In this document: piece by piece, positions 1 through 64,000 of the stretch
How the letters are laid out: each line of letters starts with the position of its first letter
Numbering within the stretch: position 1 is the first letter of the stretch
IMG/VR virus record: IMGVR_UViG_3300021420_000014
DNA length: 64,000 nt
Direction: 5' to 3' (one strand)
Source: a virus
The notes under the pieces: generated by a model
Told to the model about the DNA's origin: nothing
Database searches by the model: none
Seen by the model: the letters and a program-made list of their open reading frames with translations, nothing else
Program-made: the position numbers and the translations under genes

Positions 1-54
1 GCGCGGTTGTGCCGGGCAAGGCTAGGCGGGGTTCGGCACGGCATGGTTTGGGTG
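1..54 (+). repeat. GGY-NN period-5 tract (putative guide-like ncRNA, 5' part outside window)
   Basis: ggtTG tgcCG ggcAA ggcTA ggcGG ggtTC ggcAC ggcAT ggtTT gggTG, running into a terminator. Confidence 0.75.
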
Positions 55-85
55 AGGCGAGAGGATTTCCTCTCGCCTTTTTTTT
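55..85 (+). terminator. intrinsic terminator
   Basis: AGGCGAGAGG-attt-CCTCTCGCCT followed by T run. Confidence 0.9.
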
Positions 86-271
86 AAATGTTATGAGTCT
101 TGAGCAGATAGCCGAGAACTTGGCGCGAGCTCTAGGCCATGCGCCAGTCTGTAGAATTCTAGATGGTCCTAATTGCAACTGTGGCGCAGCGAGGCTCCAA
201 GCAAAGGCACTGGCGGATTACGAAGACCACAAACGGAAACAACAGGCGAAAGAGGTCACAGCGGATTCCCA

Positions 272-673
272 ATGAGCGATCAAGGCAGCTTCGAAGTACT
301 GCAACAAAAAAGCAAGAGGCACGAGTTGGAAGATAATCTATTTGCCGAATTCAAGCTCTACGGCCTTCCGACCCCGGAACGCCAGTATATTTTCCATCCT
401 ACGCGCAAGTGGCGACTGGATTTTGCTTGGCCAGACCGTAGGATAGCAGTAGAAGTAAACGGCGGAATCTACATGAATAAAAATAATCCAACCAACCCGG
501 GAGGCCACAACCGCGGTGCATACATGGAACTAAGCTACGAGAAGATTAATGAGGCGCAGCGACTTGGCTGGAAGGTGTTTATGTTTGGCCCATCACAATG
601 CCGCGGACGAAAGCGCACGAATGAATCCAGCGCGGCGTTAGCTTTTATGCACAACGTCTTGCTATCAAAGTGA
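272..673 (+). CDS. PD-(D/E)xK endonuclease (DUF559/Vsr-like)
   Basis: FHPTRKWRLDFAWPDRRIAVEVNGG and KINEAQRLGWKV motifs. Confidence 0.75.
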   Translation: MSDQGSFEVLQQKSKRHELEDNLFAEFKLYGLPTPERQYIFHPTRKWRLDFAWPDRRIAVEVNGGIYMNKNNPTNPGGHNRGAYMELSYEKINEAQRLGWKVFMFGPSQCRGRKRTNESSAALAFMHNVLLSK

Positions 674-685
674 AAGGACATTCCA

Positions 686-871
686 ATGGAGCTAAATGAA
701 CTCAAGCCAGGAGATGTCGTGTATCTCAATAGCGGATCTCCCGCACTGACCGTCGAGAAAATAACCGATGAAGGTTTAGTAAAAGTGACCTACTTCAATG
801 GTGGTCAGCAGTACGCATTCTTCTGGCCGTCTAATCTTACGGCAAATAAAGCAGCTCACGGGCAACGCTAA
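686..871 (+). CDS. YodC/DUF2158 family small protein
   Basis: KPGDVVYLNSGSPALTV. Confidence 0.7.
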   Translation: MELNELKPGDVVYLNSGSPALTVEKITDEGLVKVTYFNGGQQYAFFWPSNLTANKAAHGQR

Positions 872-998
872 TGAGCCAGGCAAAGTGCAAATCCATTTCC
901 GGCCAGCACAAGTTCAGCCGTGAGATCATTTTTGATCGCGACGGTAACCGATGGCAGCGATGCATTCACTGCCCGAAGAAAAAGAAGGCCACTCAAAA

Positions 999-1970
999 AT
1001 GACGCAGAAACGAATACTTGTTGCCGGTGGTGGTGGTTTCATCGGTCATTGGCTTATAAAGCGTCTTAAAGCTGACGGTCATTGGGTCGCCGGCGCGGAT
1101 ATCAAGCGGCCAGAGTTCGAAGGTAGCCCAGCCGATTACTTTCACCTGTTCGATTTGCGCGAATATCGCCATTGCGAATTCGTGACTAAGGGCATGGACG
1201 AGGTCTATCAGCTCGCCGCAAATATGGGTGGCATAGCGTGGATCACATCCCATCTTGCTGATGTAGCCCGTGATAACGTCCTCATTAATGTGAACATGCT
1301 CGAGGCCGCTCGACAAAATAATGTGAAACGGTATCTCTACACCTCATCGGCTTGCGTGTATCCAAAATGGAGACAGACCAAGACCAAGATCACGCCGCTG
1401 CGAGAAACAGATGTTTCTCCGGCTGACCCGGAAGATGGGTACGGGTGGGAAAAATTATTCTCAGAACAGATGGCTGCGTATTACCGGAAAGACCACGGGC
1501 TCAATGTCAGGATCGTGCGCCTTCACAACGTCTACGGACCTTTGGGAACCTATGACGGTGGCCGCGAAAAATCTCCGGCCGCGATCTGCAGAAAAGTCGC
1601 GCTAGCTAAAGACGGCGATGAGATTGAAATTTGGGGAGACGGAAAACAAACTCGGACATACTTATATATCTCCGATGCAATCGAAGGTCTCGTCCGGATC
1701 ATGAATGCTGGCTACGTTCATCCGTTGAATCTTGGAACGGCCGAGCTCGTAACGATCGATGGGCTCGTAGATCTTGTGGCAGGCATCGCGGGCAAGTCCA
1801 TCCAAAAAATACATGACACATCCAAGCCTGAGGGAGTGCGAGGGAGAAGTAGCGACAATCTGCGATTGCGCCGAGCCATCTGCTGGGAGCCGCAAGTAAA
1901 ATTAGTGGATGGGCTCAAAGAGACGTATGCTTGGATTGCATCACAGGTCTCTCAAAGGGTGTCCGCATGA
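999..1970 (+). CDS. NAD-dependent sugar epimerase, GDP-mannose 3',5'-epimerase-like
   Basis: GGGGFIG Rossmann motif, LAANMGG, SSACVYP, YGWEK (YxxxK), GREKSPAAICRK. Confidence 0.9.
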   Translation: MTQKRILVAGGGGFIGHWLIKRLKADGHWVAGADIKRPEFEGSPADYFHLFDLREYRHCEFVTKGMDEVYQLAANMGGIAWITSHLADVARDNVLINVNMLEAARQNNVKRYLYTSSACVYPKWRQTKTKITPLRETDVSPADPEDGYGWEKLFSEQMAAYYRKDHGLNVRIVRLHNVYGPLGTYDGGREKSPAAICRKVALAKDGDEIEIWGDGKQTRTYLYISDAIEGLVRIMNAGYVHPLNLGTAELVTIDGLVDLVAGIAGKSIQKIHDTSKPEGVRGRSSDNLRLRRAICWEPQVKLVDGLKETYAWIASQVSQRVSA

Positions 1971-2266
1971 ACGTGCCACAACCCGATAAAACTTCGTATT
2001 TGGTGCGAGTGGCGATAGCTTTTGATGAAGGCGTTAATGTGCTCTGCTTTGGTAACCTCGACGAAACCATATCCGCGAGAGCTGGCCGCGCCGCGTTACA
2101 TGGCAAACTGTGGGGCAAGATTCTTGCTGGTGCGCTCGGATTCTTCTTCAAGAATCACTGTCAACTAGCGGAGTTGCATGATGAACAGCGAGCGGAATAC
2201 ATCGCATGGCTTGAAAAGCAATCTGATCCTGCCGCACACAAAGTTGCAAGGATGTTAATACGTTGA
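1967..2266 (+). CDS. conserved phage hypothetical protein
   Basis: DETISARAGR motif; translational coupling with neighbours. Confidence 0.55.
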   Translation: MNVPQPDKTSYLVRVAIAFDEGVNVLCFGNLDETISARAGRAALHGKLWGKILAGALGFFFKNHCQLAELHDEQRAEYIAWLEKQSDPAAHKVARMLIR

Positions 2267-2739
2267 GCCGGCACGGTCGTGCCACGATTCCCATAGGCCA
2301 ATACAAAGGCAGTAAGGTAGCTGCACTACCAGACCAATATTTACTTTGGCTTCTTGAATCCGTCTATGCCAGCAGTCCGAAATGGCATTGGCTTATAGAA
2401 AGTGTCAAAGCAGAACTGCGCCATCGAGGCTTTCATCCAGACAATGTTGTGCCGGAACCGCCACCTACGTTCAGGATACGGTGCACAAATTGCGCCCAGC
2501 TTTTCGAATCAACCTACCAGCGTCCTGTTTGCGACTCATGCAAGGCTATTATCAGAAGCGGACTTACGACGATCGGTGCTACGCAAAAATGTGTTCACTG
2601 CGGTCACTATCTGCATCCGGATGTGGATTGCAGAGCCCTGGATGCAGCCGGCGATGTTTGTAATTGCTCTAATTCTGAGCCGATTGGCCTGCCCAAAGTG
2701 GCAGACTTTGTGAAGCCGCGGCGTGTGATTTTGCTCTAA
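2263..2739 (+). CDS. DUF3820-like N-domain plus Zn-finger motifs; PRR tail
   Basis: IGQYKGSKVAALPDQYLLWL; several CxxC; ends VKPRRVILL. Confidence 0.6.
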   Translation: MSRHGRATIPIGQYKGSKVAALPDQYLLWLLESVYASSPKWHWLIESVKAELRHRGFHPDNVVPEPPPTFRIRCTNCAQLFESTYQRPVCDSCKAIIRSGLTTIGATQKCVHCGHYLHPDVDCRALDAAGDVCNCSNSEPIGLPKVADFVKPRRVILL

Positions 2740-2967
2740 TAACATTGGCATTATTTGACTTATCTTATGGTTTACCCATACACTCCAGTTACATGTCTGG
2801 TAATAACGGCCCCAAGCCGCTTTTCTCTGCGGAAGACCGCAAAAAAATTATCAATCTTTTATTGTCCGAAAGTATCAACGCAGCGGCGATCGGCAAACGC
2901 TTCGGTGTTTCTGCTCAGACCATTCGGCGCATCCACTGGGAATATCTTTTAACCAACGACAAGCGCA

Positions 2968-3624
2968 TTGCAGATAACGGAGATGTTCGAAATGGCAGCC
3001 AAAAACGCAAATGATTCATTGCTCTCTGACATTGATTTTGAGCCCATCGAGGATATTAAGCCGGACAGAAACAATCCCAACAGGCATACGCCGCGCGGCA
3101 AAAAACTTTTGAAGTCTTCACTCAAAAAGTTTGGGGCCGGCCGATCGATATTGCTCGATGCTGAGAATCGCGTGATCTCCGGGAATGCCACCTTTGAGCA
3201 GGCCAGACAGTTGGGCTACAAAAAAGTCATGGTGGTGGACTCTGATGGCGATACGCTGGTTGCCGTACGTCGGAAAGATCTCAATCTTGAAGGTGACGAC
3301 AAGAAGGCTAGAGAACTGGCAGCCCATGACAACAGAGTTGGGCAGGTTGACCTGGAATGGGACACCGACATCTTGAAGAGTACGGACGTCGACCTAACGG
3401 AACTATTTGAACCAATCGAGTTGGACAATCTTCTGAACGACGGCAAGGGCAGAAAGCGAATCGACAAAATCGATCTGCAGCCTCCTCCCAAGATGATTTG
3501 GATCCTTTTGGGCGTTCCATTCAATCGTTTCGATGAAATTCAGCCACACTATCAGGCACTCGAAGCTATCAGCGATATCAGTGTTCAGCAGGCAAGGAAC
3601 GCAGAGGAAGAAAAGAAATCTTGA
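2968..3624 (+). CDS. ParB/Srx N-terminal domain protein
   Basis: IKPDRNNPNRH, SLKKFG, ISGNAT, DNRVGQ; start uncertain. Confidence 0.75.
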   Translation: MQITEMFEMAAKNANDSLLSDIDFEPIEDIKPDRNNPNRHTPRGKKLLKSSLKKFGAGRSILLDAENRVISGNATFEQARQLGYKKVMVVDSDGDTLVAVRRKDLNLEGDDKKARELAAHDNRVGQVDLEWDTDILKSTDVDLTELFEPIELDNLLNDGKGRKRIDKIDLQPPPKMIWILLGVPFNRFDEIQPHYQALEAISDISVQQARNAEEEKKS

Positions 3625-3923
3625 GCGTATATGTCGATGCATCGCTTTATCCACTTGGTCGCATGATCATGTGTCATTTGTTTGCTGACACTACGGACGA
3701 GCTCAATCGGATGGCAGATGCGATCGGCATCGCCCGCAAGTGGATACAGTATCCCGGTACGCCGAAAGAACATTTCGATATTTCTAAGTCTAAGCGGGCC
3801 TTGGCCATCATGAATGGCGCAATCGAATTAACTTCCGCACGCTCATTGATCGCCATTATTCGCAGGAAAGCTAAGGCATACTCCCTTCCGTCCGAAGTAA
3901 CCTTGCCAATCAGCGGTTATTAA
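3621..3923 (+). CDS. DUF4031 family protein
   Basis: VYVD...MCHLFADTTDEL...HFDISKSKRALAI..GA. Confidence 0.8.
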   Translation: MSVYVDASLYPLGRMIMCHLFADTTDELNRMADAIGIARKWIQYPGTPKEHFDISKSKRALAIMNGAIELTSARSLIAIIRRKAKAYSLPSEVTLPISGY

Positions 3924-3926
3924 TAG

Positions 3927-3955
3927 TTGACATATCGTACCTACTAAGCTATAAT
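3927..3955 (+). promoter_or_regulatory. sigma70 consensus promoter
   Basis: TTGACA-N17-TATAAT, followed by hairpin TGTTAGTGC/GCACTAACA. Confidence 0.9.
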
Positions 3956-4010
3956 GTTGCTGTTAGTGCAAGACCGATCTAAGCACTAACAAAACTGAGA
4001 GGGAGTTCTA

Positions 4011-4340
4011 ATGGGCAATCAAACTACGGTGATCATTCGTAACGATGCAATTGGTGATATCCGCAGAAACCCAGAGGAATTCGTCAAGACGCTCGCAGAA
4101 ATGATTGAGCACGGAAGAACTGGAGACTTTGCCGTATTCAGTCACGGCAACCCCGCGCAGGTTATCGAAACTCATCATGCTGACTACACTGTGATCGTCG
4201 CGGCTGGCGGCAACACCGCGCGTGTGATTGGCCATGTTTACAAGTGGCATTGGCCAGACAAAATCGCGATGGTGAAGGACGTCATTTCAAGTATTCATGA
4301 ATGGCTCGCTGGCCAAATGGACAAAAATGCCACAGCATAA
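4011..4340 (+). CDS. hypothetical protein
   Basis: GAGAGGGAG RBS, first gene after promoter. Confidence 0.6.
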   Translation: MGNQTTVIIRNDAIGDIRRNPEEFVKTLAEMIEHGRTGDFAVFSHGNPAQVIETHHADYTVIVAAGGNTARVIGHVYKWHWPDKIAMVKDVISSIHEWLAGQMDKNATA

Positions 4341-4959
4341 GTCAGTACCGTGCCCTGCCTGCTATGGCCGCGGCAACCTTGGATGCTGGTTATGCAGTGG
4401 AAGCGGCCGTCATGTCACGCAAGCGGATCACAAATACGTTAACGGTTGGGCAGTCATCGGTTACGCTCTTGCGCTGCTCATCATCGTAGCTGCCGTAGTT
4501 ATTTATTTGCCGCTGATGGGAGATTGGTTGATTCAACGGTAGTGCCGACCGCGAACGGCGCAAGGGAGAATCGACGTGAATCCTGGCGTGATCATGACTC
4601 TGGTGTGGATGCTGCTAGGGTTGCTGTGGGTATGGATGCAAGACCGAAAAGAGATGCGGAAGCACGTTCCTTACGGCAACATGCCGAGTATCTTCAGCTT
4701 GAAACAAATCCGGACCATGCTGTACACAATGGGAATGATGGTCTGTGCGCCGCTCGCAATTATCGGGCCACCATTGCAAATTTATATTACGATTCGACGG
4801 GCACTCTTGGTCAGAGAACTCAAGAAGCTGCGCCGCGACACCACAAACGGGCGCTGGATGTACGTTAACATGAGGCGCTTTATGCTACGGGATAAGAAGG
4901 CCAAATAACGGCAGCGATTAGCCGCAAATAAATCGCAAAACCAAAAGGGAGAATCAAAA

Positions 4960-6546
4960 ATGCAAACTTCGTTTTTAGAGCGTTTTCGTGCTGCTCGTAG
5001 AGTTAGTACCCCGCTCATTGCAATTCGCACGGCGGATCCTGCCGCAACGGTCGCCGATATCGCCAGAGATAAGGCTCAGGTTGCGGCCATGATCCTGTGG
5101 GATTCCGTCTCAGGCATAGTGGGCGTCAACGAACCGGACGGTAAAAACGTCGTCCGGCAACTGGTAAAACCAAACCGTGACCGTGATAACGATGAAGATC
5201 GTCTGGAAGATCCTTTGGCTTTCCTTGTGAAGATAGCTGCGAAGGAAGCAACCCCGAGAGGCACTATAATCTTTGCATACAACCTGAATCTCTTCTTTAA
5301 CGATCATCGCGTCATACAGGCGGTTTGGAACCTTCGCGATAAACTCAAACAGGAAAATAAGACTTTGGTCCTGCTTTGCCCGTCCATCACTTTGCCTCCG
5401 CAGCTGGCGCAAGATGTATTGATTCTGGACGAACCACTTCCGGACGCGGCTGGCCTGGCAGCTATTGTGGGCGAAATGTATTTGGCAGGAAATCTTCCAT
5501 CGCCGAAACAGGAAATCCTTGAACGTGCCGTCGAAGCACTCTCCGGCCTCGCAGCTTTTCCCGCAGAGCAGGTTACGGCCATGAGCATCACCGAAAAGGG
5601 CCTTGATATTGAAAGCTTATGGGAACGCAAACGCCAGCAAATCGAAATGACGCCTGGCCTGAGCATCTGGCGCGGCAAGGATGACTTCAAGAGCGTTGTC
5701 GGGCTCGATAACGCCAAGGAATTTCATCGCCGTCGCGGCATGGGGCCTTTGCGGCGTCGCACCATCGTATTCATTGACGAGATCGACAAGCATATGTCCA
5801 ATTTTGGCGCGATCGGCACCGGAGATACCACAACCGAAATGGTTGGCACTCTTCTGACAGACATGGAAGAAACCGAAGCAGAAGGGAGTGCGTTCCTCGG
5901 CGTCGCTGGAGCCGGCAAAACATTACTTGCTAAAGCGATTGCCAATGAGTGGGGGGTCCCGTTGATCTTCTTCGATCTGGCCGGCATGAAAGCTTCGCAC
6001 GTCGGCCAATCGGGCGAGAACATTCGCAATGCCCTGAAGGTGGTCCATGCCGTAAGTCAGGATCAGGTGTACTACATCTGTACGTGTAATAGATTCGATT
6101 CGTTGCCGCCGGAGATGCGACGCAGGTTTAGATCTGGCACGTTCTTTTTCGATCTGCCGACCAAACCGGAAAAAGAGGCGGCTTGGAAAATCTACCAGGA
6201 GAAATACAAGATAGAGGGACCGCGGCCAGACGATTTAGGCTGGACCGCTGCAGAAATCCGCAATTGCTGCTATAACGCGCATGTCTTGGCATGTCCGCTA
6301 GTGGACGCGGCCAAGTATATCGTGCCCATTTCCGTTTCCTCTGCGGATAAGATCAAGGATCTTAGACGACAGGCAGATGGAAACTTTATTTCTGCCACCT
6401 ACTCCGGTCTATATCATGCGCCGGAAGGTATCGAACCTGAGCCAGTACCAGATATGGTTGTAGCGATCGGAGTCATTCCAGCCAAGCCGAGACGCAAGAT
6501 CATGCCTGAACCTGGTAACGGCGGCAAAAAAGAGCAGGTGAATTAA
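4960..6546 (+). CDS. Ycf46-like AAA+ ATPase with permuted Walker A/B order
   Basis: IVFIDEIDK, GVAGAGKT, CTCN sensor, LPPEMRRR, FFFDLP, GWTAAEI. Confidence 0.85.
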   Translation: MQTSFLERFRAARRVSTPLIAIRTADPAATVADIARDKAQVAAMILWDSVSGIVGVNEPDGKNVVRQLVKPNRDRDNDEDRLEDPLAFLVKIAAKEATPRGTIIFAYNLNLFFNDHRVIQAVWNLRDKLKQENKTLVLLCPSITLPPQLAQDVLILDEPLPDAAGLAAIVGEMYLAGNLPSPKQEILERAVEALSGLAAFPAEQVTAMSITEKGLDIESLWERKRQQIEMTPGLSIWRGKDDFKSVVGLDNAKEFHRRRGMGPLRRRTIVFIDEIDKHMSNFGAIGTGDTTTEMVGTLLTDMEETEAEGSAFLGVAGAGKTLLAKAIANEWGVPLIFFDLAGMKASHVGQSGENIRNALKVVHAVSQDQVYYICTCNRFDSLPPEMRRRFRSGTFFFDLPTKPEKEAAWKIYQEKYKIEGPRPDDLGWTAAEIRNCCYNAHVLACPLVDAAKYIVPISVSSADKIKDLRRQADGNFISATYSGLYHAPEGIEPEPVPDMVVAIGVIPAKPRRKIMPEPGNGGKKEQVN

Positions 6547-6842
6547 TGGCGCGCGCGTTCCTTCATCAATGGGAAGTTCGGAGCCATACAGGTGATGATG
6601 TTTATAAGGTGACCGAGTACTTAGACGGCACATGGGCCTGCGCATGTCCACGGTGGAAGTTTTGCAAAGCCCCAAAACTGGATTGTAAACATATCCTTGG
6701 CGTCAAGGCCGAAGAACCACATCAGGCAATGCCGATCACGCAGATGCAGGAACAGGCACGGCGACAGATGATACGGCCACCTGAGCCTACATCGCATCCC
6801 GTGTTTGTTTTGCAAACTCGTCGTGTCATTCAATTGGGTTGA
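6546..6842 (+). CDS. SWIM zinc-finger protein, tagged tail
   Basis: WACACP...CKHI; ends TRRVIQLG. Confidence 0.75.
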   Translation: MARAFLHQWEVRSHTGDDVYKVTEYLDGTWACACPRWKFCKAPKLDCKHILGVKAEEPHQAMPITQMQEQARRQMIRPPEPTSHPVFVLQTRRVIQLG

Positions 6843-6848
6843 CCAAAA

Positions 6849-7229
6849 ATGATTACAAAAGCGTGGAGGTATCCGAACGGCACGATTGAATTTGGTATTG
6901 TAACTCTTCGTGGCCCAGCCAATTTAGTTCGCGCTAACCAAGATGGTACTTGGCAATGCGATTGCTCAGGCGATCCACCAAAAATCTGGACACCGACCGC
7001 AAAGTTCGGTCCAGGTCATCCTTGGATAAAGCCGGCGTGTGAACACATTGCGGAGGCGTTTGTGCATCACCGGAAAGGAGAAGGCAGGAGAGAACAACTC
7101 ACAGCGGAAGCTAAGCACAGCGCGGAAGTAAAGAAACAGTATGACGAGGAAATGAAGATCAGACGTGAAAAAGACGACACACCGATGGCGGAATTACGGC
7201 CAAGAAGAAAAATCACATTCGACAAATGA
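6849..7229 (+). CDS. SWIM-like zinc-finger protein, tagged tail
   Basis: WQCDC...CEHI; ends LRPRRKITFDK. Confidence 0.65.
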   Translation: MITKAWRYPNGTIEFGIVTLRGPANLVRANQDGTWQCDCSGDPPKIWTPTAKFGPGHPWIKPACEHIAEAFVHHRKGEGRREQLTAEAKHSAEVKKQYDEEMKIRREKDDTPMAELRPRRKITFDK

Positions 7230-7245
7230 AAGAGAGGGTAGCTAT

Positions 7246-7650
7246 ACGAGTCACACCTCGGACATAGAATTAGAAGTCACGGACATCAACTGCCTAGAGG
7301 ATGCCGTAAAAAGCATCCCTGGGCTGGAATTCCTGCGCGGCCAAAAAACGTTCAAGCAGTTTGGTGGCCAGCAAGGTCGCTGCGATCATGCAATTCGCGT
7401 AGCAAATAACAGCCGTGCGTTTGAAATAGGGGTCTCCGAGACAGGCAGGCCTGGTCGCCACAGATTGCAAACCGATTTTTATGGTGGCGGTTACGGGCTC
7501 GAAGAACTTGTTGGTCCAAACGCTAACAAACTGAAGCAAGCATACACCGTCGCCTATTCCAAGAAGCAATGGAAGAAGAAAGGCTTCAAGGTTCGAACAA
7601 CGGTCGACGCGCAAGGCTTTATCGACGTCATAGCCACGCGACGAACATAA
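7246..7650 (+). CDS. DUF1257/Ycf35-like protein (probable ACG start)
   Basis: SHTSDIELEVTD..CL..A, FEIGV, KLKQAY, GFKV; RBS GAGAGGG 7 nt before ACG. Confidence 0.7.
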   Translation, partial: TSHTSDIELEVTDINCLEDAVKSIPGLEFLRGQKTFKQFGGQQGRCDHAIRVANNSRAFEIGVSETGRPGRHRLQTDFYGGGYGLEELVGPNANKLKQAYTVAYSKKQWKKKGFKVRTTVDAQGFIDVIATRRT

Positions 7651-7668
7651 GTTGCGAGGTGACTTAAG

Positions 7669-8052
7669 TTGGTCTACACAATTTCTCCGCTTGAGTTCGG
7701 CGAACGCCGCGATATCCGCGGGAGACGCATTCCTATCTATGTAGATGCCGATGGGCAGATAGGATGGACGCTTTGTAGCGGTGGAGCAGCGTTTCGTGTT
7801 TTGCGCACTGCCGATCACATGTGGATTTGCAATTGTCCGAACGGACAGGTGAACGGTCGTCGAATAGTTGGCGATCCAGTATGCGATCACATAACGACGG
7901 TTCCTCAGAGTCCTGCGTACGCAAATAGTGAATATCTAAATCAGCTCGACGGTCTGATTCGAACTGAACAACAGATCGTCTCTCGAAATGAGGCACGAAA
8001 GGAACGAGAAGAATACGTTCTACGGCCACGACGAATAATAAATCTCAAATAA
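7669..8052 (+). CDS. SWIM-like zinc-finger protein, tagged tail
   Basis: WICNCP...CDHI; ends LRPRRIINLK. Confidence 0.65.
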   Translation: MVYTISPLEFGERRDIRGRRIPIYVDADGQIGWTLCSGGAAFRVLRTADHMWICNCPNGQVNGRRIVGDPVCDHITTVPQSPAYANSEYLNQLDGLIRTEQQIVSRNEARKEREEYVLRPRRIINLK

Positions 8053-8061
8053 GGAGATCAC

Positions 8062-8256
8062 ATGGCAGAGGAAATCGTACGAATCCGCGTTTCGCCCGAA
8101 GGCAACGCGACTATCAGCGTCAAGGGCGTGAAGGGAAGATCATGCAAGGAACTCACAAAGACTTTTGAAGAAGGCCTTGGAAAGGTGGTGAGCAGTGAAA
8201 ACACAAGCGAAATGTATGAAAAAGAAACAGAGGTTCAGATTAAGAATAGGGCCTGA
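8062..8256 (+). CDS. DUF2997 family protein
   Basis: ISVKGVKGRSCKELTKTFEEGLG..TSEMY; GGAG RBS. Confidence 0.8.
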   Translation: MAEEIVRIRVSPEGNATISVKGVKGRSCKELTKTFEEGLGKVVSSENTSEMYEKETEVQIKNRA

Positions 8257-8283
8257 CGCGGATGCCTACTAAGCCAGTATTAG

Positions 8284-8595
8284 TTTGTTGACCTTAGACC
8301 AAAACGCTGCGACGAACTCATCCAAGGTTACCTAACGGCTGTTGGCCATACCTGCGATACGCCATTGTGCATTCAGCCTGAGCACCTTATTGAAGGTACT
8401 CAGAAGGAAAATATACATGATTGTGTAGTACGCGGGCGGGCCAGGAACGGCAACATTAAATTAACTCCAGAGAAGTGGGACGCAATTAGAAAATCGACAA
8501 AATCTCACACAGCCATAGCCAAAGAATACGGAATCAGTCGTCACCAAGTCGGCAGAATAAAGCGAGGAGAAAGCGGGAGGGTTTATAACCCATGA
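8284..8595 (+). pseudogene. degenerate HNH homing endonuclease with C-terminal HTH
   Basis: HTCDTPLCIQPEHLIEGTQKENIHD; in-frame TAG at 8281 and no start upstream of the HNH core. Confidence 0.6.
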
Positions 8596-8864
8596 CTACG
8601 TATCGTATGCGCATCGCTCCGAATGGAAAGATCTTTGCACTCTACGATGACATCTTGGCCGATCTATTCCCTGACAGCCAAATGACTATCAAGCGGGCTA
8701 GCTTCGTTGAGCCCACGCCATCCGGCCGATGGATTGCAGACATGTCGCCAGCGGTCAAGCGATTCAACTTGAACGTCGATAACCCGATATTAGGACCTTT
8801 CACCACTAGATCGGCAGCGCTAGCTGCCGAACATAAGTGGTTGTTAGCCAAGTTGTTTACATGA
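8592..8864 (+). CDS. conserved hypothetical of AAA/DUF1257/DUF2997 clusters
   Basis: IKRASFVEP..GRWIADMSP...LGPF..RSAALAAE. Confidence 0.65.
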   Translation: MTTYRMRIAPNGKIFALYDDILADLFPDSQMTIKRASFVEPTPSGRWIADMSPAVKRFNLNVDNPILGPFTTRSAALAAEHKWLLAKLFT

Positions 8865-8961
8865 TTTCGCGTGAGCGAAACGGCGGACACAACCAAATCC
8901 GATCTGAAGCCCAGGCCCCAAGGTAGTGTCCGCCGATTTGAAGCAAAAGGGAGAATCAAAA

Positions 8962-10044
8962 ATGAGATCAGCACAACGTAGTGCAATCCAGAAGTCAGCA
9001 GCACAGAAGGCTTGGGAGACTCGCAAGAGGAACCGCAGCAATCCGCCACTGCCGCCAAAAAAGACAATTAAACTGCAACCATTGCCGGCGATCAAATTGC
9101 CGACGAATCCGGAACTTGTTTCGCCCGATCAGATCATGGCGCGCACCTGCGTTATGGTCCTCACTTTCCATGGCATCGGCAATCGCCGCAAGGTGGACAC
9201 TGACAACATAGAAGTCAAGTCAAGTGACAAGCGCGCCGCAGCCAAAGAAAGCGAAGTGGACAAGGCGTGGTTACACCTGACGAAGCGGCTGATCGAAGCG
9301 GAAGAACTAGACAAGATCACGTCCAGCTACGGTGAGATGCGCCGGTACGTTGAGAACTTGGCTTTGCCGTCGTACATTAAGCGCGGCGTATACATCATGC
9401 CGACCGCATTCGTGATGCAAGTGGACGCCAAACTCAAGGAAGGCACTGCGACCGTTCAACCATTCATCAAATCGCTCGGCAAACGCTACGAAGCCATCAA
9501 AGCAGAATCTCAAAAGAGGCTCGGTCCCCAATATAACGAGGCCGACTACATGACCAGAGAACAACTGATGGCTGCCTTTCAAGTGTCGTGGCGGTTCCTT
9601 TACGTGGATAGCGCACCGAACTTGGCCGGTGTATCAAAGGAAATCTACGAAGAGGAACGCCGAAAAGCGCAGCAAGATTGGGCAGATCTCGCCCAAGTTC
9701 ACAGACAGATGCTTCGCAGCCACATGTCGGAGTTCGTCAATCACTTGGCAGATAGGCTTGCGCCCAACGAAGAAGGCCGGCTCAAAATGTTCAAAGAAGG
9801 CTCTGTCACGAAGTTCCAGCAGTTTTTGGAAAACTTCGAGCCACGCAATATCGGCAACGATCTTCAAATGAAGGTTCTTGTCGATCGGGCAAAACAGTTG
9901 CTCACCGGCAACGACGCCGAGTCTTTGCGAACCAACGACGAACTGCGGGCACATGTAAGGCAAGGTTTTGAAAACATCAAAGCCGCCCTAGACACGATGG
10001 TTGTTTTGAAACCGCGACGGATCATTACATTTGACAGATCGTAG
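8962..10044 (+). CDS. DUF3150-like protein, tagged tail
   Basis: KRLI, ALPSYIKRGVY, RLGPQYNEADY, helical C-half; ends LKPRRIITFDRS. Confidence 0.6.
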   Translation: MRSAQRSAIQKSAAQKAWETRKRNRSNPPLPPKKTIKLQPLPAIKLPTNPELVSPDQIMARTCVMVLTFHGIGNRRKVDTDNIEVKSSDKRAAAKESEVDKAWLHLTKRLIEAEELDKITSSYGEMRRYVENLALPSYIKRGVYIMPTAFVMQVDAKLKEGTATVQPFIKSLGKRYEAIKAESQKRLGPQYNEADYMTREQLMAAFQVSWRFLYVDSAPNLAGVSKEIYEEERRKAQQDWADLAQVHRQMLRSHMSEFVNHLADRLAPNEEGRLKMFKEGSVTKFQQFLENFEPRNIGNDLQMKVLVDRAKQLLTGNDAESLRTNDELRAHVRQGFENIKAALDTMVVLKPRRIITFDRS

Positions 10045-10059
10045 CAAGTAACATACAAT
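10031..10059 (+). promoter_or_regulatory. sigma70-type promoter (phage family)
   Basis: TTGACAgatcgtag...TACAAT, 17-nt spacer. Confidence 0.7.
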
Positions 10060-10478
10060 AAGAGAGTGTAGAGCCATGAGAAAGCCGGAGCCATTTGCCA
10101 AAGTAAAAGTGGGGCCGGGCCAACCGGCCCCGCGGCGTTTTAAGACACTGGTGGATGGCAGTGAATTGGTTGCTTTGTACAACGAGTCGAATACGATGTG
10201 GGACATTTATCTGGATGGCTATCGAATCGGATATGTCAAACACAGAATGGAGTGGCTGGCACTCCTTCAGTTGGGGGCACGATTTAATCATCGCGTGATT
10301 GGCAAATTTGTGCGATGGCAGGATGCGGTCAATCACGTAATCACCACATTTCTGGCTCATCGGGCAAATTGGTCGGCCAGTAAGGCTCACCTATTTTTTA
10401 GCAAGGCTGTGAAGTTAGAAGATGTCGAGCAGGAACAGGTACCGCGACGCCGCTAAGTTCGCAAAAGGGAGAATCGAA

Positions 10479-11336
10479 ATGGGAGCGCATACCGTTTGGA
10501 AGGGACATTTGTCTTTCGGCTTGTTGAATATCCCGGTACGGTTGTACGTAGGAGCCCGGGACAAACGCGTTGAACTGCATACCTATCACACCAAATGCAA
10601 TGGTCCGGTCAAAGAACCGAAGTATTGCAACGCCTGCCAAGAGATGCTGGCTCCGGAACAAATCTACAAGGGCTATGCAATCGACGGGAAGATCGTTCAG
10701 ATTACCAAAGAAGAGATCGAACAGCTTACGCCAAGCAGCGGAAAAGTGTTGGAGATTACAGAATGCGTCAAGTGGGCCGACGTCGACCCACTCTATCTGG
10801 CCGAATCCTTTTATTTACTGCCAGAAGATGTCGGCCGCAAAGCCTACGGTCTCCTCGTCAAGACGCTCACCGATACTGGCCGTGTCGCCATTGCTCAACT
10901 AGCCAAGTCAGGCAGGGAGAACGTAATTCTCTTGCGGCCCAAAGGCAATGGGCTGATCGTTCATTACATTTGGTATCCGACAGAGATTGCAAGACTCGCT
11001 GAATTCGAAGATCTGGAAGCGGTCGCGTTCACAGCGTCCGAACTGAAATTGGCACGACAACTGGCCGAAAGTTTCGATTCCGAATTCAATCCCGAGATAT
11101 TCGAAGATGGCTACTACATGCGCTTAACTCAATTGATCGAATCCAAGCTGGACAAGTCGGTCCAGGCACCGCAAGCGGTCAATGTTGCAGTCGCTCCTCC
11201 GGCCCAAGATCTCATGGCCGCGCTGTCTGCTTCACTCGCTACTCCCAAGCCGCGTCGGTCGATCAAGTTGAATGCTGAGCCAGAGCCGGCGAAAGTTGCT
11301 GAAAAAACCAAGGGCAAGAAAGGCAAGGCGGCCTAA
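10479..11336 (+). CDS. ku: Ku (NHEJ DNA end-binding protein)
   Basis: WKGHLSFGLLNIPVRLY, IYKGY, VDPLYL..SFYLLP, KAYGLL, DLMAALSASL, Lys-rich tail. Confidence 0.93.
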   Translation: MGAHTVWKGHLSFGLLNIPVRLYVGARDKRVELHTYHTKCNGPVKEPKYCNACQEMLAPEQIYKGYAIDGKIVQITKEEIEQLTPSSGKVLEITECVKWADVDPLYLAESFYLLPEDVGRKAYGLLVKTLTDTGRVAIAQLAKSGRENVILLRPKGNGLIVHYIWYPTEIARLAEFEDLEAVAFTASELKLARQLAESFDSEFNPEIFEDGYYMRLTQLIESKLDKSVQAPQAVNVAVAPPAQDLMAALSASLATPKPRRSIKLNAEPEPAKVAEKTKGKKGKAA

Positions 11337-12520
11337 TGAGTCATTATGCGGTCCTAGTTATAGGTGACGATCCTGAAGGGCAGTTGGCTCCATTCCATAA
11401 GTTTGAGAGTACTGGCGACGATAACCAGTACGTTCAAAACATAGATCAAACCGAAGAGGCTCGCGCTCAATACACTGAGCACACCACCACGCGATACCGT
11501 GATCCAGAGGGAATACTTCACAATCCTTATACAGAAGAAGGTAATGCCAAGCCACAGTTTTGGCGCGATCCAACGCCAGAAGAGATAGCGGAGCACGGCA
11601 AAATGTTTGGCTCTGGCTTTGGCGGTGGTATCCGCTGGCTTTCAACAGATTGGAACGACGGCCTGGGCTACCGTGCCAAAGTTTTCCAATTGCCGGAGGG
11701 CTGGAATGAAGTTGAGGTTCCGACTCCCGAAGCAGAGACACTCGCCAAGTTTGTTGAAGGCTGGTATGGCCATAAAGTTGTTCCCTTTGGCGAACAGCCT
11801 GACCTGGTTGGCAAACACAAATACGGCTACACGCTGGTAGATTCGGGCGGCACAGTCGTGAAAGTTGTTGATCGCACAAACCCAAACAAAAAATGGGATT
11901 GGTATTCGGTAGGTGGCCGCTGGACCGGCTATTTCAAATTGAAAGCGGTTGGCGTTGGCGTCCTGGGCAAACCAGGAATCCAAGCAATAGCTTCAGATTA
12001 CAAAGCACCTGAGAGAGACCGCGCCGATCTGTGCCGGAAATGCGACATAGACATCGAGGGAATGCGCAATGAAGCAGAAGAAAAGGCAGCAAGAAAATAC
12101 GATCTAGTGTGGTCGATCATAGGAGCACACCAGCGTCCTCTAACCTGGGAGGAAGTAAAAAAACTTCATCAAAACGGTGTCGATGGGAAAGGTAGACCTA
12201 ACGTCGATTTTGACGCCGCTAGAAAATACTACAATCAGCAACCTGCGGTAGTCGCGCTTCGTGAAAACGAAACGGCAACATGGTATGAGGTGGACGACTT
12301 TCTGGTAGCGCGTGAAGAGTATTTGCGCCGAGCACGCGCCGGGGCTCTGACGACGTTTGCAGTCATCAAAGATGGCCAGTGGTACGAGCGAGGCAGCATG
12401 GGCTGGTGGGGAGTCGTCTCGAACGAGGAAGACCACGACGAATGGAATATCAAGTTCGCGTCTCTGATCGATGGACTGCCAGACGATACGATTCTAACGA
12501 TTATTGATTGCCATATCTAA
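11336..12520 (+). CDS. conserved phage hypothetical protein
   Basis: MSHYAVLVIG, NPNKKWDWYSVGGRW, G.WYERGSMGWWG, IDCHI. Confidence 0.7.
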   Translation: MSHYAVLVIGDDPEGQLAPFHKFESTGDDNQYVQNIDQTEEARAQYTEHTTTRYRDPEGILHNPYTEEGNAKPQFWRDPTPEEIAEHGKMFGSGFGGGIRWLSTDWNDGLGYRAKVFQLPEGWNEVEVPTPEAETLAKFVEGWYGHKVVPFGEQPDLVGKHKYGYTLVDSGGTVVKVVDRTNPNKKWDWYSVGGRWTGYFKLKAVGVGVLGKPGIQAIASDYKAPERDRADLCRKCDIDIEGMRNEAEEKAARKYDLVWSIIGAHQRPLTWEEVKKLHQNGVDGKGRPNVDFDAARKYYNQQPAVVALRENETATWYEVDDFLVAREEYLRRARAGALTTFAVIKDGQWYERGSMGWWGVVSNEEDHDEWNIKFASLIDGLPDDTILTIIDCHI

Positions 12521-12906
12521 ACGTCTGAAGGAGCCGTCGTTTTTATGAGCCGTGAGCTAATGATTAGGTTGGCTGACGTCTGGGCCAGCCTTGCCACAAG
12601 ACCATTCATATGCACACAGGCCGCTGACGAATCTCGCGCAATTGTTGGCGGCATCATTTATGGCTATTACGCCGAAGATAATCCTACTGCTTTCCTTGGG
12701 CATGACGAAGGCGGACACGATTTCTTAGTCGTCGACGACCGTTGGATTCTTGATTTTTGGGCCGCAGCCTACTATGGGGAAATGCCCGTTTGGGATCTGC
12801 ATGAGCCAAGTGATGCCGCGGATATCGCTAGGCTCTATGGCCCACGCGACAAGTGGACCAATATCGACACTCGGCCGAAGGAACCTAGATTCTTGGAGGA
12901 TAACTA

Positions 12907-13275
12907 ATGAATAACGAAGCAATAAGTAAAGCATTGGCGGATCTCAAGGCGATGTTGCCGGATCTGAAAGCTGCGCACATTATTATCGTTTCTATGGCGT
13001 ACAGCGGCAGCGGCGACGAAGGTACTACGGAACCGGCTAAATTCTTTGCCAAGTTCTCTGATGAACCCGAAGTCGAAATAATCCCATCCGGCGAACTCAG
13101 CAAAAAGATCAACAGTATTTTCGAGACCATCTTGTTGGAAGAATTGGGCGGTTGGGACCAAAACGAGGGCTCGACCGGGACGTTCCAGCTCCACGTTGAA
13201 GCTGGCGAGCTCGACATCAATCATAACTGGTACGTGCAATCAACCGAGGAAGATCCACGGAAGTTCACACTCTAA
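12907..13275 (+). CDS. DUF6878-like protein
   Basis: YSGSGDEG, GWDQNEGSTG; coupled to next gene. Confidence 0.6.
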   Translation: MNNEAISKALADLKAMLPDLKAAHIIIVSMAYSGSGDEGTTEPAKFFAKFSDEPEVEIIPSGELSKKINSIFETILLEELGGWDQNEGSTGTFQLHVEAGELDINHNWYVQSTEEDPRKFTL

Positions 13276-13622
13276 TGCACCCACTTCATCATGCTCAGTC
13301 GTCTGTCAAAAAGTACGGTGGCCAGGTAGAGGATTATCTGCCTATTCACAATTGGTTCGACGAATCAAAAAGTTTTCACGCCACATTTCGCCATAGAGCA
13401 CTGCGGCATCATTCCGAAGGCATCTTCATGGCCGAGCGCATCTTTGGCGTTTCGATTCGCAACTCAGACGGCAAAGAGATTCCCACCCGATTCATCGGGG
13501 AACAACACGTCCTCGAAGACTGCGGCTTTATCCCATCGGTCTCTGACTGGCTGAAGAATATCAAGCCAGAGTCCTGGATGTTGCGCGTAGGCAAGAAGTC
13601 ATTGGAATTGGAGAAACTATGA
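13275..13622 (+). CDS. DUF6915 family protein
   Basis: HPLHHAQSSVKKYGG, RHRALRHHSEGIF, GEQHVLEDCG. Confidence 0.75.
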   Translation: MHPLHHAQSSVKKYGGQVEDYLPIHNWFDESKSFHATFRHRALRHHSEGIFMAERIFGVSIRNSDGKEIPTRFIGEQHVLEDCGFIPSVSDWLKNIKPESWMLRVGKKSLELEKL

Positions 13623-14922
13623 ACTGCTATGGATGTGGAGAACCGATTACAACCGTTCACTGCTTGGTATTTCAGGAAAGCCATGTTCCGCAAGGACAAC
13701 GCGGCTGTGAAATCTCATTCAAATTCATGGCTACCGAAGAAGCCGAACAGCGTGGCCGAGCCGCCTTTGGCGGAATGGGCTGCGCGACAAGCCACTTCAA
13801 TATTTGGATGATAAAGCATACAACTCCGGAAGGGCAGGTGGCTCATTCATGAATCAAGACGCAATGGCAGCAGCGAAGCGTGCTACAGCACGCCGGCTCG
13901 TCTCAAAACATATCGCTTCGTTAAAAAGTTTATTGGCAGACGCCAAGCGAAAATCGGCCAACCAAACACCAGCCTGGAACGCCAGTCAGGAAATAGTTGA
14001 CGCTCTCGAATTGGTCCTGAATCTGAGCCTTCCCACAGAGACTCCGAACGAGAAGCTTTTGTACGCAGCCAAAGCGGTCCGAGATGGATGGGGCACAACC
14101 TGACCGAACCGATGGGTCGCTTAAACGAGGCTATCGATGAATGCGAGGCCAAATGAATCCAGATGAGCCAGTTGGATTTCCGCGAGAGCTCATGGTCAAG
14201 CAATTCGTTGGCAAGGTTCGCGGCAACTATTGCGATTTCCTTGTATTCACAACCGGTGATCCGAAGTATTTGCTGTTCTGTCCTTTGGATCGATATGGCT
14301 GCCAGGGAACATTGCAATTTCCAATCAAGAAAACCGATCTTTGCCGTGATTGGAAGAAAAGGATGATCGTGTGACTACGAAATGGAAAGTTCCATTGTGG
14401 ATGAAGCCGTACCTAACCTTCGTCACCGTTCCTCATGGTCTTGAGGTTGAAGACGTGATGAACGGCAGTTCTTTGATGATTCCAACACTCGTGGAAAATA
14501 CCGTGAAAGGCCAAGTCGCGTTGCTTATGACAATGCACGAACACGGTTGCCTTCCAGAACAGCCTAATAAATATGCGCTAGGCACAAAGGTTATCGATAT
14601 CAATGGGCGCACCGGCCAAGTCAGAGAAGTCTTATGGTCAGTTGGCTATCTCTTAGACGATCAGGATTGCACCGAATTGAACCAAGAGGACGAAATAAAA
14701 CTAGGACTGGTGAAACAACATTGAATCACTATCCTGTACTCAGCCAGCGGAACGCACTGAAAAGCCGCTGTCCTCGCGGTCACGTCTACAACAAACGCAA
14801 TACGCGCATCGATTCACGCGGCTGGCGGCGATGTAAACCATGCGAACGCATTCAAAACCGAGAAGCCAAACGCAGGCTGTATAAGTTTGGTTCCAGAAAA
14901 AGTGTGAGCCAACAGGAGCTAT

Positions 14923-15201
14923 ATGAGTTGGAGGGTTCCAAAAAAGTGTTCAAACTGCCCCTTCCGTACTAGTGGCATAGGCCTTCATTTGCGCCGTTCG
15001 CTTCGCCCGGGCCGGTGGCGCGGGATCCTTGACGGACTTAGGCGCGGAGAAGCTTTTGAATGCCACAAGACCGTAGCGCACAACGAAGATGGCGATTCAG
15101 TTGCCGGCACAGGCTTGATGTGCGCTGGTGCGATCGAATGGCTCGACCGCCATAGCATATCGAATCAATTTGTGCGGATCATGGAGCGGATTCATGGATG
15201 A
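14923..15201 (+). CDS. Cys-rich CxxCPF...CH...CAG protein (DUF6283-like)
   Basis: CSNCPF, FECHKT, CAGA; a similar domain starts the gene at 34215. Confidence 0.55.
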   Translation: MSWRVPKKCSNCPFRTSGIGLHLRRSLRPGRWRGILDGLRRGEAFECHKTVAHNEDGDSVAGTGLMCAGAIEWLDRHSISNQFVRIMERIHG

Positions 15202-16882
15202 ACTAATCCTCAAGAAGATCCTGTCCGAGCATGAGTTCAAGCTGTATTTGGAAGCCGTAACTGGTCACACAACCGATGCCATTAAGGGCACGGCGGCCTA
15301 CGACTACATTCACGAAAAAGCTGACCTTCATAAAGTGGAAGAGGACCCGCGCTATCTAGGTGCGCATCGAGAGCCTGACGGCGCGTTGCTGCTCTTCACC
15401 GATGGTTCTAGTTCGTTGATAAAAACGCATCATCACATTGAATTCAAGCCTTCCGGTCGTGGGAAAGCAAGGATTCCGCCGAATCCTGATTATCCAAACG
15501 GTCGAAGGCTAGATGTTACTGAAGGACAAGAAGCTAGTTGCTATGTGAATCTGCCTTATCCGGCTCCAGAGTGTGGCATATGGATAGTCGAATGCGGCAA
15601 ATGCAGAACCAATGCTGCGGTCACTGCCGCAGGTCGGCCTGACGATCCGATCAGCATTAAGATTCCGTGTAAAAAAGATAGTCATAGTCAAGGTACGTAT
15701 CGTAGAGCCGATGGTGTGTTGGGCGAACGATTGGTCTTCAAAGCAGGATTCGACGTGCCTGACGACGATCATGCTGCCTTGGTTCCGAAAGCAGTAGCAT
15801 ACGACAAAAAAGGAAAAGGAATGATTATCGACCGACTCATCTACGACTACCGATACGATGCCGTACTGACAATCAAGCTGATGCAGACCATGGATGACAA
15901 GGCATCGCAACAGGAAGCAGCCGTTAAGGCGCACATGCAGCACAAATATGCGGATTCCTTGGAATCGTCGGTGCGATATTGGCTCGACGTGCGTGAAATA
16001 GAAAAGTTCAGGACCGTGAAGATTCGGTGGAAACACTTTCCGCCTTGCATCCACGATCAAATGTTCATTGAATTCAACGGAGAGCTGAAGTTTGATTTTC
16101 GACCATGGAAACGCCCAGATATTTTTGTGTCGGAGACCGAACAAAATCTAAAGCCTGCACCGCTAGTATTGGCTCCCTATAGTCTGCCAGATACGACTTA
16201 TCGTGCCGTGCATATCCAAAGGAACTTACCACCGCATAAATTTTTTGGATGGCCTGAAGACAAACCGGTAATTCGCGCCACATGGTATGAAAAACCGATG
16301 TGGATTAAGCATCCTGAACTTGGCGATATACCCGCTATAGACAACTATGTCGTCACGCTTTGCGAGTCCGTCTGGCCTAAAAGGTTGGACGTTTTCAAAG
16401 TTGGCGATCCAGATGAGATTGCCCACCCAGGCGAAAGAGCACACGCGGATCGGCTGATGTTTATGACAGCCAATCTCATGTACTTCTTGGCCGCTGAGAA
16501 TATCGTCAAGGTTCGGATTCGGCCAGAACATCACGAACGCTGCGGACGCGAGCTCTCCGGGCTTCCAAAATCCGACAAGCCATACTATGTTCTGCCGTTT
16601 CAGTTGCCGCGCTATAGGTACCTACACCGTGACGATGAGAAGCCAAATGGAACCACCGGCCGGCATGTGAGCGTTTGCTTTGATGTCCGCGGCCACTTCC
16701 GACATTTAGATGCCCAACGATTCGAGCGTGACGCCAACGGCAATGTGCGCGTAATTTGGATCGGCGGTCACCAGCGCGGCTTAGGCCACGTTTACCGGCC
16801 GACTGTCCGGCGAGGATTGATAAGCCATTTATTTCTAGATTATGACAAATTTATCGCTCAGGAGACAAAGCGTGCTAGGTAA
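15197..16882 (+). CDS. large hypothetical phage protein
   Basis: long ORF; C-terminal VRGHFR...WIGGHQRG motif. Confidence 0.6.
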   Translation, partial: DELILKKILSEHEFKLYLEAVTGHTTDAIKGTAAYDYIHEKADLHKVEEDPRYLGAHREPDGALLLFTDGSSSLIKTHHHIEFKPSGRGKARIPPNPDYPNGRRLDVTEGQEASCYVNLPYPAPECGIWIVECGKCRTNAAVTAAGRPDDPISIKIPCKKDSHSQGTYRRADGVLGERLVFKAGFDVPDDDHAALVPKAVAYDKKGKGMIIDRLIYDYRYDAVLTIKLMQTMDDKASQQEAAVKAHMQHKYADSLESSVRYWLDVREIEKFRTVKIRWKHFPPCIHDQMFIEFNGELKFDFRPWKRPDIFVSETEQNLKPAPLVLAPYSLPDTTYRAVHIQRNLPPHKFFGWPEDKPVIRATWYEKPMWIKHPELGDIPAIDNYVVTLCESVWPKRLDVFKVGDPDEIAHPGERAHADRLMFMTANLMYFLAAENIVKVRIRPEHHERCGRELSGLPKSDKPYYVLPFQLPRYRYLHRDDEKPNGTTGRHVSVCFDVRGHFRHLDAQRFERDANGNVRVIWIGGHQRGLGHVYRPTVRRGLISHLFLDYDKFIAQETKRAR

Positions 16883-17096
16883 GCACGAATATCTGAAACG
16901 GCGCAAAGAACTAAAGCGAGAATTGCGCGCGGCTAAAAAAGAACAGCGTCGTCTTAATAAAGAGCTCCAAAGGTTGGATGCTGAATTAGACGCAGCGGCA
17001 GCAAAATTGGGCGATGCCATTGTAGACGAAGGCAAAGTCGTACTGCTTGACGGTGGATCGTCGCTCGTTGCCAGACATAAACCTGTCAAACCGTAG

Positions 17097-17125
17097 TTGA
17101 CATACCGTACCTACCACGATATAAT
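17097..17125 (+). promoter_or_regulatory. sigma70 consensus promoter
   Basis: TTGACAtaccgtac...TATAAT, 17-nt spacer. Confidence 0.9.
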
Positions 17126-17163
17126 AATAGAACTAGCAGTCAATTCTCAAAAGGGAGAATCTT

Positions 17164-17910
17164 ATGCTCAAAAAGTTTAAGCCGTTGGCGCATTCCGATG
17201 AATTTGGCTATGCCTACGATTCTCAGGCCATGGATTTCAATGCTCCGTTTTTAGATCACTTCCGTATCTACCACACCTACGGTCACGATCTGGTTCAGCA
17301 TTCACCGGACTGGTCTGTGACCGTCGATCAGGCAGCTGATTATCTCGCATCACTCGCCGAGGCCATGAAAGACGATCAGGAATTGCTTGAGGCCGTGCGG
17401 TTCCATATTTCGCGCCGGCCAAGCAGGAAAGAGATCGAATTCGCCGCATCGATCAAGTGGAAAGAGGATTCGAAGGTCCGCTATTTCTCGGTCGCCGAAC
17501 AGAGAATCTCATCCTCTGACAGCAAACGCCACGACAAGCGGTATCAAGAAATCGGATCTCAGTGCGACGGCACTGCCCAATCGATCTTTCGCATTTTGGT
17601 CCGAGAATACGCCGCTGGCTTAGAGCGTTATTGTTATGCCCACGCCATACGTGAATGGTGCCTTGAAAACGGCAGCAATGATGATCGGCCATACATGCAG
17701 TTGCCTGGCCTATTCATGAATTGGTTCAAATCACCTGCCGGTCGTGACAAACGCGAGGAAGCGCAGCGGATTAATGATGGCTACGAAGCGTGCTGGTATT
17801 TAGTCCAGGCTTCCTACAATCGTGCGGCAGCGGAAGCTGCCATAAGAAACTACCAAAATAAACTGCACAAGACGGAACCTACACCGGAATCGTCATGCTC
17901 CGCAGAGTGA
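17164..17910 (+). CDS. hypothetical protein
   Basis: AAAGGGAGAAT RBS directly after promoter. Confidence 0.65.
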   Translation: MLKKFKPLAHSDEFGYAYDSQAMDFNAPFLDHFRIYHTYGHDLVQHSPDWSVTVDQAADYLASLAEAMKDDQELLEAVRFHISRRPSRKEIEFAASIKWKEDSKVRYFSVAEQRISSSDSKRHDKRYQEIGSQCDGTAQSIFRILVREYAAGLERYCYAHAIREWCLENGSNDDRPYMQLPGLFMNWFKSPAGRDKREEAQRINDGYEACWYLVQASYNRAAAEAAIRNYQNKLHKTEPTPESSCSAE

Positions 17911-18982
17911 TCGGGCAGGTGATTTGGTACTTTGTGGCTGACCGCGTTGAACAATTGGCTTGCGCTTGCAATCGCGATCTAATTGACGAGGATGACTTGC
18001 AAAGTGAGCTTCGGGATGTTCGGCACGATATACGGCTAGTTGATCGCCGCGTCGATGAACTTGAGGGCGAAGTATAGATGGTCCAAACGCTGTTCGGCAC
18101 AATTGAGAACAAGGCCGAGGCCCGGGAGCGCGCCCAAAAGATGGCCGAGCTATATGACGCGCTGCGTGAGGCTCCGGAAGCACTCGATTGCCGACGGGTA
18201 CAGATTGGGGACCTGACTTACTTCATCGAACGCAGCAACGCTTGCAAGCTGGACTTAAACGACCATGATGGCCTGCATCGCCTGATTGGAGATCCAGAAG
18301 AATTAATAACGGCTCGCGACTGCGCCTTCATGCGCCGACACAAACGCTGGTGGCGTAAAACACCAAAAGGCTACCTGGGATATTCAGCTGCGATCTATTG
18401 CGCGACACTTCACCCAAAGGAAATCAAGTATCTCGAAGATCAACGGATATGGATTCAGGACGAGATTGACTCAATCGAAACAAATGTCCCGATCATTCGC
18501 GAACAGGTAAAAGCTTTGAAGGCTGTAGCACCACTGCCGGAAGATATTGCCAAACGGCACGGCCTGACTGTAGATGGCGATCCACTGAAACCAATCGAGG
18601 AGAAAGCAAAATGTTAAGATTTGGGACCCAATCAATCGACATAGGAAAGCTGACCGAAGATGAAACCGCGGACCTGTTCATAGCTGCGGCTAAATCCCTT
18701 AGAGAAGAAAGGCTGTTGGAGTCGTTCGATCTGATTCTGACCACAAAGCAAAAAGAAGAGTTGGGCGAGACATGGTTCAACATCGATTCTGGACCACGAT
18801 GAAGCGCCAATGCCGATTCTGTAAAGAACGGACTGGCGCGATCACTTGTTTTCGTATTCCGACAAGAAATAGCAATCCTTTTATTTATGCTCACGAAAAA
18901 TGCTTCCGGCAATGGCTTGAGGCTTGCTTAGCCAAACTTGAACAACGGTAGCCTGCCGAGAAAAGGCAAAGGGAGAATAAAA

Positions 18983-19759
18983 ATACGCCGAATCATTAAA
19001 AATCGATGCCCACACTGCGGCCGTATTCGCGGCACTGGCCATACATGTCCCACATTCAACTGGCGATTCAAAGACCTAACAGGCAGGAGATTCTCTAGGC
19101 TTACCGTAATATCTTTAGCCAAAGAGAAAAGGCGCAATCAATTAACGTGGGTATGCGTGTGCACGTGCGGCAACAAGATCATCGTTACCACTGGAGATCT
19201 AAAAACTGGCAACACTAGAAGCTGTGGATGCATAAGGCATAAAAACATAGCTGGCGAACGCTTCGGATTATTGATTGCGATAAAACGCGATGGTTACATC
19301 CGGAGGCACAAGGCTTGGTTGTGCAAATGCGACTGTGGCAACGAAACGCGTGTTCCATACGGCCGTCTTACTGCCAGAGCGGTAATTAGCTGTGGCTGTC
19401 AGAGAGGTGGCCACAATAGACTTCCTAATCATCTAGCACGCAGGCGAAGAATTTTTTACCACTATCATAGATGGAGTGCACGGCTAGGAAGGCCGTTCCG
19501 CCTTAGCTTTAGGCAAGTAGACCGCCTTATTAAAAAGTCTTGCTATTACTGCGGCCACAAAACCGATGTTTCATCCGGACACTTTAATGGCATAGATCGA
19601 GTAGATAACACCATCGGATACGTTGCTGCAAATGTGGTGCCATGTTGTTGGCAATGCAATCGAATGAAAGGCAAGTTGTCACACGACGACTTCATCGCGC
19701 GGTGTATTCAGATAAATAAATTACACAAGGGAGAATTAAATGAAATCAATAATACTTGA
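18983..19759 (+). CDS. HNH-type homing endonuclease (start uncertain)
   Basis: two DLTG.RF..L...W.C.C.CGN...SCGC repeats; CYYCG, GIDRVDN, NVVPCCWQCNRMK. Confidence 0.85.
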   Translation: MRRIIKNRCPHCGRIRGTGHTCPTFNWRFKDLTGRRFSRLTVISLAKEKRRNQLTWVCVCTCGNKIIVTTGDLKTGNTRSCGCIRHKNIAGERFGLLIAIKRDGYIRRHKAWLCKCDCGNETRVPYGRLTARAVISCGCQRGGHNRLPNHLARRRRIFYHYHRWSARLGRPFRLSFRQVDRLIKKSCYYCGHKTDVSSGHFNGIDRVDNTIGYVAANVVPCCWQCNRMKGKLSHDDFIARCIQINKLHKGELNEINNT

Positions 19760-20834
19760 GTATTCAGATTTAGGCGTTGGTGGATCAAGTCATAAAGAAT
19801 ATAGGATCCACCTGCAGAAGGCACAAGACGGCTACTCGATAACATTTGAATTCGGCAGACTTGGTTCAACACTTCAGACAGGTAGTAAAGCCCAATCGGT
19901 CCCTCTTGATGAAGCGGAACATATTTTCGACCGTCTGGTTGCCGACAAGATGCGCAATGGCTATCAGCCAGTCAAGAACGGCTCGGCCCAGGCCCCAGTG
20001 CCGGTGCCTATCGCCGCGCTTGGTGCGCGCACGCCCTTTCCAGCTGAACTGCTCGAAGAGATCACCGAAGAACAACTTGCCACCTACATGGAAAGAGAAG
20101 ATTACTGGATAGAACTCAAGGCAAACGGGCAGCGCCGCCAAGTCCAAAAACTCGGTCCAGGCAAGTACACTGGCTTCAACAAATTGGGCACGTCTGTCGC
20201 GCTCCCTGCTCCATTGGTCAACGATCTGGAGAGGTTCGACGCCAAGACGTTCTTTATCGACGGCGAGCTCATCGGGGACGACCTGATCGTTTACGACCTA
20301 CTGGAGATCAACGGCAAAAATATCTCTATGCTTCCCTATCGGGACCGCTGCGAACATCGCGCCAAACTTATTCCACGCAAACAGCAGCGGTCGCACGTGG
20401 AAATTATCTCTACATGGAAAACGAAGATGCAAAAACGCATCGGCTTCCGTAGCGTCCAAGAAGCCAGAGCGGAAGGCATCGTGGCGAAATTCATTCATGC
20501 CGTTTACCAAGGCGGCCGACGAGGAGATCACAAAAAATTCAAATTCACCAAGATGGCTACCTTCAAAGTGATTCGCGTCGGAGACAAGGGCCACAACAGT
20601 GCGACCGTCGCGTTACTCGACAATGGCAAATGGCGCGAGATGGGCCGTGCCAGCTTAATTGGAAAGGATAAGAGAATCTGTACCGGCTCATTGGTTGAAA
20701 TTCGTTTCCTTTACGTGCAGGGCGAGAACGGCCGGCTTTACCAGCCGCGAATCATCGGGCTACGAACGGACGTCAATGAAAGCGAGTGTACGATGGCGCA
20801 ATTAAAAGTAGCCTACAAAGGTGCTGTGTCCTGA
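19740..20834 (+). CDS. WGR domain plus ATP-dependent DNA ligase
   Basis: FGRLG/KMRNGY WGR; ELKANGQR motif I, IDGEL, YDLLE, EGIVAK, KFK, OB-fold PRIIGLRTD. Confidence 0.88.
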   Translation: MKSIILEYSDLGVGGSSHKEYRIHLQKAQDGYSITFEFGRLGSTLQTGSKAQSVPLDEAEHIFDRLVADKMRNGYQPVKNGSAQAPVPVPIAALGARTPFPAELLEEITEEQLATYMEREDYWIELKANGQRRQVQKLGPGKYTGFNKLGTSVALPAPLVNDLERFDAKTFFIDGELIGDDLIVYDLLEINGKNISMLPYRDRCEHRAKLIPRKQQRSHVEIISTWKTKMQKRIGFRSVQEARAEGIVAKFIHAVYQGGRRGDHKKFKFTKMATFKVIRVGDKGHNSATVALLDNGKWREMGRASLIGKDKRICTGSLVEIRFLYVQGENGRLYQPRIIGLRTDVNESECTMAQLKVAYKGAVS

Positions 20835-21258
20835 TGCTCGTTATTTTCACAAACGGCAACATCGAATACTACTTCGAGCGGCGTCGCTACGGCAGCCGAG
20901 CCTTCTTCACTTGGCTGAACTATCGGGTGAAGCCTAACACGGCCTGGAAGAGCTTCGGCGATCCGTGGCCCAAACAACATCTAAGCCGAGCGGAGTTACA
21001 GTCCGCATTGGCTGAGATCTCAAAGAAGGCGGAGGCAAAAGCGAATGATATCTGACAAGAAGTACATTGCGGCAGCACGTAGGCTGTACAACGAGGAAGG
21101 GACCATCGAAGTGGACGAAGACAGCGGACAACTGCCCAAGGGCAGAGTGAGCCGCGGAGAAGATGCCGGTGCCTATGTCATGGCCTGGGTTTGGGTGCCA
21201 GCACACGAGGCCAAAAAAGAAGTGGCCAAGAAAACGCTAGTAAGACGCTAGGCCGAAC

Positions 21259-21498
21259 ATGGAGACGGCCAAACGCAAACGCAAACTGGTTGAGGCTCAG
21301 GAGATGGTCAAGGCCACGCTCAAGCGTATCCGTCGCCTGAATACGTCGCTCAAGAATTGGGAGCGGCGCGCCAAGATGCATGAGAAGGCACTGGCAGCAG
21401 AGGAAATTGCAGCATTGCACCGTAGGATCGCGGAGCTAGAACTGCGGCCACGGCGAATCATACAATTCGAGAAAACGGAGACTAAAAATGATGGGTGA
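21259..21498 (+). CDS. basic coiled-coil protein, tagged tail
   Basis: ends ELRPRRIIQFEKTETKNDG. Confidence 0.6.
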   Translation: METAKRKRKLVEAQEMVKATLKRIRRLNTSLKNWERRAKMHEKALAAEEIAALHRRIAELELRPRRIIQFEKTETKNDG

Positions 21499-21886
21499 AA
21501 AATGATCTGCCAATTCAATTGTGAGAATGAAGCTGTTGGCGAAGTAACTGCAAGGCCTCTCAGTACAGACCAAACTTACTACGCTTGTCAGCATCATCTA
21601 GAAGAAATTCGCAAGGCTGGCAAATTCAAAGTATCACTTGGTGAAGGTAGTAGCTTGGAACTCATCGTTTCCGAAATGCATCTTTGGACCAAAACATGAC
21701 CGAACCCATTCGCATCATCTTGGAAGGCGGTCTCATTCAGGAAATCCGCAACATTCCTGACGGCGTAACGATTGAGGTATTCGATTACGACGTCGAGGGC
21801 TCAGGCCGTGACCATCCAAATGTAATCAAGGATGAGCAAGGTGAGTATGTCTTTCACAACATTTACGACAGGAGCGGCCAGATCAA

Positions 21887-22840
21887 ATGAGCCAATCCAA
21901 AATAGATTTTCCTCAACCCTTGACGGAACGGTACAGGCCCAAGCGAGTTGCAGACTTTATCGGCCTCATCAAACCCAAAAAGATCATGGAAGCATTCGTA
22001 CATAGGCCATTCGATGCTGCTTTCTTATTTGTTGGGCAGTCGGGCGTAGGGAAAACCACGTTCGCCATGGCCGTCGCCAACCAAATTCAGGCGGAAACAC
22101 ATTTAATCCCGTCACGATCTTGCGATCTAGAAATGGTCGAGACTGTCACGAGGATGTGCTATTTCGCCGCATTTAATTTTACAACAGGCAAACCAGCGGC
22201 TTGGCACGCAGTAATCTGTGATGAAGCAGATCAAATCACTAATGCCGCTCAACAGGCCTTCCTGTCAAAGCTGGATGCAACAGCCAAACCACCTAGCACG
22301 GTGTTCTTTTTTACTTGCAATAGCACGGCAACTTTAGAAGATCGGTTCCTCTCTCGCTGCCGCATATTGCCATTTGAGCGCGACACACTTGAAGGTGAAA
22401 TAGAGCATTATCTACGGCGAATTTACAAGAAGGAAGGTGGACGACATCCACTAGATTTTGAGGCCATAGCAAAGGCTTCATCTTACAATGTGCGCGACGC
22501 ACTAAATAAGATAGAAATGGAACTGATGATTGGTACTGATCGAGACGATCTGCCTTCGGAGGATATTAAGATCGTCGAAAATCATACTCATTCATGCCCG
22601 AAATGCCACCAGGGATACAAGCATAACGACCCACTTTGTGAATTGCCTTTTAGGCATATTTGCGAGCCGTGCGGTGGAGCAAAGACGATCGGAACTCTTA
22701 GGGCACAAAAGGCCTGGACGACAATTAGGAAGAACATAGCTGAAGAAATTGAGCGTGAGAAAGGGGCCAAGCCATGCCGTACCTTGCCCAACCGCTCCTT
22801 GCCGCGCCGCACCCGGGCACGCCTGACCCCAACAAGCTAA
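21887..22840 (+). CDS. clamp-loader-like AAA+ ATPase (DnaX/RFC-like) with Zn finger
   Basis: LTERYRP, GQSGVGKTT, ICDEAD, SRC motif, RDALN. Confidence 0.85.
   Translation: MSQSKIDFPQPLTERYRPKRVADFIGLIKPKKIMEAFVHRPFDAAFLFVGQSGVGKTTFAMAVANQIQAETHLIPSRSCDLEMVETVTRMCYFAAFNFTTGKPAAWHAVICDEADQITNAAQQAFLSKLDATAKPPSTVFFFTCNSTATLEDRFLSRCRILPFERDTLEGEIEHYLRRIYKKEGGRHPLDFEAIAKASSYNVRDALNKIEMELMIGTDRDDLPSEDIKIVENHTHSCPKCHQGYKHNDPLCELPFRHICEPCGGAKTIGTLRAQKAWTTIRKNIAEEIEREKGAKPCRTLPNRSLPRRTRARLTPTS
22764..22828 (-). repeat. GGY-NN period-5 tract (13 units)
   Basis: ggtCA ggcGT gccCG ggtGC ggcGC ggcAA ggaGC ggtTG ggcAA ggtAC ggcAT ggcTT ggcCC. Confidence 0.8.
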
Positions 22841-23055
22841 GGATATCACATACCTTGGGAGGCATGATATAGTTATGGCAATGACTCTATCGATCACTGC
22901 ATATAAAAAATGGGAAGTGGACACAGTCGTTAAGTTCAACGACAGCCCGCGGCATCTTGCGCTGATGGCCTTCGCTATGACCCTTTCCCCTTCGCAGAGG
23001 ATCTGGTTCGCGATATGGCTCGCCGAACTGAATATCAAAATGATCAAGCGGGCAC

Positions 23056-24684
23056 ATGAGTAAAGCTGAAGTATTGGCAGCCGATTTATTTTGCGGCGGT
23101 GGAGGCACGTCTACCGGACTTGCCCAGGCATGTCTTTTGCTGAATCGCAAACTGAAACTGTTGGCAATCAACCATTGGGACGTCGCCATCGACACCCATT
23201 CGACCAATCATCCATTAGCCAAGCACCTGTGCCAATCCATAGATAACGTAGAACCACGCAAAGCAGTCCCTGGTGGGCGGCTCCATATTTTGGTGGCCTC
23301 GCCAGAATGCACCCATCACAGTAACGCCCGTGGCGGCAAGCCAATGTCAGAACAAAGCCGTGCCTCGGCTTGGCACATTTTGCGTTGGGCTGAAGCACTC
23401 TATATTGAGAACATCATCATCGAGAACGTCCGCGAATTCCGTACATGGGGGCCGATTGGCGCAAATGGGCGTCCGATCAAGCGGCTCCGCGGTCATCTCT
23501 ATATCCAATTCCTGAATAGCCTTAGGGCTCTAGGTTATAACGTCGAGGATCGCATCCTAAATGCGGCCGACTTCGGAGATCCGACGACACGTGAACGTCT
23601 CTTCATTATTTGCCGGCGAGGCAAACCAGTTTATTGGCCGGAGCCATGTTATGGCCCTCCGAATAAGGTAGCTGGCGGCAGTTTGATCGATAGCAAACTG
23701 CAACCCTGGCGGACGGCACGCGGAGTCATTGACTGGTCGATCCCAGGCCAAAGCATCTTCACGCGCAAGCGGCCACTGGCCACAAAGACGATTGCTCGAA
23801 TCGCAGCTGGCCTTAGACGATTTGGCGGTGCGAATGCCGAACCGTTCCTAGTCGTGCTCAGAAATCATCAGCATTCCAGGTCGATTGATCAACCACTTCC
23901 CACAGTAACTGGGAGCGGAGCGCATTTCGGACTATGCCAGCCATTCGTGATTGGCCAGCAATCGGGAGCCACGCCGCGTAGCGTAGACGCGCCACTGCCG
24001 ACTATAGCCGCAAAAGGTGCTATTGCGATGGTCGATCCTTTCCTTGTGGCTGTGAATCACGACGGGGAAAAGCGACGCTCGAAGAGCGTGGATGAGCCAT
24101 TGCCGACAGTCACGACCAAGCGCAGCATGGGATTGGTGGAGCCGTTCATCCTTCCGCAATCATCAGAAGGGACGCCGCGATCGGTAGATCGGCCGCTTCA
24201 GACGTTAACAACGACGAGCCGCGGAGTCGCATTGGTCGAGCCATTTCTTCTAAATATCGATCATCAAGGTGCCGATTCACCTTCGGTTAGGCCACTCGAT
24301 GCTCCGGTCCCAACGCAGACAAGCAAGGCCAGGACCTGTCTTGTCGAGCCGTTTATCGCTAAGTTTAACGGCACGGCCAAAGCCAATAGCGTTGATGAAC
24401 CGCTCGATACCGTCACCACCAAAGACCGGTTCGCCTTGGTCACAACCGAGGCTGGCCAGTTCTATGTCGATATTCGTTTCCGGATGTTGCAGCCACATGA
24501 GCTAGCTCGGGCTCAAGGATTTGGCGATTCTTATACGTTTAAGGGCACGCGGGAAGATGTCGTACGGCAGATTGGCAATGCTGTTCCAGTAGCAACCGCT
24601 GCCGCCCTCTGTTCCGCGGTGCTTCAGGATCGCGCCGAGACAAAAGAGAGAAGGAGAGTACTATGTCGAACAAGAATCGCTTGA
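23056..24684 (+). CDS. DNA (cytosine-5) methyltransferase with internal repeats
   Basis: DLFCGGGG, ASPECTHHS, ENV, RERLF, QIGNAVP; repeated RSxDxPLPT..LVEPF units. Confidence 0.92.
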   Translation: MSKAEVLAADLFCGGGGTSTGLAQACLLLNRKLKLLAINHWDVAIDTHSTNHPLAKHLCQSIDNVEPRKAVPGGRLHILVASPECTHHSNARGGKPMSEQSRASAWHILRWAEALYIENIIIENVREFRTWGPIGANGRPIKRLRGHLYIQFLNSLRALGYNVEDRILNAADFGDPTTRERLFIICRRGKPVYWPEPCYGPPNKVAGGSLIDSKLQPWRTARGVIDWSIPGQSIFTRKRPLATKTIARIAAGLRRFGGANAEPFLVVLRNHQHSRSIDQPLPTVTGSGAHFGLCQPFVIGQQSGATPRSVDAPLPTIAAKGAIAMVDPFLVAVNHDGEKRRSKSVDEPLPTVTTKRSMGLVEPFILPQSSEGTPRSVDRPLQTLTTTSRGVALVEPFLLNIDHQGADSPSVRPLDAPVPTQTSKARTCLVEPFIAKFNGTAKANSVDEPLDTVTTKDRFALVTTEAGQFYVDIRFRMLQPHELARAQGFGDSYTFKGTREDVVRQIGNAVPVATAAALCSAVLQDRAETKERRRVLCRTRIA

Positions 24685-25046
24685 AGGCGGCGTCGCCGGC
24701 ACAGATAAAGGAATACTACAAAAAAATTGGTGCCAAAGGCGGCAAGGCGCGCGCCAAGAAATATGACAGTGAGCAAAGATCGAAATGGTCCAGACACGCC
24801 ATGAAGTCCGCGCCGCAATGTCTGAATGCTGTTCCCAAGCGTAAACGCCACTTAATTCGAGAGGCCCTTCTCGAACGCAAGGGCGATCGCACAATTGGGG
24901 AATTGGCTAAAGAGATTGGTTGCAGTCTTTCCTATCTCTCTTATGTGCTTAAAGGCAAACGGCCGCCGGGACCGAAAATTCAACGTTATCTCGGCGCGGA
25001 AACGCTCAAAGCATTAGGACTTGAGCCTCCAGGGAAGGCTGCATGA
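24663..25046 (+). CDS. KGG-motif plus XRE-type HTH protein
   Basis: GAKGGKARAKK; TIGELAKEIGCSLSYLSYVLKGKRPPG. Confidence 0.7.
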   Translation: MSNKNRLKAASPAQIKEYYKKIGAKGGKARAKKYDSEQRSKWSRHAMKSAPQCLNAVPKRKRHLIREALLERKGDRTIGELAKEIGCSLSYLSYVLKGKRPPGPKIQRYLGAETLKALGLEPPGKAA

Positions 25047-25227
25047 AGCGCAAGATTCCAAAGTATGTGGAGAATGCAATCCTTTGGCTCTCAGATGATG
25101 GCGAGCGGCCTCGCGCTCTTTACAAATTGATGCCACACGCTGCCTATCGTGTCGGCGCAGGATTCCTGAATGCCGAAGCAGATAGGTTGCACGCCACGAA
25201 TAAGGCGTTGCCAAAACAGAGGAACAA

Positions 25228-25878
25228 ATGACACTGCTACCATCACCGAAACTGAAACTGAAGACGGACAATCAATCGCTCGGCGATAAAACAGCACTGC
25301 GGCGCAAACTCATCAAGCAGGCAGGGCTTGAGCCGTTGCGCGTTTTAGACCTCTTCGCGGGAGAAGGAACAATTTGGGGATCTTTGCGACAGCCGGCACG
25401 CTTAAAAAATGCGCCGGAAGCTCTGAACGTCGAAAGCTATACACCAATTGATTCTGTGGCTCGACAGCCAGGACAGATACGATTCAAGATCACGCCGCGA
25501 TTGATCGCCGCGCTTGACGAAGGCGGTGGTTTGAGTAGATACAATTGCGTGGACGTCGACTGCTTTGGCGATCCTTTCGCGATCTGGCAAGCACTGTTAT
25601 TTAGGATTCGAGTGCCAACAGCGGTGTTTCTGACGAGAGGCCGCGTAACCTACGGAGCCGGCAGGATGCCGATCTCCAAACTTGCAAAGAAGGTGATGGG
25701 CATCCCTGAAGAGTGGGACGTTCCAGGCAAGGTAGAGCTCATGGAGTATGGCGATCGGTGTCAATTATTGCAGCCATGTCCGACTGCGAAGATTGCCTTC
25801 GGTTACAAGATCACTTTGCGGCGCGTCGATTATTACGCTTTGCTGGTTAAACCAACGGAGGCACATGCCACCACTTGA
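25228..25878 (+). CDS. SAM-dependent methyltransferase-fold protein
   Basis: VLDLFAGEG, VDVDCFGDPF. Confidence 0.55.
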   Translation: MTLLPSPKLKLKTDNQSLGDKTALRRKLIKQAGLEPLRVLDLFAGEGTIWGSLRQPARLKNAPEALNVESYTPIDSVARQPGQIRFKITPRLIAALDEGGGLSRYNCVDVDCFGDPFAIWQALLFRIRVPTAVFLTRGRVTYGAGRMPISKLAKKVMGIPEEWDVPGKVELMEYGDRCQLLQPCPTAKIAFGYKITLRRVDYYALLVKPTEAHATT

Positions 25879-26086
25879 TTGTCCGGTATGGCAGAGGATG
25901 CTGCGTCAATTTCTGATTGGCGAAGGCGGAATGTTGAGCATGGTTGTTTTAGAGCCATTTCAAAAACCATCGCTTCAGGATCGGTGGATACGCACAGGCG
26001 ACTCCATTTATCGTGCGAAGCTGACTCCGAAATTGCAGTATTTTCCAGTCGCAAAGCCATGAACACACACGCGCTGGTCAAAGTTG

Positions 26087-26116
26087 TTGACAGATCGTAG
26101 CTACTAACGCTAACAT
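26087..26116 (+). promoter_or_regulatory. sigma70-type promoter (phage family)
   Basis: TTGACAgatcgtag...TAACAT, 18-nt spacer. Confidence 0.55.
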
Positions 26117-26136
26117 TAAACATCGCTAAATAAGTT

Positions 26137-26931
26137 GTGAAGGAGTGTGCCTTGGGAGAAACCACACGCATAAGCTGGGCTTTTAGGACTTGGAATCCAT
26201 TCGTGGGTTGTAGGCACGTAAATTCTGCCTGCGACCATTGCTACGCAGAAGTGATGATTAACCGCACACGTGGCAAGGGAGCATTCGATACAGTGGTGCG
26301 CACCAAGACCTGGAATGACCCTATACGTTGGCAGAAGCAAGCTGAACGAGATGGGCTTTGTGATCTTGTATTTACTTGCAGTCTGTCTGATTTTTTCATT
26401 CAGCAAGCCGACGAATGGCGTCCGGAAATTTGGAGCATCATTCGCCGCACTCCAAACATGATCTATCAAATCTTGACGAAGAGGCCAGAGCTGATCGCCA
26501 AAAGACTCCCACCTGATTGGGGATCTGGTTACCGCAATGTTTGGCTCGGAACTAGCATAGGCATGAAGAAGCACCTCCGGGCATTGGACGCTTTGCGTGA
26601 CGTTCCAGCCTATGTCCGATTCATTTCAGCGGAGCCGCTTCTCGAAAATCTGATGCCCGAATTTGATCAGTCTCTAACAGGCTACTCTTGGTGCATCATC
26701 GGTGGCGAGTCCGGCAACAACACGAAGAATTTCCGGCCCATGGATCATCAGTGGGTGCGAGAAATGTTCGCAGCCTGTAAACGACGTAAGGTAGCTCGCT
26801 TTTTCAAGCAGAGTGCGGCTGTCCGAACCGAGATGGGAGTCGAGCTGGATGGCAGATTGGTACGCGAATATCCGAAACAGTATGACGATTATCGCGACTT
26901 GATACGGAAAAGTACGCTGTCCTTCACATAG
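26137..26931 (+). CDS. DUF5131 (phage Gp37/Gp68) radical SAM-like protein
   Basis: TWNPFVGCRHVNSACDHCYA, SLSDFF, LTKRP, FISAEPLL, IIGGESG, FFKQ; start may be TTG near 26152. Confidence 0.9.
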   Translation: MKECALGETTRISWAFRTWNPFVGCRHVNSACDHCYAEVMINRTRGKGAFDTVVRTKTWNDPIRWQKQAERDGLCDLVFTCSLSDFFIQQADEWRPEIWSIIRRTPNMIYQILTKRPELIAKRLPPDWGSGYRNVWLGTSIGMKKHLRALDALRDVPAYVRFISAEPLLENLMPEFDQSLTGYSWCIIGGESGNNTKNFRPMDHQWVREMFAACKRRKVARFFKQSAAVRTEMGVELDGRLVREYPKQYDDYRDLIRKSTLSFT

Positions 26932-27746
26932 AAAACATGGCGCGCAAAATCATCTGGATATATGAATACTGGCGACATCACTGCGGTTATTGCGGTCGCA
27001 CTTGTCCTGTGGCTAGCGATGGCCGCAATCTGTTTTGCTCCAATTGCAAGAGGTGGTAGCGATAAATGCAACTCTTCATTCACGTCCCGATGTTCGCAAC
27101 AGCGCACGTGGACAGCCAGAGGATCGAGTGTCCCTATTGTCCACGCGGCAAAGAGTTTGGGACCAACGACTGGCAAGAGCGTGACATTTCAACGTGTAAT
27201 CCATTCGATGAATTCATCTGCAACAGGTGCGGCAAATCAGTATTCATCAACTGGGGCCTTGTCGAGCCGGATCATCTTTCGACTTGGATGAATTCGGAAC
27301 ACTGTCCGCATCGTTTATGCCGGCTCAAATATGCCGAACTATGCCGCGAGAACGGATGGGCGGTGCCTACATGAACGATTGCGAACCAGGCTGGACGCCA
27401 AAGATTTCAAGCAGATTCCCGTACCTGGGTGGGAGGGCCGATAAAAAATGGACTTGATGCGTCTAACGCTACGCAGCTTCGGCTGGTTTGAGATGGTGCC
27501 ACGTGCAAATGTTTGGACCAGTAACAATCATCCAGAGAGCAAGCTATTGCTCATCAATGGCGACTGGACCCACTTCGTTGGCCCTTCGGCATTCATGCGA
27601 GGTAAAGGCAACGTGTCGCTCCAACAACAACTGGAATGGGTCACACGTATCGAGGAGGATTCGAAGGAAGTGTTGGAACAGTTACAGCAATCGACCCGTA
27701 AAAGAAAGCCAAAATTACTCACACACACTCAAAAGGAGATCGACCA

Positions 27747-28229
27747 ATGCAAATCGTAAGACGATTCATCGTTCCGGTTCTGGCAGTCCTGTTGTTGCTT
27801 GTCGCAGTTCGGGTTAAGGGTCAAGACGAAGGTTCCAGCGCAATCGTCACGATCACAGTTCCAATGCAGACGAACTGCGGTACATCTCCACTCTACTGTT
27901 ACGGCGTCCCATTCACCACGAATGGCGGCGACTTCGTATCGGGCACATTCTGGTCCGACATATTCAGCACATACGGATTCATCGCCGGGCTTGGCACGCA
28001 TGGTTGGGACTTAGGCACAATACAGCTAGGCTCAATAGTCAAATCCTACGATGCTCAGGGATTCCTTAACGCCGTGGACTTTACGCTGAGCGGCACTACG
28101 ACCGATGGCGATAACCAGACGTTCAGCGGAACTGGCCACTTCACCTTCACCCACGGTCCGGTGATGCGCTACGGGACACATTACTACTACATGCAAGCTG
28201 GCAGCGGATTCTCGGTAATCTACAACTAG
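27747..28229 (+). CDS. secreted beta-rich protein
   Basis: signal peptide (RRFIVPVLAVLLLLVAVRVKG); G/T/S-rich. Confidence 0.6.
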   Translation: MQIVRRFIVPVLAVLLLLVAVRVKGQDEGSSAIVTITVPMQTNCGTSPLYCYGVPFTTNGGDFVSGTFWSDIFSTYGFIAGLGTHGWDLGTIQLGSIVKSYDAQGFLNAVDFTLSGTTTDGDNQTFSGTGHFTFTHGPVMRYGTHYYYMQAGSGFSVIYN

Positions 28230-28914
28230 CAATCCAAGCTGCTGTGACGGAGCGGTTCGAGGGTAGGCCAGTAGCCTCAAAAGGGAGAATCAAATTGATG
28301 ACACCTGAAGATAGAGAGATCTGGAGTATTGCCTGTGGCATTGCCGGTTTCGGATTTATCGCTTTAGCTTTCTGGCTTTGGATTGTATGGGACGACCTAA
28401 GAAAAACTTGGGTTGAAAAGGAGTTGAATAATGAAAACCATCCACGTCTGGGTGACACTCAAAGATATCGCTCAAGGCGTTCCTCTTAGCCATACAGAGT
28501 GCCCTATCGCGATTGCCATACGCAGGGCCGGCGCGTTGTGGGCTCAAGTCTACGGCGAAGAGATCTTCTGGCAGATGCCTAACGAGGCGGGCGAACACTC
28601 CGCGGACACATCTCCAACCATGCGCGAATTCATGGACGCTTTCGACAACCACAGGCCAGGGGTAATCCCTTTTCCTTTTAATCTGCAGGAACGTTGGGAT
28701 GCAAACGCGCAGAAACGGGGTGTGGCATGATCCACAAAGCGAAGAAAGGCGGAGAGCATCTCTGGATTTACAGTATGGGCAAGCGATTCCTGGTGCGCGC
28801 CATTGCCGACACCGTAGATGAAGCCAACCACTTCATGGAACGCCATGATGAGACTGCGCTCATTGCCTGCTTTGGTCCCTTTAACATCATCGCCAACAAG
28901 TACGAGGGAGTCCG

Positions 28915-29517
28915 ATGAGTGTATACGTTGAGGATCTGCAACAAATCTACGAAGAGATCATTGCCGATCCGCGGTACGTCGAAGGCGTGAAGTTTGGCAA
29001 ACCGCGAACCGGTCACGTCGAGGGGACGGTCGAGCTCCATATTCTCGATCTCGAAAATAATCTGATGGTGCTGCATCCCTTGCTCTCCGAATATGAATAC
29101 TGGGAGCTACGCATCCTGGTCCACACACACGACACGATGAAGTTCTGGGCAATGAGAGATTCGCCGATCGAAGGCAATCAAAGTCACGCTACTCTAGCCA
29201 GAAAGTTTTTGGCAGAGTTTTTGGACGATCATCTATTGGTGCCAGAGCAAAGGAACGATCTGCTTAACATGGTGCAGTTCCATGACGAGAATTGGGCGAT
29301 CTGGAAAGGCTTCGAGAAAAACGGGCACATCAAACAAGCCAAGCTGAACAACATCCTTTCGATCAAACATATGGATTTGTTTTTATTCTTCACGATCATC
29401 GACGGGTACACGCCAAGCAAGGTGCATGAACGCATTCGCTGGTTTGTGGATCTTGTCAACAAACATCGACTGGTAGCCCCGCGAGTCTATCAAGCATTAG
29501 ATCGTTTCATTATATGA
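28915..29517 (+). CDS. HD-domain-like phosphohydrolase
   Basis: GHVEG..ELH, HTHDTMK, SH, FHD, D. Confidence 0.55.
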   Translation: MSVYVEDLQQIYEEIIADPRYVEGVKFGKPRTGHVEGTVELHILDLENNLMVLHPLLSEYEYWELRILVHTHDTMKFWAMRDSPIEGNQSHATLARKFLAEFLDDHLLVPEQRNDLLNMVQFHDENWAIWKGFEKNGHIKQAKLNNILSIKHMDLFLFFTIIDGYTPSKVHERIRWFVDLVNKHRLVAPRVYQALDRFII

Positions 29518-29740
29518 GCGACTTGATGATGTTTGTGGTCTACGACCATCCGAAAGATTATCCGGATGATTTTATCGTCCGGCGATTTATCGCGCTAGAC
29601 GGTGAAGCCGTTCCGCAGGAGATCGTCTACCGCGGACACAGCCTCGACAATGCTCGCAGCAGAATTATGAACCTTGCGCCGAGCGCTGTCCGGTTTCACC
29701 GGAACCAGAGCGATGAACGGCAGATCGTGGAGTGCTGGAT

Positions 29741-30190
29741 ATGAGCAAGTACGAAGAACTGGACGCTCTTTACGCGGAACTGCCAACGGTCGCCTGCCAA
29801 CGGAAATGCTGGAATTATTGCGGTCCAATCCTGATTCCGAAGATTGAGGCACAGCGGCTAGAAGAAAAGCGCGGCGTACTCGAAACTATTCCGATTTTCG
29901 AAGAGAAAGGCTGGGAGCCAGGAATCGGTAAGCACCTGCCTACGCCTGAAAGCCTTCGGCGTGACTTCATCGGGCTTGTTCCAGACGGCGAAACTAAATG
30001 CGTTTTCCTGTCACTGATGGGCGCATGCATGGCTTACAGTATTCGGCCAGCCGTCTGCCGTTTTTGGGGTGTAACTGACAACGAATGGATGCGGTGCCCA
30101 TTTGGATGTGTCCCAACGAGATGGATGTCTAACTTAGAATTTAAGGAGCTGCTGGAAAAAATAGTCGCGATTCAGAACAGGAGAGAATAA
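29741..30190 (+). CDS. YkgJ-like Cys-cluster (Fe-S/Zn) protein
   Basis: CQRKCWNYCGP, CVFL, C.AY.IRP.VCR. Confidence 0.75.
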   Translation: MSKYEELDALYAELPTVACQRKCWNYCGPILIPKIEAQRLEEKRGVLETIPIFEEKGWEPGIGKHLPTPESLRRDFIGLVPDGETKCVFLSLMGACMAYSIRPAVCRFWGVTDNEWMRCPFGCVPTRWMSNLEFKELLEKIVAIQNRRE

Positions 30191-30499
30191 CGTGTTCATC
30201 ATTGTGGTAGCAATTCCGCCACTCTTATTCCTTTCAGGAGCATTAGTTTGGAATCAGCACGCTTTCACGGTATATCGAAGTGCGGTTTCAAAGCCTTGGG
30301 GTGAAGCCATTGAGAAATACGACTGGCAACGCTGTGCCTTTTGGCACGATGTAGCGATAGCCTTTCCGCTTCAGGAACCGGCATACGTTTTTAATCCGAT
30401 CCGCTGGTTCACGTGCTGGAATTGGAAGCCACCTGCATATAAGCCGACGGTCTTTATCGTTCAAAGTCAGAAAGTAAATTAAAAAAGGGAGAATCAAAA

Positions 30500-31990
30500 A
30501 TGATGGAGATTCAGCAAATCGCAGTGGATCAGCTTCACGAATCAAAGACCAATCCGCGCACCATGTTCGACAAGACGTCCCTCAAGGAACTAACCGGCTC
30601 GATCAAAGAGAAGGGCATATTGCTGCCCTTGCTGGTTAGGTCCAACAACGAGGGCCAGGAAGTCGTATCCGGCGCACGGCGTCTGCGTGCCGCCAAGGCT
30701 GCTGGCTTGAAGGAAGTACCCTGCATCATCAAATCGCTAAGCGATGACGAGGTCCTCGAAATTCAGCTGGTCGAAAATTGTCAACGAGAGGATTTGCATA
30801 GCCTTGACGAAGCAGAGAGCTATCAGCGGCTCCAAAAACAGTTCGGGTATTCGATCGACCAACTCGCCACAAAGACCGGCAAGACCGATTGGCATGTGCA
30901 GACCAGGCTTAAGTTCTGCGATCTGATCGAGCCGGTCAAGAAACTCTTCCGCAGCTTCGAGATTAGCCAATCTCATGCGCTCCAGGTCGCCCGATTGTTG
31001 CCGGAACAACAGAAGGAATGCGTCCAATGGTTGAAGAACGGCTGGAGCGCGCGGCAACTGGCTCAGGAGATCGATCGGCAATTCTTTTTGAATCTGGCGG
31101 AAGCTCCATTCGATACCAAGGATGCCAAGCTGGTAGAGAAGGCCGGCAGTTGCTTGGCTTGCCCAAAACGCACTGGAGCGAACAAGCTGCTGTTTTTTGA
31201 CATTAAGGATGCGGATACCTGCACGGATCCGGATTGCTTTGAGAATAAAGTTCGTGCCTTCGTTAAGATTCAGGTGGCCACTCATCCCGATGCTGTACTG
31301 TTGACTGCAGGAGAGGACTTCACGCCCGGGTGGAAACCGAAGGGCATAACCGAATGGACTCTCAGTGACGACAAAACATGCGCCGATCTCAAGGAAGGCA
31401 TAGTGGTTGAGAAAGGGCGCGGCACTTTCGATCACAGCATCCATGACGTCAAGTTGGGTCAGACCCTCGTCGTGTGCGTCAATCCCAAGTGTAAGACCCA
31501 CAATAAGAAAGAGGTTTCGGACATCGAGAGCGGCCACAGCAAGAAGGGACTGAAAGCCAGGAAGATCGAACTCCTGCGTCGTGCGCTCATCTTCAAGGAA
31601 CTGGCTGCGGAAGAGTTTGAGATAAAGCCAGCCGATTATCGCGAAATCTTGGATTGGCGGATTCGCGATTTGAGCACCGACCATGCTCGATCGGTCTGCA
31701 ACGCGATGGGATGGGAAGCGAAAAAGGCGCAGTATGGCGGGAACGACTTCGGCGCAACCATCGCAAAGAATCTCGCTAAACTTACAACCAAGGGCGTGGA
31801 GCAGTGGTTATTCTTGCTGACGTTAGCCGAGCGCGAACTCTGGTTTTACGCCGGCAGCACAGCTAAAGCAGAACTGCTCGAGGCCAAGGCCAAGGCTGTG
31901 AAGATTCCATTGGCCGAGATCGCCAAGCAAGCCACCCAAAAGAAGCTGAAGGAAGCCAAACCAAAGAAAGCAGCCGCCGCTAAGGCATAG
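30500..31990 (+). CDS. ParB/RepB/Spo0J family protein
   Basis: NPR, GILLPLLVR, GARRLRA, ENCQREDL, HTH, CLACPKRT..CTDPDCF. Confidence 0.9.
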   Translation: MMEIQQIAVDQLHESKTNPRTMFDKTSLKELTGSIKEKGILLPLLVRSNNEGQEVVSGARRLRAAKAAGLKEVPCIIKSLSDDEVLEIQLVENCQREDLHSLDEAESYQRLQKQFGYSIDQLATKTGKTDWHVQTRLKFCDLIEPVKKLFRSFEISQSHALQVARLLPEQQKECVQWLKNGWSARQLAQEIDRQFFLNLAEAPFDTKDAKLVEKAGSCLACPKRTGANKLLFFDIKDADTCTDPDCFENKVRAFVKIQVATHPDAVLLTAGEDFTPGWKPKGITEWTLSDDKTCADLKEGIVVEKGRGTFDHSIHDVKLGQTLVVCVNPKCKTHNKKEVSDIESGHSKKGLKARKIELLRRALIFKELAAEEFEIKPADYREILDWRIRDLSTDHARSVCNAMGWEAKKAQYGGNDFGATIAKNLAKLTTKGVEQWLFLLTLAERELWFYAGSTAKAELLEAKAKAVKIPLAEIAKQATQKKLKEAKPKKAAAAKA

Positions 31991-33433
31991 TCCAATGAAA
32001 GGGGAGCGCATTCGGTTTCGGGTGACACCATACGTGTGTCCACGCGGACACGTGAAACTTGTGGTTTCACCTGACACCCCTTCTGTCAACTGCATTGTTG
32101 GCGATTGCTTGAGCAGCAGTAGCATTGGCGAGATCGTTCAGGCTGGTCCCTCTCAGCAGGTGGATATCGTAATTGATGCTGGCCATGATGTGGTCCTCTC
32201 TATCACGACTAAACGGAGAAGTCATGAAAGGCAAAACCTATAGCGTCATCCGGTCGATCAACAAAAAAGACTTCCGTGGCACACGGGTTGTTCGCTCCGG
32301 ACTTGATTGGGAAACCGCTAAGAGTCTCAGCGATGAACTGGAGCACCAAGAACAGAGACTTCACCCGGGACTGACGTCTTGGACTCGCGATATCTTCTAT
32401 TGCGAAATGGAGAAGTCATGAGCTGGCTCCGAGACTTCATTGGCTTATTCATCGCCTATCGCCGCGAGCGCAGATGGCGCAGAGAGCTTGCGGAGAAGGG
32501 CTACTTCAGGAGGAGGACGTGAAATTTAGTGATGTAGATATACGCGGCCAAAAGTTTGAGATCGGTGTGGATGTCGACGGCCAATTCACCACGGTATTAG
32601 AAGGTGAGACCATCCATGCACCCACACTGGCTGTACTGAAAGATCGCCTGATGAAGGCGACCAATCCAAAACGGCGACCCATTTCCATCCCTTTTTACTA
32701 TTGGGAAGAGGAAAGCTGGGACTCATCCGCGGGCAAGTTGAAACATGGAGTCATCGTTGGCATCCACGGCTCCAATGATAATTTGCTTATCCGGTGGGAC
32801 AAAGAGAAACAAACAGAACAGATGAGCGGCTATCGCCACAGCGGCGACAATCTTATGCGGTTAACCGAAACCGAAGCTAAGCACTATCTTAAACTGCGTG
32901 CCAATCTTCAAGAGGTACAGAAGGCATTGGAGTCGTTCACGATGTCGCACACATTTGACGCCAGACAGGAAACCAAAGACGCCATTGCAAAGGCGGGTGG
33001 ATGATCTAATGCTTACACCATCCGACGTGGCCGCATTAAAATTTGCCACTGTTTGGGTAATTGGAAGCTTACTTGGCAAAATAATTGCCGAAACTCGCAA
33101 CATTCTGTTCAAAAGAGGGAAATTAAAATGCTAGGAGCCTCAAATGACGCTCGATGAATTCATCATCAGGCTGGAAAAAACGCCGCGGGACTGGCAACTG
33201 CGCACTTTTACCGTGTCTAACGGTAAGCGGCAAAAGGCTATAAGGCGTGGCCTACGTGAGAAACACTGTCCAATATCTGCATTAACTATGTCTGACACTT
33301 GGGCGGCATTCCTAGTGGCATCGACAATTGGATTAGCTAGGGACCTTGCAATCGACATCGTGAATGCCTCGGATGAGAACCCCGGTTACGATTCACAACT
33401 TCGCGACCGATTGCTGAAAGCGTGTGGAATCCA

Positions 33434-33955
33434 ATGAATATTCTCGTTGTGGATGATGATCGCGACATTCTTTCGACCATTGGCGACATGATTAAGTTCA
33501 ACGGTTGCGAGGCTGTACTCATTAATTCACCAGAAGAAGCACTTAGGATGGTCAGGCACGGCCTTGCTGGTCCAGATGCGGTTATCTCAGATCAAAATAC
33601 GGGCTCAGGGATGAAAGGCATTGAATTGATCCAAGCTTTACGGACGGACAATCCAAAGCTTCGCTGCGCGATTATGTCTGGAGAGGCGGGGTTAGATGTC
33701 CCGAAAGGCGTGGCATTCCTGATGAAAGGCAGCTTTGGATGGACATCGATTGCCCAAGCGTTGGCGATTGATCGGCTGCGCATTCGATACCGATGGAAGC
33801 TGCTAGGCGGTCATGTCCACATAGAAATATTCGCCGGCATTGAATCGCGCGACGCTACGCTTGGCAAGGCCGGTGAATTCATCTTGCGCGAGGAAGAGTT
33901 CAATAAATTCGTGGCTGGAAATCATTTCTCCGAATTCATCAAGGTGCGACCGTGA
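33434..33955 (+). CDS. response-regulator receiver domain protein
   Basis: ILVVDDD, VISDQN..GM.G, IMSG, FLMK. Confidence 0.75.
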   Translation: MNILVVDDDRDILSTIGDMIKFNGCEAVLINSPEEALRMVRHGLAGPDAVISDQNTGSGMKGIELIQALRTDNPKLRCAIMSGEAGLDVPKGVAFLMKGSFGWTSIAQALAIDRLRIRYRWKLLGGHVHIEIFAGIESRDATLGKAGEFILREEEFNKFVAGNHFSEFIKVRP

Positions 33956-34214
33956 GACAAAGAAAACCTGACGAGATTGACGTTTGGCTGAGCGGGTTCA
34001 ACCATATCGCACTAACAAGTCTGGATATCTCTCTGGGTCCATGGAAACGCAAGCGCGTGGTCGGAAGGATCTGTAAGTCCGCAAGTAGAGCGGCTTCCGC
34101 TGCTAGTTCCGATCCATTCGAGATGCTGGCCGGTCTGTACGCGGCTACTGTTCTGACTGCCTACAAAATACAGCAGCTAGCCAAGGTAAAACCAGTGGCT
34201 AAACCAGGCCTGAA

Positions 34215-34910
34215 ATGAAGCACCAATTAGTCACAGCCGATCAGGCAAAACCTCGTAAACGCCAACATACTTCACCGTGCAGTGATTGTCCTTGGGCCCG
34301 CAAGTCGTTAAAGGGATGGATTGGGAACTTCAGCATCAGCGAGTGGTTGGCTGCCGCGCACGGCGAGTCGCTGATAGATTGTCACACGGTTTCGAATCAG
34401 CAATGCGCTGGTTCGGCCATCTTTCGCGCAAACGTCTGCAAACTACCACGCGATCAAAAACTGCTCCGGTTGCCGCAAAATAAGGTCTCCGTATTCGCCA
34501 ATGATTTGGAATTCAGACTTCATCATCAAGGAGTGAACGCCATGCCCAAGGCTAAGAGGACCAAACATTCAACCAAGGAAACTGTACGGACAGCCCAGCC
34601 GAAAGAGAGAACCGTCCTGGAAGTTAAGGAAGAAATAGCCGCACTCAAAGAGTTGAAGCCTCGCATCCGACGCTATAGCGGATTCGGCACAGATCATTAT
34701 CCGCAAATCGATGCACAGATTGTGGTACTTGAGGAGAACCTAGACGAGGACGAAATCGACAGCCGCTACTGTAGCGATGATGAGGATGAGGATCTCGGGC
34801 AGGATGAATTTGGCGAAATTCGCATGATTGCTATAGATGCTCTCGAATGGAGGGATGGACGCAAAGCAGAAGCACCTAGCGAAGAATGGAAGCCGCTGGT
34901 GATCAAATGA
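34215..34910 (+). CDS. Cys-rich domain plus acidic C-terminal domain
   Basis: PCSDCPW, CH, QCAGSAIF. Confidence 0.55.
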   Translation: MKHQLVTADQAKPRKRQHTSPCSDCPWARKSLKGWIGNFSISEWLAAAHGESLIDCHTVSNQQCAGSAIFRANVCKLPRDQKLLRLPQNKVSVFANDLEFRLHHQGVNAMPKAKRTKHSTKETVRTAQPKERTVLEVKEEIAALKELKPRIRRYSGFGTDHYPQIDAQIVVLEENLDEDEIDSRYCSDDEDEDLGQDEFGEIRMIAIDALEWRDGRKAEAPSEEWKPLVIK

Positions 34911-35630
34911 GTTTCCCTGCGATCGAGCGGCTCCTCAACGTCGTAAGCAAACGGCACAAGGTCCAACTGCAAGCGGCTCGCAACGAACGGGAGGCTGCGC
35001 AGGAGTTGCTGGAAGCAGCCAAGAAGATGGTCATGTGGTCTTGGACACTGCCATTGGCAGACCGTGAAGCGGATGTCTGGAAGCCACTAGACGAAGCCAT
35101 TGCCAAAGTAGAGAGCTTCCGATGATCTTCACTTGGCTAGACGATCAGATACTCGCTGGCTGCACCAAGTTTGCACACTGGACTCAGAGCAGCTTTGGCA
35201 TTACCAATTTCCGCATCGCCAAGTTCGGAAGGTTTCTCTGTTTTGTTTGGTTAGCTCTCAAGATCATCAATCGCTTCCGTCGATTCATGGCCATGCCAAC
35301 CTATGGCATGGATCTTTTCATGGCAATTATTGTTGCGCCACTGATGGCATGGGAAGGTTCGCTATGTGATCGAGCCGAGCACAGCCTCTATAATTCGGAC
35401 GCCTTAGATATTCATAGGTTGTTGCAATTTAGTGGTCGGCCTTGGCGCTTGTTGTGGCTCGTTATGTTTGCCTTGGATGCTGCGGTTAGGGCATCTGGGA
35501 TGCTCTTCAGTTTTGGCTGTCTCCTATTTTTCTACTTCATTACAGTCATACCGCTTCCACCTGGCCGCAGCAAAATTCGCGAATGGCTGCGCAATTTCTT
35601 TGTCCGGCAAGTACCGGCGACCGAGAAGGC

Positions 35631-36986
35631 ATGAAGCAGGACGACACACCGAAGCTGCCGCACAATCCCGACGCGGAGCGTTCCGTGCTTGGTGCCGTCT
35701 TGCTCGACAACAATACGCTTGCCACGGTCATTGAGAAGCTGAAAGCGGAACATTTCTTTGACGATCGGCACCGCCGGCTTTTCACTCATATCGTGCAGCT
35801 TGGCAGCGCGCATGAACCGATTGATCTGGTAACCCTTACAGACCATCTTCGATTGACCGGGGAGCTTGAGGTCTGCGGCGGGCCTGGCTATGTCTCACAG
35901 CTCATTGATGGCGTCCCGAGAATCAGCAACATCGGTAGATATGCCTCTATTGTGCTGGATTTAGCTATTAGACGGTCTACGGCGTACGCAGCGCAATCTA
36001 TCCTAGCCGAGGCCTTAGAGGGAGGAAGCGACGCTCAGCAGCTTCTGGAGCAAGCCCAGGCGGCTTTTACAGCTCTATCCGACACCCAAACAAGCAAAGG
36101 TCTCGTAGGAATCCGGCGGCTGATTCCGGAATATAGCAACCGAGTCGAAACAATTCTGAAAGAGGGCCGCAGTGTAACCGGTCTGTCGACTGGCTACAGC
36201 ATGTTAGATGCTTTGACGTCCGGCCTTCAACCTTCGGAGCTGATCATTCTGGCTGCGAGGCCCTCGGTCGGGAAATCGACACTTTCTCTTAACATCGCCG
36301 AGAATGTTGCAGTCCAAGGCCTCGGCCCAATCGCTATCTTTAGCCTGGAGATGGCAGTGGATTCACTGCTTACGCGCCTTCTTACTTCTCGCGGACGCAT
36401 TGACTCGCACAAGCTTAGGACAGGTCACCTTCGCCGCGAGGATTGGACCACAATCGCACAGGTCATAGGGGAAATGATGGCATGGCCTATCTCTATAGAC
36501 GATTCCTCCTCAGCTTCGGTGATTGACATTTCGGTACGGCTGGCGCGTATGAAGCGAGAGATAGGTTTGGCCTTGGTCATTGTCGATTACCTTCAATTGG
36601 TATCACCGAGCAAGGGTCACAAAAACCGTCAAGAGCAAGTGTCCGAAATATCGCGTGGCTTGAAAGCTTTAGCCAAGGATCTGGGCGTCCCTGTAATCGC
36701 ATTGAGCCAATTGTCGCGAGCCCCGGAGCGTGAGGATAGGCGGCCGCAGCTTTCTGACTTACGCGATTCTGGATCGTTGGAACAAGATGCAGACACAGTG
36801 ATCTTTATTCATCGGCCTTACCTGTTCAAGACCAAAGGCGAGATCTCGGACGAGCAGAAGGCGGAAACAGAAGTAATTGTGGCTAAACAGCGCAATGGGC
36901 CTATCGATATCGTGCCGTTTGTTTTCCTGGCAAAAAGTACGCGTTTCGAGGAAGCGATGGGATCATGGATGGGAGAACAGGAATGA
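35631..36986 (+). CDS. dnaB: replicative DNA helicase
   Basis: PHNPDAERSVLG, AARPSVGKST, VDYLQL, LSQLSR, SDLRDSGSLEQDAD, KQRNGP. Confidence 0.96.
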   Translation: MKQDDTPKLPHNPDAERSVLGAVLLDNNTLATVIEKLKAEHFFDDRHRRLFTHIVQLGSAHEPIDLVTLTDHLRLTGELEVCGGPGYVSQLIDGVPRISNIGRYASIVLDLAIRRSTAYAAQSILAEALEGGSDAQQLLEQAQAAFTALSDTQTSKGLVGIRRLIPEYSNRVETILKEGRSVTGLSTGYSMLDALTSGLQPSELIILAARPSVGKSTLSLNIAENVAVQGLGPIAIFSLEMAVDSLLTRLLTSRGRIDSHKLRTGHLRREDWTTIAQVIGEMMAWPISIDDSSSASVIDISVRLARMKREIGLALVIVDYLQLVSPSKGHKNRQEQVSEISRGLKALAKDLGVPVIALSQLSRAPEREDRRPQLSDLRDSGSLEQDADTVIFIHRPYLFKTKGEISDEQKAETEVIVAKQRNGPIDIVPFVFLAKSTRFEEAMGSWMGEQE

Positions 36987-38202
36987 CCAAAACTATATTC
37001 GTCGTGCTTGCTGTGTTCGTCGCCGGAGCGATCTTCGGGCAGTCCCGCCGCGGACTCTCGCCAAGTGTACGGACATTTTACGTGACATTCCCGTACGAAA
37101 TTCCTCGCGACGCTGCGATCAAGGTGGTCGGCAAGGCTGACAGACTAGACGCGCTGGCTTCTATCGGAGTAACGGTGTGGACACAAGAAGAAGTGACCAA
37201 CTGCATCAAAACAGAAGAGGCTCAGTCTATTCGCGCCGTGCTGAAAGATAATCCGGCAGCTTGCAAGAACTGGACCGTGAAGACACGTGACCAGCTTCAG
37301 CAGGACACGATAGACAAATACTATCGCGCCGTAAAGCGGGAACCGCAGGTTACGACTTATGAATCAAGGTTCGCCAAAGGCGAGTGCGTGCCATTCATTT
37401 ACGATGGAAGCGGGTTCGTTCCAATCAACGATGGGGCTATGGAATGCACCACAAAGAAGGCCAAATGACTCTGAATTGGAAACAGGATTCTGAATTCACC
37501 GGATGCATTGAGATCGAGGGCTTAGATTGCCTGATTGTTCTCCAACCTAGGCCACGCTATTGCGACAGAGGAAACTGGGTTGCGACCATCGACGTAAAGC
37601 CTGGCGGTAATGGAATACGGCTGAATCTCGATTATGCCGATATGTGGCCGCGCTACTATTTCGACCTCGATCGGGCGAAGGCTGAAATTGAGGCTTGGCT
37701 AGTGAAGCGGAAACAAGTGCTAGAATCGCCAGCGAACTCGCCATGACTCTCAAGGATGAGATCCTCGCATTGGCTGCAGCGCATAAAGCAAACAAGGACG
37801 CCGGCCTCGGCAATCCTGTTCCGCATGTGCCGAAGCGCATCCAGAATCTAAACAGGAAGGAAAACTCATGCGATCGGAAAGAGCCAATGACGCGCGCTAT
37901 GGCCAAGCTTGTTGCGCGAAGGATCCGCTGGAACAATAGCAGCACCGTTGAACCTTACCACTGCAAATGGTGTGGATTTTGGCATGTCGGACGACCGCCT
38001 GAGAGAAAACGCAAGCAACAAGAGGATCCATGATGCGGAAGCCGTGGCGCTGTTCGCTTTTGACCGCGGATGCTTTTGCTATCCGGATGATCGGGAACAG
38101 GCTCTTTGCGAACAGCATATCGTACGGGCTACACCACTCGGAAGCATGGAACTTATTCGCGAACTACTGCCACGCCTACCAATTACCAAGGAAGAATAAT
38201 TT

Positions 38203-39318
38203 TTATCTCACCGGCTTTGCTATTGCTACCGGGAATGGCACCGCAATTCCGTTCGTCGTGTTCCCGCTGCCTTTGACAAACTGCACAGGGCCGGTCATGG
38301 CCGACGGCCAGTTCGATTTCTCGAAATTGGTGCCGCCGTTGTTCGTTGAATCGCTGTTGGTCACGGTGTAATCGAGCGGCACGGCCGAGCTCATAAAGTA
38401 CAGGCAGAAGCACAGCCCGTCCTGGCCGTTGTCGTGAAACTTGTCGTGATCGAATACAACCTGCTTTGTGAACTGTCCAGCGTTGGGCGTGCCCTGGCCT
38501 GTGCCGTTCGGTTCGGCATCGCAACCGTCCATGATGCCGGCAGCTTTATTGTGTGCTCCTGAAAAGTCGCTGTAGTCGATGAGCACATTCGTCAGTTGAT
38601 CGGTGACGCTGCATCCATTCCTCACCGGATTTGTAGAAACAACTTTTGTCACGTGAACGTTGGTAGACCCTTTGCCAACGTAGATGGAATCGCCGCCGCA
38701 CTGGTCGAACCTGAGCCCTGAGATCGTGACGTTCGACACGTTTTCCATCCAGATGCACATATTCACAGGAAATCCACTGGCACCAAAATTCTTGGCATAC
38801 GTTAGAGGCATCGTGAGCATGCCGGCGGTAGGCGATCCGGAACCCGCGAGCTTTATGTTGGTCACTCCGTAGAGCGCAAACAGATGCGCGAAGCCGGAGT
38901 ACGCTGTCAACTCTTCAACGGTTACGCCGTCGTCAATCCAGATGTCGGCTCCTGACGGCAGTGTCGAAGTCGAAAGCTTGAAGATGCAACTCAGCGTAGA
39001 ACAAGTAAGTTCAATCGGTCCCTTCGCTGCGGCCCCATAGATGATTGCCTGATCGTTGCCGCCAGAAGGCGTTAGCTTAATCCGCGCCGGTCCTGGCGGC
39101 GTCACGGGTGGAACTGTTGGACAGGTCACGACGATACCTGTGACGGCCGTTCCGCTTGAGGTACAACCTGCTGGCATGGTCAGGCTGATCGTCCCGGCGT
39201 AGGGCACCGCCGTTGTCGCGCTCCCCGAGTAGGGAATCTGCACCGTTGTTTGCGCGATTGCCCTGGGCCTCGGTGCCATCAAAAGCAATAAGAGAATCGC
39301 GGTCAGCATTACTTTCAT
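38203..39318 (-). CDS. secreted right-handed beta-helix (pectin-lyase-like) protein
   Basis: signal peptide, P/T linker, NVTISG, GGDSIYV, RNGCSV, GCDAEPN repeats. Confidence 0.75.
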   Translation of the reverse strand: MKVMLTAILLLLLMAPRPRAIAQTTVQIPYSGSATTAVPYAGTISLTMPAGCTSSGTAVTGIVVTCPTVPPVTPPGPARIKLTPSGGNDQAIIYGAAAKGPIELTCSTLSCIFKLSTSTLPSGADIWIDDGVTVEELTAYSGFAHLFALYGVTNIKLAGSGSPTAGMLTMPLTYAKNFGASGFPVNMCIWMENVSNVTISGLRFDQCGGDSIYVGKGSTNVHVTKVVSTNPVRNGCSVTDQLTNVLIDYSDFSGAHNKAAGIMDGCDAEPNGTGQGTPNAGQFTKQVVFDHDKFHDNGQDGLCFCLYFMSSAVPLDYTVTNSDSTNNGGTNFEKSNWPSAMTGPVQFVKGSGNTTNGIAVPFPVAIAKPVR

Positions 39319-39983
39319 GTGTCCTCGCTGTCGTGACTGCTAAGGATGCGAGGCGGTAGGCTGGCCGCCTCTCGATGACTATAACTATAAACGCATTAGG
39401 AGCACACAGGGCGATAATTCCGCGTAGGCTATCTTTGAGCGATGAAGGAATTTCGTGATCATGCAGCAAGGCCGCCTCGACAGCCTTCGGGCATCCGGAG
39501 ATCCTCACGTCTGTAATCATCAGGTGTTCCCTCAGCTCAGGATCAGATGGATATTGTATGAGTGCACCGCGAAGATACCATTGAACGGCTAGGTGTCAAT
39601 AAATTTCGCCTTGTGTGCGCTATCGAACTGATCCGCGCACTGCCCACGACTACCACCAATTACCACGGAATAATTTTTATTCGTATTGGAAACAAAGAAG
39701 TTCCTATAGTGACTACCGTTGATTACCGGGAGGTGGCATGAGCAAAACAGAGTGGCAACCGGCACGCTGCGTCATAGTTCACGGAAACGTGGCACTACGG
39801 GAAAGATTAGCCGATGAAAAGGATCCAGATTGGCGAATAAAGATTTATCGTGTACGGCTGAACACGACTGGCGTAGTGAACCAGCATTGCGATGGGCGGC
39901 TCTTGGATATCCATCCCGATGATGCGCCGCCTGGCTATTACTGGGCTTGTGAGCACGAAATGCTGACCGACTGAGGCGTTAAG

Positions 39984-40057
39984 TGGAGCGTCTGACGGGA
40001 GTTGAACCCGTGCCCCTCGGACTAGAAGCCGAGTGCTCTACGCTGAGCTACAGACGC
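39984..40057 (-). tRNA. atypical tRNA with 8-nt anticodon loop CUUCUAGU
   Basis: GCGTCTG/CAGACGC acceptor, GCTC/GAGC D-stem, CTCGG/CCGAG anticodon stem, ACGGG-TTCAACT-CCCGT T-arm, T-CCA end. Confidence 0.85.
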
Positions 40058-40521
40058 TCTGAAAGTGGCGCAGGGGCTCGGATTGAACCGTAGTCGTCGA
40101 TATCAGGCGACGCCCCTGCATTGGCGCGCCCGGCGAGATTCGAACTCGCTCCGTCTGCTTTAGGGGCAGCCGTGCTTGCCGTTGTCACTACGGGCGCGCG
40201 GTAAACTCGATAGCACTGCAACAGCTCGCGCTCGGGCGAATCTGCATCGAGCGGTGCGGTTGCAATGGCAGTCAATCCGAAATCGTGATCAGGTTCGTAC
40301 CATGGATAGTGAGGGATTCCGTGTGCTTGAAGCTTTCGCAATACGCGCTCAAGTGCTCGGACGTTCGGCATCCCGATAGCAACGAGATTCGGCGTGCCTG
40401 GATCGCCACGGAGTTGCGCAAGCTTGAAGCTTGAGTGGTTAGTTTGTACGAGAATGTGTTCAAAAGCAGGAAGGTCGGTCCGGAAGAACAAATAACGGTA
40501 TTGCTCTTGTACCTATGTCAT
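40048..40521 (-). CDS. Pth2-like peptidyl-tRNA hydrolase with in-frame TAG at codon 3
   Basis: MT*VQEQYRYLFFRTDL..QTNH..LVAI..WYEPD..GLTAIATAP. Confidence 0.7.
40066..40119 (-). ncRNA. D-armless tRNA-like RNA (54 nt)
   Basis: GCAGGGG/CCCCTGC-G-CCA, GTCGCC-TGATATC-GACGAC hairpin, CGG-TTCAAT-CCG T-like arm. Confidence 0.7.
40122..40197 (-). tRNA. putative amber suppressor tRNA (anticodon CUA)
   Basis: GCGCCCG/CGGGCGC-G-CCA; CTGC-CCCTAAA-GCAG with central CTA at 40163-40161; GCGAG-TTCGAAT-CTCGC. Confidence 0.85.
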
Positions 40522-40531
40522 AGCGACTTTG

Positions 40532-40559
40532 ATTCTACTTGATGGCAATCCTAAGTCAA
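40532..40559 (-). promoter_or_regulatory. sigma70-type promoter of pth/tRNA unit
   Basis: TTGACT-N16-TAGAAT, 10 nt upstream of ATG (near-leaderless). Confidence 0.6.
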
Positions 40560-40579
40560 GCCTTTTTGAAACCCAGGAT

Positions 40580-40849
40580 TTACTGCTGATCATCCGCGCA
40601 GGGCTGCCATTTACCGCGCACCAAAAATCCGTGCCGTATCGTTTGGCGTCCCTCGTGGTGTCCGGTCACCTTGATAGAAGGACTGACCGTAATCGTGGCA
40701 TCGTCGTGCTCTTCGATTTTATGGTTTGATAAATTGCCTACTCCGCAACCAGGAAGGTAGAGCCACCAGATCCCGCTGGAGTGCCAATAGCAGATGGATT
40801 TATCATCGAGTTCTTCAAACATGCCGATCCGTTTGGCCTGTTGGTTCAT
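40580..40849 (-). CDS. DUF6527-like small protein
   Basis: ITVSPSI...HGFLVRGKWQPC. Confidence 0.5.
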   Translation of the reverse strand: MNQQAKRIGMFEELDDKSICYWHSSGIWWLYLPGCGVGNLSNHKIEEHDDATITVSPSIKVTGHHEGRQTIRHGFLVRGKWQPCADDQQ

Positions 40850-41500
40850 TTTCCGATTGATTGCGCTTTGACCTTCACGGCCGGACCGTCCTTGAGATCG
40901 GACGAAGGGCTGCCATCATATTCACGGGCATGAGCACTACAGTTTGCGGCGAAATTCTTGATCATGGGCAGAAGCCAAAACTCGGCTACATGAGGATGAT
41001 CGGCACATGCGAAAACACAGCCGAGCGGGGTTGCAATCCAGGCGACAACTTCTCGCGACTCACACGCATAGCAATAAGGCGTGATTAAACTTTCATTCCA
41101 GCTGAAATGTTTGGAACACCTCGGACACAAGATGTCGGTGCCTGGTTTTATGGAAAGCTCCAATACCAAAGTCCCGCCACATCTTGGACAAGGGAATTTC
41201 ACGCGTGCGCCTGCTTCCACAGTTTCATCTTCCAGCCACGCTCAAGGAATGGACCGGCGCGAATACGGCGGAAGGGCAGAGCCACAAAGCCTGTGGGTTT
41301 CACAGCTTCCATGTTTCCTGTCTGCCCTCGCGCCGCTCCGACAATAGCGCATACCATTTCGCGAAACCACTTCGCCTGCATTTTTGGATTGTATCGGTCG
41401 TCAGGAATGGGGGGAGGCCAGCTAACGGTGCAAGTAAAAACTAAAGTGCCGGGAATGGTAACTACGGCCGAGGTATCCACAACATCATAGCTTGGCAGCA

Positions 41501-53210: not shown

Positions 53211-53211
53211 A

Positions 53212-53937
53212 ATGGCTACGGCAGCAACAGCAAAGAAACTGGCTCCAAAAGTAGTCGCTGGAGGTAAACCAATCGAAGTCGTGCGACCCAATATGGCCTA
53301 TTTGTTCGCGGCCATCGAAGGTACCGCTCCGCTATTACAGAATCCCAAGACCAAACAATATCTAGACAGCATGATTGCGTCAGGCGAGGGAAAGGCGCAG
53401 GCAGCAAAAACTATCAAGAATCCCGAGGATGAATTTATCGCGCGCCTGAAACAGACCAAAGAAGAAATTGGATTAGTCCCCGTCGAAGCATTCACTGGTC
53501 GGCGTGGTCTATTTCCGACTGCTGCTAGGCTCGCTAGACTCAAGAAGATTTCGTCAACCACAGTGCTCGCCGGCGTCAAGGTGATTCCGGACGTCATGCT
53601 GGAATTTCAGGACGGCCTGCGCGGCTATCTTTTGATTCGCGGCGGATCAAAGCCGATCAATGACAAACACATTGCCGATATTGAGAAAGCCCCTGGCAAA
53701 CGAGTGCCCGTCCCAATCTATCGGCCGCGTTACAACCAATGGGGTCTTGAGCTGCGGATTAAATATTGGCCTACCTTGGTCAGCCTTTCCAATCTGATGT
53801 CGCTTCTCGCCACGATGGGCGAAGTGGGCGTTGGCTCATGGCGTCCAGAAAACGGCGGAATGTTCGGGACCTTCCAACTTCTGAACGCCGCAGAAGTAGG
53901 CGAAGCCATCGGCGCTGCTTGGCAAACGGAAAAATAG
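53212..53937 (+). CDS. RAMP/Cas7-like RNA-binding protein
   Basis: IEGTAPLL first strand, VP..AF, YRPRY..W.LELRI.Y, C-terminal G-rich loop GVGSWRPENGGMFGTF; GGGAGAATC RBS. Confidence 0.75.
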   Translation: MATAATAKKLAPKVVAGGKPIEVVRPNMAYLFAAIEGTAPLLQNPKTKQYLDSMIASGEGKAQAAKTIKNPEDEFIARLKQTKEEIGLVPVEAFTGRRGLFPTAARLARLKKISSTTVLAGVKVIPDVMLEFQDGLRGYLLIRGGSKPINDKHIADIEKAPGKRVPVPIYRPRYNQWGLELRIKYWPTLVSLSNLMSLLATMGEVGVGSWRPENGGMFGTFQLLNAAEVGEAIGAAWQTEK

Positions 53938-53940
53938 TTT

Positions 53941-54812
53941 CATAGCAAAGCGAAGCCGAGTCATGCCGTGCGAAGCCGTGCCTGGAAATAGCTTAGTGCG
54001 GCTCGGCCAAGCTTTGACAAGACAAGCGAAGAGTTGCAAATCAAACCCGAACCAAGGCCCTGAGAAGATGCGTCTAGATTAGCGGAGCGGCGCAAAGATA
54101 AGAGAAGCCGAGATTGCCGTTGATTAGTGAAGCGAGGCAAATCGAACGCTGATCTCTGCGGAGCCAAGCTATGAATAGCCATGCGCCGCCCAGCAACGAC
54201 CGGCCTGACGGAGCGGACCGTGGCATAGCTTAGCAAAGCCCGGAACAGCTGTGCTGAGCCGAAGCCGAACGAGTAGCGAAGCGAAGCGGTGCATGACAAT
54301 GCGCGGAGCCGAGAAGGCATAGCGCAGCGCATCGAACCGAACACGAAGATGAGAGAAGCGGAGCCGAGTGAAGCGGAGAGAAGTAAAGACAGGATAAGCT
54401 GAGCCTGGACCTGCGGAGCAGAATCAAACTCACGCCGCATTGACAATTACGGCTAACTCGTACCGTAGCCATGCTGAGCTGTGCGAAGCACTGCAGGGCT
54501 TAGAAAAACACAGCGGAGACGAGCATGACAAATAGAACTCGTACCTTGCGTAGCAGCGAGAGACCAAGAGGAGAACAGCGGCGCAAAGAACGGAACGGCT
54601 TGACAGCGCCGTGCGGTGCCTGCCGCAGATAAGCCAAGCGAACACCTAAGCGTAGCGATGCCCAGAGGAGTTTGGAGACGCGAAGTCGAGCGAAGAGAAG
54701 CCCGGACAACCAATCCGAACCGAACTATAAGCGTAGCGAGGCCAAGATTAGAAACGCGAAGAAGGACGAAGCGATGCCCTGACAAGAGAGTCCGAAGCAA
54801 ACACGGAGCGTT
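53941..54812 (+). repeat. AGC-NN period-5 array 1 (putative guide RNAs)
   Basis: agcAA agcGA agcCG agtCA tgcCG tgcGA agcCG ... over about 870 nt with periodic register breaks. Confidence 0.85.
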
Positions 54813-54815
54813 AAA

Positions 54816-55352
54816 ATGAAAAAGAAGAAACGGTATGTCCCGGTTGATGGCGCACATATTTCTACCGCCGAAGCCAAGAAGGTCGGCTTGGCTGTCGATC
54901 GGCTCATCAGCAAACTCGGCCGGCTGCCCACCACCGCGGAGTTTGCCGTGGCGAGCAGAATCAAAACCAGTCCAGCCTATCCCGTAGTCTTCAAGCGGTT
55001 CCGACAACTGACCGCGAGCGCGTGGGAAAACGCTGCCGCCTACTGCATTCGCAGCGTCGATATCGTTTGGATCGATGGTGCTGGCCGTCAATCGCTGCCG
55101 GAAAAGGCATTTTTCGTTTTGAGTTTGATCGAGGAAGCCAGGATCGACGACGAAAACGGCCACGCAACCATTTATCCAGTCGAGGATGCGCAAAAAAGTC
55201 CGGCCGCGATTGCTGCGCAAGAGTTAGCGATGCGCAGAACCGTGATGGCAGCAGTCGGCGACTTCGCGTCGCTCGCAGGTTTTGCAAAAGCACGCGCTGC
55301 GGCGATTCGAGCGATTGACGATTTAGGCGGAAGGGGCGGTCGCGCGGATTGA
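54816..55352 (+). CDS. accessory protein embedded between arrays
   Basis: GGAG RBS; KVG..VDRL...G.LPT..EF...SR...SPAY; loses the period-5 pattern. Confidence 0.7.
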   Translation: MKKKKRYVPVDGAHISTAEAKKVGLAVDRLISKLGRLPTTAEFAVASRIKTSPAYPVVFKRFRQLTASAWENAAAYCIRSVDIVWIDGAGRQSLPEKAFFVLSLIEEARIDDENGHATIYPVEDAQKSPAAIAAQELAMRRTVMAAVGDFASLAGFAKARAAAIRAIDDLGGRGGRAD

Positions 55353-55362
55353 AAATGATTTT

Positions 55363-55610
55363 CCGAAGCAGCGCACTGCCAAGCGCTGATTGGCTAAGCG
55401 TAGAAAAGCACTGCGCGGTAAACCAAACCAAACTCCATGCGAAGCATAGATTGACGCGGCGATGAGAAGCACAGCGAGGCGATGCGTAGCCCTGAAAGAC
55501 GCGGCAAGTCGAAACGTACTCGGTGCTGTGAGAAGCATGGTGCAGCGATGAGTAGATTAGCCGAGCAGGGATAAGCGAAGAATAGCGTAGTGAAGCGAAC
55601 CGCACTCAGA
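55363..55610 (+). repeat. AGC-NN period-5 array 2
   Basis: agcAT ggtGC agcGA tgaGT agaTT agcCG agcAG ggaTA agcGA agaAT agcGT agtGA agcGA. Confidence 0.8.
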
Positions 55611-55612
55611 GC

Positions 55613-57412
55613 TTAACGGTATTTGTGAAGGTCGATTATTCTGCGGCCACCGATCGGTGAAGCTTCTGGCTGTCCTGTTGCAAAACGTTGGAATCCGCAA
55701 TGCCCACATCGAAGCTGGTCGGCAATTCTCGTTTGTAGCGTTACCTCATGGCACTTTGGACATTTCGGTGTTCGATCGTTGGTGGCTACAGCCGCTAGGT
55801 TTCCGGCCTCGGTTGTTTTTAGCATGGTGATTTGCTCCGGTGCTCCTACCTTGAACCAGTCGATTAAGCCCAATGTTCCGGGCCCAATCAGTTCGGTCAC
55901 AGCAAACACCATAGCGTCTAACCGGTTCGGCGATCGTTCACCTGGCATACCTGTGTAGGATACCAGCTCTTGCTCAAGTAATTCCATCTCGCCGACAATA
56001 TGGCACCGGTTGTGTTCAGACAAAGAACTCACCGGTTGCGCGCGAATCAATTTGCCGCGCGATGAAGTCACATCCCGATAGGGAATATTTTCGTCTACGG
56101 TTTTGAGGGTCTCAGCCACCATATCACCGCCAAAGTTGCGTTCTGCCACTATCAGGTCGGCCTTGCATTTCTCAAATAGTCGTATTGCAGTTCCTGCCCA
56201 GGCCTTCGGCCTTGACGCGAACATGGATTCATCAAATAAAACATAAAACTCTTGGTCATAGCCCTCGCCTGCCGCCACAATTCCCACTTCGGTCGTCGTC
56301 GATCCCGATGGGTCAATCGCCACCACGATCCTGCGATATCCGTCCGGAAATGCCGGTGCCTCTTTTGCTTCTGGATATTTCGCCCTCAAGTCCGGCGATA
56401 TGGTAAATCGGTGTTGCTGCCGGTCCCAAAAATTCGCTGATAAAACTCTGGAGTCGTCCAATACTTTCCGCGTCCAGAGCGCGTTTGGTATTTCGTCGCA
56501 ATCAAGCGCTTCGATCTCTTGCATGAACGCCACTTTATTCATGTTCCGCTCGGCTCTGTCTATTCCTTCTGACGAAATGAACGGATTCGCTCTCGAGGAA
56601 AAATGCAAACATAGCCATTCGTTATCAGCCTGGCACCGCTTGAACATTTTTGCGGCGTGCTGTTTGTCTTTGGCTTTGCTGATCGACTTCGTAGCCAAAG
56701 ATGGCGGCGTATAAATCAATACCGCATCGCCATCTTTGTCTATCATCATGGGTTGACCAACTTCGGTCCACGCTGTCTCGTCCATCAGCTGGTATTCATC
56801 CAGGATCAAAAGTGTGCACCAGTCTCCTCTTAATGAATCCGCATTCCATGCGGTCTTTCCTTTGATCCTATTGTCAGTCCCTCGAAATTCAATCACATGC
56901 TCGGTCTCGTTTTTGTATACCCTCCCCGCATTGATCAGTTCCCTCAAACTCCACGTTACTTCTTTCCACCATTTGTCTAATTGGTCCACCACAGGCACGG
57001 CATACAAAACTCTTCCTCCATTCGCAAAATGATTTACGGTCAAAGTGGCAGAACTAGTAGTTTTCCCTGCTCGTCTTCCCGCTCGTACCATCTTCCGTTT
57101 CTTCGGCGATTCCACCAGCAGCTTCTGCTCCGGAAATCCGTCCACGTTCCGTACATGAATCGGACACGGATCCCCTTGCGCCCCTTTCACTAATTCTTCA
57201 ACCAGATCGTTCGCTTCTTTTGGCTCAGGTGCAGGCGGAATCAATAACTCTAATCTCGTCTTGTGACACCGGAAGCAATACGCCGTCTCCATGTTGTCAC
57301 TCGACCACGCATGCGAGGAATGCTTAGGACACTGGTAATAGAGCCGCGGCTTGCCTCCCTTTGGCTTCGGCGGCTGCACCACAGGCGGTTTGCTTTGTTC
57401 TTGGCTTTCCAT
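55613..57412 (-). CDS. terL: terminase large subunit with terminal Zn ribbons
   Basis: AGRRAGKT Walker A, LRG, LILDEY Walker B, TPP, nuclease AIDPS, ERNFGG, K.IRA, NRLDA. Confidence 0.92.
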   Translation of the reverse strand: MESQEQSKPPVVQPPKPKGGKPRLYYQCPKHSSHAWSSDNMETAYCFRCHKTRLELLIPPAPEPKEANDLVEELVKGAQGDPCPIHVRNVDGFPEQKLLVESPKKRKMVRAGRRAGKTTSSATLTVNHFANGGRVLYAVPVVDQLDKWWKEVTWSLRELINAGRVYKNETEHVIEFRGTDNRIKGKTAWNADSLRGDWCTLLILDEYQLMDETAWTEVGQPMMIDKDGDAVLIYTPPSLATKSISKAKDKQHAAKMFKRCQADNEWLCLHFSSRANPFISSEGIDRAERNMNKVAFMQEIEALDCDEIPNALWTRKVLDDSRVLSANFWDRQQHRFTISPDLRAKYPEAKEAPAFPDGYRRIVVAIDPSGSTTTEVGIVAAGEGYDQEFYVLFDESMFASRPKAWAGTAIRLFEKCKADLIVAERNFGGDMVAETLKTVDENIPYRDVTSSRGKLIRAQPVSSLSEHNRCHIVGEMELLEQELVSYTGMPGERSPNRLDAMVFAVTELIGPGTLGLIDWFKVGAPEQITMLKTTEAGNLAAVATNDRTPKCPKCHEVTLQTRIADQLRCGHCGFQRFATGQPEASPIGGRRIIDLHKYR

Positions 57413-57502
57413 TGATTCGCTTACAGCTTACACCACAATGCCGTTCCCAATGGCGATTCTGCCCTTGCTCTAAAACCCAAGACTCTGGTATTAATAGAGT
57501 TA

Positions 57503-57946
57503 ATGGCTACTGATAGTATAACCGCTGCCAATAGAAGCAACGGATTGGAAAAACAGAAGCAGGAGAAGCGATCCGGTCTCGCGACGGCAGCGATCCTGCG
57601 CGCGGCGTACACGCGGCAGCTCAACGAGCCAATTCCGCCGATGCTTTTGAAGTCGCTCAAAAAAGCGAGCCCATTTTTCCATCCGTTGAAAGATGGCGAC
57701 GTGATGGCCGACGCAGTTGCGCTTGGATTAATTCGGCGCGCAGTGAATCGCGGCGAGCCAGGCCCTGCAAGAGAGATGCGCGAAGCGACCGATGGCAAAG
57801 CAGCACAGCGTGTGGAGATTGGTCCAGCAGATCGGCGGATTGAAATTGTGTTGGTGAAAGAACCATTGCCTCCGGAGATCGCGGCTCGATCAAAAGTATT
57901 GACACTGCCGGCGACATCGAGTGAGCCAGGCGACGAAGAGAAATAA
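57503..57946 (+). CDS. putative terminase small subunit-like protein
   Basis: ADAVA..LIRRA..GE..AREMREATDGKAAQRVEI pattern; divergent from terL. Confidence 0.5.
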   Translation: MATDSITAANRSNGLEKQKQEKRSGLATAAILRAAYTRQLNEPIPPMLLKSLKKASPFFHPLKDGDVMADAVALGLIRRAVNRGEPGPAREMREATDGKAAQRVEIGPADRRIEIVLVKEPLPPEIAARSKVLTLPATSSEPGDEEK

Positions 57947-58078
57947 GGCGAAGCCGTGGTACTAGTCTGTTGGCAATAATATAACCTTTCCACCTAACTC
58001 CTCTGGAATCAGTAAACGCTTATGCTGCTTCGCGTCTGCGTTTATCTATTATGTTGCCGTCCTGGTACTAAATAACGA

Positions 58079-58312
58079 GGTCATGTGGTACTGACTTTTA
58101 TTTGTGGGCCGATGATCGCGCTCGGGATCATGAGGTCATTCTGGACTTGTATTCATGGGGTCATATCGGTGATTCCGAATCTGTATTGGCGGGGTCATGT
58201 GGGAACCGAAATGTTGGGGTCATGTGGTAATTTTTCCGGCCGGTATGGAAAGCCGGCGGTATGGTATTCGGGATCGGTATGGTTTCCGGAACTGCCGGTA
58301 TGGATTCCGGGA
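58079..58312 (+). repeat. cluster of short direct repeats
   Basis: GGTCATGTGG x3 (58079, 58193, 58218); CGGTATGG x4 (58241, 58257, 58275, 58296). Confidence 0.7.
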
Positions 58313-58428
58313 CGCCAGACGGTAATATCTACACCTGTTAACCGATTGCTAACAATCCGCGCCGCGTAGTGGCGTATTGATCACTTTCGCTTTTTATTTA
58401 TTTATTTCGGTCTGTCCGTCGAATTGTC

Positions 58429-58457
58429 TTGACACACGTTAGCGCGTCTGCTATTTT
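58429..58457 (+). promoter_or_regulatory. sigma70-type promoter
   Basis: TTGACA-N17-TATTTT with extended TG. Confidence 0.55.
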
Positions 58458-58514
58458 GACTGTGCAAGCTAGTTAGCACGATTCAAAACTAGCCGACCTG
58501 AGAAAAGAGAAACC

Positions 58515-58844
58515 ATGAAAACGAAGAAACAGAATGACCGCACCGCGAAAGTTACCGCAACTCCAGCAATGAAACTGACAACGAAAGTAACGCCAAAAAC
58601 CACTGCCAAAGTAACAGCGACCGCAGCGACCGCAACCGCGAAACCAAAGAAGACCCTCACACATGACGAACGCTCCGCAATTGCCAGACTCGCAGCGTAC
58701 AAAGCCCACCTGCATAAGTCTTTCCAGTCAGAGCGCACGCCAGATGAGCGCAAGATTCAGACGCGCCTATTCGAGTCTGCCAAAAAGACTCGCGACCACG
58801 TTCCCACACTCGACCGCGACGAACTGCTAGACGCTATAGCCTAG
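58515..58844 (+). CDS. K/T/A-rich histone-like small protein
   Basis: TAKVTAT repeats; followed by terminator. Confidence 0.6.
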   Translation: MKTKKQNDRTAKVTATPAMKLTTKVTPKTTAKVTATAATATAKPKKTLTHDERSAIARLAAYKAHLHKSFQSERTPDERKIQTRLFESAKKTRDHVPTLDRDELLDAIA

Positions 58845-58851
58845 CAACTAA

Positions 58852-58884
58852 GAGACGCGCAGCGACCCTGCGCGTCTCGTTTTT
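58852..58884 (+). terminator. intrinsic terminator
   Basis: GAGACGCGCAG-cgacc-CTGCGCGTCTC-gTTTTT. Confidence 0.85.
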
Positions 58885-59713
58885 CCTGCTCATGTAGCAC
58901 GATCTAAACGTGAGTAGAGAAAGCGAGACGCTATGAAAATTCGCCGACAAGTAGAGCAAGATTCCGATACTTCGATGCCAGTACCGAATTTCTCCGCCGG
59001 CCACCTGGACCCGTTTTATTTCTCAGAGACGCCAAACAATGAGGACGTGGCGCAGTATGTTCGCCGATCGGATCTCCGTTACGCCATGCAGGACCGTTCG
59101 CGATCTAGCGAAGCGGGCTCCGCTCCGCTGTCTATCCTGCTAGACGTTTGTTTTTTGCTTACCATCGTATTCATGCCCTCGATGGTTAGGTTAATCCCAT
59201 TCGCCAGTGTGACCATGTTAACCTGCGCCACGATTTGGTTTACCGTTCGCGCCTATCGTTTCTTCACCGCATCCCCTGACACTGACTTTTTGCACTCTGA
59301 CCATTCGCCACTGACACCGATCGAACTAGATAACTACGAGACACCGCGCGGTTGGGCTTCAGTTGGAAAACTCCCGGGAATGGATTCGCGCACCGATCTA
59401 ATGGACCCTGGCAGCACGTCTAACCTGCTCGCCGACATCCGCAAGACAGGACTCTAGACCATGCCAGCTAAAACCGTCCTTGACCAATTGCTCACCATGC
59501 GCGAAACCATGCTGCGCATCCGCACCGAGACAGACTACAGCGACCATACCGTCAAGACCTACGCAAAAGACCTTGACGTGATGCTCGCTCGCCTTATTGA
59601 CCTGCTCGCAGCTAGACGCGCCGAGGCCAGCGAGCAAGCCAGCACGCGAATTGGTGCACCACGCGCACAAGTGAACTCTGCCAGCATCGCCAACCGTACC
59701 GCACGCTAACACC

Positions 59714-59746
59714 ATAGGGCCGCCTAGCAAGCGGCCCTATTTTTTT
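59714..59746 (+). terminator. intrinsic terminator
   Basis: ATAGGGCCGC-ctagcaa-GCGGCCCTAT-TTTTTT. Confidence 0.88.
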
Positions 59747-59750
59747 GTCT

Positions 59751-59807
59751 GGCGATGCGATGGTGTGGTGTGGTGCGGTGCGGTGTGGGTCCGGCTTGGT
59801 ATGGTTC
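59751..59807 (+). repeat. GGY-NN period-5 tract
   Basis: ggtGT ggtGT ggtGC ggtGC ggtGT (g) ggtCC ggcTT ggtAT ggtTC. Confidence 0.6.
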
Positions 59808-60123
59808 CTCATAACTTATGGTATTCGGGATTTCCGCCGACTGGCCTGGAGTCTCGAACTTTTTTTACGATTTTTCGGGTTCTGGAATCTATTGAGAGGT
59901 TAAAAAGTTTTTGCTGAATTTTCGGGATTTAAGGCTTGATTATATGTCGAGGACGAAAGGTTGGTTATTGTGATGGCAGCAGAGAGGGCAAGTACCGTTT
60001 GGGTTGAGAGGGAGATCGTGATAATCGCAGAAGTAAACGAGCTTATGAATTAAGGTGGGTGTTGTCTATTTTGTTTTGGTGAGGAGTACAAGAGTACTTC
60101 TACTACAGAACCCCCAGGCCCCC

Positions 60124-60573
60124 TTAATCAGGTTGCATTTTTGCTTGTTGTTTTGCTTTCCAAGCTCTTGGATTAGTTCCTAGTGCCCTTGGGTTACGGC
60201 CGAGAGCTCTAGGATTTTCACCGACAGCCCTTGCGTTCGTTCCTAACGTTTTTGGATTAGTCCCAAAGTGTCTAGATCCAACCGTCGGGATCTCTACGTC
60301 AGGAACGAGTAACTCTACCACAATTCCGAAGTGGTCTTTTAGCAATTCAGCAACAAGCTGCTGAGCCGGACTGAGGTGAGCACCTTTATGCCCTTTGACT
60401 TCGATAAATCGGAGGGCGTCATCTTTGACCGCCAAAAAATCCGGCCAACCACGTTTAAGCACGGTCCAGCCTTCGCCTATTAATTTCTCGCCGACAGCTC
60501 TCTCGGATAGATTCTTCAGTCTGTGAATTCTCGTGTCTGAGCCACGCTTAACTCTTGCAAAATTCAAAGACAT
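60124..60573 (-). CDS. VRR-NUC nuclease with heptapeptide repeats
   Basis: GWPDFLAV, FIEVK, LSPAQ; five GxNPRAL-like repeats. Confidence 0.8.
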   Translation of the reverse strand: MSLNFARVKRGSDTRIHRLKNLSERAVGEKLIGEGWTVLKRGWPDFLAVKDDALRFIEVKGHKGAHLSPAQQLVAELLKDHFGIVVELLVPDVEIPTVGSRHFGTNPKTLGTNARAVGENPRALGRNPRALGTNPRAWKAKQQAKMQPD

Positions 60574-60668
60574 AATCCCTCCAGATCTAGCTTATTTTAA
60601 CTTGGTTCTGGTCTGGAAATTTCCACATTTGCACAATGTCTTATACGAGACTGGCGAAGCAATTAGGC

Positions 60669-60697
60669 TTGACAGTTCGTACTAAGGGGGATAGTTT
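60669..60697 (+). promoter_or_regulatory. sigma70-type promoter of replication genes
   Basis: TTGACAgttcgtac...TAGTTT, 17-nt spacer. Confidence 0.55.
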
Positions 60698-60815
60698 AGG
60701 CGCGGCGATGGGCGGTGGAGGGTTTTGAGAGAGACCGCGGGATCTTTCCTTCCGCCATCTTTCCCATTGCCACCTTCCACCGCCTAGCCGAAAACCACCT
60801 TGAAAGGCTTCGCGC

Positions 60816-61646
60816 TTGCCGAAGCGGCTCATCGATTACGACGCAATATGGGCTAGCGATAAACTTGCATCTTGTCCGGAATGGGCGATCCCAGAATACA
60901 CTTGGCTATACGGAATAGCGGACGCAACAGGTTGTTTTGAGCTCTCCAACCTTCGCGTGCTCTGGGGAAAGGTATCAGCAATACGTCCCAATCTCACCTT
61001 GAGTCACCTCAAGGACTGCCTTGATGTCTTTCATGAGAAAGGACTTTTATTTATCTGGGAGGCAAATGGCAAAACGTTTGGCCATTGGACTGGCTCGACT
61101 AAAGGCGAGAGACTCCCGCCGCCATCGCAACGTAATCGCTACAAGCACATAGACTCTCAAGTGCCGCAAAATGAGTTACATCAATATGAGGATGGATTCA
61201 CATCAAGGCATGACTTGAGTGAGGTCCAGACTAGGTTAGCATTAGGTTTAGGTTCGCATAAGGTTAGCAGTAGGGCTCAAGATTCATCGTTGGTTGCCAA
61301 GACGCAGAGGGGTGCAGGGGAGATCGACCAGACTGAAGCCCTTGAAAGTGAGGCGCGCCAAAAGGCAGTCGCGCCTCCCGCTTTCGAATCCAGCCTGCTA
61401 ACTGTTACGGTTGTTCAAGACAAGAAACTGGCAGACGCCTACCCTTGGGTGGATCGGCCAGTTGAATACCGCAAGGCTGAGCTCTGGCGAGTAGGGCACG
61501 GCAACAAGACAGTCAAGAACGTCCTCGCGTTCCTTCAAAACTGGTTCAACAAAGTTCCTATCAACGGAAAAGGAGGGGCCCGTGACTCACGACTCGAACG
61601 AGAAAAACAAGCCTTCCGAAACCTCGGCCTCCCACACAGCGATTAG
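60816..61646 (+). CDS. putative replication initiator
   Basis: N-terminal R.I...IW.S.K...AD..G wHTH-like region; C-terminal AYP.VD...KA..W...FL.NW. Confidence 0.6.
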   Translation: MPKRLIDYDAIWASDKLASCPEWAIPEYTWLYGIADATGCFELSNLRVLWGKVSAIRPNLTLSHLKDCLDVFHEKGLLFIWEANGKTFGHWTGSTKGERLPPPSQRNRYKHIDSQVPQNELHQYEDGFTSRHDLSEVQTRLALGLGSHKVSSRAQDSSLVAKTQRGAGEIDQTEALESEARQKAVAPPAFESSLLTVTVVQDKKLADAYPWVDRPVEYRKAELWRVGHGNKTVKNVLAFLQNWFNKVPINGKGGARDSRLEREKQAFRNLGLPHSD

Positions 61647-62145
61647 AAAGTTTCTGGCGGTCGTCGCCGTGAACTGGGGTGCCGATGCCAGTCCTGAGAA
61701 AATTAATCTATGGATCAACCGGTTTGAGAAGGTTTCAGTTGAGGTGCTCAATCGAGCCTTCGCTTATTGCTTGGATACCTGTAAGTTCGTTCCTCAGTTT
61801 GCTGACGTGCTCGAAGTGATTCATAAAAATAACGCCGCTATTGTTTCGCTTGAAGCGGAAATAGCCTGGCAGAAGCTGCTGAAGTTTTTGCCGTGGTCTC
61901 AGCGCCCAGAGTTTCCGGAAAAAGTGAAGCAGTGCATCCTTGCGGCAGGCGGGATCGATTACCTTGAGCAATGCCCGCTCGACCAGCTCGATTGGGCAAG
62001 ACGCCGATTCATCGATACCTGGGGAATGTTGTGCGGGCTCGAGCAGGACCCAAGCTATCTCCCGACTGGTGAAACTGGCGAGATTCTGGCACGGATCCGG
62101 CGAGGGCTAGCGGCACTGCCGCCCGGAAAGGAGAAAGCGTCGTGA
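61582..62145 (+). CDS. putative helicase loader/inhibitor (DUF6475-like)
   Basis: CKFVPQFADV, AEIAWQ, AAGG..L, RRRFIDTW; follows initiator. Confidence 0.55.
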   Translation: MTHDSNEKNKPSETSASHTAIRKFLAVVAVNWGADASPEKINLWINRFEKVSVEVLNRAFAYCLDTCKFVPQFADVLEVIHKNNAAIVSLEAEIAWQKLLKFLPWSQRPEFPEKVKQCILAAGGIDYLEQCPLDQLDWARRRFIDTWGMLCGLEQDPSYLPTGETGEILARIRRGLAALPPGKEKAS

Positions 62146-62674
62146 GCTGGATCTATCCGCGCCGCTGGTGGAATGCTGTGTTCTACGATATCTGGTTTCG
62201 GCCGGCATGGTTTATGAACCAATTCACAAAACACTTCGAGGAAAAGCAGACTTGTTCAGCGCGAATGAGCCAGCCTGGGCCCTGGGAGTACAAGAACAGT
62301 CTCGATCATTGGCAGACAACGCGTTGGTGTTGGCTAGCTCGAGTGATCGACCATTTGAAGTACAGGGAAGGTGGAACGAGCTGGCCGTGGCACTGGAAAC
62401 CGCGGACGTGCAGCTTCTGCGGCGGGGTGCATCCAGAAGATGCGATCAAACTTGTGCGCGATGGATGGGAAGTAGAGGGGACGACTAAAGCATATAAGCG
62501 GTATTTGCAGCCGCCAGGATATCGCCAATGGTGCAAAGAATTATCGACCACGATTGGCATTGGACCGTTTCCGCTTCCGCCGCATCCACCTCCGGTTCCA
62601 CCTGTAAAGGTTTATACGTATCACTTCAGCGAAGCGCAGCGCGAACAATTCAATTTCGAAGCAAGGAGAGCAGC

Positions 62675-63133
62675 ATGACCAACCAACCTGATGGCGGGAT
62701 GAGGGAGCGGGAATTCTGGAGCCAAGTTAAGAAGACTGATAATTGCTGGCAGTGGTTGGGCAAGACACTGACTCCCAACGGATACGGAAGAATCTGCTTT
62801 CTTGGCAAAAGAGTATTGGTTCATCGTCTTGCTTATGAGCTACTCCGTTCCCCGATTCCCGAAGGAATGTGTATAGACCACCTTTGCCGCAACCGGCTCT
62901 GTGTAAATCCAGATCACATGGATATTTGTACTCCAGTAGAAAACTCGCGCCGTGGCGTAGGGGCGCAGGTGCTTAATCGCCAGAAGACTCACTGCGTCCG
63001 GGGGCATGAGTTCACGCCTGAAAATACCAACCAGCGTCTAAGTAAAGGGATAATGACGCGGGAATGTATCGAGTGTCATCGTTTAGCGAGTCGCGATCAG
63101 AAAAGGAGATTACGTGAGTTACGCACAGCTTAA
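62675..63133 (+). CDS. HNH homing endonuclease with Zn-binding tail
   Basis: FWSQV..CWQW, GYG, HRLAY, DHLCRNRLCVNPDH, KTHCVRGHEF. Confidence 0.9.
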   Translation: MTNQPDGGMREREFWSQVKKTDNCWQWLGKTLTPNGYGRICFLGKRVLVHRLAYELLRSPIPEGMCIDHLCRNRLCVNPDHMDICTPVENSRRGVGAQVLNRQKTHCVRGHEFTPENTNQRLSKGIMTRECIECHRLASRDQKRRLRELRTA

Positions 63134-63917
63134 AGAACGGCTGGCTGCGCTAGCCAAAGAGAAAGCAAATGGCGACGAGACGAAAATGGCATTTGCGGCC
63201 GTTCTTATTCACAGCTTCACACCAATTATCGAATCCGCTCGCCACGAGGCCGCAGCGGAGATGCAGGAGCTTTGCTCACAACATTTCCCCAAACTGGAAT
63301 GGGATACGGATGGCGATCTATGCCACGCTGAATGTGCTTGTGGGTTCAAACTTTTATTCCACGGAGAGCGTTCTTTCGATTTGATAGAGGATTGGCAAAA
63401 CCATATTCGCTCTCTCGGCCCTCCAGAAGTTCAGGCCGCGATGGAAGCGCACGATGCCAAATTCTTAGTGAAAATTGCAGAATTGGAAAAATGGATACAC
63501 GGCTTCAAGGGGCGCATGATGGACTTTCAGGATCGCGCCATTAAAGCAGAGCAGCGCGAGCAGCAAGCCGCCGCGAACGCGCTGGCGCACTTACTATGGG
63601 CAACTACAACAAAGCACGATGTTCGTACCTGTGCCTGTGTACAGTGTGAAAACGCACGGAATGCAACGAGCGCCGACATCGCTGCCAAGGCTAAAGAGCA
63701 CGACGCCAAGATTAGGCGGGATGCGTCCGAAGCACTAGCGTGGTTGGCAACCGAACTGGAAAAGCGCCGCAGTGTTATGGAAGGCAACGACAATGCCTGG
63801 TGGGAGAAGTACGAGCATTGCCGCGAACTAGCAGGACTGCCTCAATTAACGGCCCAATGTTTTCCAACGAAGCAGACGGGGGGGGGGAAAAGTGAGCAAA
63901 TTAGACGCGAAGTTTGA
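63114..63917 (+). CDS. hypothetical protein
   Basis: AGGAG RBS, 267-aa ORF. Confidence 0.55.
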   Translation: MSYAQLKERLAALAKEKANGDETKMAFAAVLIHSFTPIIESARHEAAAEMQELCSQHFPKLEWDTDGDLCHAECACGFKLLFHGERSFDLIEDWQNHIRSLGPPEVQAAMEAHDAKFLVKIAELEKWIHGFKGRMMDFQDRAIKAEQREQQAAANALAHLLWATTTKHDVRTCACVQCENARNATSADIAAKAKEHDAKIRRDASEALAWLATELEKRRSVMEGNDNAWWEKYEHCRELAGLPQLTAQCFPTKQTGGGKSEQIRREV

Positions 63918-64000
63918 AGGTGAAATTCGCAAGGTAAAGGATGGCTCTATCGTTCCCGATGATGAATATGTCGTGTTCTTGGCGAAGGACAATGCTTTCG

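Follow-up and report, generated by a model that had tools for sequence, protein, structure and literature searches.

Nine proteins encoded by a large soil phage (IMGVR_UViG_3300021420_000014) end in a common Arg/Ile peptide, which we confirmed by six-frame scanning and translation of a 64,000-nt stretch of its DNA (the window) and which constitutes a selected C-terminal short linear motif. Because an AAA+ gene module with a Cdc48/Ycf46-like ATPase has this peptide as its conserved tail, the peptide most likely directs all nine carriers to one common partner. In our main reading, to which we give a probability of about 0.5, the AAA+ module reads it as a docking or addressing signal. We found no published description of this tag in the literature. 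Its core is R-x-I-x-(L/F), with (L/V)-x-P-R-R-x-I-x-(L/F)-(D/E) as the usual form in the phage, and it is found 4 to 25 residues from the end of the protein, in a flexible tail. All nine carriers show the pattern [P/T/G]-[R/K]-R-x-I-x-[L/F/P] in their last 30 residues. When 134 proteins (20,417 residues) were searched with [PTG][RK]R.I.[LFP], nine matches were obtained, every one of them in the last 30 residues, whereas composition-preserving shuffles gave on average 0.33 matches over whole proteins and 0.04 within the last 30 residues (at most 1 match in 300 shuffles). The initial annotation, which listed most carriers by their gene starts and had reported a common tag on about nine mostly unrelated proteins, was correct for each tail and understated the signal. 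Its description of the carriers needs one amendment: the proteins starting at 6546, 6849 and 7669 resemble each other weakly and are SWIM-like (CxCxnCxH) paralogues, so that seven independent protein types remain rather than nine, while no similarity outside the tag was detectable among the other six.

The carrier genes comprise an AAA/Ku gene block, one gene upstream of it, one beside a clamp loader, and TerL; all lie on the plus strand except TerL. We compared each with its orthologue in the close relative G001, a single IMG/VR contig of 124 kb (orthologues 27–83% identical). The upstream gene (2263..2739) encodes a 158-aa protein with a QSregVF_b-like N-terminus and a Cys-rich Zn-ribbon middle that ends in KPRRVILL (tag PRRVILL, 2716-2736); its G001 orthologue keeps a terminal RPRRAISLD, though the alignment covers residues 1-109 only. 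Within the block, the Ycf46-like two-tier AAA+ ATPase (528 aa, 4960..6546) carries KPRRKIMP followed by 14 aa (tag PRRKIMP, 6487-6507, 16 residues from the end). The three SWIM-like small proteins comprise 98 aa (6546..6842; ending in QTRRVIQLG, tag TRRVIQL, 6816-6836), 126 aa (6849..7229; RPRRKITFDK, tag PRRKITF, 7200-7220), and 127 aa (7669..8052; RPRRIINLK, tag PRRIINL, 8026-8046). Their G001 orthologues terminate in QTRRLIHLD, RPKRKITLE and NPKRKINLEED, respectively, and an L022 homologue of the first in QTRRRIVFED. A DUF3150-like protein of 372 aa (8926..10044, true start possibly 12 codons later) ends in KPRRIITFDRS (tag PRRIITF, 10012-10032).

The bacterial-type Ku (304 aa, 10422..11336; Pfam Ku) bears KPRRSIKLN plus 20 aa (tag PRRSIKL, 11250-11270), placing the tag directly after the conserved Ku core (NCBIfam Ku_bact spans residues 23-272) and ahead of a Lys-rich end; the corresponding tails read KPRRTIKLD in G001 and NNRAIRLEGE in L021. 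The Ku gene adjoins a WGR-ligase gene. Upstream of the clamp loader (21887-22840), a 79-aa coiled-coil-like protein (21259..21498) shows RPRRIIQFEK plus 8 aa (tag PRRIIQF, 21448-21468; RPRRLIHLE at the end of the G001 orthologue). TerL, the large terminase (55613..57412, minus strand; Terminase_6C), has a C-terminal Zn-ribbon extension ending in GGRRIIDLHKYR (tag GRRIIDL, 55648-55628), matched by a terminal IGGRRAIDLRK in G001. Alignments to TerL homologues of 210 cultured phages nearly always stop near residue 510-517, with one reaching 566; the tag thus sits on an appended extension present only in this phage lineage.

The tag is kept in all nine G001 orthologues, including those whose remaining C-terminus no longer aligns, and the invariant R and I are retained in each of the nine pairs. 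Identity between the window and G001 reaches 73% in the 7-residue core, compared to 48% in the 20 residues upstream. Different codons encode 27 of the 46 identical core residues, and the Arg-Arg codons also vary between carrier genes (CGG CGT, AGA CGC, CGA CGA, AGA AGA, and others). Because the codons differ, the tag is neither a DNA repeat nor an in-frame Shine-Dalgarno sequence, and the data support selection at the peptide level, as had been proposed.

Two of the carriers point to where the peptide came from. The ATPase (Pfam AAA, PF00004) consists of an N-terminal AAA-like tier and one active classical AAA domain (Ycf46-type); the N-terminal part matches the ycf46 cluster with a TM score of 0.83, the fold aligns in two tiers to the D1D2 of p97/Cdc48/Rix7/NVL, and NCBIfam yields weak matches to CdvC and CDC48. 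The AF2 model is confident overall (pLDDT 92), with residues 490-528 at pLDDT 50-67, so the tail is predicted to be flexible, as docking tails are. The second Arg of the ATPase tag (R512) is invariant in 113 homologues and is one of only 22 invariant columns. Likewise, the second Arg of the DUF3150-like tag (R365) is one of 14 columns invariant in 24 homologues, of which 90% or more also retain I367. Judged by these alignments, the tag is shown to be the ancestral tail of two co-travelling families, the Ycf46-like ATPase and the DUF3150-like helical protein. In the phage lineage the ATPase tag is spelled R-K-I-x-P/T-G, without the second hydrophobic residue, and a further conserved end in VN comes after it; this version may therefore be read differently from the client tails.

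Both families belong to a cassette of Ycf46-like AAA+ ATPase, DUF1257, DUF2997, DUF3150-like, and ~90-aa proteins that recurs in phages, plasmids, and prophages, and the window locus has the same ATPase type, the adjacent DUF1257 and DUF2997, and the tailed DUF3150-like protein downstream. The DUF1257 (Ycf35-like) and DUF2997 genes named in the initial annotation are both present and encode untagged proteins. The former (7246..7650, plus strand, start approximate) gave no direct Pfam match and was identified by its similarity to proteins of L021 and L022 (45% identity to the L022 protein, itself a weak PF06868 match) and to 706 homologues, whose starts correspond to residue 5-6 of the ORF from 7234; the latter (64 aa, 8062..8256, plus strand) matches PF11211 (E 1e-15). 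A third untagged member, a conserved 90-aa protein containing NPILGPF (8592..8864, plus strand), has homologues at the equivalent position in G001, L021, L022, and a Ca. Manganitrophus plasmid. That plasmid has the genes for AAA, DUF1257, DUF2997, DUF3150, and the small protein packed into one tight operon, and the tail is present on the ATPase, DUF3150, and an 847-aa protein. Homologues of the window DUF3150-like protein carry PF11348, and the one in the plasmid operon has DUF3150 as its annotation; the window protein itself yields only a sub-threshold DUF7181 match in Pfam. A Clp_N domain, also named previously as a possible docking partner, was not found in G001, the relative searched. Against the PADLOC anti-phage defence models, the ATPase gave only generic P-loop matches to IetA, and the partner proteins gave no match.

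Module and tags are also found in L021, L022, L017, Tunturi_3, Firecracker, and L338C; Firecracker has the ATPase, yet its Ku is untagged, which counts against our main reading. In most relatives only the ATPase and the DUF3150-like protein are tagged, and a DUF3150-like protein whose partners are instead a VWA protein and an ATPase of MoxR type lacks the tail. The number of tagged proteins per element runs from 2 in most Acidobacterial prophages through 3–4 in L021, L022, and the plasmid to 9 here and ~13 in G001. In this phage lineage the peptide has spread to seven or more additional proteins (Ku, TerL, the three SWIM-like proteins, the Zn-ribbon protein, and the coiled-coil protein). What survives of the "phage-wide" targeting code suggested initially is a motif that behaves like an addressing tail tied to the AAA module and is invariant in the ATPase and DUF3150-like families; its extent is narrower, since tags are restricted to the AAA/Ku block, the clamp-loader neighbour, one upstream protein, and TerL. 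The spelling of the tail varies by lineage, apparently in step on ATPase and DUF3150 (RKFRF with RAFR or RSFRE; TRAISFEEE with TRAFG; LITFEE with RTITL), as judged by eye and confounded by shared descent; such pairing would fit an element-encoded, co-evolving reader.

We infer a docking role for the tag, and with it a putative partner. The tail would insert, probably as a short beta-strand, with its invariant Arg and Ile/Phe side chains, into one receptor site; this candidate site would belong to the AAA+ module, on either the ATPase ring or its partners DUF1257 and DUF2997. The ATPase could thereby recruit, remodel, or release proteins that act on DNA ends and in DNA packaging. A simple model in which the ATPase reads its clients must explain the ATPase's own tag, which might serve in autoinhibition, in ring-to-ring contact, or in docking the ATPase onto a third partner. 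Short C-terminal peptides common to AAA+ ATPases and unrelated non-ATPases that use one receptor are known from the proteasome-docking HbYX (PAN/Rpt/Cdc48/Blm10) and GQYL (Mpa, Bpa) tails. HbYX must form the last three residues and has a penultimate Tyr, whereas the phage tag is Arg/Ile-based, lacks that Tyr, and has its invariant Arg 4–25 residues before the end; nor was a protease ring found. AAA+ ATPases of the same classical clade likewise read short terminal motifs on several partner proteins, as do Vps4/CdvC (MIT with ESCRT-III MIM tails) and the p97 N-domain (VIM/VBM/SHP). The phage ATPase, in contrast, has an AAA-like first tier instead of an MIT or double-psi-barrel N-domain and is itself tagged, and the tag is unrelated in sequence to these motifs. 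Similar in composition are the cyanobacterial, plastid, and mobile-element Ycf46, Ycf35 (DUF1257), and DUF2997, given the structural match of the ATPase N-terminal part and the DUF1257/DUF2997 homologues adjoining the phage ATPase; the phage and plasmid cassette adds the DUF3150-like and ~90-aa proteins. We found no published molecular function for Ycf46, Ycf35, or DUF2997. More speculatively, Ycf46-like ATPase, DUF1257, and DUF2997 might form a programmable protein-remodelling hub of mobile elements whose clients acquire an eight-residue, co-evolving C-terminal address, and which here services DNA ends by loading, bridging, or stripping ring-shaped Ku and terminase. Such a hub would parallel, in prokaryotes, the p97-driven removal of Ku and would offer a first mechanism for ycf46 and ycf35, orphan genes of cyanobacteria and plastids.

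A doubtful but serious alternative is that the tag is a substrate or degron handle, by which a Cdc48-like ATPase grips and threads tagged proteins, for instance pulling Ku off sealed DNA or releasing TerL, with its own tail as a pseudo-substrate brake. The fold does match substrate-threading two-tier unfoldases, and the flexible tails lie close to the C-terminus. In eukaryotes, p97 pulls trapped Ku off DNA, and Ku and the ATPase occur together not only in this phage and G001 but also in L021, Corndog-like phages, and other contigs. However, pore engagement by AAA+ unfoldases is usually sequence-tolerant, whereas the tag Arg and Ile are near-invariant; a protease partner was not found; and the universal carrier is the DUF3150-like protein rather than Ku. 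Tunturi_3 and L338C, both without a Ku domain, carry module and tags. This occurrence, together with that in Acidobacterial prophage loci, also weighs against tails that gather factors for repair and packaging on Ku at DNA ends, a disfavoured and improbable reading modelled on the basic-hydrophobic KBM tails that recruit eukaryotic APLF, XLF, and PAXX to Ku. The tags do cluster around the Ku gene, beside the WGR-ligase, and being basic-then-hydrophobic may resemble KBMs, but Ku itself is tagged, and bacterial Ku is not known to have the vWA domains that read KBMs. A docking site on the portal or procapsid, which would let Ku and other carriers be packaged or placed at the packaging vertex, is more remote still. 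Terminase C-termini contact the portal and the TerL tag lies at the extreme C-terminus; against this, TerL is tagged in this lineage only, the remaining carriers are all encoded among early and DNA-metabolism genes, and the core carriers, ATPase and DUF3150-like protein, are present too on a plasmid with no obvious viral character.

That the peptide has no function, arising by chance, by common descent of its carriers, or from a DNA-level repeat translated at gene ends, has a negligible probability: three carriers are indeed SWIM-like paralogues, but the shuffle test, the differing codons, the dissimilarity of the other six outside the tag, and conservation in every orthologue and hundreds of homologues refute it. 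The two remaining readings look to known hubs, and both are disfavoured. Mimicry of the IXI tail of host small heat-shock proteins, as the earlier comparison with IbpA implied, is very unlikely. IXI tails dock as strands in the alpha-crystallin beta4-beta8 cleft and read R-I-x-I (PMC10708888). The tag shares with IbpA-type K-P-(P/R)-R-I-E-I a superficial likeness, Pro-Arg and then alternating hydrophobics near the C-terminus, but its register (R-x-I-x-L/F) is shifted by one residue, other lineages spell R-K-F-R-F, no HSP20 (alpha-crystallin) domain occurs in the carriers or in the 124 kb of G001, and the linkage to the AAA cassette would go unexplained. It is about as unlikely that the hub is a beta clamp, put in place by the phage clamp loader, to which the tails would hold DNA-handling proteins; shared C-terminal clamp motifs are the classical precedent. 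The loader adjoins one carrier, and Corndog-like phages that have the module also have a beta-clamp gene, but no DnaN domain was found in G001, and the motif contains no Gln and matches neither QL[SD]LF nor Q-L-x-L-x-L. Clamp tails (QL[SD]LF; T4 gp45-binding) and the DIPF end of SSB are likewise hub-docking C-terminal peptides on unrelated DNA-metabolism proteins of one genome, yet related elements carry canonical QLSLF ends on other proteins besides the R-x-F/I tag. QLSLF and the tag are therefore two distinct signals and, as canonical IPF tails coexist with them too, the tag represents a third, separate code.

A six-frame scan of the 64-kb window returned eleven matches to [PT]RR.I, eight of which lie in long plus-strand open reading frames, each no more than 30 residues from the C-terminus, and a looser form of the motif, with G for P, adds the large terminase (TerL, 55613-57412, minus strand). 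The other carriers of this C-terminal tag, all on the plus strand, are a 158-aa Zn-ribbon protein (2263-2739), the 528-aa AAA ATPase (4960-6546), three small SWIM-like proteins (6546-6842, 6849-7229 and 7669-8052), a 372-aa DUF3150-like protein (8926-10044), Ku (10422-11336) and a 79-aa coiled-coil-like protein (21259-21498); the count covers the 64-kb window of a 165-kb phage. The 134-protein gene set contains nine matches to [PTG][RK]R.I.[LFP], and all of them fall in the last 30 residues, where per-protein shuffling predicts 0.04 matches (0.33 anywhere in the proteins); the highest C-terminal count in any of 300 shuffles was one. The initial annotation had described about nine tagged and mostly unrelated proteins. 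Their number and C-terminal enrichment hold, and the independent protein types come to seven, because in an all-against-all BLASTP of the carriers the three small proteins, which share a CxCxnCxH SWIM-like signature, were the only ones to resemble one another beyond the tag. With relatedness confined to these three, paralogy of the carriers was rejected as the cause of the tag. A Shine-Dalgarno sequence (AGGAGG, encoding Arg-Arg) or a DNA repeat read in frame was also ruled out, since the Arg-Arg codons vary between genes.

Varying codons had already suggested selection on the peptide, and comparison with G001 (UViG_3300021420_000018, 124 kb), one close relative in IMG/VR, bears this out. All nine G001 orthologues keep the tag at overall identities of 27-83%, including the orthologue of the protein at 2263, whose C-terminal half is unalignable. 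Identity over the nine pairs is 73% for the seven core residues compared with 48% for the preceding 20 residues, and 27 of the 46 identical core residues are encoded by different codons. The central Arg and the Ile are kept in every pair; differences within the core affect x positions or exchange R with K and F with L. Four further tagged proteins in G001 have no homologue in the window.

The tag traces to two carriers whose families adjoin in a conserved cassette. The ATPase, whose family numbers at least 1,370 proteins, aligns over both tiers with p97/Cdc48, Rix7 and NVL and matches a cyanobacterial ycf46 cluster over its N-terminal part (TM 0.83); the ATPase query retrieved just five weak loci from metagenomes. 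Family tails vary in length and sequence, taking the form ..PKRKINTGG...VN* or ..GRAI(S/T)LEE*, and nearly all contain (R/K)-R-x-(I/F/L). R512, the second Arg of the tag, is one of just 22 invariant columns in an alignment of 113 members. Homologues of the 372-aa protein carry PF11348, and their C-termini read ..KP(H/S/R)R(R/S/A)I(x)(L/F)(E/D)(D/E); R365 is invariant and I367 close to invariant. The order of core elements in the ATPase (5677-6167) looks permuted, with a Walker-B-like strand (..VFIDEIDK..) preceding the Walker A loop (..GVAGAGKT..) and sensor 1 (..TCN) coming straight after helix 2, yet the AF2 model is confident (pLDDT 92); the arrangement is kept in the 113 homologues, D273, E274 and K320 being invariant. 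The tail is flexible (pLDDT 50-67), and since it is unstructured in the monomer model, docking of the ATPase's own tail in cis was dropped. Some homologues, such as P0171 and P0192, contain inteins (Intein_splicing/LAGLIDADG).

The cassette appears in compact form on a Ca. Manganitrophus plasmid, where genes for an AAA ATPase, DUF1257, DUF2997, an annotated DUF3150 protein and an 84-aa protein form a tight operon, and where the tail is found on the ATPase, the DUF3150 protein and an 847-aa protein encoded further along. The window holds the same cassette, but with SWIM-like genes interleaved: DUF1257 lies at ~7246-7650, DUF2997 at 8062-8256 (Pfam E 1e-15) and the ~90-aa protein at 8592-8864, all on the plus strand. 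Between the last two, a 76-aa HTH/HNH-like ORF (8365-8595) is probably a small mobile insertion, because it is missing from the corresponding place in the Logan contigs L021 and L022. A distant DUF3150-like protein on Burkholderia ambifaria plasmid NZ_CP086300.1 (163305-164234) has no tag-type tail and lies between a MoxR-type ATPase and a VWA protein, so that DUF3150-like proteins partner two different kinds of AAA+ ATPase; its gene adjoins a PRTRC (ThiF-family) cassette and a type IV secretion system. DUF1257 and DUF3150-like profiles matched no PDB sequence, NCBIfam and PADLOC gave no family name for the partner proteins, and a literature search found no mechanism for DUF3150, DUF1257/DUF2997 or Ycf46.

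Modules with tags on the ATPase and at least one neighbour recur in L021, L022, the JGI contig L017, Tunturiibacter phage Tunturi_3, Rhizobium phage L338C and the Corndog-like mycobacteriophage Firecracker. Among bacterial genomes, taken at one per species, 441 ATPase relatives were found, the best 80 of them mostly from Acidobacteriota. At the loci of these best 80, the strict tag occurs at 47 C-termini against 18 expected; 44 of the 47 belong to the DUF3150-like protein, and the ATPase has its own version in 75 of 76 loci, so the usual state is two tagged proteins. The number rises from three on the Manganitrophus plasmid to four in L021 and L022 (where two or three further proteins, Ku among them, are tagged), nine in the window and about thirteen in G001. 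An Acidobacteriota host for the phage is suggested by the nearest cellular relatives, which are Terriglobia and Bryobacterales, and by the cultured relative Tunturi_3.

TerL illustrates how a protein becomes a client. Alignments with homologues from 210 cultured phages end near residue 510-517 in nearly all cases (one reaches 566), and the ~85-residue Zn-ribbon extension that bears the tag is an addition specific to the lineage and present also in G001. The G001 TerL is a 967-aa open frame (contig positions 46149-49052) with ~310 extra residues, which look like an intein, between the equivalents of window TerL ~508 and ~501. In Ku the tag sits just past the conserved core (residues 23-272); Firecracker Ku lacks it.

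On the most parsimonious interpretation, the tail would direct its carriers to one site, either on the Cdc48-like ATPase or on its partners DUF1257 and DUF2997. For the tail on the ATPase itself, autoinhibition and contact between rings would then be candidate roles; alternatively, ATPase and clients could all dock on a third component. Judged by eye, spelling varies by lineage in step on the ATPase and DUF3150-like tails (..RKFRF.. with ..RAFR.. or ..RSFRE.. in Bryobacterales, ..TRAISFEEE with ..TRAFG.. in Armatimonadota, ..LITFEE.. with ..RTITL.. in Nitrospirales, and P-R-R-x-I in the window phage), a pattern that would match an element-encoded reader and that shared descent confounds. A complex prediction for ATPase residues 1-495 with DUF1257, DUF2997 and the C-terminal 38 residues of the DUF3150-like protein (score 0.11, mark 0.32) counts neither way. 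A serious alternative is that the tail is a degron-like substrate handle, by which the ATPase might, for example, strip ring-shaped Ku or TerL from DNA; this differs from docking mainly in the events that follow recognition.

Other candidates for the hub fare less well. The initial annotation had likened the tag to the tail of IbpA, which would make it a mimic that docks on a host small heat-shock protein, but the two are out of register: the tag reads R-x-I-x-L/F and IbpA-type tails read R-I-x-I (PMC10708888), and no alpha-crystallin/HSP20 domain was found in the carriers or in G001, where Clp_N and DnaN domains were likewise not found. The sliding clamp is attractive as a hub, given that a clamp loader adjoins one carrier and that Corndog-like phages encode a clamp; against it stand the lack of a DnaN domain in G001 and the canonical ..QLSLF* tails found on other proteins beside the tag in related elements. 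SSB-type ..IPF* tails also occur there on other proteins, and this coexistence marks the tag as a separate signal. Specifically, in prophage-like elements with the cassette from Acidobacteriota and other genomes (L025-L104), the beta-clamp motif ..QLSLF* closes a ~750-aa protein, ..LSLFD.. is found in one of ~175 aa, and an SSB-like protein of ~150 aa has ..(E/S)IPF* at its C-terminus. Ku, itself tagged, fails as the hub because Tunturi_3 and L338C have module and tags without it.

In the proteasome, sliding-clamp, SSB and ESCRT/Vps4 systems, unrelated proteins reach one hub through a terminal docking peptide that they share, as with HbYX/GQYL tails, MIM motifs and clamp and SSB tails. The principle is therefore already known; this variant, on an uncharacterised machine, is new, and extends the logic to a widespread, unstudied cassette (>1,300 ATPase homologues, 441 bacterial-genome matches) whose plastid and cyanobacterial relatives ycf46 and ycf35 have no known mechanism. 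The tag offers an experimental handle, as a peptide of 8-12 residues should retrieve the receptor, and cultured module-bearing phages (Corndog-like mycobacteriophages, Tunturi_3) make the system testable. The tagged proteins also name the clients, and Ku, terminase and the SWIM proteins point to work at DNA ends.

Beyond the carriers, the window encodes a WGR-domain ATP-dependent DNA ligase (19740-20834), an RFC/delta-prime-like clamp loader (21887-22840), a ParB-like protein (30500-31990) and DnaB (35583-36986), which with Ku are a phage-borne end-joining and replication set. The gene after Ku (phrog_10079, 11336-12520) encodes a 394-aa protein without a Pfam domain, from a family of at least 1,829 proteins that are 45-61% identical. 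An invariant N-terminal M-S-H, an invariant C-terminal D-C-H-I* and many invariant Gly, Trp, His and Asp residues make it look like an uncharacterised enzyme; given the enzyme-like His/Asp/Cys pattern, a hidden sliding clamp was dropped. Its single-sequence fold reached pLDDT 33, and a profile of 30 homologues had no PDB match. In other phages, a WGR-domain ligase adjoins the ATPase.

Follow-up and report, generated by a model that had tools for sequence, protein, structure and literature searches.

In AAA+ motors, the order Walker A, Walker B, sensor 1 and arginine finger is treated as fixed by textbooks, profile models and annotation pipelines. To our knowledge, the Walker B block follows helix 2 in every described AAA protein. 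Motif permutation is known from other P-loop NTPases, since the circularly permuted GTPases YlqF/YawG and RsgA/YjeQ have the motif order G4-G5-G1-G2-G3 and retain the 3D active site. Here we analyze a gene (P0001; 4960..6546, plus strand) in a 64,000-nucleotide stretch of viral DNA (IMG/VR record IMGVR_UViG_3300021420_000014; hereafter the window), which encodes a two-domain AAA protein of 528 aa with a segment-swapped ATPase core. Its best sequence and structure matches among known proteins are Cdc48/p97/VCP, NVL/Rix7 and Drg1/AFG2, which belong to the type II classic clade, and the single-ring proteins Vps4, spastin and FIGNL1.

Domain organization and motif order

The open reading frame contains no stops or frameshifts, and all features described below lie on the plus strand. 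The protein has two domains, and the identity of its N-terminal half went beyond the reading in the original prediction. Residues 1-230 (4960..5649) are a degenerate AAA-like domain in the D1 position, delimited by alignment of the structural model to p97 D1-D2 and by alignment with relatives. This domain is composed of an alpha/beta core and a helical lid, lacks Walker motifs, and is common to relatives in which the motifs have the normal order.

In the second domain, helix alpha-0 (residues 250-260, 5707..5739; placed by DSSP of the model and by alignment) now precedes strand 3 instead of strand 1. The segment that follows, block B (residues 267-306, 5758..5877), has moved and carries strand 3, Walker B, pore loop 2 and helix 3. 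The Walker B acids D273 and E274 (5776-5781) are within the motif IVFIDEIDK. Block A (residues 307-367, 5878..6060) comprises strand 1, the P-loop, helix 1, strand 2, pore loop 1 and helix 2; the P-loop GVAGAGKT is encoded at 5899-5922 (residues 314-321, including K320) and the HVG of pore loop 1 at 5998-6006. The start of block C (residues 368-401, 6061..6162) provides strand 4 (6067-6090) with the sensor-1 asparagine N377 (in YYICTCN, 6070-6090), the LPPEMRRR motif (6103-6126) with arginines R387-389 (6118-6126), and strand 5. The helical lid (residues 402-472, 6163..6375) has GWTAAEI at the classic-clade sensor-2 position, where the family consensus is GWTGAEI. Near the C terminus is a KPRRKI motif (residues 509-514, 6484..6501); of 120 family members, at least 90% keep its R512.

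The chain order is block B, block A, block C (strand 4, the arginines and strand 5) and then the lid. Walker B (D273/E274) is located 47 residues ahead of the Walker A lysine, with sensor 1 and then the arginines downstream. The original prediction, that a Walker B segment stands ahead of Walker A in this reading frame, was borne out. T268 of the Walker B strand begins at 5761, YYICTCN and LPPEMRRR read intact and in frame as claimed, and the predicted P-loop position is correct for GVAGAGKT, apart from a trivial offset for the flanking FL (from 5893).

The domain has a classic-clade Walker A (GxxGxGK[ST]; GVAGAGKT), a Walker B of the form hhhhDE (IVFIDE, homologous to the canonical block) and a second region of homology with the sensor-1 Asn and arginine finger(s). 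It does not follow the collinear classic-clade order (Walker A, pore loop 1, Walker B, pore loop 2, sensor 1, Arg finger), as Walker B and pore loop 2 stand ahead of Walker A. The Pfam AAA model (PF00004) is matched at 63.1 bits (cut-off 21.2 bits), and only as three separate stretches. Split and swapped profile hits had been anticipated, and HMMER against PDB chains returned them: residues 307-360 correspond to Cdc48 524-577 (the Walker A part) and residues 267-313 to Cdc48 584-632 (the Walker B part). The permuted order explains why these proteins have fragmented, low-scoring AAA profile matches. NCBIfam has no specific model for the permuted protein, PHROG 8638 carries no functional assignment, and the only PADLOC match, to IetA, reflects generic P-loop similarity.

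Relatives with the normal order

Among the proteins that are homologous from end to end but keep their motifs in the usual order are Rhizobium phage vB_RleS_L338C gp050 (AHC30467.1) and Mycobacterium phage Firecracker gp100 (YP_009014463.1). They have in common with P0001 the degenerate N-terminal domain, the lid, the C-terminal region and the motifs, as well as a predicted two-tier, p97-like architecture. Several members of the L338C gp050 group are named as SpoVK/Ycf46/Vps4-type proteins by JGI (COG0464), and the homology of P0001 to proteins of this type is full-length, including the N-terminal domain. In L338C and Firecracker, Walker B, pore loop 2 and helix 3 come after helix 2, whereas in P0001 this block of ~40 residues is found between helix 0 and strand 1.

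Sequence comparison demonstrates that this is one block in two places. Alignment with the normal-order relatives shows it present upstream and absent downstream, and in hhalign against the L338C gp050 group (probability 100, E 2.7e-44, 437 columns) the two B blocks show up as reciprocal indels. The moved block aligned to the canonical block with a local score of 66 (z 11.4), and a sequence reordered by script aligned collinearly, with 27.6% identity over 456 columns. In a search of P0001 against a library of 1.84 billion proteins, normal-order relatives were recovered at E 3.5e-21 to 1.6e-5, compared with 1e-94 or better for permuted members. Permuted and normal-order groups formed separate clades in a tree with only two normal-order groups, where the permuted clade had a support of 0.835.

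Conservation of the swapped order

Walker B precedes Walker A in all of the best 120 homologues and in the best 150 of 5786 cluster representatives (50% identity), so that the search for homologues with the same order, proposed with the original prediction, found it in all 270 that were sampled. Any two of these representatives share less than 50% identity, and at least 150 such clusters carry the permuted order. It is present in gp103 of the Tunturiibacter phage Tunturi_3, which is grown on Tunturiibacter psychrotolerans, and in the complete isolate chromosome of Nitrospira moscoviensis NSP M-1, and it recurs in independent NCBI, JGI, ENA and Logan assemblies. The suggestion that the rewiring is rare holds for the kind of change but not for its carriers, which form a very large family.

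The motif residues are nearly invariant. Among 151 representatives, the first Walker B acid is D in 147 and E in four, and the following E is found in every one, as are the Walker A lysine (K320), the pore-loop glycine G349 and the sensor-1 asparagine N377. R389 is kept in 150 and R388 in 134. With this conservation and the 270 sampled homologues, the swapped order is far beyond chance. Residue conservation also suggests that the gene encodes an ATPase active in hydrolysis. Some family members carry inteins within the P-loop or near sensor 1, a placement typical of active, needed proteins; the long members of the family are intein carriers or have N-terminal extensions.

Predicted fold and strand order

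Structure prediction, a check proposed at the outset, gave a model that folds at high confidence (AF2; pLDDT 91.1, pTM 0.83), with five core strands by DSSP, a lid, and pLDDT >90 on either side of the moved block. Model residues 2..486 align to p97 D1-D2 residues 209..764 (Z 18.9, 397 residues), and the model of a normal-order protein behaves alike. A sequential aligner matched the permuted D2 to chains of p97-D2, Vps4 and spastin over 196-214 residues (Z 15.6-17.1, rmsd 2.5-3.5), versus 248-270 residues for the normal-order relative (Z 23-24). Thus, about 50 residues, roughly the moved block, are lost from the sequential alignment.

Covariation was analyzed in 264 permuted sequences (Neff 206; 32,640 residue pairs). 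The top pair of all is T268-S366, which is the old junction between helix 2 and strand 3. Strand 3 covaries with strand 4 (270-372, 275-374) and with strand 2 (268-334), and shows no coupling to strand 1, where the highest score (0.64) does not reach the 99th percentile (0.87). Strand 1 covaries with strands 4 and 5, and there is no coupling between strands 2 and 4. Based on covariation, DSSP logic and a structure prediction that itself draws on the same covariation signal, the normal parallel sheet order 5-1-4-3-2 appears to be recovered. Given this strand order, the junction coupling, the near-invariant catalytic residues and the pLDDT of 91, the 3D core appears to be kept.

The three new junctions are 13, 11 and 10 residues long in 244-259 of the 264 sequences, the last of these being the helix-2 to strand-4 junction (measured 362-371; 10 residues in 244 sequences). 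Within the junctions, the links between helix 3 and strand 1 and between helix 2 and strand 4 are only ~3 residues each, and their lengths are fixed across the 264 sequences.

Gene neighbourhood

Downstream of the ATPase gene, the window encodes three small putative SWIM-type zinc-finger proteins (6546-6842, 6849-7229 and 7669-8052; SWIM E 0.015, below the Pfam cut-off) and a DUF2997 protein (8062-8256; PF11211, E 9.8e-16), all on the same strand. Tails resembling KPRRKI also occur at the ends of the SWIM proteins and of a 372-aa protein. DUF2997 is a conserved partner of the ATPase family: of 79 bacterial loci with a permuted member, 54 also have a neighbouring DUF2997 gene, as do Tunturi_3 and L338C. 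The module includes a DUF1257 (Ycf35) gene in Tunturi_3 (E 1.2e-7) and in L338C (E 4.8e-9), the latter with the AAA gene followed by the DUF1257 and DUF2997 genes. DUF1257 was not detected in this window, where the plus-strand ORF found in its place (7165-7650) has no Pfam or BLASTP match. We conclude that the gene belongs to the AAA/DUF2997 module of Ycf46-like AAA proteins. A search of the literature on DUF2997, DUF1257 and Ycf46 returned no functional study of this module, normal-order members included.

Proposed mechanism, origin and alternative explanations

Taken as a whole, the evidence makes it likely that P0001 is a functional classic-clade AAA ATPase with a permuted core, a normal 3D arrangement and a single origin, and that it acts as a probable hexameric remodeller. 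The core would retain the 5-1-4-3-2 sheet and a normal active site, with only three connections changed (helix 0 to strand 3, helix 3 to strand 1, and helix 2 to strand 4). Every altered connection would move by one strand, and three short loops would be enough because strands 1, 4 and 3 adjoin and begin at the same edge of the sheet. The original prediction of a non-circular permutation holds for the whole domain, and can be refined to a circular permutation of an internal sub-segment, from strand 1 to helix 3.

The permutation was probably fixed once, in the ancestor of a very large family of phages and prophages. As the simplest route, we conjecture that the segment from strand 1 to helix 3 was duplicated in tandem and that the outer halves were then lost; relics of such a duplication (ABABC intermediates) were not found among the 264 sequences. 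Structural matches to hexameric AAA proteins suggest a hexameric ring. By analogy with p97/Cdc48, Vps4 and spastin, this would probably be a two-tier ring in which the degenerate D1-like N-domain lies over the active permuted D2-like domain. Such a ring could remodel or thread a protein substrate via its pore loops, together with the neighbouring DUF2997 (and DUF1257) partners.

Covariation is blind to whether a contact lies within or between chains, AAA rings have intimate subunit interfaces, and the structure prediction covered the monomer only. The moved block could thus work in trans, with strand 3 and helix 3 entering the neighbouring subunit of a domain-swapped hexamer, such that a lone chain would lack a normal core. 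We consider this improbable. The ~3-residue links on both sides of block A have a fixed length and therefore tie the moved block to the sheet of its own chain, and the monomer model packs the moved block with confidence on both sides of it. It is somewhat less probable still that the acidic motif ahead of the P-loop does not work as a Walker B, the true one having been lost to leave a pseudo-ATPase or switch that binds nucleotide and does not hydrolyse it. The lineage does tolerate degenerate AAA domains, as its N-terminal half shows. However, both the z score and hhalign show homology of the moved block with the canonical Walker B block, its D/E pair is kept in 147-151 of 151 clusters along with sensor 1 and the arginine finger, and its covariation with strands 4 and 2 is what one expects of a genuine strand 3. 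Moreover, nothing is left at the normal Walker B site, which is reduced to the 10-residue junction.

We also considered whether the upstream block could be the Walker B of the N-terminal domain, and rejected this reading: that domain, with its own lid, is complete before residue 230, and the block's homologue in normal-order relatives is the Walker B block of D2. Finally, the window is an uncultured metagenomic contig, in which an assembly or gene-calling artefact, or a rearrangement private to one phage, might be suspected. An artefact at the junctions would have undone the original prediction. The recurrence of the same order in four assembly sources, Tunturi_3, the N. moscoviensis chromosome and at least 150 clusters excludes it, and we assign this explanation a negligible probability.

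Comparison with known systems

A full-text literature search found no published account of a permuted AAA/AAA+ core or of Walker B before Walker A, and the passage on permutation seen in a jumbo-phage survey concerns methylases, not AAA proteins. We think it reasonably probable that the permuted core is a previously undescribed AAA+ topology that became established a single time and persists across about a thousand phage and prophage clusters (50% identity). A large natural family with two exchanged core blocks shows that the fold tolerates non-circular rewiring, and if our reading is true, the AAA+ fold does not require one particular chain order. The P-loop strand would then be the anchor of Walker B and pore loop 2, and the sensor-1 strand that of pore loop 1 and helix 2. 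Because of this changed tethering, the rewiring may alter how the nucleotide state is transmitted to both pore loops, and the family would let the allosteric wiring of AAA motors be studied in a natural experiment. Permuted and normal-order relatives occur in the same operon context and thus offer matched pairs for studying the influence of chain connectivity on folding, allostery and pore-loop coupling. The permuted family could also serve as a template for protein engineers permuting P-loop cores, and it highlights the AAA/DUF1257/DUF2997 module, which is widespread in phages, plasmids and cyanobacteria.

Like the classic-clade AAA proteins, P0001 has Walker A and B, an [aromatic/aliphatic]-V-G pore loop, the sensor-1 N, paired arginines and a lid without a sensor-2 arginine. 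It differs from the Cdc48/p97 set in that sequence kinship is not close (E about 1e-8), the D1-like domain is without any nucleotide motifs, the chain order of the D2 core is different, and fewer residues (by ~50) align sequentially than for the normal-order relative. The permuted GTPases resemble P0001 as a natural, family-defining permutation of P-loop NTPase motifs, and they keep the 3D active site, as P0001 probably does. They belong to TRAFAC and the permutation of the whole G domain is truly circular, whereas in P0001 an internal sub-segment of an AAA (ASCE) domain is permuted and the domain ends stay in place. Non-circular permutations have been reported in non-coding RNAs, in a paper whose abstract also refers to protein domains in which the order of elements changes and their 3D positions are kept (PMC10085705). 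As described in that abstract, functional elements are re-ordered with their 3D positions kept, as proposed for P0001, but the molecules and folds differ.

Order of the core elements in P0001

The AAA-type ATPase P0001 (528 residues) is encoded on the plus strand by the ORF at 4960-6546, and the order of its elements from residue 250 onwards was read from the AlphaFold model together with the sequence. Helix 0 (residues 250-260) is followed by a strand carrying IVFIDEIDK (residues 268-276; D273/E274), a loop and a helix (residues 289-304), and then by a strand that runs into the P-loop GVAGAGKT (residues 308-321; K320). Helix 1 lies between the P-loop and a strand at residues 335-338, after which come the pore-loop triplet HVG (residues 347-349), helix 2 (residues 350-366), a strand with the sensor-1 N377 at its end, LPPEMRRR (residues 382-389), a fifth strand (residues 393-397) and a helical lid. 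These residues bear out the original prediction that Walker B precedes Walker A, and also its nucleotide coordinates, with one correction at the P-loop: the peptide starting FL begins at 5893, not 5899, and the rest matches.

Profile and sequence searches gave the split and swapped matches that had been expected. Pfam AAA (PF00004; 63.1 bits) is spread over three stretches of the protein, and phmmer against PDB sequences pairs residues 307-360 with Cdc48 524-577 (Walker A to helix 2) and residues 267-313 with Cdc48 584-632 (Walker B to helix 3). Both pieces of a normal AAA core are present in P0001, in reversed order. We refer to the segment from strand 1/Walker A to helix 2 as block A, and to the moved segment from strand 3/Walker B to helix 3 as block B.

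Distribution of the permuted order

Walker B precedes Walker A in all 120 best of the 1966 homologues from a word-indexed search. When 1.84 billion representatives at 50% identity were searched exhaustively, 5786 clusters matched at E <= 1e-3, of which 1096 reached E <= 1e-30; each of the top 150 is permuted when variant motifs are allowed for. Relatives with the normal order match P0001, at the same database size, only at E 3.5e-21 to 1.6e-5; judging from this gap in E-values, the majority of the 1096 clusters are probably permuted.

The permuted order also occurs in gp103 of the cultured Tunturiibacter phage Tunturi_3 (37% identity over 92% of the protein) and in Nitrospira moscoviensis NSP M-1, whose chromosome sequence is complete. 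The latter gene lies in a prophage-like stretch (1451463-1462932), between a ribonucleotide reductase gene and genes for a primase and an SNF2 helicase. This cultured nitrite oxidiser is a tractable source organism for a permuted ATPase. An assembly artefact is excluded by the order across the homologues, by the cultured Tunturi_3 and by the complete N. moscoviensis chromosome. The species-representative genomes in which the family is most frequent are metagenome-assembled genomes (MAGs) of Acidobacteriota; it is also present in MAGs of Armatimonadota, Nitrospirota, Myxococcota-like, Planctomycetota and other groups, with several copies in some genomes.

Relatives with the normal order

The alignment of P0001 with Rhizobium phage L338C gp050 and Mycobacterium phage Firecracker gp100 extends from the N-terminus into the C-terminal region. 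Unlike P0001, these proteins have the Walker B/helix-3 block at its usual site after helix 2; P0001 has about 40 residues more than they do between helix 0 and strand 1 and about 40 fewer between helix 2 and strand 4. The local score of the moved against the canonical block (66, versus 19.3 ± 4.1 for shuffles; z 11.4) indicates that the two are homologous. A profile-profile comparison of 120 permuted with 103 normal-order sequences (probability 100, E 2.7e-44, 437 columns) places the B blocks as reciprocal indels, and when block B was put behind block A by script the core became collinear with L338C gp050, at 27.6% identity over 456 columns. The normal order is found in all 120 best homologues of L338C gp050. 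A FastTree phylogeny of 83 permuted and 41 normal-order sequences recovers one permuted clade (stem 0.96, support 0.835), which is consistent with a single event, the two normal-order groups in the comparison making this a weak test of single origin.

Conservation, predicted structure and covariation

Across 151 clusters the Walker B glutamate, the Walker A lysine, the pore-loop G349 and the sensor-1 asparagine are invariant; the Walker B aspartate position is D in 147 and E in four, and R389 is kept in 150. This pattern makes sense only if all of these residues meet at one active site. Structure prediction, proposed earlier as a check, folds P0001 with a pLDDT of 91.1 and a pTM of 0.83, and the model core has five strands, every one in sheet conformation. 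In the normal AAA sheet (order 5-1-4-3-2) strand 2 is the edge strand, with strand 3 as its sole partner; since residues 335-338 (strand 2) are modelled as sheet, the strand-3 slot must be filled. With VIA-align, a structure aligner bound to chain order, the permuted D2 aligns with p97-D2, Vps4, spastin and FIGNL1 over 196-214 residues (Z 15.6-17.1, rmsd 2.5-3.5 Å), and the predicted model of L338C gp050 (pLDDT 87.6) aligns with the same chains over 248-270 residues (Z 23-24). The roughly 50 residues lost correspond approximately to the moved block, and the remainder of the model overlays equally well.

Mean-field DCA was run on 264 permuted sequences (Neff 206; 32,640 pairs; 99.9th percentile 1.91, 99th percentile 0.87). 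The top pair, T268-S366 (5.95), links the residue that opens strand 3 with the one that closes helix 2, two positions adjacent in the chain of every normal AAA protein; R267-Q367 also scores high (1.89). Couplings of strand 3 are seen with strand 4 (V270-Y372 1.71, I275-C374 2.69) and with strand 2 (T268-P334 1.26), those of strand 1 with strands 4 (1.27) and 5 (1.80), and those of helix 3 with helix 2 and the pore-loop-1 region (E293-G352 3.93, D301-H363 2.70). In the same 264 sequences no coupling was found between strands 3 and 1 (maximum 0.64, against the 99th percentile of 0.87) or between strands 2 and 4 (0.56). This covariation points to the normal 5-1-4-3-2 arrangement, and AF2 uses the same signal, so that prediction and DCA are not fully independent.

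The three new junctions are short and fixed in length (residues 256-268, 13 residues in 244 of the 264 sequences; 300-310, 11 residues in 259; 362-371, 10 residues in 244), which ties the block to its own chain. No relic of extra block copies was found at these junctions in the 264 sequences.

N-terminal domain and inteins

Residues 1-230 (4960-5649) form an alpha/beta core with a helical lid in the AlphaFold model. Residues 2-486 overlay p97 D1-D2 209-764 (Z 18.9, 397 residues, rmsd 4.0), and the normal-order relative likewise overlays this tandem. Walker motifs are absent from the N-terminal domain, where the P-loop position reads RTADPAAT and carries an invariant R-T-x-D-P stretch, and the domain is kept between permuted and normal-order proteins. 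From these models, P0001 looks like a type II AAA protein in which D1 is dead and D2 is active and rewired. The literature found holds no description of a degenerate AAA-like N-terminal half in the Ycf46-like family. The best PDB sequence matches to P0001 reach only E of about 1e-8, and the family is therefore without a solved structure.

Some family members of both orders carry inteins with homing endonucleases. The insertion site in the P-loop is common to the permuted (P0354, HNH) and normal-order (P0196 and P0205) lineages, and permuted P0256 has a LAGLIDADG intein after the sensor-1 region.

Gene neighbourhood and possible role

The genes around P0001 are all on the plus strand and phage-like, and include a ParB-like nuclease, Ku and PHROG families. 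Downstream of P0001 there are three small SWIM-like zinc-finger ORFs (ending at 6842, 7229 and 8052), a DUF2997 gene (8062-8256, plus strand; a clear match at E 9.8e-16), the ORF of a 372-residue protein (ending at 10044) and, some 4 kb past the ATPase module, a Ku-like gene (10422-11336). A 161-residue ORF (7165-7650) occupies the slot where relatives carry DUF1257 and has no Pfam, PHROG, PADLOC or BLASTP similarity to the DUF1257 of those relatives. Because it shares 65 nt with the end of the SWIM ORF before it, its true start may be further downstream. ParB-like proteins are encoded near the ATPase both here (2968-3624) and in Firecracker (gp94).

DUF1257 and DUF2997 closely follow the ATPase in Tunturi_3 (permuted) and in L338C (normal order), and a search with an HMM from three DUF2997 proteins found a same-strand DUF2997-like ORF within 5 kb at 54 of 79 bacterial loci with a permuted ATPase. 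Permuted and normal-order proteins thus share one module and presumably have a common function. In the literature found, DUF1257 (Ycf35) and DUF2997 appear only as neighbouring genes in cyanobacteria, and PADLOC and NCBIfam offer no specific entry. Because of its fold matches and conserved pore loops, P0001 might be a putative hexameric protein remodeller or unfoldase acting on or with small partner proteins, a suggestion that we make tentatively and with some doubt.

P0001 carries KPRRKI near its C-terminus (6484-6501), and at least 90% of 120 family members keep R512. Similar (K/T/P)RR-x-I tails end the three SWIM ORFs (TRRVIQLG, PRRKITFDK and PRRIINLK) and the 372-residue protein (PRRIITFDRS), and may serve as a common peptide for docking or recognition.

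Nature and possible route of the rewiring

P0001 represents a real rewiring of the classic AAA core, which is family-wide and appears to be functional. The original interpretation as a functional rewired P-loop core is supported by homologues, conservation, fold prediction and covariation, and we regard this structural reading as highly probable. Three connections would be re-routed: helix 0 would lead into strand 3, helix 3 into strand 1 and helix 2 into strand 4. By geometric reasoning, strands 1, 4 and 3 would be neighbours with their starts on one edge of the sheet, so that each connection would move by one strand and every helix would stay on its usual sheet face.

The description of this change as a non-circular permutation holds for the P0001 domain as a whole, the flanks being unchanged around the swap from A-B to B-A. 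With equal justification, the internal stretch that runs from strand 1 to helix 3 can be called circularly permuted. The textbook route to a circular permutation is tandem duplication followed by loss of the outer parts; here, duplication to A-B-A-B could have been followed by deletion of the leading A and the trailing B. As no duplication intermediate was found among the permuted family members, this route is conjecture.

A full-text literature search, with subscription journals mostly outside its reach, returned nothing relevant on a permuted AAA/AAA+ core or on Walker B before Walker A. To our knowledge there is no permuted AAA/AAA+ example, nor an internal, non-circular one in the AAA fold. 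Permutation has precedents among P-loop NTPases, for instance in the circularly permuted GTPases, and this type of event is therefore not new.

Follow-up and report, generated by a model that had tools for sequence, protein, structure and literature searches.

A probable solo VIPR guide lies antisense to the tail of a clamp-loader gene in a soil phage

VIPR systems consist of the RAMP protein Vipr and of vrRNAs, in which 9-16 YNNGG repeats precede a structured tail that does not vary; the target, double-stranded DNA, is chosen by the NN pairs with one base skipped per unit, and VIPR binding silences the transcription of rival phages and satellites (10.64898/2026.04.26.720920). Alternative repeats of the forms NNNGG, YNNNG and NNNNG, staggered arrays, and systems with a single vrRNA are described in the same source (10.64898/2026.04.26.720920). 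One Vipr protomer is bound per repeat, and in the Vipr of phage SUSP1 His17 and Asp177 recognize the base G1, Arg138 and Trp178 recognize G2, and purines do not fit the pocket for Y3 (10.64898/2026.04.26.720927). A vrRNA of this kind is expressed as a small RNA of roughly 100 nt and co-purifies with Vipr. The Type II system of Escherichia phage SUSP1 comprises Vipr, vap1, and four vrRNAs (10.64898/2026.04.26.720920, 10.64898/2026.04.26.720927; PDB 36pp). Satellites and 346 VIPR-null phages bear solo vrRNAs that borrow Vipr in trans, "solo" meaning that Vipr is absent from the contig or that none lies within 20 kb, and the vrRNA caller of that study asks for at least eight units, a cumulative conformity of at least 0.70, at least two fixed positions, and at least two different bases at each variable position (10.64898/2026.10.15.759431). 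VIPR was described only in 2026, and the systems tested to date are almost exclusively those of enterobacterial and Pseudomonas phages.

The window analyzed here is a 64-kb stretch (64,000 nt) of the virus record IMGVR_UViG_3300021420_000014, a phage genome of 165 kb. Positions 22764..22828 on the - strand consist of 13 pentamers in a row, all in register. The scaffold triplets are GGC in seven units, GGT in four, and GGA and GCC in one each, giving GGY in 11/13; column 1 is G in 13/13 units and column 2 in 12/13, and the NN columns (4 and 5) are near-random, with 10 different dinucleotides among the 13 units. The number of units falls inside the published range of 9-16 for YNNGG (GGY-NN) repeats, and our own re-implementation of the published caller, as distinct from the authors' code, places the tract above the thresholds, with 13 units and a conformity of 0.85. 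The nearest Vipr in the 64-kb window is 30.3 kb away (53146/53212..53937), beyond the 20 kb of the published distance rule. These values agree with a preliminary description of the locus, which had counted 13 consecutive in-register 5-mers on the - strand, 11 of them starting with GGC or GGT, about 30 kb from a RAMP-like gene. Its proposal of a stand-alone guide also holds as to kind, GGY-NN being the VIPR guide grammar and the tract a solo vrRNA by the published rule. Judged by its sequence, the tract belongs to an already described kind, the solo class of VIPR guides, and we put at about 0.82 the probability that it is the guide (repeat) region of a VIPR vrRNA, standing alone 30 kb from the only visible vipr gene. 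A search of the whole window against Rfam at the gathering level returned two tRNAs and no other known RNA family, and a literature search brought up no relevant work on phage repeats of five nucleotides or of period 5.

A motif-free scan for period 5, in which 12 units are stacked and the column information is summed, gave the tract a score of 4.53 (22759-22841), against maxima of 2.83-3.35 in 20 block-shuffled windows. This is the second-strongest period-5 signal of the window, outscored only by arrays at 54.3 kb (5.16). Thirteen segments of the window beat all 20 shuffles: 1-64, the tract, ten segments within 54055-54790 and 55373-55609 (maximum 5.16), and 59740-59820. The tract is therefore genuine and well beyond chance, and the window has several such period-5 features. 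In 676 kb of sequence, made up of the window and the records of five related phages, nine RGY-NN tracts reach 8 or more of 12 units, and control triplet classes yield zero to three tracts each, with the exception of RCY, which is the reverse complement of RGY and hence returns the identical nine tracts. It is very improbable that the tract is a decayed pentanucleotide microsatellite or a chance pattern. Pentanucleotide repeats at two other sites, TGGTG at 59761-59788 of the window and TGTTC in the closest relative, speak for a microsatellite, but neutral decay would hit the five columns equally, and the tract combines G in 13/13 and 12/13 units at columns 1 and 2 with ten dinucleotides at columns 4 and 5; the score above all 20 shuffles stands against chance.

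The closest published counterparts are the solo vrRNAs of F5 satellites and of VIPR-null SUSP1-like phages, which likewise are GGY-NN arrays of at least eight units with hypervariable NN positions (10.64898/2026.10.15.759431). The published solos and the tract also share the absence of a Vipr gene within 20 kb, Vipr being presumed to be supplied in trans. Whereas the published solos lie in non-coding DNA and keep a conserved SUSP1-type tail of roughly 40 nt (10.64898/2026.10.15.759431), the tract has no structured tail and lies antisense within the last 25 codons of a gene. Phage-borne solos have been reported from VIPR-null phages, whereas the phage that carries the tract encodes a Vipr itself, one whose arrays follow a different grammar, and the published solos are from Enterobacteriaceae, whereas the tract is hosted by a soil phage lineage. 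With the SUSP1 system, the phage shares the 9-16 YNNGG grammar and a Vipr homolog in the same genome; unlike the SUSP1 vrRNAs, the tract lies away from the intergenic DNA that flanks vipr and lacks a pseudoknot tail.

Two further GGY tracts are present in the window. One, in the element at 1..85 (+), has at least 10 units, is cut by the window edge, and precedes an 11-bp hairpin at 56-77 and a T8 run at 78-85; its 3' flank folds with a z score of -3.16, and in sequence it looks like the well-formed end of a solo vrRNA gene. The other, at 59762..59867 (+), is built of GGTGY-like units whose NN positions vary little and whose register slips once by 1 nt; a hairpin and a T7 run come after it (folding of the 3' flank, z -2.98). 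A near-perfect TGGTG repeat spans 59761-59788. GGY tracts were also found in three of the related phages, G002, G003, and G005. Those of G002 are four in number, each with a stop codon on one side and, on the other, a GC-rich hairpin ahead of the next gene; the G003 tract comes with a promoter (TTGCCC-17-TATAAT) and with a terminator hairpin, and in G005 about 30 units abut the terminase gene. Since no Vipr was found in G001-G005, two of which are complete genomes, GGY guides without an effector appear to be normal in this lineage. Solo GGY-NN guides thus seem to circulate in a lineage of large soil phages as well, most of which lack a Vipr gene. GGY conformity is highest in the tract at 22764..22828 (11/13), the other lineage tracts ranging from 6/8 to 11/13.

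The clamp-loader-like AAA+ ATPase gene to which the tract is antisense occupies 21887..22840 (+) and encodes 317 aa (Pfam AAA and DNA_pol3_delta2; PHROG clamp loader). Its last 25 codons (codons 293-317, 22763-22837) are the antisense of the tract, and this overlap bears out the earlier suggestion that the odd protein tail is simply an antisense translation. A word-indexed search found 368 homologs of the ATPase. Common to the best 35 of the 368, which were aligned, is a zinc-ribbon-like C-terminal domain up to a conserved RAxKAW..TIR motif, after which the proteins finish in tails that are short and mostly rich in Lys; the homologs tolerate basic tails that vary between about 8 and 30 residues. 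In one homolog, P0006 from an ENA contig, the 30-residue tail is of Arg/Gly type and has Gly five times at a spacing of five residues, as would be encoded by a GGY-NN tract on the sense strand; this gene may thus have captured vrRNA tracts more than once. The Pro/Arg tail of the window's protein occurs in 0/35 of these aligned homologs, and the closest relative (73% identity) terminates one codon ahead of the tract, so that the check proposed in the preliminary description, whether homologous ATPases end before the tract, came out in favor of a tail that is not conserved. A pentapeptide repeat (P-x-R-x-L) selected at the protein level in the ATPase tail, with the nucleotide period as a by-product, is hardly credible. 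The tail can be read as roughly three 5-residue units, and the tails of the homologs are also basic, but none of the 35 homologs shares it, the closest relative stops ahead of it, and the same grammar is found in non-coding DNA of the window and its relatives. Moreover, what is invariant is a pair of G columns on the other strand, with the rest near random, a pattern that codon-level selection does not give. A neighboring ORF may thus capture a tract of this kind, which then mimics a protein tail and sets a trap for annotation. Among 65 loci (322 kb) with relatives of the ATPase gene, a comparable tract adjoins the gene only in L002/G002, where it lies upstream and not in the tail.

Comparison with G001, the closest relative, places the tract at the edge of an insertion of about 1.94 kb at 22763..24704 (+). 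Homology to L001/G001 breaks off at 22762 and is found again from 24705 on, and the interval between the two homology endpoints is about 75 bases in G001 and about 1.94 kb in the window. A TGTTC repeat is found at the syntenic site of G001. The insertion contains the tract, a 62-aa ORF without a family at 22875..23063, and a C5 cytosine methyltransferase gene at 23056..24684 (Pfam DNA_methylase). The tract sits exactly at the left junction, the breakpoint coinciding with its 3' end, and because homology to G001 stops at 22762, the tract is the first element past a rearrangement breakpoint; its strand is opposite to that of all neighboring genes. A methyltransferase homolog that is 60% identical is found elsewhere in G004, with no tract beside it, and the tract is therefore not a fixed component of the methyltransferase cassette.

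No structured 3' tail was detected. On the - strand, the 60 nt 3' of the tract run antisense to conserved coding sequence of the ATPase; their folding energy is -2.0 kcal/mol (z +1.19), and 183/200 shuffles fold as well as this flank; the 191 nt of 22660-22850 (-) fold no better than shuffles (z -0.2). There is no - strand terminator within 300 nt of the tract, the nearest terminator-like site being weak and 310 nt downstream. By comparison, a GC-rich stem-loop follows on the 3' side in 7/7 GGY tracts that are co-oriented with their neighboring genes (z -1.6 to -4.5), namely 1-54 and 59762-59807 of the window, the tracts a-d of G002, and the tract of G003. Such a stem-loop is missing from the G005 array and from a counter-oriented tract of G002 at 63777-63816, which lies just upstream of the same ATPase gene, is oriented against its neighbors, and has no hairpin (z -0.08).

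That the tract arose as a vrRNA is, on the evidence of its sequence, very probable, and its present state is a separate matter. We give even odds to its being a stranded, tail-less remnant: the rearrangement that brought the methyltransferase cassette would have severed a vrRNA gene from its hairpin tail and terminator, and the repeat region would survive as harmless codons of the ATPase. This account fits the homology breakpoint exactly at the 3' end of the tract and the lack of a hairpin tail or terminator, and it is in keeping with the sole other counter-oriented tract, that of G002, which likewise has no hairpin, and with the variable basic tails of about 8-30 residues tolerated among ATPase homologs. 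Against it, the GGY conformity of the tract is the highest in the lineage, which would suit recent stranding and ongoing selection alike, and a hairpin tail may not be universal, given that some VIPR types are reported to use staggered arrays (10.64898/2026.04.26.720920). At distinctly less than even odds, the tract may still work in trans as a guide, being transcribed from the - strand and taken up by a Vipr that reads GGY, and any state other than remnant or working guide is unlikely.

By the published mechanism, a working guide would be expected to act as follows. The vrRNA would be bound by Vipr at one protomer per pentamer, with the GGY bases flipped into the protein, and the 13 NN pairs would base-pair with double-stranded DNA bearing the same dinucleotides with one skipped base between them; binding would then silence transcription of a rival mobile element. 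The Vipr that reads GGY might be that of a co-infecting rival or the product of a second, unseen gene; less probably, it would be the resident Vipr of this phage, which has Ser in its G-loop. The second, orthogonal effector that the preliminary description suggested elsewhere in the genome is not required, since the solo vrRNAs in the literature rely on the Vipr of a co-infecting phage. On the opposite strand, the clamp-loader ORF reads on through the tract at the insertion breakpoint and so gains 25 unrelated codons. A sigma-70-like promoter match, TCGATA-18-TATCAT (9/12), lies at 22864..22893 (-), about 35 nt upstream of the tract; promoter-like matches number three per 800 nt here, against 0.9 +/- 0.9 in shuffles, and are weak. 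Transcription of the tract from the - strand would run head-on against the replication gene.

Candidate targets were sought by matching the guide with one base skipped per unit. The best match in 1,097,495 nt was 19/26 (73%), the published criterion for a natural target being an NN match of at least 80%, and 19/26 is level with shuffled guides: the best matches of 100 of these scored 17 (1 guide), 18 (52), 19 (42), 20 (4), and 21 (1). Larger sequence collections were scanned with exact patterns only, by which mismatched targets would be missed. Two 10-unit sub-patterns of the guide had no exact match in viral contigs, and one of them had two matches in genome contigs, one from a Larsenimonas genome and the other from a Clostridia MAG, and one in a metagenome contig (L248). 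These three matches extend to 21, 21, and 22 of 26 positions and come from unrelated bacteria, their number is about that expected by chance (roughly one per 596 Gb), and in the metagenome match the skipped base does not fall at the wobble position. In this respect the tract differs from the published solos: these searches assigned it no target.

The tract can also be set beside systems outside VIPR. Like orphan arrays and crRNAs of class 1 CRISPR systems, it would be a guide module apart from its effector genes, to be used by a RAMP filament that flips bases at a fixed period. Unlike them, it has no repeat-spacer structure and no adaptation genes, and the VIPR period is 5, with three bases sequestered, two read, and a 1-nt skip on the target. 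The trp leader of Bacillus subtilis carries TRAP sites, 11 (G/U)AG triplets separated by spacers of 2-3 nt and placed ahead of a terminator. These sites have a five-nucleotide register in common with the tract, three bases being read and two free, and the tracts of this lineage often stand just before a terminator hairpin. A TRAP-like attenuator was rejected; Pfam searches of the 97 ORFs of the window found no protein of the TRAP family or of another RNA-ring family, and the protein that accompanies the arrays is of the RAMP type. Clusters of Chi-like motifs, two-tier G-quadruplexes, arrays of primase sites, and R-loop origins were dropped as candidates for the window's period-5 arrays once the adjacent protein proved to be Vipr.

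The RAMP-like gene at 53212..53937 (+) encodes 241 aa from its ATG, within an ORF open from 53146, and has the G-loop GSWRP. The 263-aa protein of the longer ORF matches phrog_4652, a family of unknown function. A HMMER search of 1.84 billion representatives recovered 736 relatives, and a profile (A2) of 57 of these matches PDB 36pp_D, "SUSP1 Vipr protein", with an E value of 7.2e-18. An AF2 model of the protein has a pLDDT of 93, and the top Foldseek matches of the model are chains of Cas7, Csm3, and Cmr4 (E about 2e-7). By sequence and predicted structure, the gene product is a member of the Vipr family. Pairwise alignment with SUSP1 Vipr indicates that YRP (Arg138) and G-x-W-R-P are kept, so that the two proteins have the thumb Arg138 and the W-R-P of the G-loop in common; unlike SUSP1 Vipr, the resident protein has Ser at the position of Asp177, and its own arrays are mostly AGC-NN. 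The preliminary description had called for a scan for GGY-NN tracts and for a second RAMP-like gene; in the 64-kb window the former came to light and the latter did not. A six-frame profile search gave a single Vipr match (53128-53934, E 4.9e-52), the runner-up having an E value of 1.4, and this search of the 64-kb window found no Vipr with an acidic G-loop.

The resident vipr gene is flanked by about 1.1 kb of period-5 arrays. Array 1, at 53938..54815 (+), has about 169 units of the form N-G-(C/A)-NN, mostly AGC, with 14 register slips, and array 2, at 55353..55612 (+), has about 49 units and abuts the 3' end of the large terminase gene. In both arrays the five-base spacing of GC and AG dinucleotides extends out to 30 bases; in 53938-54815, GC-GC pairs at spacings of 5 to 30 number 46, 38, 31, 32, 34, and 27, against 1-12 at other spacings. 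Register tracking gives about 218 units, 182 of which have G at position 2. Among these 182, position 1 is A in 99, T in 34, G in 25, and C in 24, and position 3 is C in 111, A in 56, T in 13, and G in 2. This consensus is a relaxed, YNNNG-like one, a type mentioned in 10.64898/2026.04.26.720920. GGY accounts for 16/182 resident units (14 GGC and 2 GGT), against 11/13 in the tract. The claim that the scaffold of the tract is unlike that of the AGC arrays is upheld by these counts, together with the Ser of the resident Vipr at the Asp177 position. A reading of the resident AGC arrays as coding sequence with TAG read as sense was discarded; no long + strand frame opens.

The relation between G-loop residue and scaffold was followed in viral contigs. 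An exact scan for perfect nine-unit GGY-NN runs found at least 137 loci, some with arrays of kilobase length. Eighty of the loci were fetched, and tblastn placed a Vipr C-terminus directly upstream of the array in 25 of these, two self-matching rows being left out of the count. The G-loop was recognizable upstream in 19/80, with Asp in 11, Glu in 5, Arg in 2, Thr in 1, and Ser in none. All 15 of the viral loci fetched for Ser-type Vipr have adjacent period-5 arrays of non-GGY consensus scaffold: two loci have AGC, two have AAC, and the other 11 have a TT/CTT type on the vipr strand.

These counts bear on whether the tract is a guide for the resident Ser-type Vipr, in which case a second effector would be unnecessary. 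Because G at position 1 occurs in the protein's own arrays (25/182) and in those of locus L249, GGY use by the resident Vipr is conceivable; position 1 is relaxed in the resident arrays, which include the 14 GGC and 2 GGT units, and the L249 arrays, beside a Ser-type Vipr that is 54% identical to the resident protein, mix AGC and GGC units. We nevertheless consider this quite improbable. GGY makes up just 16/182 of the resident units against 11/13 in the tract; the resident arrays seldom have T at position 3 (13/182), whereas GGT forms 4/13 of the tract; the G-loop residue at GGY-array loci is Asp or Glu in 16/19 and never Ser; and the consensus scaffold is non-GGY at 15/15 Ser-type loci.

The survey of G-loop residues and scaffolds supports two reading dialects at the level of sequence. 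A wider interpretation, in which this phage would hold two insulated VIPR dialects, is rather speculative and on balance doubtful: its own Vipr, with Ser in the G-loop, would read A/N-G-C/A, and the GGY-NN solos would serve the Asp/Glu-type Vipr of rivals. The solos at 22764-22828, 1-54, and 59762-59807 might then redirect or soak up a rival's Vipr, and the gap between dialects might shield the phage's own system from rivals' solo guides, and vice versa. In a bolder variant, the + strand mRNA copy of the tract would act as an antisense sponge for a rival's identical guide. A single phage may in any case combine canonical solo guides with a Vipr of different scaffold grammar, and the G-loop residue (Ser versus Asp/Glu) set against the scaffold base offers a testable handle on RNA choice by Vipr, which bears on cross-talk in phage-against-phage conflict and on the engineering of orthogonal VIPR tools.

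Between the two resident arrays lies a 178-aa ORF (54816..55352, +), which has no family and no homolog in G001-G005 and is, by position only, a candidate vipr-accessory gene.

Ser-type Viprs, which we defined by the G-loop motif G-x-G-S-[WY]-R-P, were encoded at 15 viral loci, and at all 15 the gene is adjoined by period-5 arrays with a non-GGY consensus scaffold. These arrays are of AGC-NN type at L249/L250, of TT or CTT type at L251-L255, L257-L259, and L261-L263, and of AAC-NN type at L256 and L260. The AAC-NN scaffold retains no G and thereby exceeds the range of the alternative VIPR repeats NNNGG, YNNNG, and NNNNG, as named in the accessible part of the preprint (10.64898/2026.04.26.720920).

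The two resident VIPR arrays of the window, at 53938-54815 and 55353-55612, consist of period-5 repeats and together comprise ~218 units with 17 register slips, an unusual length. Between them lies a 178-aa ORF belonging to no known family. Homologues of this ORF and of the vipr gene are absent from all five related phage records, and on that basis the whole resident vipr/array locus looks like a cassette. On a 4.3-kb IMG/VR contig (L108), the Vipr gene is followed by GGC-NN repeats in five sub-arrays of ~13-15 units each, separated by a ~58-nt repeat with a hairpin, and then by a RuvC-like gene. In L184 (1.5 kb) and L127 (0.7 kb), an array is located between vipr and a RusA-like gene.

Well-formed solo GGY-NN genes, that is, with Vipr more than 20 kb away or absent, are held in early-gene intervals of three VIPR-null relatives: G002 (L105, 11620-12290 and 19765-19900; L106, 615-780), G003 (L101, 14345-14454), and G005 (L083, 7900-8080). 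Examples in G002 lie directly upstream of Ku and ParB genes. At these G002 and G003 sites every solo gene ends in a hairpin, and in G003 it is also served by a near-consensus promoter. P0006, an ENA homologue of the window ATPase (64% identity), carries an Arg/Gly-rich tail of 30 residues with Gly at each fifth residue, five times, the pattern that a sense-strand GGY-NN tract would encode.

In the closest relative, G001, the large terminase is a single open frame of 982 aa (46299-49049; L066, L072) versus 599 aa in the window, with ~940 bases inserted between the parts matching the window terminase, which looks like an intein or other in-frame insert. A syntenic intergenic site (window 59717-59746, G001 42922-43100) holds a GGTGY tract in the window and a (TGTTC)n microsatellite in G001, beside which five ACGCGT-centred repeats, spaced at ~11 bp, resemble iterons.

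Two neighbouring phage tRNA genes are located on the minus strand of the window (39984-40057 and 40122-40197). In one, the anticodon is CUA, of the amber suppressor type; in the other, the anticodon loop is 8 nt long and is called by ARAGORN as the four-base anticodon UCUA. With such a pair, the window phage might read through TAG or decode UAGA as a quadruplet; the stop codon of the vipr ORF is TAG.

Follow-up and report, generated by a model that had tools for sequence, protein, structure and literature searches.

A conserved early amber codon and linked CUA tRNAs point to a suppressor-dependent translational gate on a phage Pth2-fold gene

Many large phages that use the standard genetic code carry an amber-suppressor tRNA, and we know of no established reason why. 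In the papers on phages XacN1 and RsoM2USA, no target gene could be identified for this tRNA (PMC5852040, PMC8504454). The locus described here raises the question whether such a tRNA may serve one particular gene. It lies in the window, i.e., the whole 64,000-nt stretch of soil-phage DNA that was analysed (IMG/VR record IMGVR_UViG_3300021420_000014), and offers a concrete and conserved candidate target, a small tRNA-hydrolase-like gene that is apparently untranslatable without a suppressor. We place at roughly 0.7 the probability that this phage operon acts as a translational AND gate, in which the Pth2-fold protein would need both its mRNA and the suppressor tRNA of the phage. The analysis established the anatomy of the operon, its conservation, the fold, the structure of the tRNAs and purifying selection on the gene. 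A search of the literature found no published description of the gated design.

Layout of the operon and the early TAG

The original prediction had described a promoter, an ATG ACA TAG start region, a Pth2-like fold and a CUA tRNA, and all of these elements were located in place on the minus strand. The features are as follows:

40532..40559, minus strand: sigma-70-like promoter (-35 TTGACT 40559-40554, 16-nt spacer, -10 TAGAAT 40537-40532)
40521-40519, minus strand: start codon ATG, in frame with the Pth2-fold domain
40513..40521, minus strand: element with the Thr codon ACA (codon 2) and then the gate codon TAG (codon 3, 40515-40513)
40201..40512, minus strand: Pth2-fold domain of 104 codons (VQEQYRYLFFRTDLP...CYRVY), from the predicted structure
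40122..40197, minus strand: tRNA1, anticodon CUA (ARAGORN; loop CC-CUA-AA with C33, G73 and encoded CCA)
40048..40200, minus strand: open-frame tail, through tRNA1 and a spacer to TAG 40050-40048 inside tRNA2
39984..40057, minus strand: tRNA2 with the 8-nt anticodon loop CUUCUAGU (called 'tcta' by ARAGORN; U73 and encoded CCA)
39847..39868, minus strand: weak terminator-like hairpin (7 pairs, 3 of them G-C; consensus match only)

The promoter matches the consensus at 10 of 12 positions and, judged by these matches, is a strong one of the sigma-70-like type. The ATG lies 10 nt 3' of the -10 box and has no SD, which would give an mRNA with little or no leader; we infer the position of the transcription start from the sequence. 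Most related loci present TTGACA, a spacer of ~17 nt, a -10 box and then ATG after 6-10 nt. In L014, L017, L006, L018, L065, RsoM2USA, fHe-Yen9-04 and Arash, the ATG is found 5-11 nt 3' of a GGAG-type SD. The hairpin, ~115 nt 3' of tRNA2 and within a convergent ORF (39738-39974, plus strand), may mark where the transcription unit ends.

The comparison covered 38 distinct loci, namely the window and 37 other phage loci, five from cultured phages (ME3, GAP32, fHe-Yen9-04, Arash and RsoM2USA; hosts Acinetobacter, Salmonella, Cronobacter, Yersinia and Ralstonia), and spanned 30-85% protein identity. An ATG followed by one to four sense codons and TAG, at codon 3-6, is present in every one of them, and TAA or TGA occupies the position of the early stop in none. 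Since this in-frame stop is TAG in 38 of 38 related loci, the pattern is, by count, far beyond chance. A single codon separates ATG and TAG in 33 loci and two to four sense codons do so in five; the lone intervening codon is Thr ACN in 23 of the 33 (ACA 13, ACC 5, ACG 4, ACT 1). Such variation, mostly in the third base, is a coding signature, and together with the spacing of the ATG to the -10 box or SD it identifies the upstream ATG as the real start of the gated gene.

Beyond TAG, the minus strand of the window reads GTA CAA GAG CAA TAC CGT TAT TTG TTC TTC CGG. As had been stated in the original prediction, the stretch from TAG to TTG 40491 holds not a single ATG, GTG or TTG. That TTG, which is within the first strand of the domain, had been named as a possible start independent of suppression; relatives have GTT, CTG or CTC there, i.e., it is not conserved as a start, and its use would also cost the conserved Tyr residues of strand 1. 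The codon right after TAG is no canonical start in 30 of the 38 loci (ATT, ATC, ATA, AAC, AAT, GAA or GTA), and nearly all of these 30 have no ATG, GTG or TTG ahead of the conserved first strand. GTA follows TAG in the window gene and in L064; in relatives this codon is usually ATN.

A termination-reinitiation mechanism would dispense with the suppressor: the Met-Thr-stop frame would load the leaderless mRNA, translation would restart at the next codon, and the CUA tRNAs would be merely co-transcribed. In 8 of the 38 loci, ATG (seven) or GTG (one) stands right after TAG (L001, L002, L006, L018, L036, L037, L040 and L058), and reinitiation could bypass the gate in some of these relatives. Furthermore, AUU, AUC and AUA, the bulk of the remaining loci, are near-cognate starts. 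However, the codons after TAG in the window and L064 (GTA), L065 (GAA), L049 and Arash (AAC) and GAP32 (AAT) are unable to initiate. Reinitiation would also tolerate any stop codon, yet the stop is invariably TAG, and it leaves the association with CUA tRNAs unexplained. We thus consider this mechanism quite unlikely.

The base 3' of the gate TAG is A in 34 loci, G in four and a pyrimidine in none; by comparison, the genuine TAG terminators of the window have a pyrimidine next in 13 of 22. In E. coli, a purine 3' of UAG favours amber suppression, while a 3' U favours RF1.

The Pth2-fold domain and the linked tRNAs

The AlphaFold2 model of the domain reached a pLDDT of 94.7 and a pTM of 0.88. 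VIA-align placed 103 of its 104 residues on 1wn2, the Pth2 of P. horikoshii (Z 13.1, rmsd 2.2), the alignment to 2gax gave Z 11.1, and Foldseek ranks 1-13 were all Pth2. According to the model, the fold is that of the Pth2 superfamily over the whole domain. A Pfam search with E values up to 10 returned neither PTH2 (PF01981) nor any other family. The sequence-level matches were a weak profile match to PDB 24bt_A, 'peptidyl-tRNA hydrolase' (E 0.014), and PHROG 34073, whose function is unassigned there. Residues R11, D13, Q23, H26, D75 and T85 are invariant or nearly so across the family, which has 2,426 representatives; in a sequence alignment only, that of the profile match with E 0.014, they fall on the RTDL and QSxHA motifs of a solved Pth2. 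The catalytic residues of Pth2 are the Lys of a G-K motif and a conserved Asp; the site aligned to this Lys is His, Gln or Asp in the phage family. The original prediction of a peptidyl-tRNA hydrolase is therefore borne out as to the fold; given the missing Pfam PTH2 match and the replaced Lys, the activity is putative. Most likely, the product would be an esterase whose substrates are attached to tRNA (peptidyl-, N-acyl-aminoacyl- or aminoacyl-tRNA). Family scans with a very diverse alignment and with a distant subfamily gave no usable pattern.

The dN/dS of the domain is ~0.05 (window against L002 and L003), and such strong purifying selection indicates that the domain is translated. Gene annotation was found to be missing or shortened under the matches in GAP32, fHe-Yen9-04, Serratia BF, ME3 and Arash; an early TAG gate would cause gene callers to miss or truncate the gated gene.

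Regarding the tRNAs, tRNA1 corresponds to the CUA tRNA that the original prediction had reported on the same strand; the second tRNA has an 8-nt loop and is not a plain CUA tRNA, a detail that had been overlooked. In the tRNA1 class the cloverleaf is kept, with compensatory double changes in 17 of 21 pairs and an invariant CUA. Pair 1-72 is G-C or A-U in all 12 tRNAs, which marks them as elongator and not initiator-type tRNAs. C33 is also found in L019, L020 and phage ME3. The tRNA2 loop CUUCUAGU contains both CUA and UCUA; an 8-nt loop recurs as CCUCUAGU in L010/L029, with compensatory changes in the stems, and in L001, L004 and L035 the orthologue of tRNA2 has a CUA loop of the normal 7 nt. 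The idea that translation initiates at UAG itself, with an initiator-like CUA tRNA, was rejected, because 1-72 is paired and the distance of the SDs fits the upstream ATG. A fourth pair, joining position 33 of the tRNA to the base 3' of UAG (C33 and +4 G in the window), was also rejected, as no co-variation was seen (+4 base/position 33: A/U 26, A/C 3, G/U 3, G/C 1).

tRNA1 begins 4 nt past the last domain codon, and the absence of any stop codon between them in the frame of the gene had gone unnoticed earlier. In L001 and L002 the frame ends at a TGA ~18 nt past the CCA of tRNA1; the window is one base shorter there, so that the TGA is lost and the frame continues. Conservation of the tail as protein in relatives was rejected, since it is the tRNA gene read as protein.

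A conserved early TAG and linked suppressor tRNAs had been named as points to check in homologous loci. The former is universal among the 38, and a CUA tRNA was detected in the same locus or genome in 32, each of the five cultured phages having exactly one. The nearest sense tRNAs, sought as a guide to the amino acid carried by the suppressors, were of mixed types at 65-81% identity and gave no consistent answer. N-termini reading 'MTQ...' were discarded as proof that UAG is decoded as Gln: the Q of P0012 is a TAG called under code 15, and the argument also fails in P0015 and P0024, where the start is the ATG after their own ATG-NNN-TAG. The sole TGA case, L061, has a UCA tRNA 281 nt upstream; its TGA is the terminator of an upstream ORF of 62 codons and has a GTG start after it, so that its sequence is ambiguous as a matched stop/anticodon case. 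Atu_ph07, which has an opal suppressor, yielded no match to the protein family.

As the original prediction had raised for limiting RF1, the gate might instead respond mainly to low RF1 activity, or to a suppressor of the host, and not to the phage tRNA; it would thereby report the termination capacity of the host. At an early UAG, RF1 competes with any near-cognate or suppressor tRNA, and in a few short loci (L014, L018) no CUA tRNA was found. Against this, a phage CUA tRNA is present wherever the sequence suffices, usually on the same transcript, and the +4 purine context suits tRNA suppression. We give such a sensor of host state a slim chance.

Finally, the TAG could be a nonsense mutation or error in a decaying gene or an assembly artefact, with the region acting as the 5' leader of a tRNA precursor. 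The window copy has oddities that could mean decay, i.e., GTA and not ATN after TAG, the missing base that costs the frame its TGA after tRNA1, and a tRNA2 with an irregular 8-nt loop. However, this GTA is shared with L064 and the 8-nt loop with L010. Moreover, the identical TAG in 38 independent loci, finished genomes of cultured phages included, contradicts a private mutation or sequencing error, and a dN/dS of 0.05 and a confident predicted fold are hard to reconcile with decay. This explanation appears extremely improbable.

TAG usage in the window and the proposed switch

TAG terminates 23 of the 117 crude genes in the 64-kb window (~20%), in agreement with the original prediction that the genome is not recoded as a whole. 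The gate thus concerns a single gene and is not genome recoding. No other gene that needs TAG read-through was found among the long ORFs of the window, and each of its four in-frame TAG junctions has an independent start or signal peptide; one TAG separates two genes, each with its own signal peptide. A second candidate gated gene, ATG AAG GAA TAG (43065-43067; 180 codons, TAG, 113 codons), was rejected, because its real start is Met 43028 with a signal peptide and the frame past TAG 42522 opens with a lipoprotein signal of its own. With this candidate excluded, the layout is unique in the window to the Pth2-fold gene. Read-through fusions at the TAG junctions 18075, 26929 and 59455 were also discarded, as SDs fit the downstream ATGs or a 30-nt spacer intervenes; PHROG matches stop short of crossing TAG at these junctions.

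These counts bear on genome-wide reassignment of TAG (code 15), under which the gated gene would be just one of many with an in-frame TAG. TAG-recoded phages typically encode a CUA tRNA (Borges et al., bioRxiv 10.1101/2021.08.26.457843), and our view covers 64 kb of a 165-kb contig. However, TAG serves as a terminator and no long ORF requires read-through; in addition, a reassigned codon would not stay fixed at one position in 38 diverged loci. We consider reassignment very improbable. A difficulty for the gate itself is that a phage suppressor of sufficient strength to open it would read past the TAG of the ~20% of phage genes terminated by this codon as well.

In the preferred reading as an AND gate, one promoter would give rise to a transcript with a near-leaderless ATG, a Thr codon, UAG, the Pth2-fold coding region and two UAG-reading tRNAs. 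The ribosome would initiate at the ATG and reach UAG as codon 3. Without a charged suppressor tRNA, termination or loss of fMet-Thr-tRNA would ensue and no protein would be made; once the phage CUA tRNA was processed and charged by a host synthetase, UAG would be decoded as an amino acid and the protein produced. Synthesis of the protein thus probably depends on suppression of the stop by the tRNA that the phage itself encodes. Output tied to both mRNA and tRNA would make the response delayed and leak-free, and a tRNA-acting esterase would be supplied only during active stop-codon suppression. In this scheme we infer read-through, which amino acid is inserted, what the enzyme does and why the gene is gated. 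The amber-gate part of the original prediction gains comparative support from the fixed TAG, the CUA tRNA in 32 of 38 loci, the dN/dS of 0.05, the placement of the start and the scarcity of alternative starts. Two further parts of it, opening of the gate by limiting RF1 and a minigene role like that of lambda bar, were not established; unlike a free-standing minigene, the mini-frame shares its reading frame with the domain in all cases.

A more speculative view, which we find doubtful, is that the cassette is a suppression homeostat, the tRNA-level counterpart of prfB, including a layer of tRNA interference and a second UAG reader. UAG at codon 3 would gauge the amount of charged suppressor tRNA, and the Pth2-like enzyme would strip the suppressor tRNA of its amino acid or peptide, or clear peptidyl-tRNAs derived from suppression. 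In the clade of the window, since no stop codon precedes tRNA1, ribosomes past the gate would enter the tRNA gene and block its folding and RNase P processing, and suppression would thus limit the supply of the very tRNA on which it depends. The tRNA type whose 8-nt loop recurs would also read UAG, with a function distinct from that of tRNA1.

The layout occurs in phages that grow on laboratory strains, and the idea is thus directly testable with reporters and mass spectrometry. If the AND-gate reading is true, the operon would represent a translational switch found in nature and worked by a tRNA. It might then be an intermediate in the evolution of complete stop-codon reassignment, and it would offer synthetic gene circuits a compact part of natural origin.

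Comparison with known systems

The phage protein shares its alpha/beta fold, over the whole domain, with Pth2 (PF01981) and the Atu0240/DUF2000 group (Z 13.1 and 11.1), and has in common with Pth2 the motifs R-x-D-L, Q-x-x-H-A and an acidic residue followed by T-A-I-A-T-x-P. It differs in having no Pfam match, in the replacement of the G-K Lys by His, Gln or Asp and in a shorter loop after the acidic motif. Furthermore, its family is found in phages, whereas Pth2 is archaeal/eukaryotic, and hydrolase activity of the phage protein is predicted only.

The minigenes of lambda bar (AUG-AUA-stop) are two-codon frames that promote drop-off of peptidyl-tRNA, a type of product hydrolysed by Pth. The phage transcript resembles them in its two-codon frame at the 5' end. 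However, the bar minigenes are free-standing, while here every locus has its mini-frame in phase with a conserved domain, the second codon is variable, no stop other than UAG occurs and there is linkage to suppressor tRNAs.

Stop-codon-recoded phages (crAss-like, Lak and others) carry their own suppressor tRNAs and read TAG as Gln, the 'code 15' (Borges et al., bioRxiv 10.1101/2021.08.26.457843; Peters et al., PMC9523058). As at our locus, a phage CUA tRNA permits translation of a gene with an in-frame TAG in a standard-code host, and control of timing through suppression has been proposed there too. In those phages, however, scattered TAGs occur in numerous genes (late, structural and lysis) and termination no longer uses TAG, whereas here TAG ends ~20% of genes and the gate is confined to one small gene, in which its position is fixed (codon 3-6). 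This gene is translation-related and lies on the tRNA's own transcript.

Similarly to prfB (RF2), the locus combines a translation-factor type of gene with a conserved early in-frame stop (UGA in prfB, TAG in 38 of 38 loci here), so that synthesis would report on stop decoding. In prfB this involves a +1 frameshift and the product senses itself; here the frame is continuous and the tRNA would be the sensed molecule. The prfB product feeds back on its stop, whereas feedback of the phage protein on UAG decoding is hypothetical.

The proposed gate follows the logic of the synthetic suppressor-tRNA coherent feed-forward loop, or 'leak dampener', built in E. coli by Ho et al. 2020 (PMC7969014). There, a single input turns on the suppressor tRNA together with an mRNA that contains a nonsense codon, and no protein appears unless the two are present. 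The 'leak dampener' is engineered, with separate promoters and a ribozyme, while the phage arrangement is natural and places all of its parts on one transcript, with the ORF running into the tRNA.

Conservation of the early amber codon

The window forms part of a 164,879-bp contig and its gene content is that of a phage, including a large terminase, a DnaB-like helicase, a ParB-like nuclease and DNA methyltransferases. The layout originally described for the Pth2-like gene (promoter, ATG ACA TAG, downstream CUA tRNA on the same strand) is present in the sequence.

Features of the Pth2-like locus in the window
40559-40532, minus strand: sigma-70-like promoter, TTGACT-16 nt-TAGAAT, 10/12 consensus positions
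40521-40513, minus strand: ATG ACA TAG, 10 nt 3' of the promoter -10, without a Shine-Dalgarno (SD) sequence
40197-40122, minus strand: tRNA1, anticodon CUA, loop CC-CUA-AA, G73, encoded CCA (ARAGORN)
40057-39984, minus strand: tRNA2, 8-nt loop CUUCUAGU, U73 (ARAGORN)

After this TAG (the gate) the frame reads GTA CAA GAG CAA TAC CGT TAT TTG TTC TTC CGG, meets no stop before tRNA1, crosses it and stops only at a TAG within tRNA2. Related loci were drawn from metagenomes, viral contigs and GenBank phages. Thirty-eight distinct ones, whose proteins are 30-85% identical to that of the window, all have TAG as the first in-frame stop 5' of the conserved strand 1, and none has TAA or TGA there. This contradicts a private mutation, and decay or artefact is thus exceedingly improbable. 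ATG precedes the gate in the 38 loci, with L064 (GTG) as the sole exception. Start and TAG are one sense codon apart in 33 loci, and the remaining 5 have two to four; the single codon encodes Thr in 23 of the 33 (ACA 13, ACC 5, ACG 4, ACT 1), and its variable third base is a signature of coding rather than of a DNA motif. In most relatives, the ATG lies 6-10 nt 3' of a -10-like box, itself about 17 nt after TTGACA, and a GGAG-type SD stands 5-11 nt 5' of it in L006, L014, L017, L018, L065, RsoM2USA, fHe-Yen9-04 and Arash; such spacing indicates that the ATG is placed as a genuine start.

Termination at the TAG followed by reinitiation would call for a start codon nearby. The codon right after the TAG is ATG or GTG in only 8/38 loci; in the other 30 it is ATT, ATC, ATA, AAC, AAT, GAA or GTA, and a canonical start ahead of the conserved strand is missing from nearly all these loci. 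Reinitiation is unlikely, as it fails where GTA, GAA, AAC or AAT follows and leaves the specificity for TAG unexplained. The sole later start in the window, TTG 40491, considered originally as an alternative origin of the active protein, lies within strand 1; relatives carry GTT, CTG or CTC there, and initiation at this point would remove two nearly invariant tyrosines. The dN/dS of the domain, 0.057 against L002 and 0.047 against L003 (synonymous sites saturated), indicates strong purifying selection. The invariant TAG, the real ATG start, the scarcity of alternative starts and this selection together argue, at the level of sequence, that the protein is made and that translation passes the UAG. 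We therefore favor, with a probability of about 0.7, a gate in which the Pth2-like protein is translated via a phage suppressor tRNA.

A purine always follows the gate TAG (A in 34 loci, G in 4), whereas genuine TAG terminators in the window are followed by a pyrimidine in 13/22 cases. In E. coli, a 3' purine favors amber suppression and a 3' U favors RF1. That the gate serves as a sensor of the RF1 state of the host seems to us quite improbable.

Putative suppressor tRNAs linked to the gate

Of the 38 loci, 32 have a CUA tRNA in the locus itself or elsewhere in the genome, usually immediately downstream on the same strand, in agreement with the predicted linkage. The six without one comprise L014, L018 and contigs that break off some 60 nt or less from the gene. 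The five cultured phages with the gate carry exactly one CUA tRNA apiece.

Position of the CUA tRNA relative to the gated gene
ME3: 0.4 kb upstream
Arash: 1 kb downstream, labeled tRNA-Phe in GenBank
GAP32: 2.8 kb downstream
fHe-Yen9-04: 3.1 kb downstream
RsoM2USA: 13 kb away

In the respective GenBank records (KU935715, OQ632216, JN882285, LT960551 and MG752970) the Pth2-like gene is unannotated or called from an internal start, and the GAP32 CUA tRNA is absent from the annotated features examined in JN882285. Compensatory changes in 17/21 pairs preserve the cloverleaf of the tRNA1 class, whose CUA is invariant; positions 1 and 72 pair in every case, which indicates an elongator rather than an initiator. 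C33 of tRNA1 recurs in L019, L020 and ME3, and no co-variation of this base with the +4 base was seen across loci. The L006 CUA tRNA (3872-3975), its variable region enlarged by a 31-nt insertion, escaped ARAGORN and was recovered by Infernal (59 bits); a second, weak tRNA-like match (26 bits) lies right after the gene at 3337-3403.

The loop of tRNA2 holds both UCU-A and CUA. An 8-nt loop is also present in the independent contig L010/L029 (CCUCUAGU; L010 3528-3602) with compensatory stem changes, which shows that it is no error private to the window; no other suppressor-like tRNA lies near the gate in L010. The expanded-loop tRNA may read UAG, UAGA or AGA. The quadruplet UAGA occurs at 34/38 gates, but reading it there as four bases would leave the frame of the domain. 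Sequence comparison points to tRNA-Arg(UCU) as a candidate ancestor of this clade's amber suppressors, and the 8-nt loop may represent an intermediate step. At the tRNA1 position, L011/L033 (3371-3445) has an Arg(UCU) tRNA of canonical form that shares 81% identity with the L035 CUA tRNA (619-693), and a one-base register shift separates their loops (UUUCUAA vs CUCUAAA). The L018 tRNA (3442-3516) has the loop UAUCUAA, with A at position 33.

Some relatives lack the gate. The RaK2 homologue simply begins at an ATG, a TAG is missing from L011, and a long N-terminal extension precedes the fused domain in XacN1 ORF364 and in several members from metagenomes. A CUA tRNA still lies within 2 kb of several ungated members, which hints at a functional tie between protein and tRNA beyond the gate. 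L061 (2231-2510) carries a UCA (opal) tRNA and then a 62-codon Cys-rich ORF ending in ATG GAA TCG TGA, directly followed by GTG TTG GAT and the Pth2-like domain; the arrangement may reflect either a fusion gated by the opal codon or simple translational coupling.

No stop codon precedes the first downstream tRNA in 15 loci (window, L001-L005, L008, L012, L017, L019, L020, L026, L028, L035 and L037), and one is present in 4. In the clade of the window the tRNA adjoins the last domain codon within a few bases or overlaps it. Since no stop intervenes, public gene calls bear a "conserved" tail of 25-50 aa that is the translated tRNA gene (window 40048-40200, minus strand). The TGA that usually stops the frame some 18 nt past tRNA1 falls out of register in the window, which is one base shorter there than L001, so the tail is without protein-level constraint. 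A ribosome past the gate would traverse the tRNA sequence, and an RNase P cut would leave a non-stop mRNA, which suggests that translation and tRNA maturation may interfere mutually in this clade. In L026 (89-3607) the gated gene lies within an array of 11 tRNA genes, and the open frame crosses a tRNA-Lys and the CUA tRNA ahead of its stop.

Fold of the encoded protein

The family comprises 2,426 representatives at E ≤ 0.001, and N-terminal truncation is common among its gene calls. The window protein matched a single PHROGs family of unknown function and gave zero Pfam matches up to E 10. A model predicted from an alignment of 23 relatives was confident (pLDDT 94.7, pTM 0.88). In a Foldseek-independent search of about 48,000 representative chains, only two exceeded Z 5: 1wn2 (P. 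horikoshii Pth2; Z 13.1, rmsd 2.2, 103/104 residues) and 2gax (Atu0240/DUF2000; Z 11.1). The best 13 Foldseek matches were Pth2 enzymes throughout, human Bit1 among them. A profile search of PDB sequences gave a weak match to peptidyl-tRNA hydrolase (E 0.014), in which the R-T-D-L and V-Q-S-x-H-A motifs pair with those of Pth2 and the Lys of the G-K motif is replaced by His, Gln or Asp in the phage family. The predicted structure thus solidly supports a Pth2 fold; given the replaced Lys and the Pfam result, the protein is no more than a possible member of the Pth2 enzyme family proper. The original prediction is partly supported: a UAG-gated gene of Pth2 fold accompanied by a CUA tRNA is favored, and peptidyl-tRNA hydrolase activity is putative. 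The chances are about even that the product is an esterase for tRNA-linked substrates.

A probable single-gene gate under the standard code

TAG terminates 23/117 crude genes in the window, as had been claimed for many of its genes, and long ORFs needing read-through were not found there. Genome-wide recoding, in which TAG would be read through in many genes, is not seen in the window and as an explanation is very unlikely; TAG is an ordinary stop elsewhere in the window. It separates in-frame neighbors at four sites, all with independent starts: two junctions have SDs spaced for the downstream ATG, one other has a 30-nt spacer, and one parts a signal-peptide protein from a lipoprotein. A gate scan of the window (an ATG and at most 5 codons before a TAG, then 80 or more open codons) gave three matches, namely the Pth2-like gene, 43065 and 3216-3218. 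The candidate at 43065 was rejected, as the genuine start there is Met 43028, which leads into a signal peptide, and the frame past the next TAG (42522) begins with a lipoprotein signal of its own. The match at 3216-3218 (minus strand) opens an 88-codon frame antisense inside the longer ORF 2968-3624. The two adjoining secreted proteins parted by the 42522 TAG, one with a signal peptide (MKPILLSVLLFSMSAFAYA) and one a lipoprotein (…LALSLGC), are encoded at 42177-43028 (minus strand), and no PHROG match was found for either.

In the suppressor-tRNA gate, a single promoter would drive the mRNA and the suppressor tRNA on one transcript, whose third codon would be readable only by the tRNA from its 3' part. 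Protein output would require both the mRNA and a mature, charged suppressor tRNA, i.e., a coherent feed-forward AND gate, and the Pth2-like product would be supplied only during active suppression. Suppressor-tRNA read-through probably serves here as a translational gate for one gene in a standard-code phage.

Suppressor-tRNA read-through in phages is known. CUA tRNAs were reported in the XacN1 and RsoM2USA papers, where their target was not identified, and full-text literature searches returned no paper tying a Pth2-like gene to phage suppressor tRNAs. The recoding literature describes reassignment across many genes rather than a fixed gate in one. The same coherent feed-forward AND logic was built synthetically by Ho et al. 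(PMC7969014); there it was engineered, whereas the design proposed here is natural.

Follow-up and report, generated by a model that had tools for sequence, protein, structure and literature searches.

In a group of soil phages, the 3′ extension of a protein gene contains a functionally linked tRNA gene; the protein gene is a stop-less open reading frame (ORF) for a Pth2-like domain, and the arrangement is inherited clade-wide. The anatomy of this cassette and its conservation, as described here, can be stated with near certainty. The functional reading that we prefer, in which translation and tRNA processing would be competing fates of a single transcript, is drawn from sequence comparison and is offered more tentatively, its chance of being right lying a little short of even.

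The cassette was identified in the window, here meaning the whole 64,000-nucleotide stretch of virus record IMGVR_UViG_3300021420_000014, where it occupies 620 bp from promoter to second tRNA (Table 1). The window is itself part of a soil phage contig of ~165 kb. The predicted promoter is separated by 10 nt from an ATG at 40521, and the Pth2-like ORF opens as ATG ACA TAG GTA. With the TAG translated as a residue, the domain is 108 residues long with a C-terminus of ...YRVYR, and the ORF possesses no stop of its own, the final domain codon being a CGC (40200–40198) from which the frame stays open, as an initial annotation of the sequence had claimed for the end of the hydrolase domain. The first position of the CUA tRNA (40197) is a first codon position directly after this CGC, and the tRNA lies entirely within the 3′ extension of the ORF, in the sense orientation, in a frame that is uninterrupted from 40521 to 40048. 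Only the used frame is open through this tRNA, the other two being closed by a TAG at tRNA nucleotides 8–10 and a TAA at nucleotides 36–38. The minihelix that follows has a predicted folding energy of −24.2 kcal/mol (z = −2.6). The first in-frame stop of the ORF is a TAG (40050–40048, the end given by the ORF list at 40048) that forms nucleotides 8–10 of the second CUA tRNA, and the TAA that would end the frame upon suppression is 2 nt beyond the CCA of the same tRNA; the initial annotation had traced the frame through the CUA tRNA and the mini-tRNA to these two stops, and all of its coordinates were right. The counterpart of the second CUA tRNA in the close homolog L001 (L001:3312-3386) has a normal 7-nt loop, UUCUAGG, and the extra anticodon-loop base in the window is thus a local feature.

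Table 1. Position and basis of the cassette features in the window, listed in the direction of transcription.
Feature	Position	Strand	Basis
Predicted sigma-70-type promoter, TTGACT-16 nt-TAGAAT	40532..40559	-	consensus scan, 10/12 matches
Pth2-like domain ORF, 108 codons, codon 3 an in-frame TAG (40515-40513)	40198..40521	-	translation
tRNA, anticodon CUA (amber suppressor), encoded CCA	40122..40197	-	ARAGORN; Rfam RF00005, 46.9 bits
tRNA-like minihelix, 54 nt, 7-bp acceptor stem GCAGGGG/CCCCTGC, internal hairpin, GCCA	40066..40119	-	fold
Second CUA-type tRNA, 8-nt anticodon loop CUUCUAGU	39984..40057	-	ARAGORN 'tcta'; Rfam 60.2 bits
TAA ending the frame if TAG 40050-40048 is suppressed	39979..39981	-	translation with TAG as residue

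The close homologs of the window ORF (64–86% identity; L001/L002, L003/L005/L006, L004, and P0005) all run from the domain into the tRNA without a stop, while one further member of the same close group (L007) is on a contig that ends within the domain, leaving the junction unreadable. The codon before the first element in relatives is CGT, CAC or TAT. In the three close homologs for which DNA was available, the ORF stop is a UGA in the minihelix loop, 8 codons past the CCA. The same UGA in the window (40105–40103) is shifted out of frame by a 1-nt deletion (GGGGC-GTCG in the alignment), so the run of the window frame through the minihelix and into the third RNA element is a local accident. A frame maintained open over all three RNA genes was rejected as an explanation, since past the first element the other frames run at least as far, and the minihelix loop UGA as a selected terminator was likewise unsupported, being in frame in 5 of 9 lineages. 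A more distant relative with low GC (L008; 52% identity) reverses this order, with the minihelix ahead of the tRNA; it again has no stop at the junction, and its ORF crosses the minihelix and ends in the tRNA D-loop. In two other loci (L030 and L031) the frame is open for 100 codons over three or four RNA elements (P0024 and P0013). In P0017 (212 aa), the open frame seems to continue as a fusion with the protein-coding gene that follows.

Five cultured jumbo phages (Arash, fHe-Yen9-04, ME3, GAP32, and RsoM2USA; 30–42% identity) resemble the cassette in carrying a member of the same family with an early UAG followed by A. Unlike the cassette, their ORFs end at an ordinary stop 2–16 codons past the domain with no abutting tRNA, the nearest tRNA being hundreds of bases off or absent from the stretch inspected. 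A scan of genome contigs found no relative, and a scan of viral contigs with the first alignment returned one locus.

A profile search of the family recovered 1114 representatives, and among the best 150 of these, 137 had a complete domain end, 103 of them with tails of at least 20 residues. The tripeptide VAQ, which is the phase-0 translation of the tRNA D-arm GTAGCTCAG, occurred in the tails of 45 of the 137 (16-fold enrichment over the domain parts), and for four VAQ-type proteins the DNA confirmed that the tails are tRNA genes. An unbiased sample of IMG/VR was obtained using a degenerate DNA pattern derived from the N-terminal half of the domain and blind to the 3′ end, which yielded 127 loci with a family member, 78 of them scorable. 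The majority (54 of 78) were normal members with a median tail of 4 codons, 50 of the 54 having tails of ≤10 codons (93%, compared to 41% expected for unselected sequence). A tRNA-like element abutted the domain (≤19 nt from its end) in 19 of the 78 loci; 15 ORFs crossed the whole element, one stopped inside a minihelix (L022), and three stopped before the element (L025, L033, and L110). The run-on members had a median tail of 42 codons, and long tails were strongly associated with an abutting element (15/19 compared to 6/59 without one; Fisher p = 3e-8, n = 78). As tails outside the clade are far shorter than the unselected expectation, they are normally disfavoured, a constraint from which the clade has escaped, and such an escape would be expected if the tail is rarely translated. 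Short ‘elements’ reported by the acceptor-stem scan in L106, L073, and L110 were taken as false positives (control rate of ~5%). An ungated sub-clade (L119, L093, L041, L102, and L134) has tails of 21–33 codons in which no tRNA-like element was found, and these tails may be a real C-terminal extension.

In a tree of the domain, all 20 run-on rows (the 15 loci, the window clade, and L008) fell in one clade of 24 (SH-aLRT 98), with two normal members (L020 and L021) in basal positions and two exceptions (L022 and L025) within. Because the state maps to this one supported clade, the stop-less junction is old and maintained rather than a recent loss, and because the wider family uses ordinary stops (median 4 codons), it is a trait of the clade and not a requirement of the family; as far as the sampled sequences extend, it is confined to the clade of the window. 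Function does not depend on the stop-less design, since ordinary stops serve the wider family and L025, and a stop within a minihelix serves L022. The initial annotation had asked whether homologs also lack a stop before the tRNA, and all close homologs along with 15 further IMG/VR loci do; homologs with a normal stop, which it regarded as a sign of recent accidental loss, were absent among the close homologs and present in the wider family, cultured jumbo phages included. Recent accidental loss is thus contradicted for the junction, which is clade-wide; the run beyond the first tRNA follows from the 1-nt deletion. What survives of that earlier reading is an old and retained stop-less junction, while the continuation of the frame across the mini-tRNA and on to the third tRNA is specific to the window.

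The nested tRNAs look functional. Among nine orthologs of the nested tRNA, both-side (compensatory) changes were present at 13 of 17 base pairs and the CUA anticodon was kept, a pattern indicating that these tRNAs are under tRNA-type selection and are intact genes rather than remnants. The linker from domain to element was 0, 3, 6, 9 or 15 nt in 13 of 15 lineages, and in the two out-of-phase lineages the elements are open in that phase too. The used frame was open in all of the first elements, with stops in 13 of 19 elements for each of the other two phases (binomial p = 3e-5, uncorrected for shared descent and thus overstating independence, because the lineages are related). None of the tRNA-abutting loci ended at the TAG (nucleotides 8–10) or the anticodon-loop TAA of the tRNA itself. 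The junction has been kept although the first element varies (suppressor tRNA, minihelix, and other tRNAs) and the linker length has changed. Both observations, along with the short tails outside the clade, favour selection on the layout. Evidence in the other direction comes from the shared descent of the lineages, from the frame beyond the first element, which is not specially open and has no conserved terminator, and from the linkers, which are so short (~24 codons summed over lineages) that absence of stops from them is expected by chance alone (P about 0.3).

Minihelices of 45–82 nt that resemble tRNAs (7-bp acceptor stem, internal hairpin, and NCCA) accompany the suppressor tRNA in most clade members, lying downstream of the tRNA in some loci and separating it from the ORF in others. 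Beyond the window (Table 1), they were located at L008:492-546 and, in L030, L017, L069, L078, and L146, just past the first tRNA, and many share a conserved loop motif (UUGAGUG or UGAUAU). For L136 and for L125/L141/L147, the first nested element was called by ARAGORN as tRNA-Arg(UCU) or tRNA-Thr(AGU) and not as a CUA tRNA; the loop in L136 contains UCUAA and its anticodon register may be unusual.

The early in-frame TAG of the Pth2-like ORF, here termed the UAG gate, is conserved among relatives, and a UAG-A gate was present in 13 of the 15 run-on loci, in the window clade, and in L008. The base after the gate was A in all of the 17 TAG-gated loci listed and in L001, L003, L004, L007, and L008, while the gate in the window (40513–40515) is a TAG-G rather than a TAG-A. 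Together, the ATG and the gate form a minigene of 2–7 codons in the window and its relatives, an arrangement that recalls the lambda bar minigenes, which load Pth (PMC8012679). The promoter in L001, L003, and L004 has the form TTGACA-17-GAYAAT with the ATG 6–7 nt further on (conserved spans L001:2805-2841, L003:2805-2841, L004:346-383, and 40519–40559 in the window). The cassette mRNA is probably leaderless or nearly so, because the ATG is only 6–10 nt past the −10 box; L008 has a GAGGGG ribosome-binding site instead of the leaderless layout.

Phages using code 15, in which TAG is read as glutamine (bioRxiv 10.1101/2021.08.26.457843), resemble the window in having a phage-encoded suppressor tRNA and an in-frame TAG. 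Unlike in those phages, TAG terminates 15 of 73 long frames in the window and is not enriched in frame (12 early-TAG candidates compared to 17 for TGA). Global recoding of TAG was therefore rejected, and the phage is taken to use the standard code.

The protein was assigned to a fold by structure rather than by sequence family. An AlphaFold2 model of the domain based on 43 relatives (pLDDT 94.5) places the last strand at residue ~106, and the best PDB matches in Foldseek were all Pth2 (3erj, 1q7s, 2zv3, 1xty, and 1wn2; TM 0.65–0.74, probability 1.00). No Pfam family matched the protein at E ≤ 1, PF01981 included, and PHROGs returned only phrog_34073, which has no assigned function. The family profile matched a PDB peptidyl-tRNA hydrolase weakly (E = 0.048), with a 2-residue gap opposite ‘tgKK’ (the GK loop), and the family conserves an EPD..G.T segment (Asp/Thr-like). 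Catalysis in Pth2 depends on the GK-loop Lys and on an Asp within the D-x-G-x-T segment. By the model, the domain adopts a Pth2-like fold that is already complete where the tRNA begins, and its enzyme activity is putative. Searches of the genes neighbouring the cassette gave no informative Pfam or PHROG matches.

The layout across the whole clade suggests that protein synthesis and tRNA maturation compete for one transcript. Under this reading, a single near-leaderless transcript would carry the UAG gate, the stop-less Pth2-like domain, the suppressor tRNA, the minihelix, and the second CUA tRNA, and it would meet one of two fates. In the first, the tRNA (or a minihelix) would fold, RNase P would cut at its 5′ end (40198/40197), and the tRNA would mature, leaving behind an upstream mRNA that finishes on its last sense codon, lacks a stop, and has no protection at its 3′ end, and from which ribosomes would need rescue. 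In the second, ribosomes that had passed the UAG gate would reach the tRNA first, unfold it transiently, and make a junk-tailed protein. The gate would tie the second fate to the suppressor, such that the outputs of protein and tRNA would be negatively coupled to each other and both would be coupled to the suppressor level. Cleavage by RNase P, what then happens to the non-stop product, and any resulting feedback are plausible steps that we infer from the layout. The CCA-encoding, closely spaced elements of bacterial tRNA operons are ordinary RNase P substrates, and the three RNA elements of the window match them, because all encode CCA with spacings of 2–8 nt. Counting against the proposal of competing fates, the used frame shows no excess of openness over the other two once the first element is passed, and the termination site is not conserved; moreover, a non-stop product is normally tagged and degraded, which would be an odd route to the expression of an enzyme.

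The layout could instead be a tolerated by-product, in which an ancestral deletion or cassette insertion put the tRNA flush with the domain, the stop was lost, and a harmless junk tail resulted, the state then persisting because there is no neutral space at the junction in which another stop could arise. We consider this unlikely, while granting it a real chance. A single clade holds the state, so one origin is possible, and within linkers of 0–6 codons a chance stop would be improbable anyway; canonical tRNAs contain few stop triplets, making long open frames easy to come by; the termination site drifts (the 1-nt deletion in the window and the varying location of the stop among relatives); and L022 and L025 show that reversion is viable. 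The tails of median 4 codons outside the clade, however, argue that tails are not neutral, the phase of the junction and the open first element are kept despite differing linkers and first elements, and the layout survives a swap in the order of the elements (L008, L143, L028, and L031 compared to the window clade). A version in which translational occlusion alone matters, and which we regard as distinctly unlikely, would have abundant suppressor carry ribosomes past the UAG gate to unfold the nascent tRNA and lower its maturation, a homeostat of suppressor level for which the fate of the protein is secondary. Such a circuit would need both of the conserved features, the early UAG-A gate and an ORF open across the first element, yet a stop 2–14 nt before the tRNA, which would largely abolish the effect, does occur (L025, L110, and L033), and as ribosome transit is brief the tRNA could refold afterwards.

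The E. coli arfA mRNA is made non-stop by an RNase III cut or by premature termination, and its product escapes only if trans-translation fails (PMC8012679). The cassette is similar to arfA in that the useful product would come from an mRNA truncated in frame, with the tail of the full-length form being dispensable, and it differs in that RNase P acting on a tRNA would make the cut in place of RNase III acting on a hairpin, and in that the protein, Pth2-like in fold, is not a recruiter of RF2. By analogy, and in line with the arfA comparison made in the initial annotation, a strict gate of this kind can be envisaged, where essentially all of the Pth2-like protein would be made from RNase P-cut non-stop mRNA and would be tmRNA-tagged and destroyed, accumulating only under saturated trans-translation to report and relieve rescue overload. 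This we judge improbable. A cut at the junction would give a clean, complete domain where run-through adds 30–100 junk residues, a parallel to the active truncated ArfA compared to the unstable full-length ArfA (PMC8012679); normal termination within the first element occurs in no lineage except L022; and a suppressor tRNA should raise the non-stop load of the host. The absence of a Pfam PTH2 match, the deletion of the GK-bearing loop of canonical Pth2 in the profile alignment, and the existence of relatives with normal stops all stand against it. It is similarly doubtful that the cassette acts as an arfA-style sentinel, with clean enzyme surviving only when the suppressor is active and trans-translation is saturated by suppressor-induced read-through; if true, the phage would carry a backup that responds to the state of ribosome rescue, and RNase P would for the first time be known to programme a non-stop mRNA in nature. 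That the layout reflects an artefact or a different code (an assembly error, a pseudogene, sense codons acting as a stop, or global TAG recoding) is scarcely credible, as nothing but the odd layout speaks for it, whereas the layout is repeated in independent assemblies from different samples, TAG ends 15 of 73 long frames under the standard code, the domain is intact with a confident fold, and the tRNA is directly preceded by CGC rather than by T or TA, which excludes a stop completed by tailing.

Such tailing is known from the tRNA punctuation of mitochondria, where mRNAs end in U or UA and are completed to UAA by polyadenylation. The cassette would share with this system an upstream mRNA whose 3′ end is set by tRNA excision, with no spacer, and departs from it in ending with CGC, a junction codon that leaves no stop to be completed by tailing. 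A closer likeness is found in the Alphaproteobacteria, where selC (tRNA-Sec) is nested in a 3′ extension of selB (Mukai 2021, Int J Mol Sci 22:4605, PMC8124441), and for which the author proposed that tRNA processing would yield a non-stop mRNA, with the protein and the tRNA as alternative products (PMC8124441). In both cases a complete, sense-oriented recoding tRNA lies in the C-terminal extension of a gene of the same pathway and is conserved in relatives, and both are known from bioinformatics alone. The cassette differs in belonging to phages rather than a bacterium, in carrying an amber suppressor rather than tRNA-Sec, in crossing up to three RNA elements, and in that a minihelix can replace the tRNA at the junction.

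The selC–selB pair, likewise predicted, was the one published precedent found for a tRNA fully nested in a bacterial-type ORF. The cassette family is a second, larger, and more varied natural series (~15 lineages, with the suppressor tRNA, a minihelix or another tRNA at the junction), in which, unlike in selC–selB, the nested tRNA is predicted to read the very stop codon that gates the ORF around it. As such, it bears on the possible use of RNase P to set where a coding sequence ends, on the relationship between translation and tRNA maturation on one RNA, and on how a costly suppressor may be curbed. For annotation, translated tRNA genes account for the long and unusual C-termini that many database entries of the Pth2-like family show. 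The cassette often lies within larger phage tRNA clusters, including one with His, Phe, and Pro tRNAs upstream (L031:1-1000) and one in L027 with about seven more Rfam tRNA matches ~1.2–2.2 kb upstream of the Pth2-like gene.
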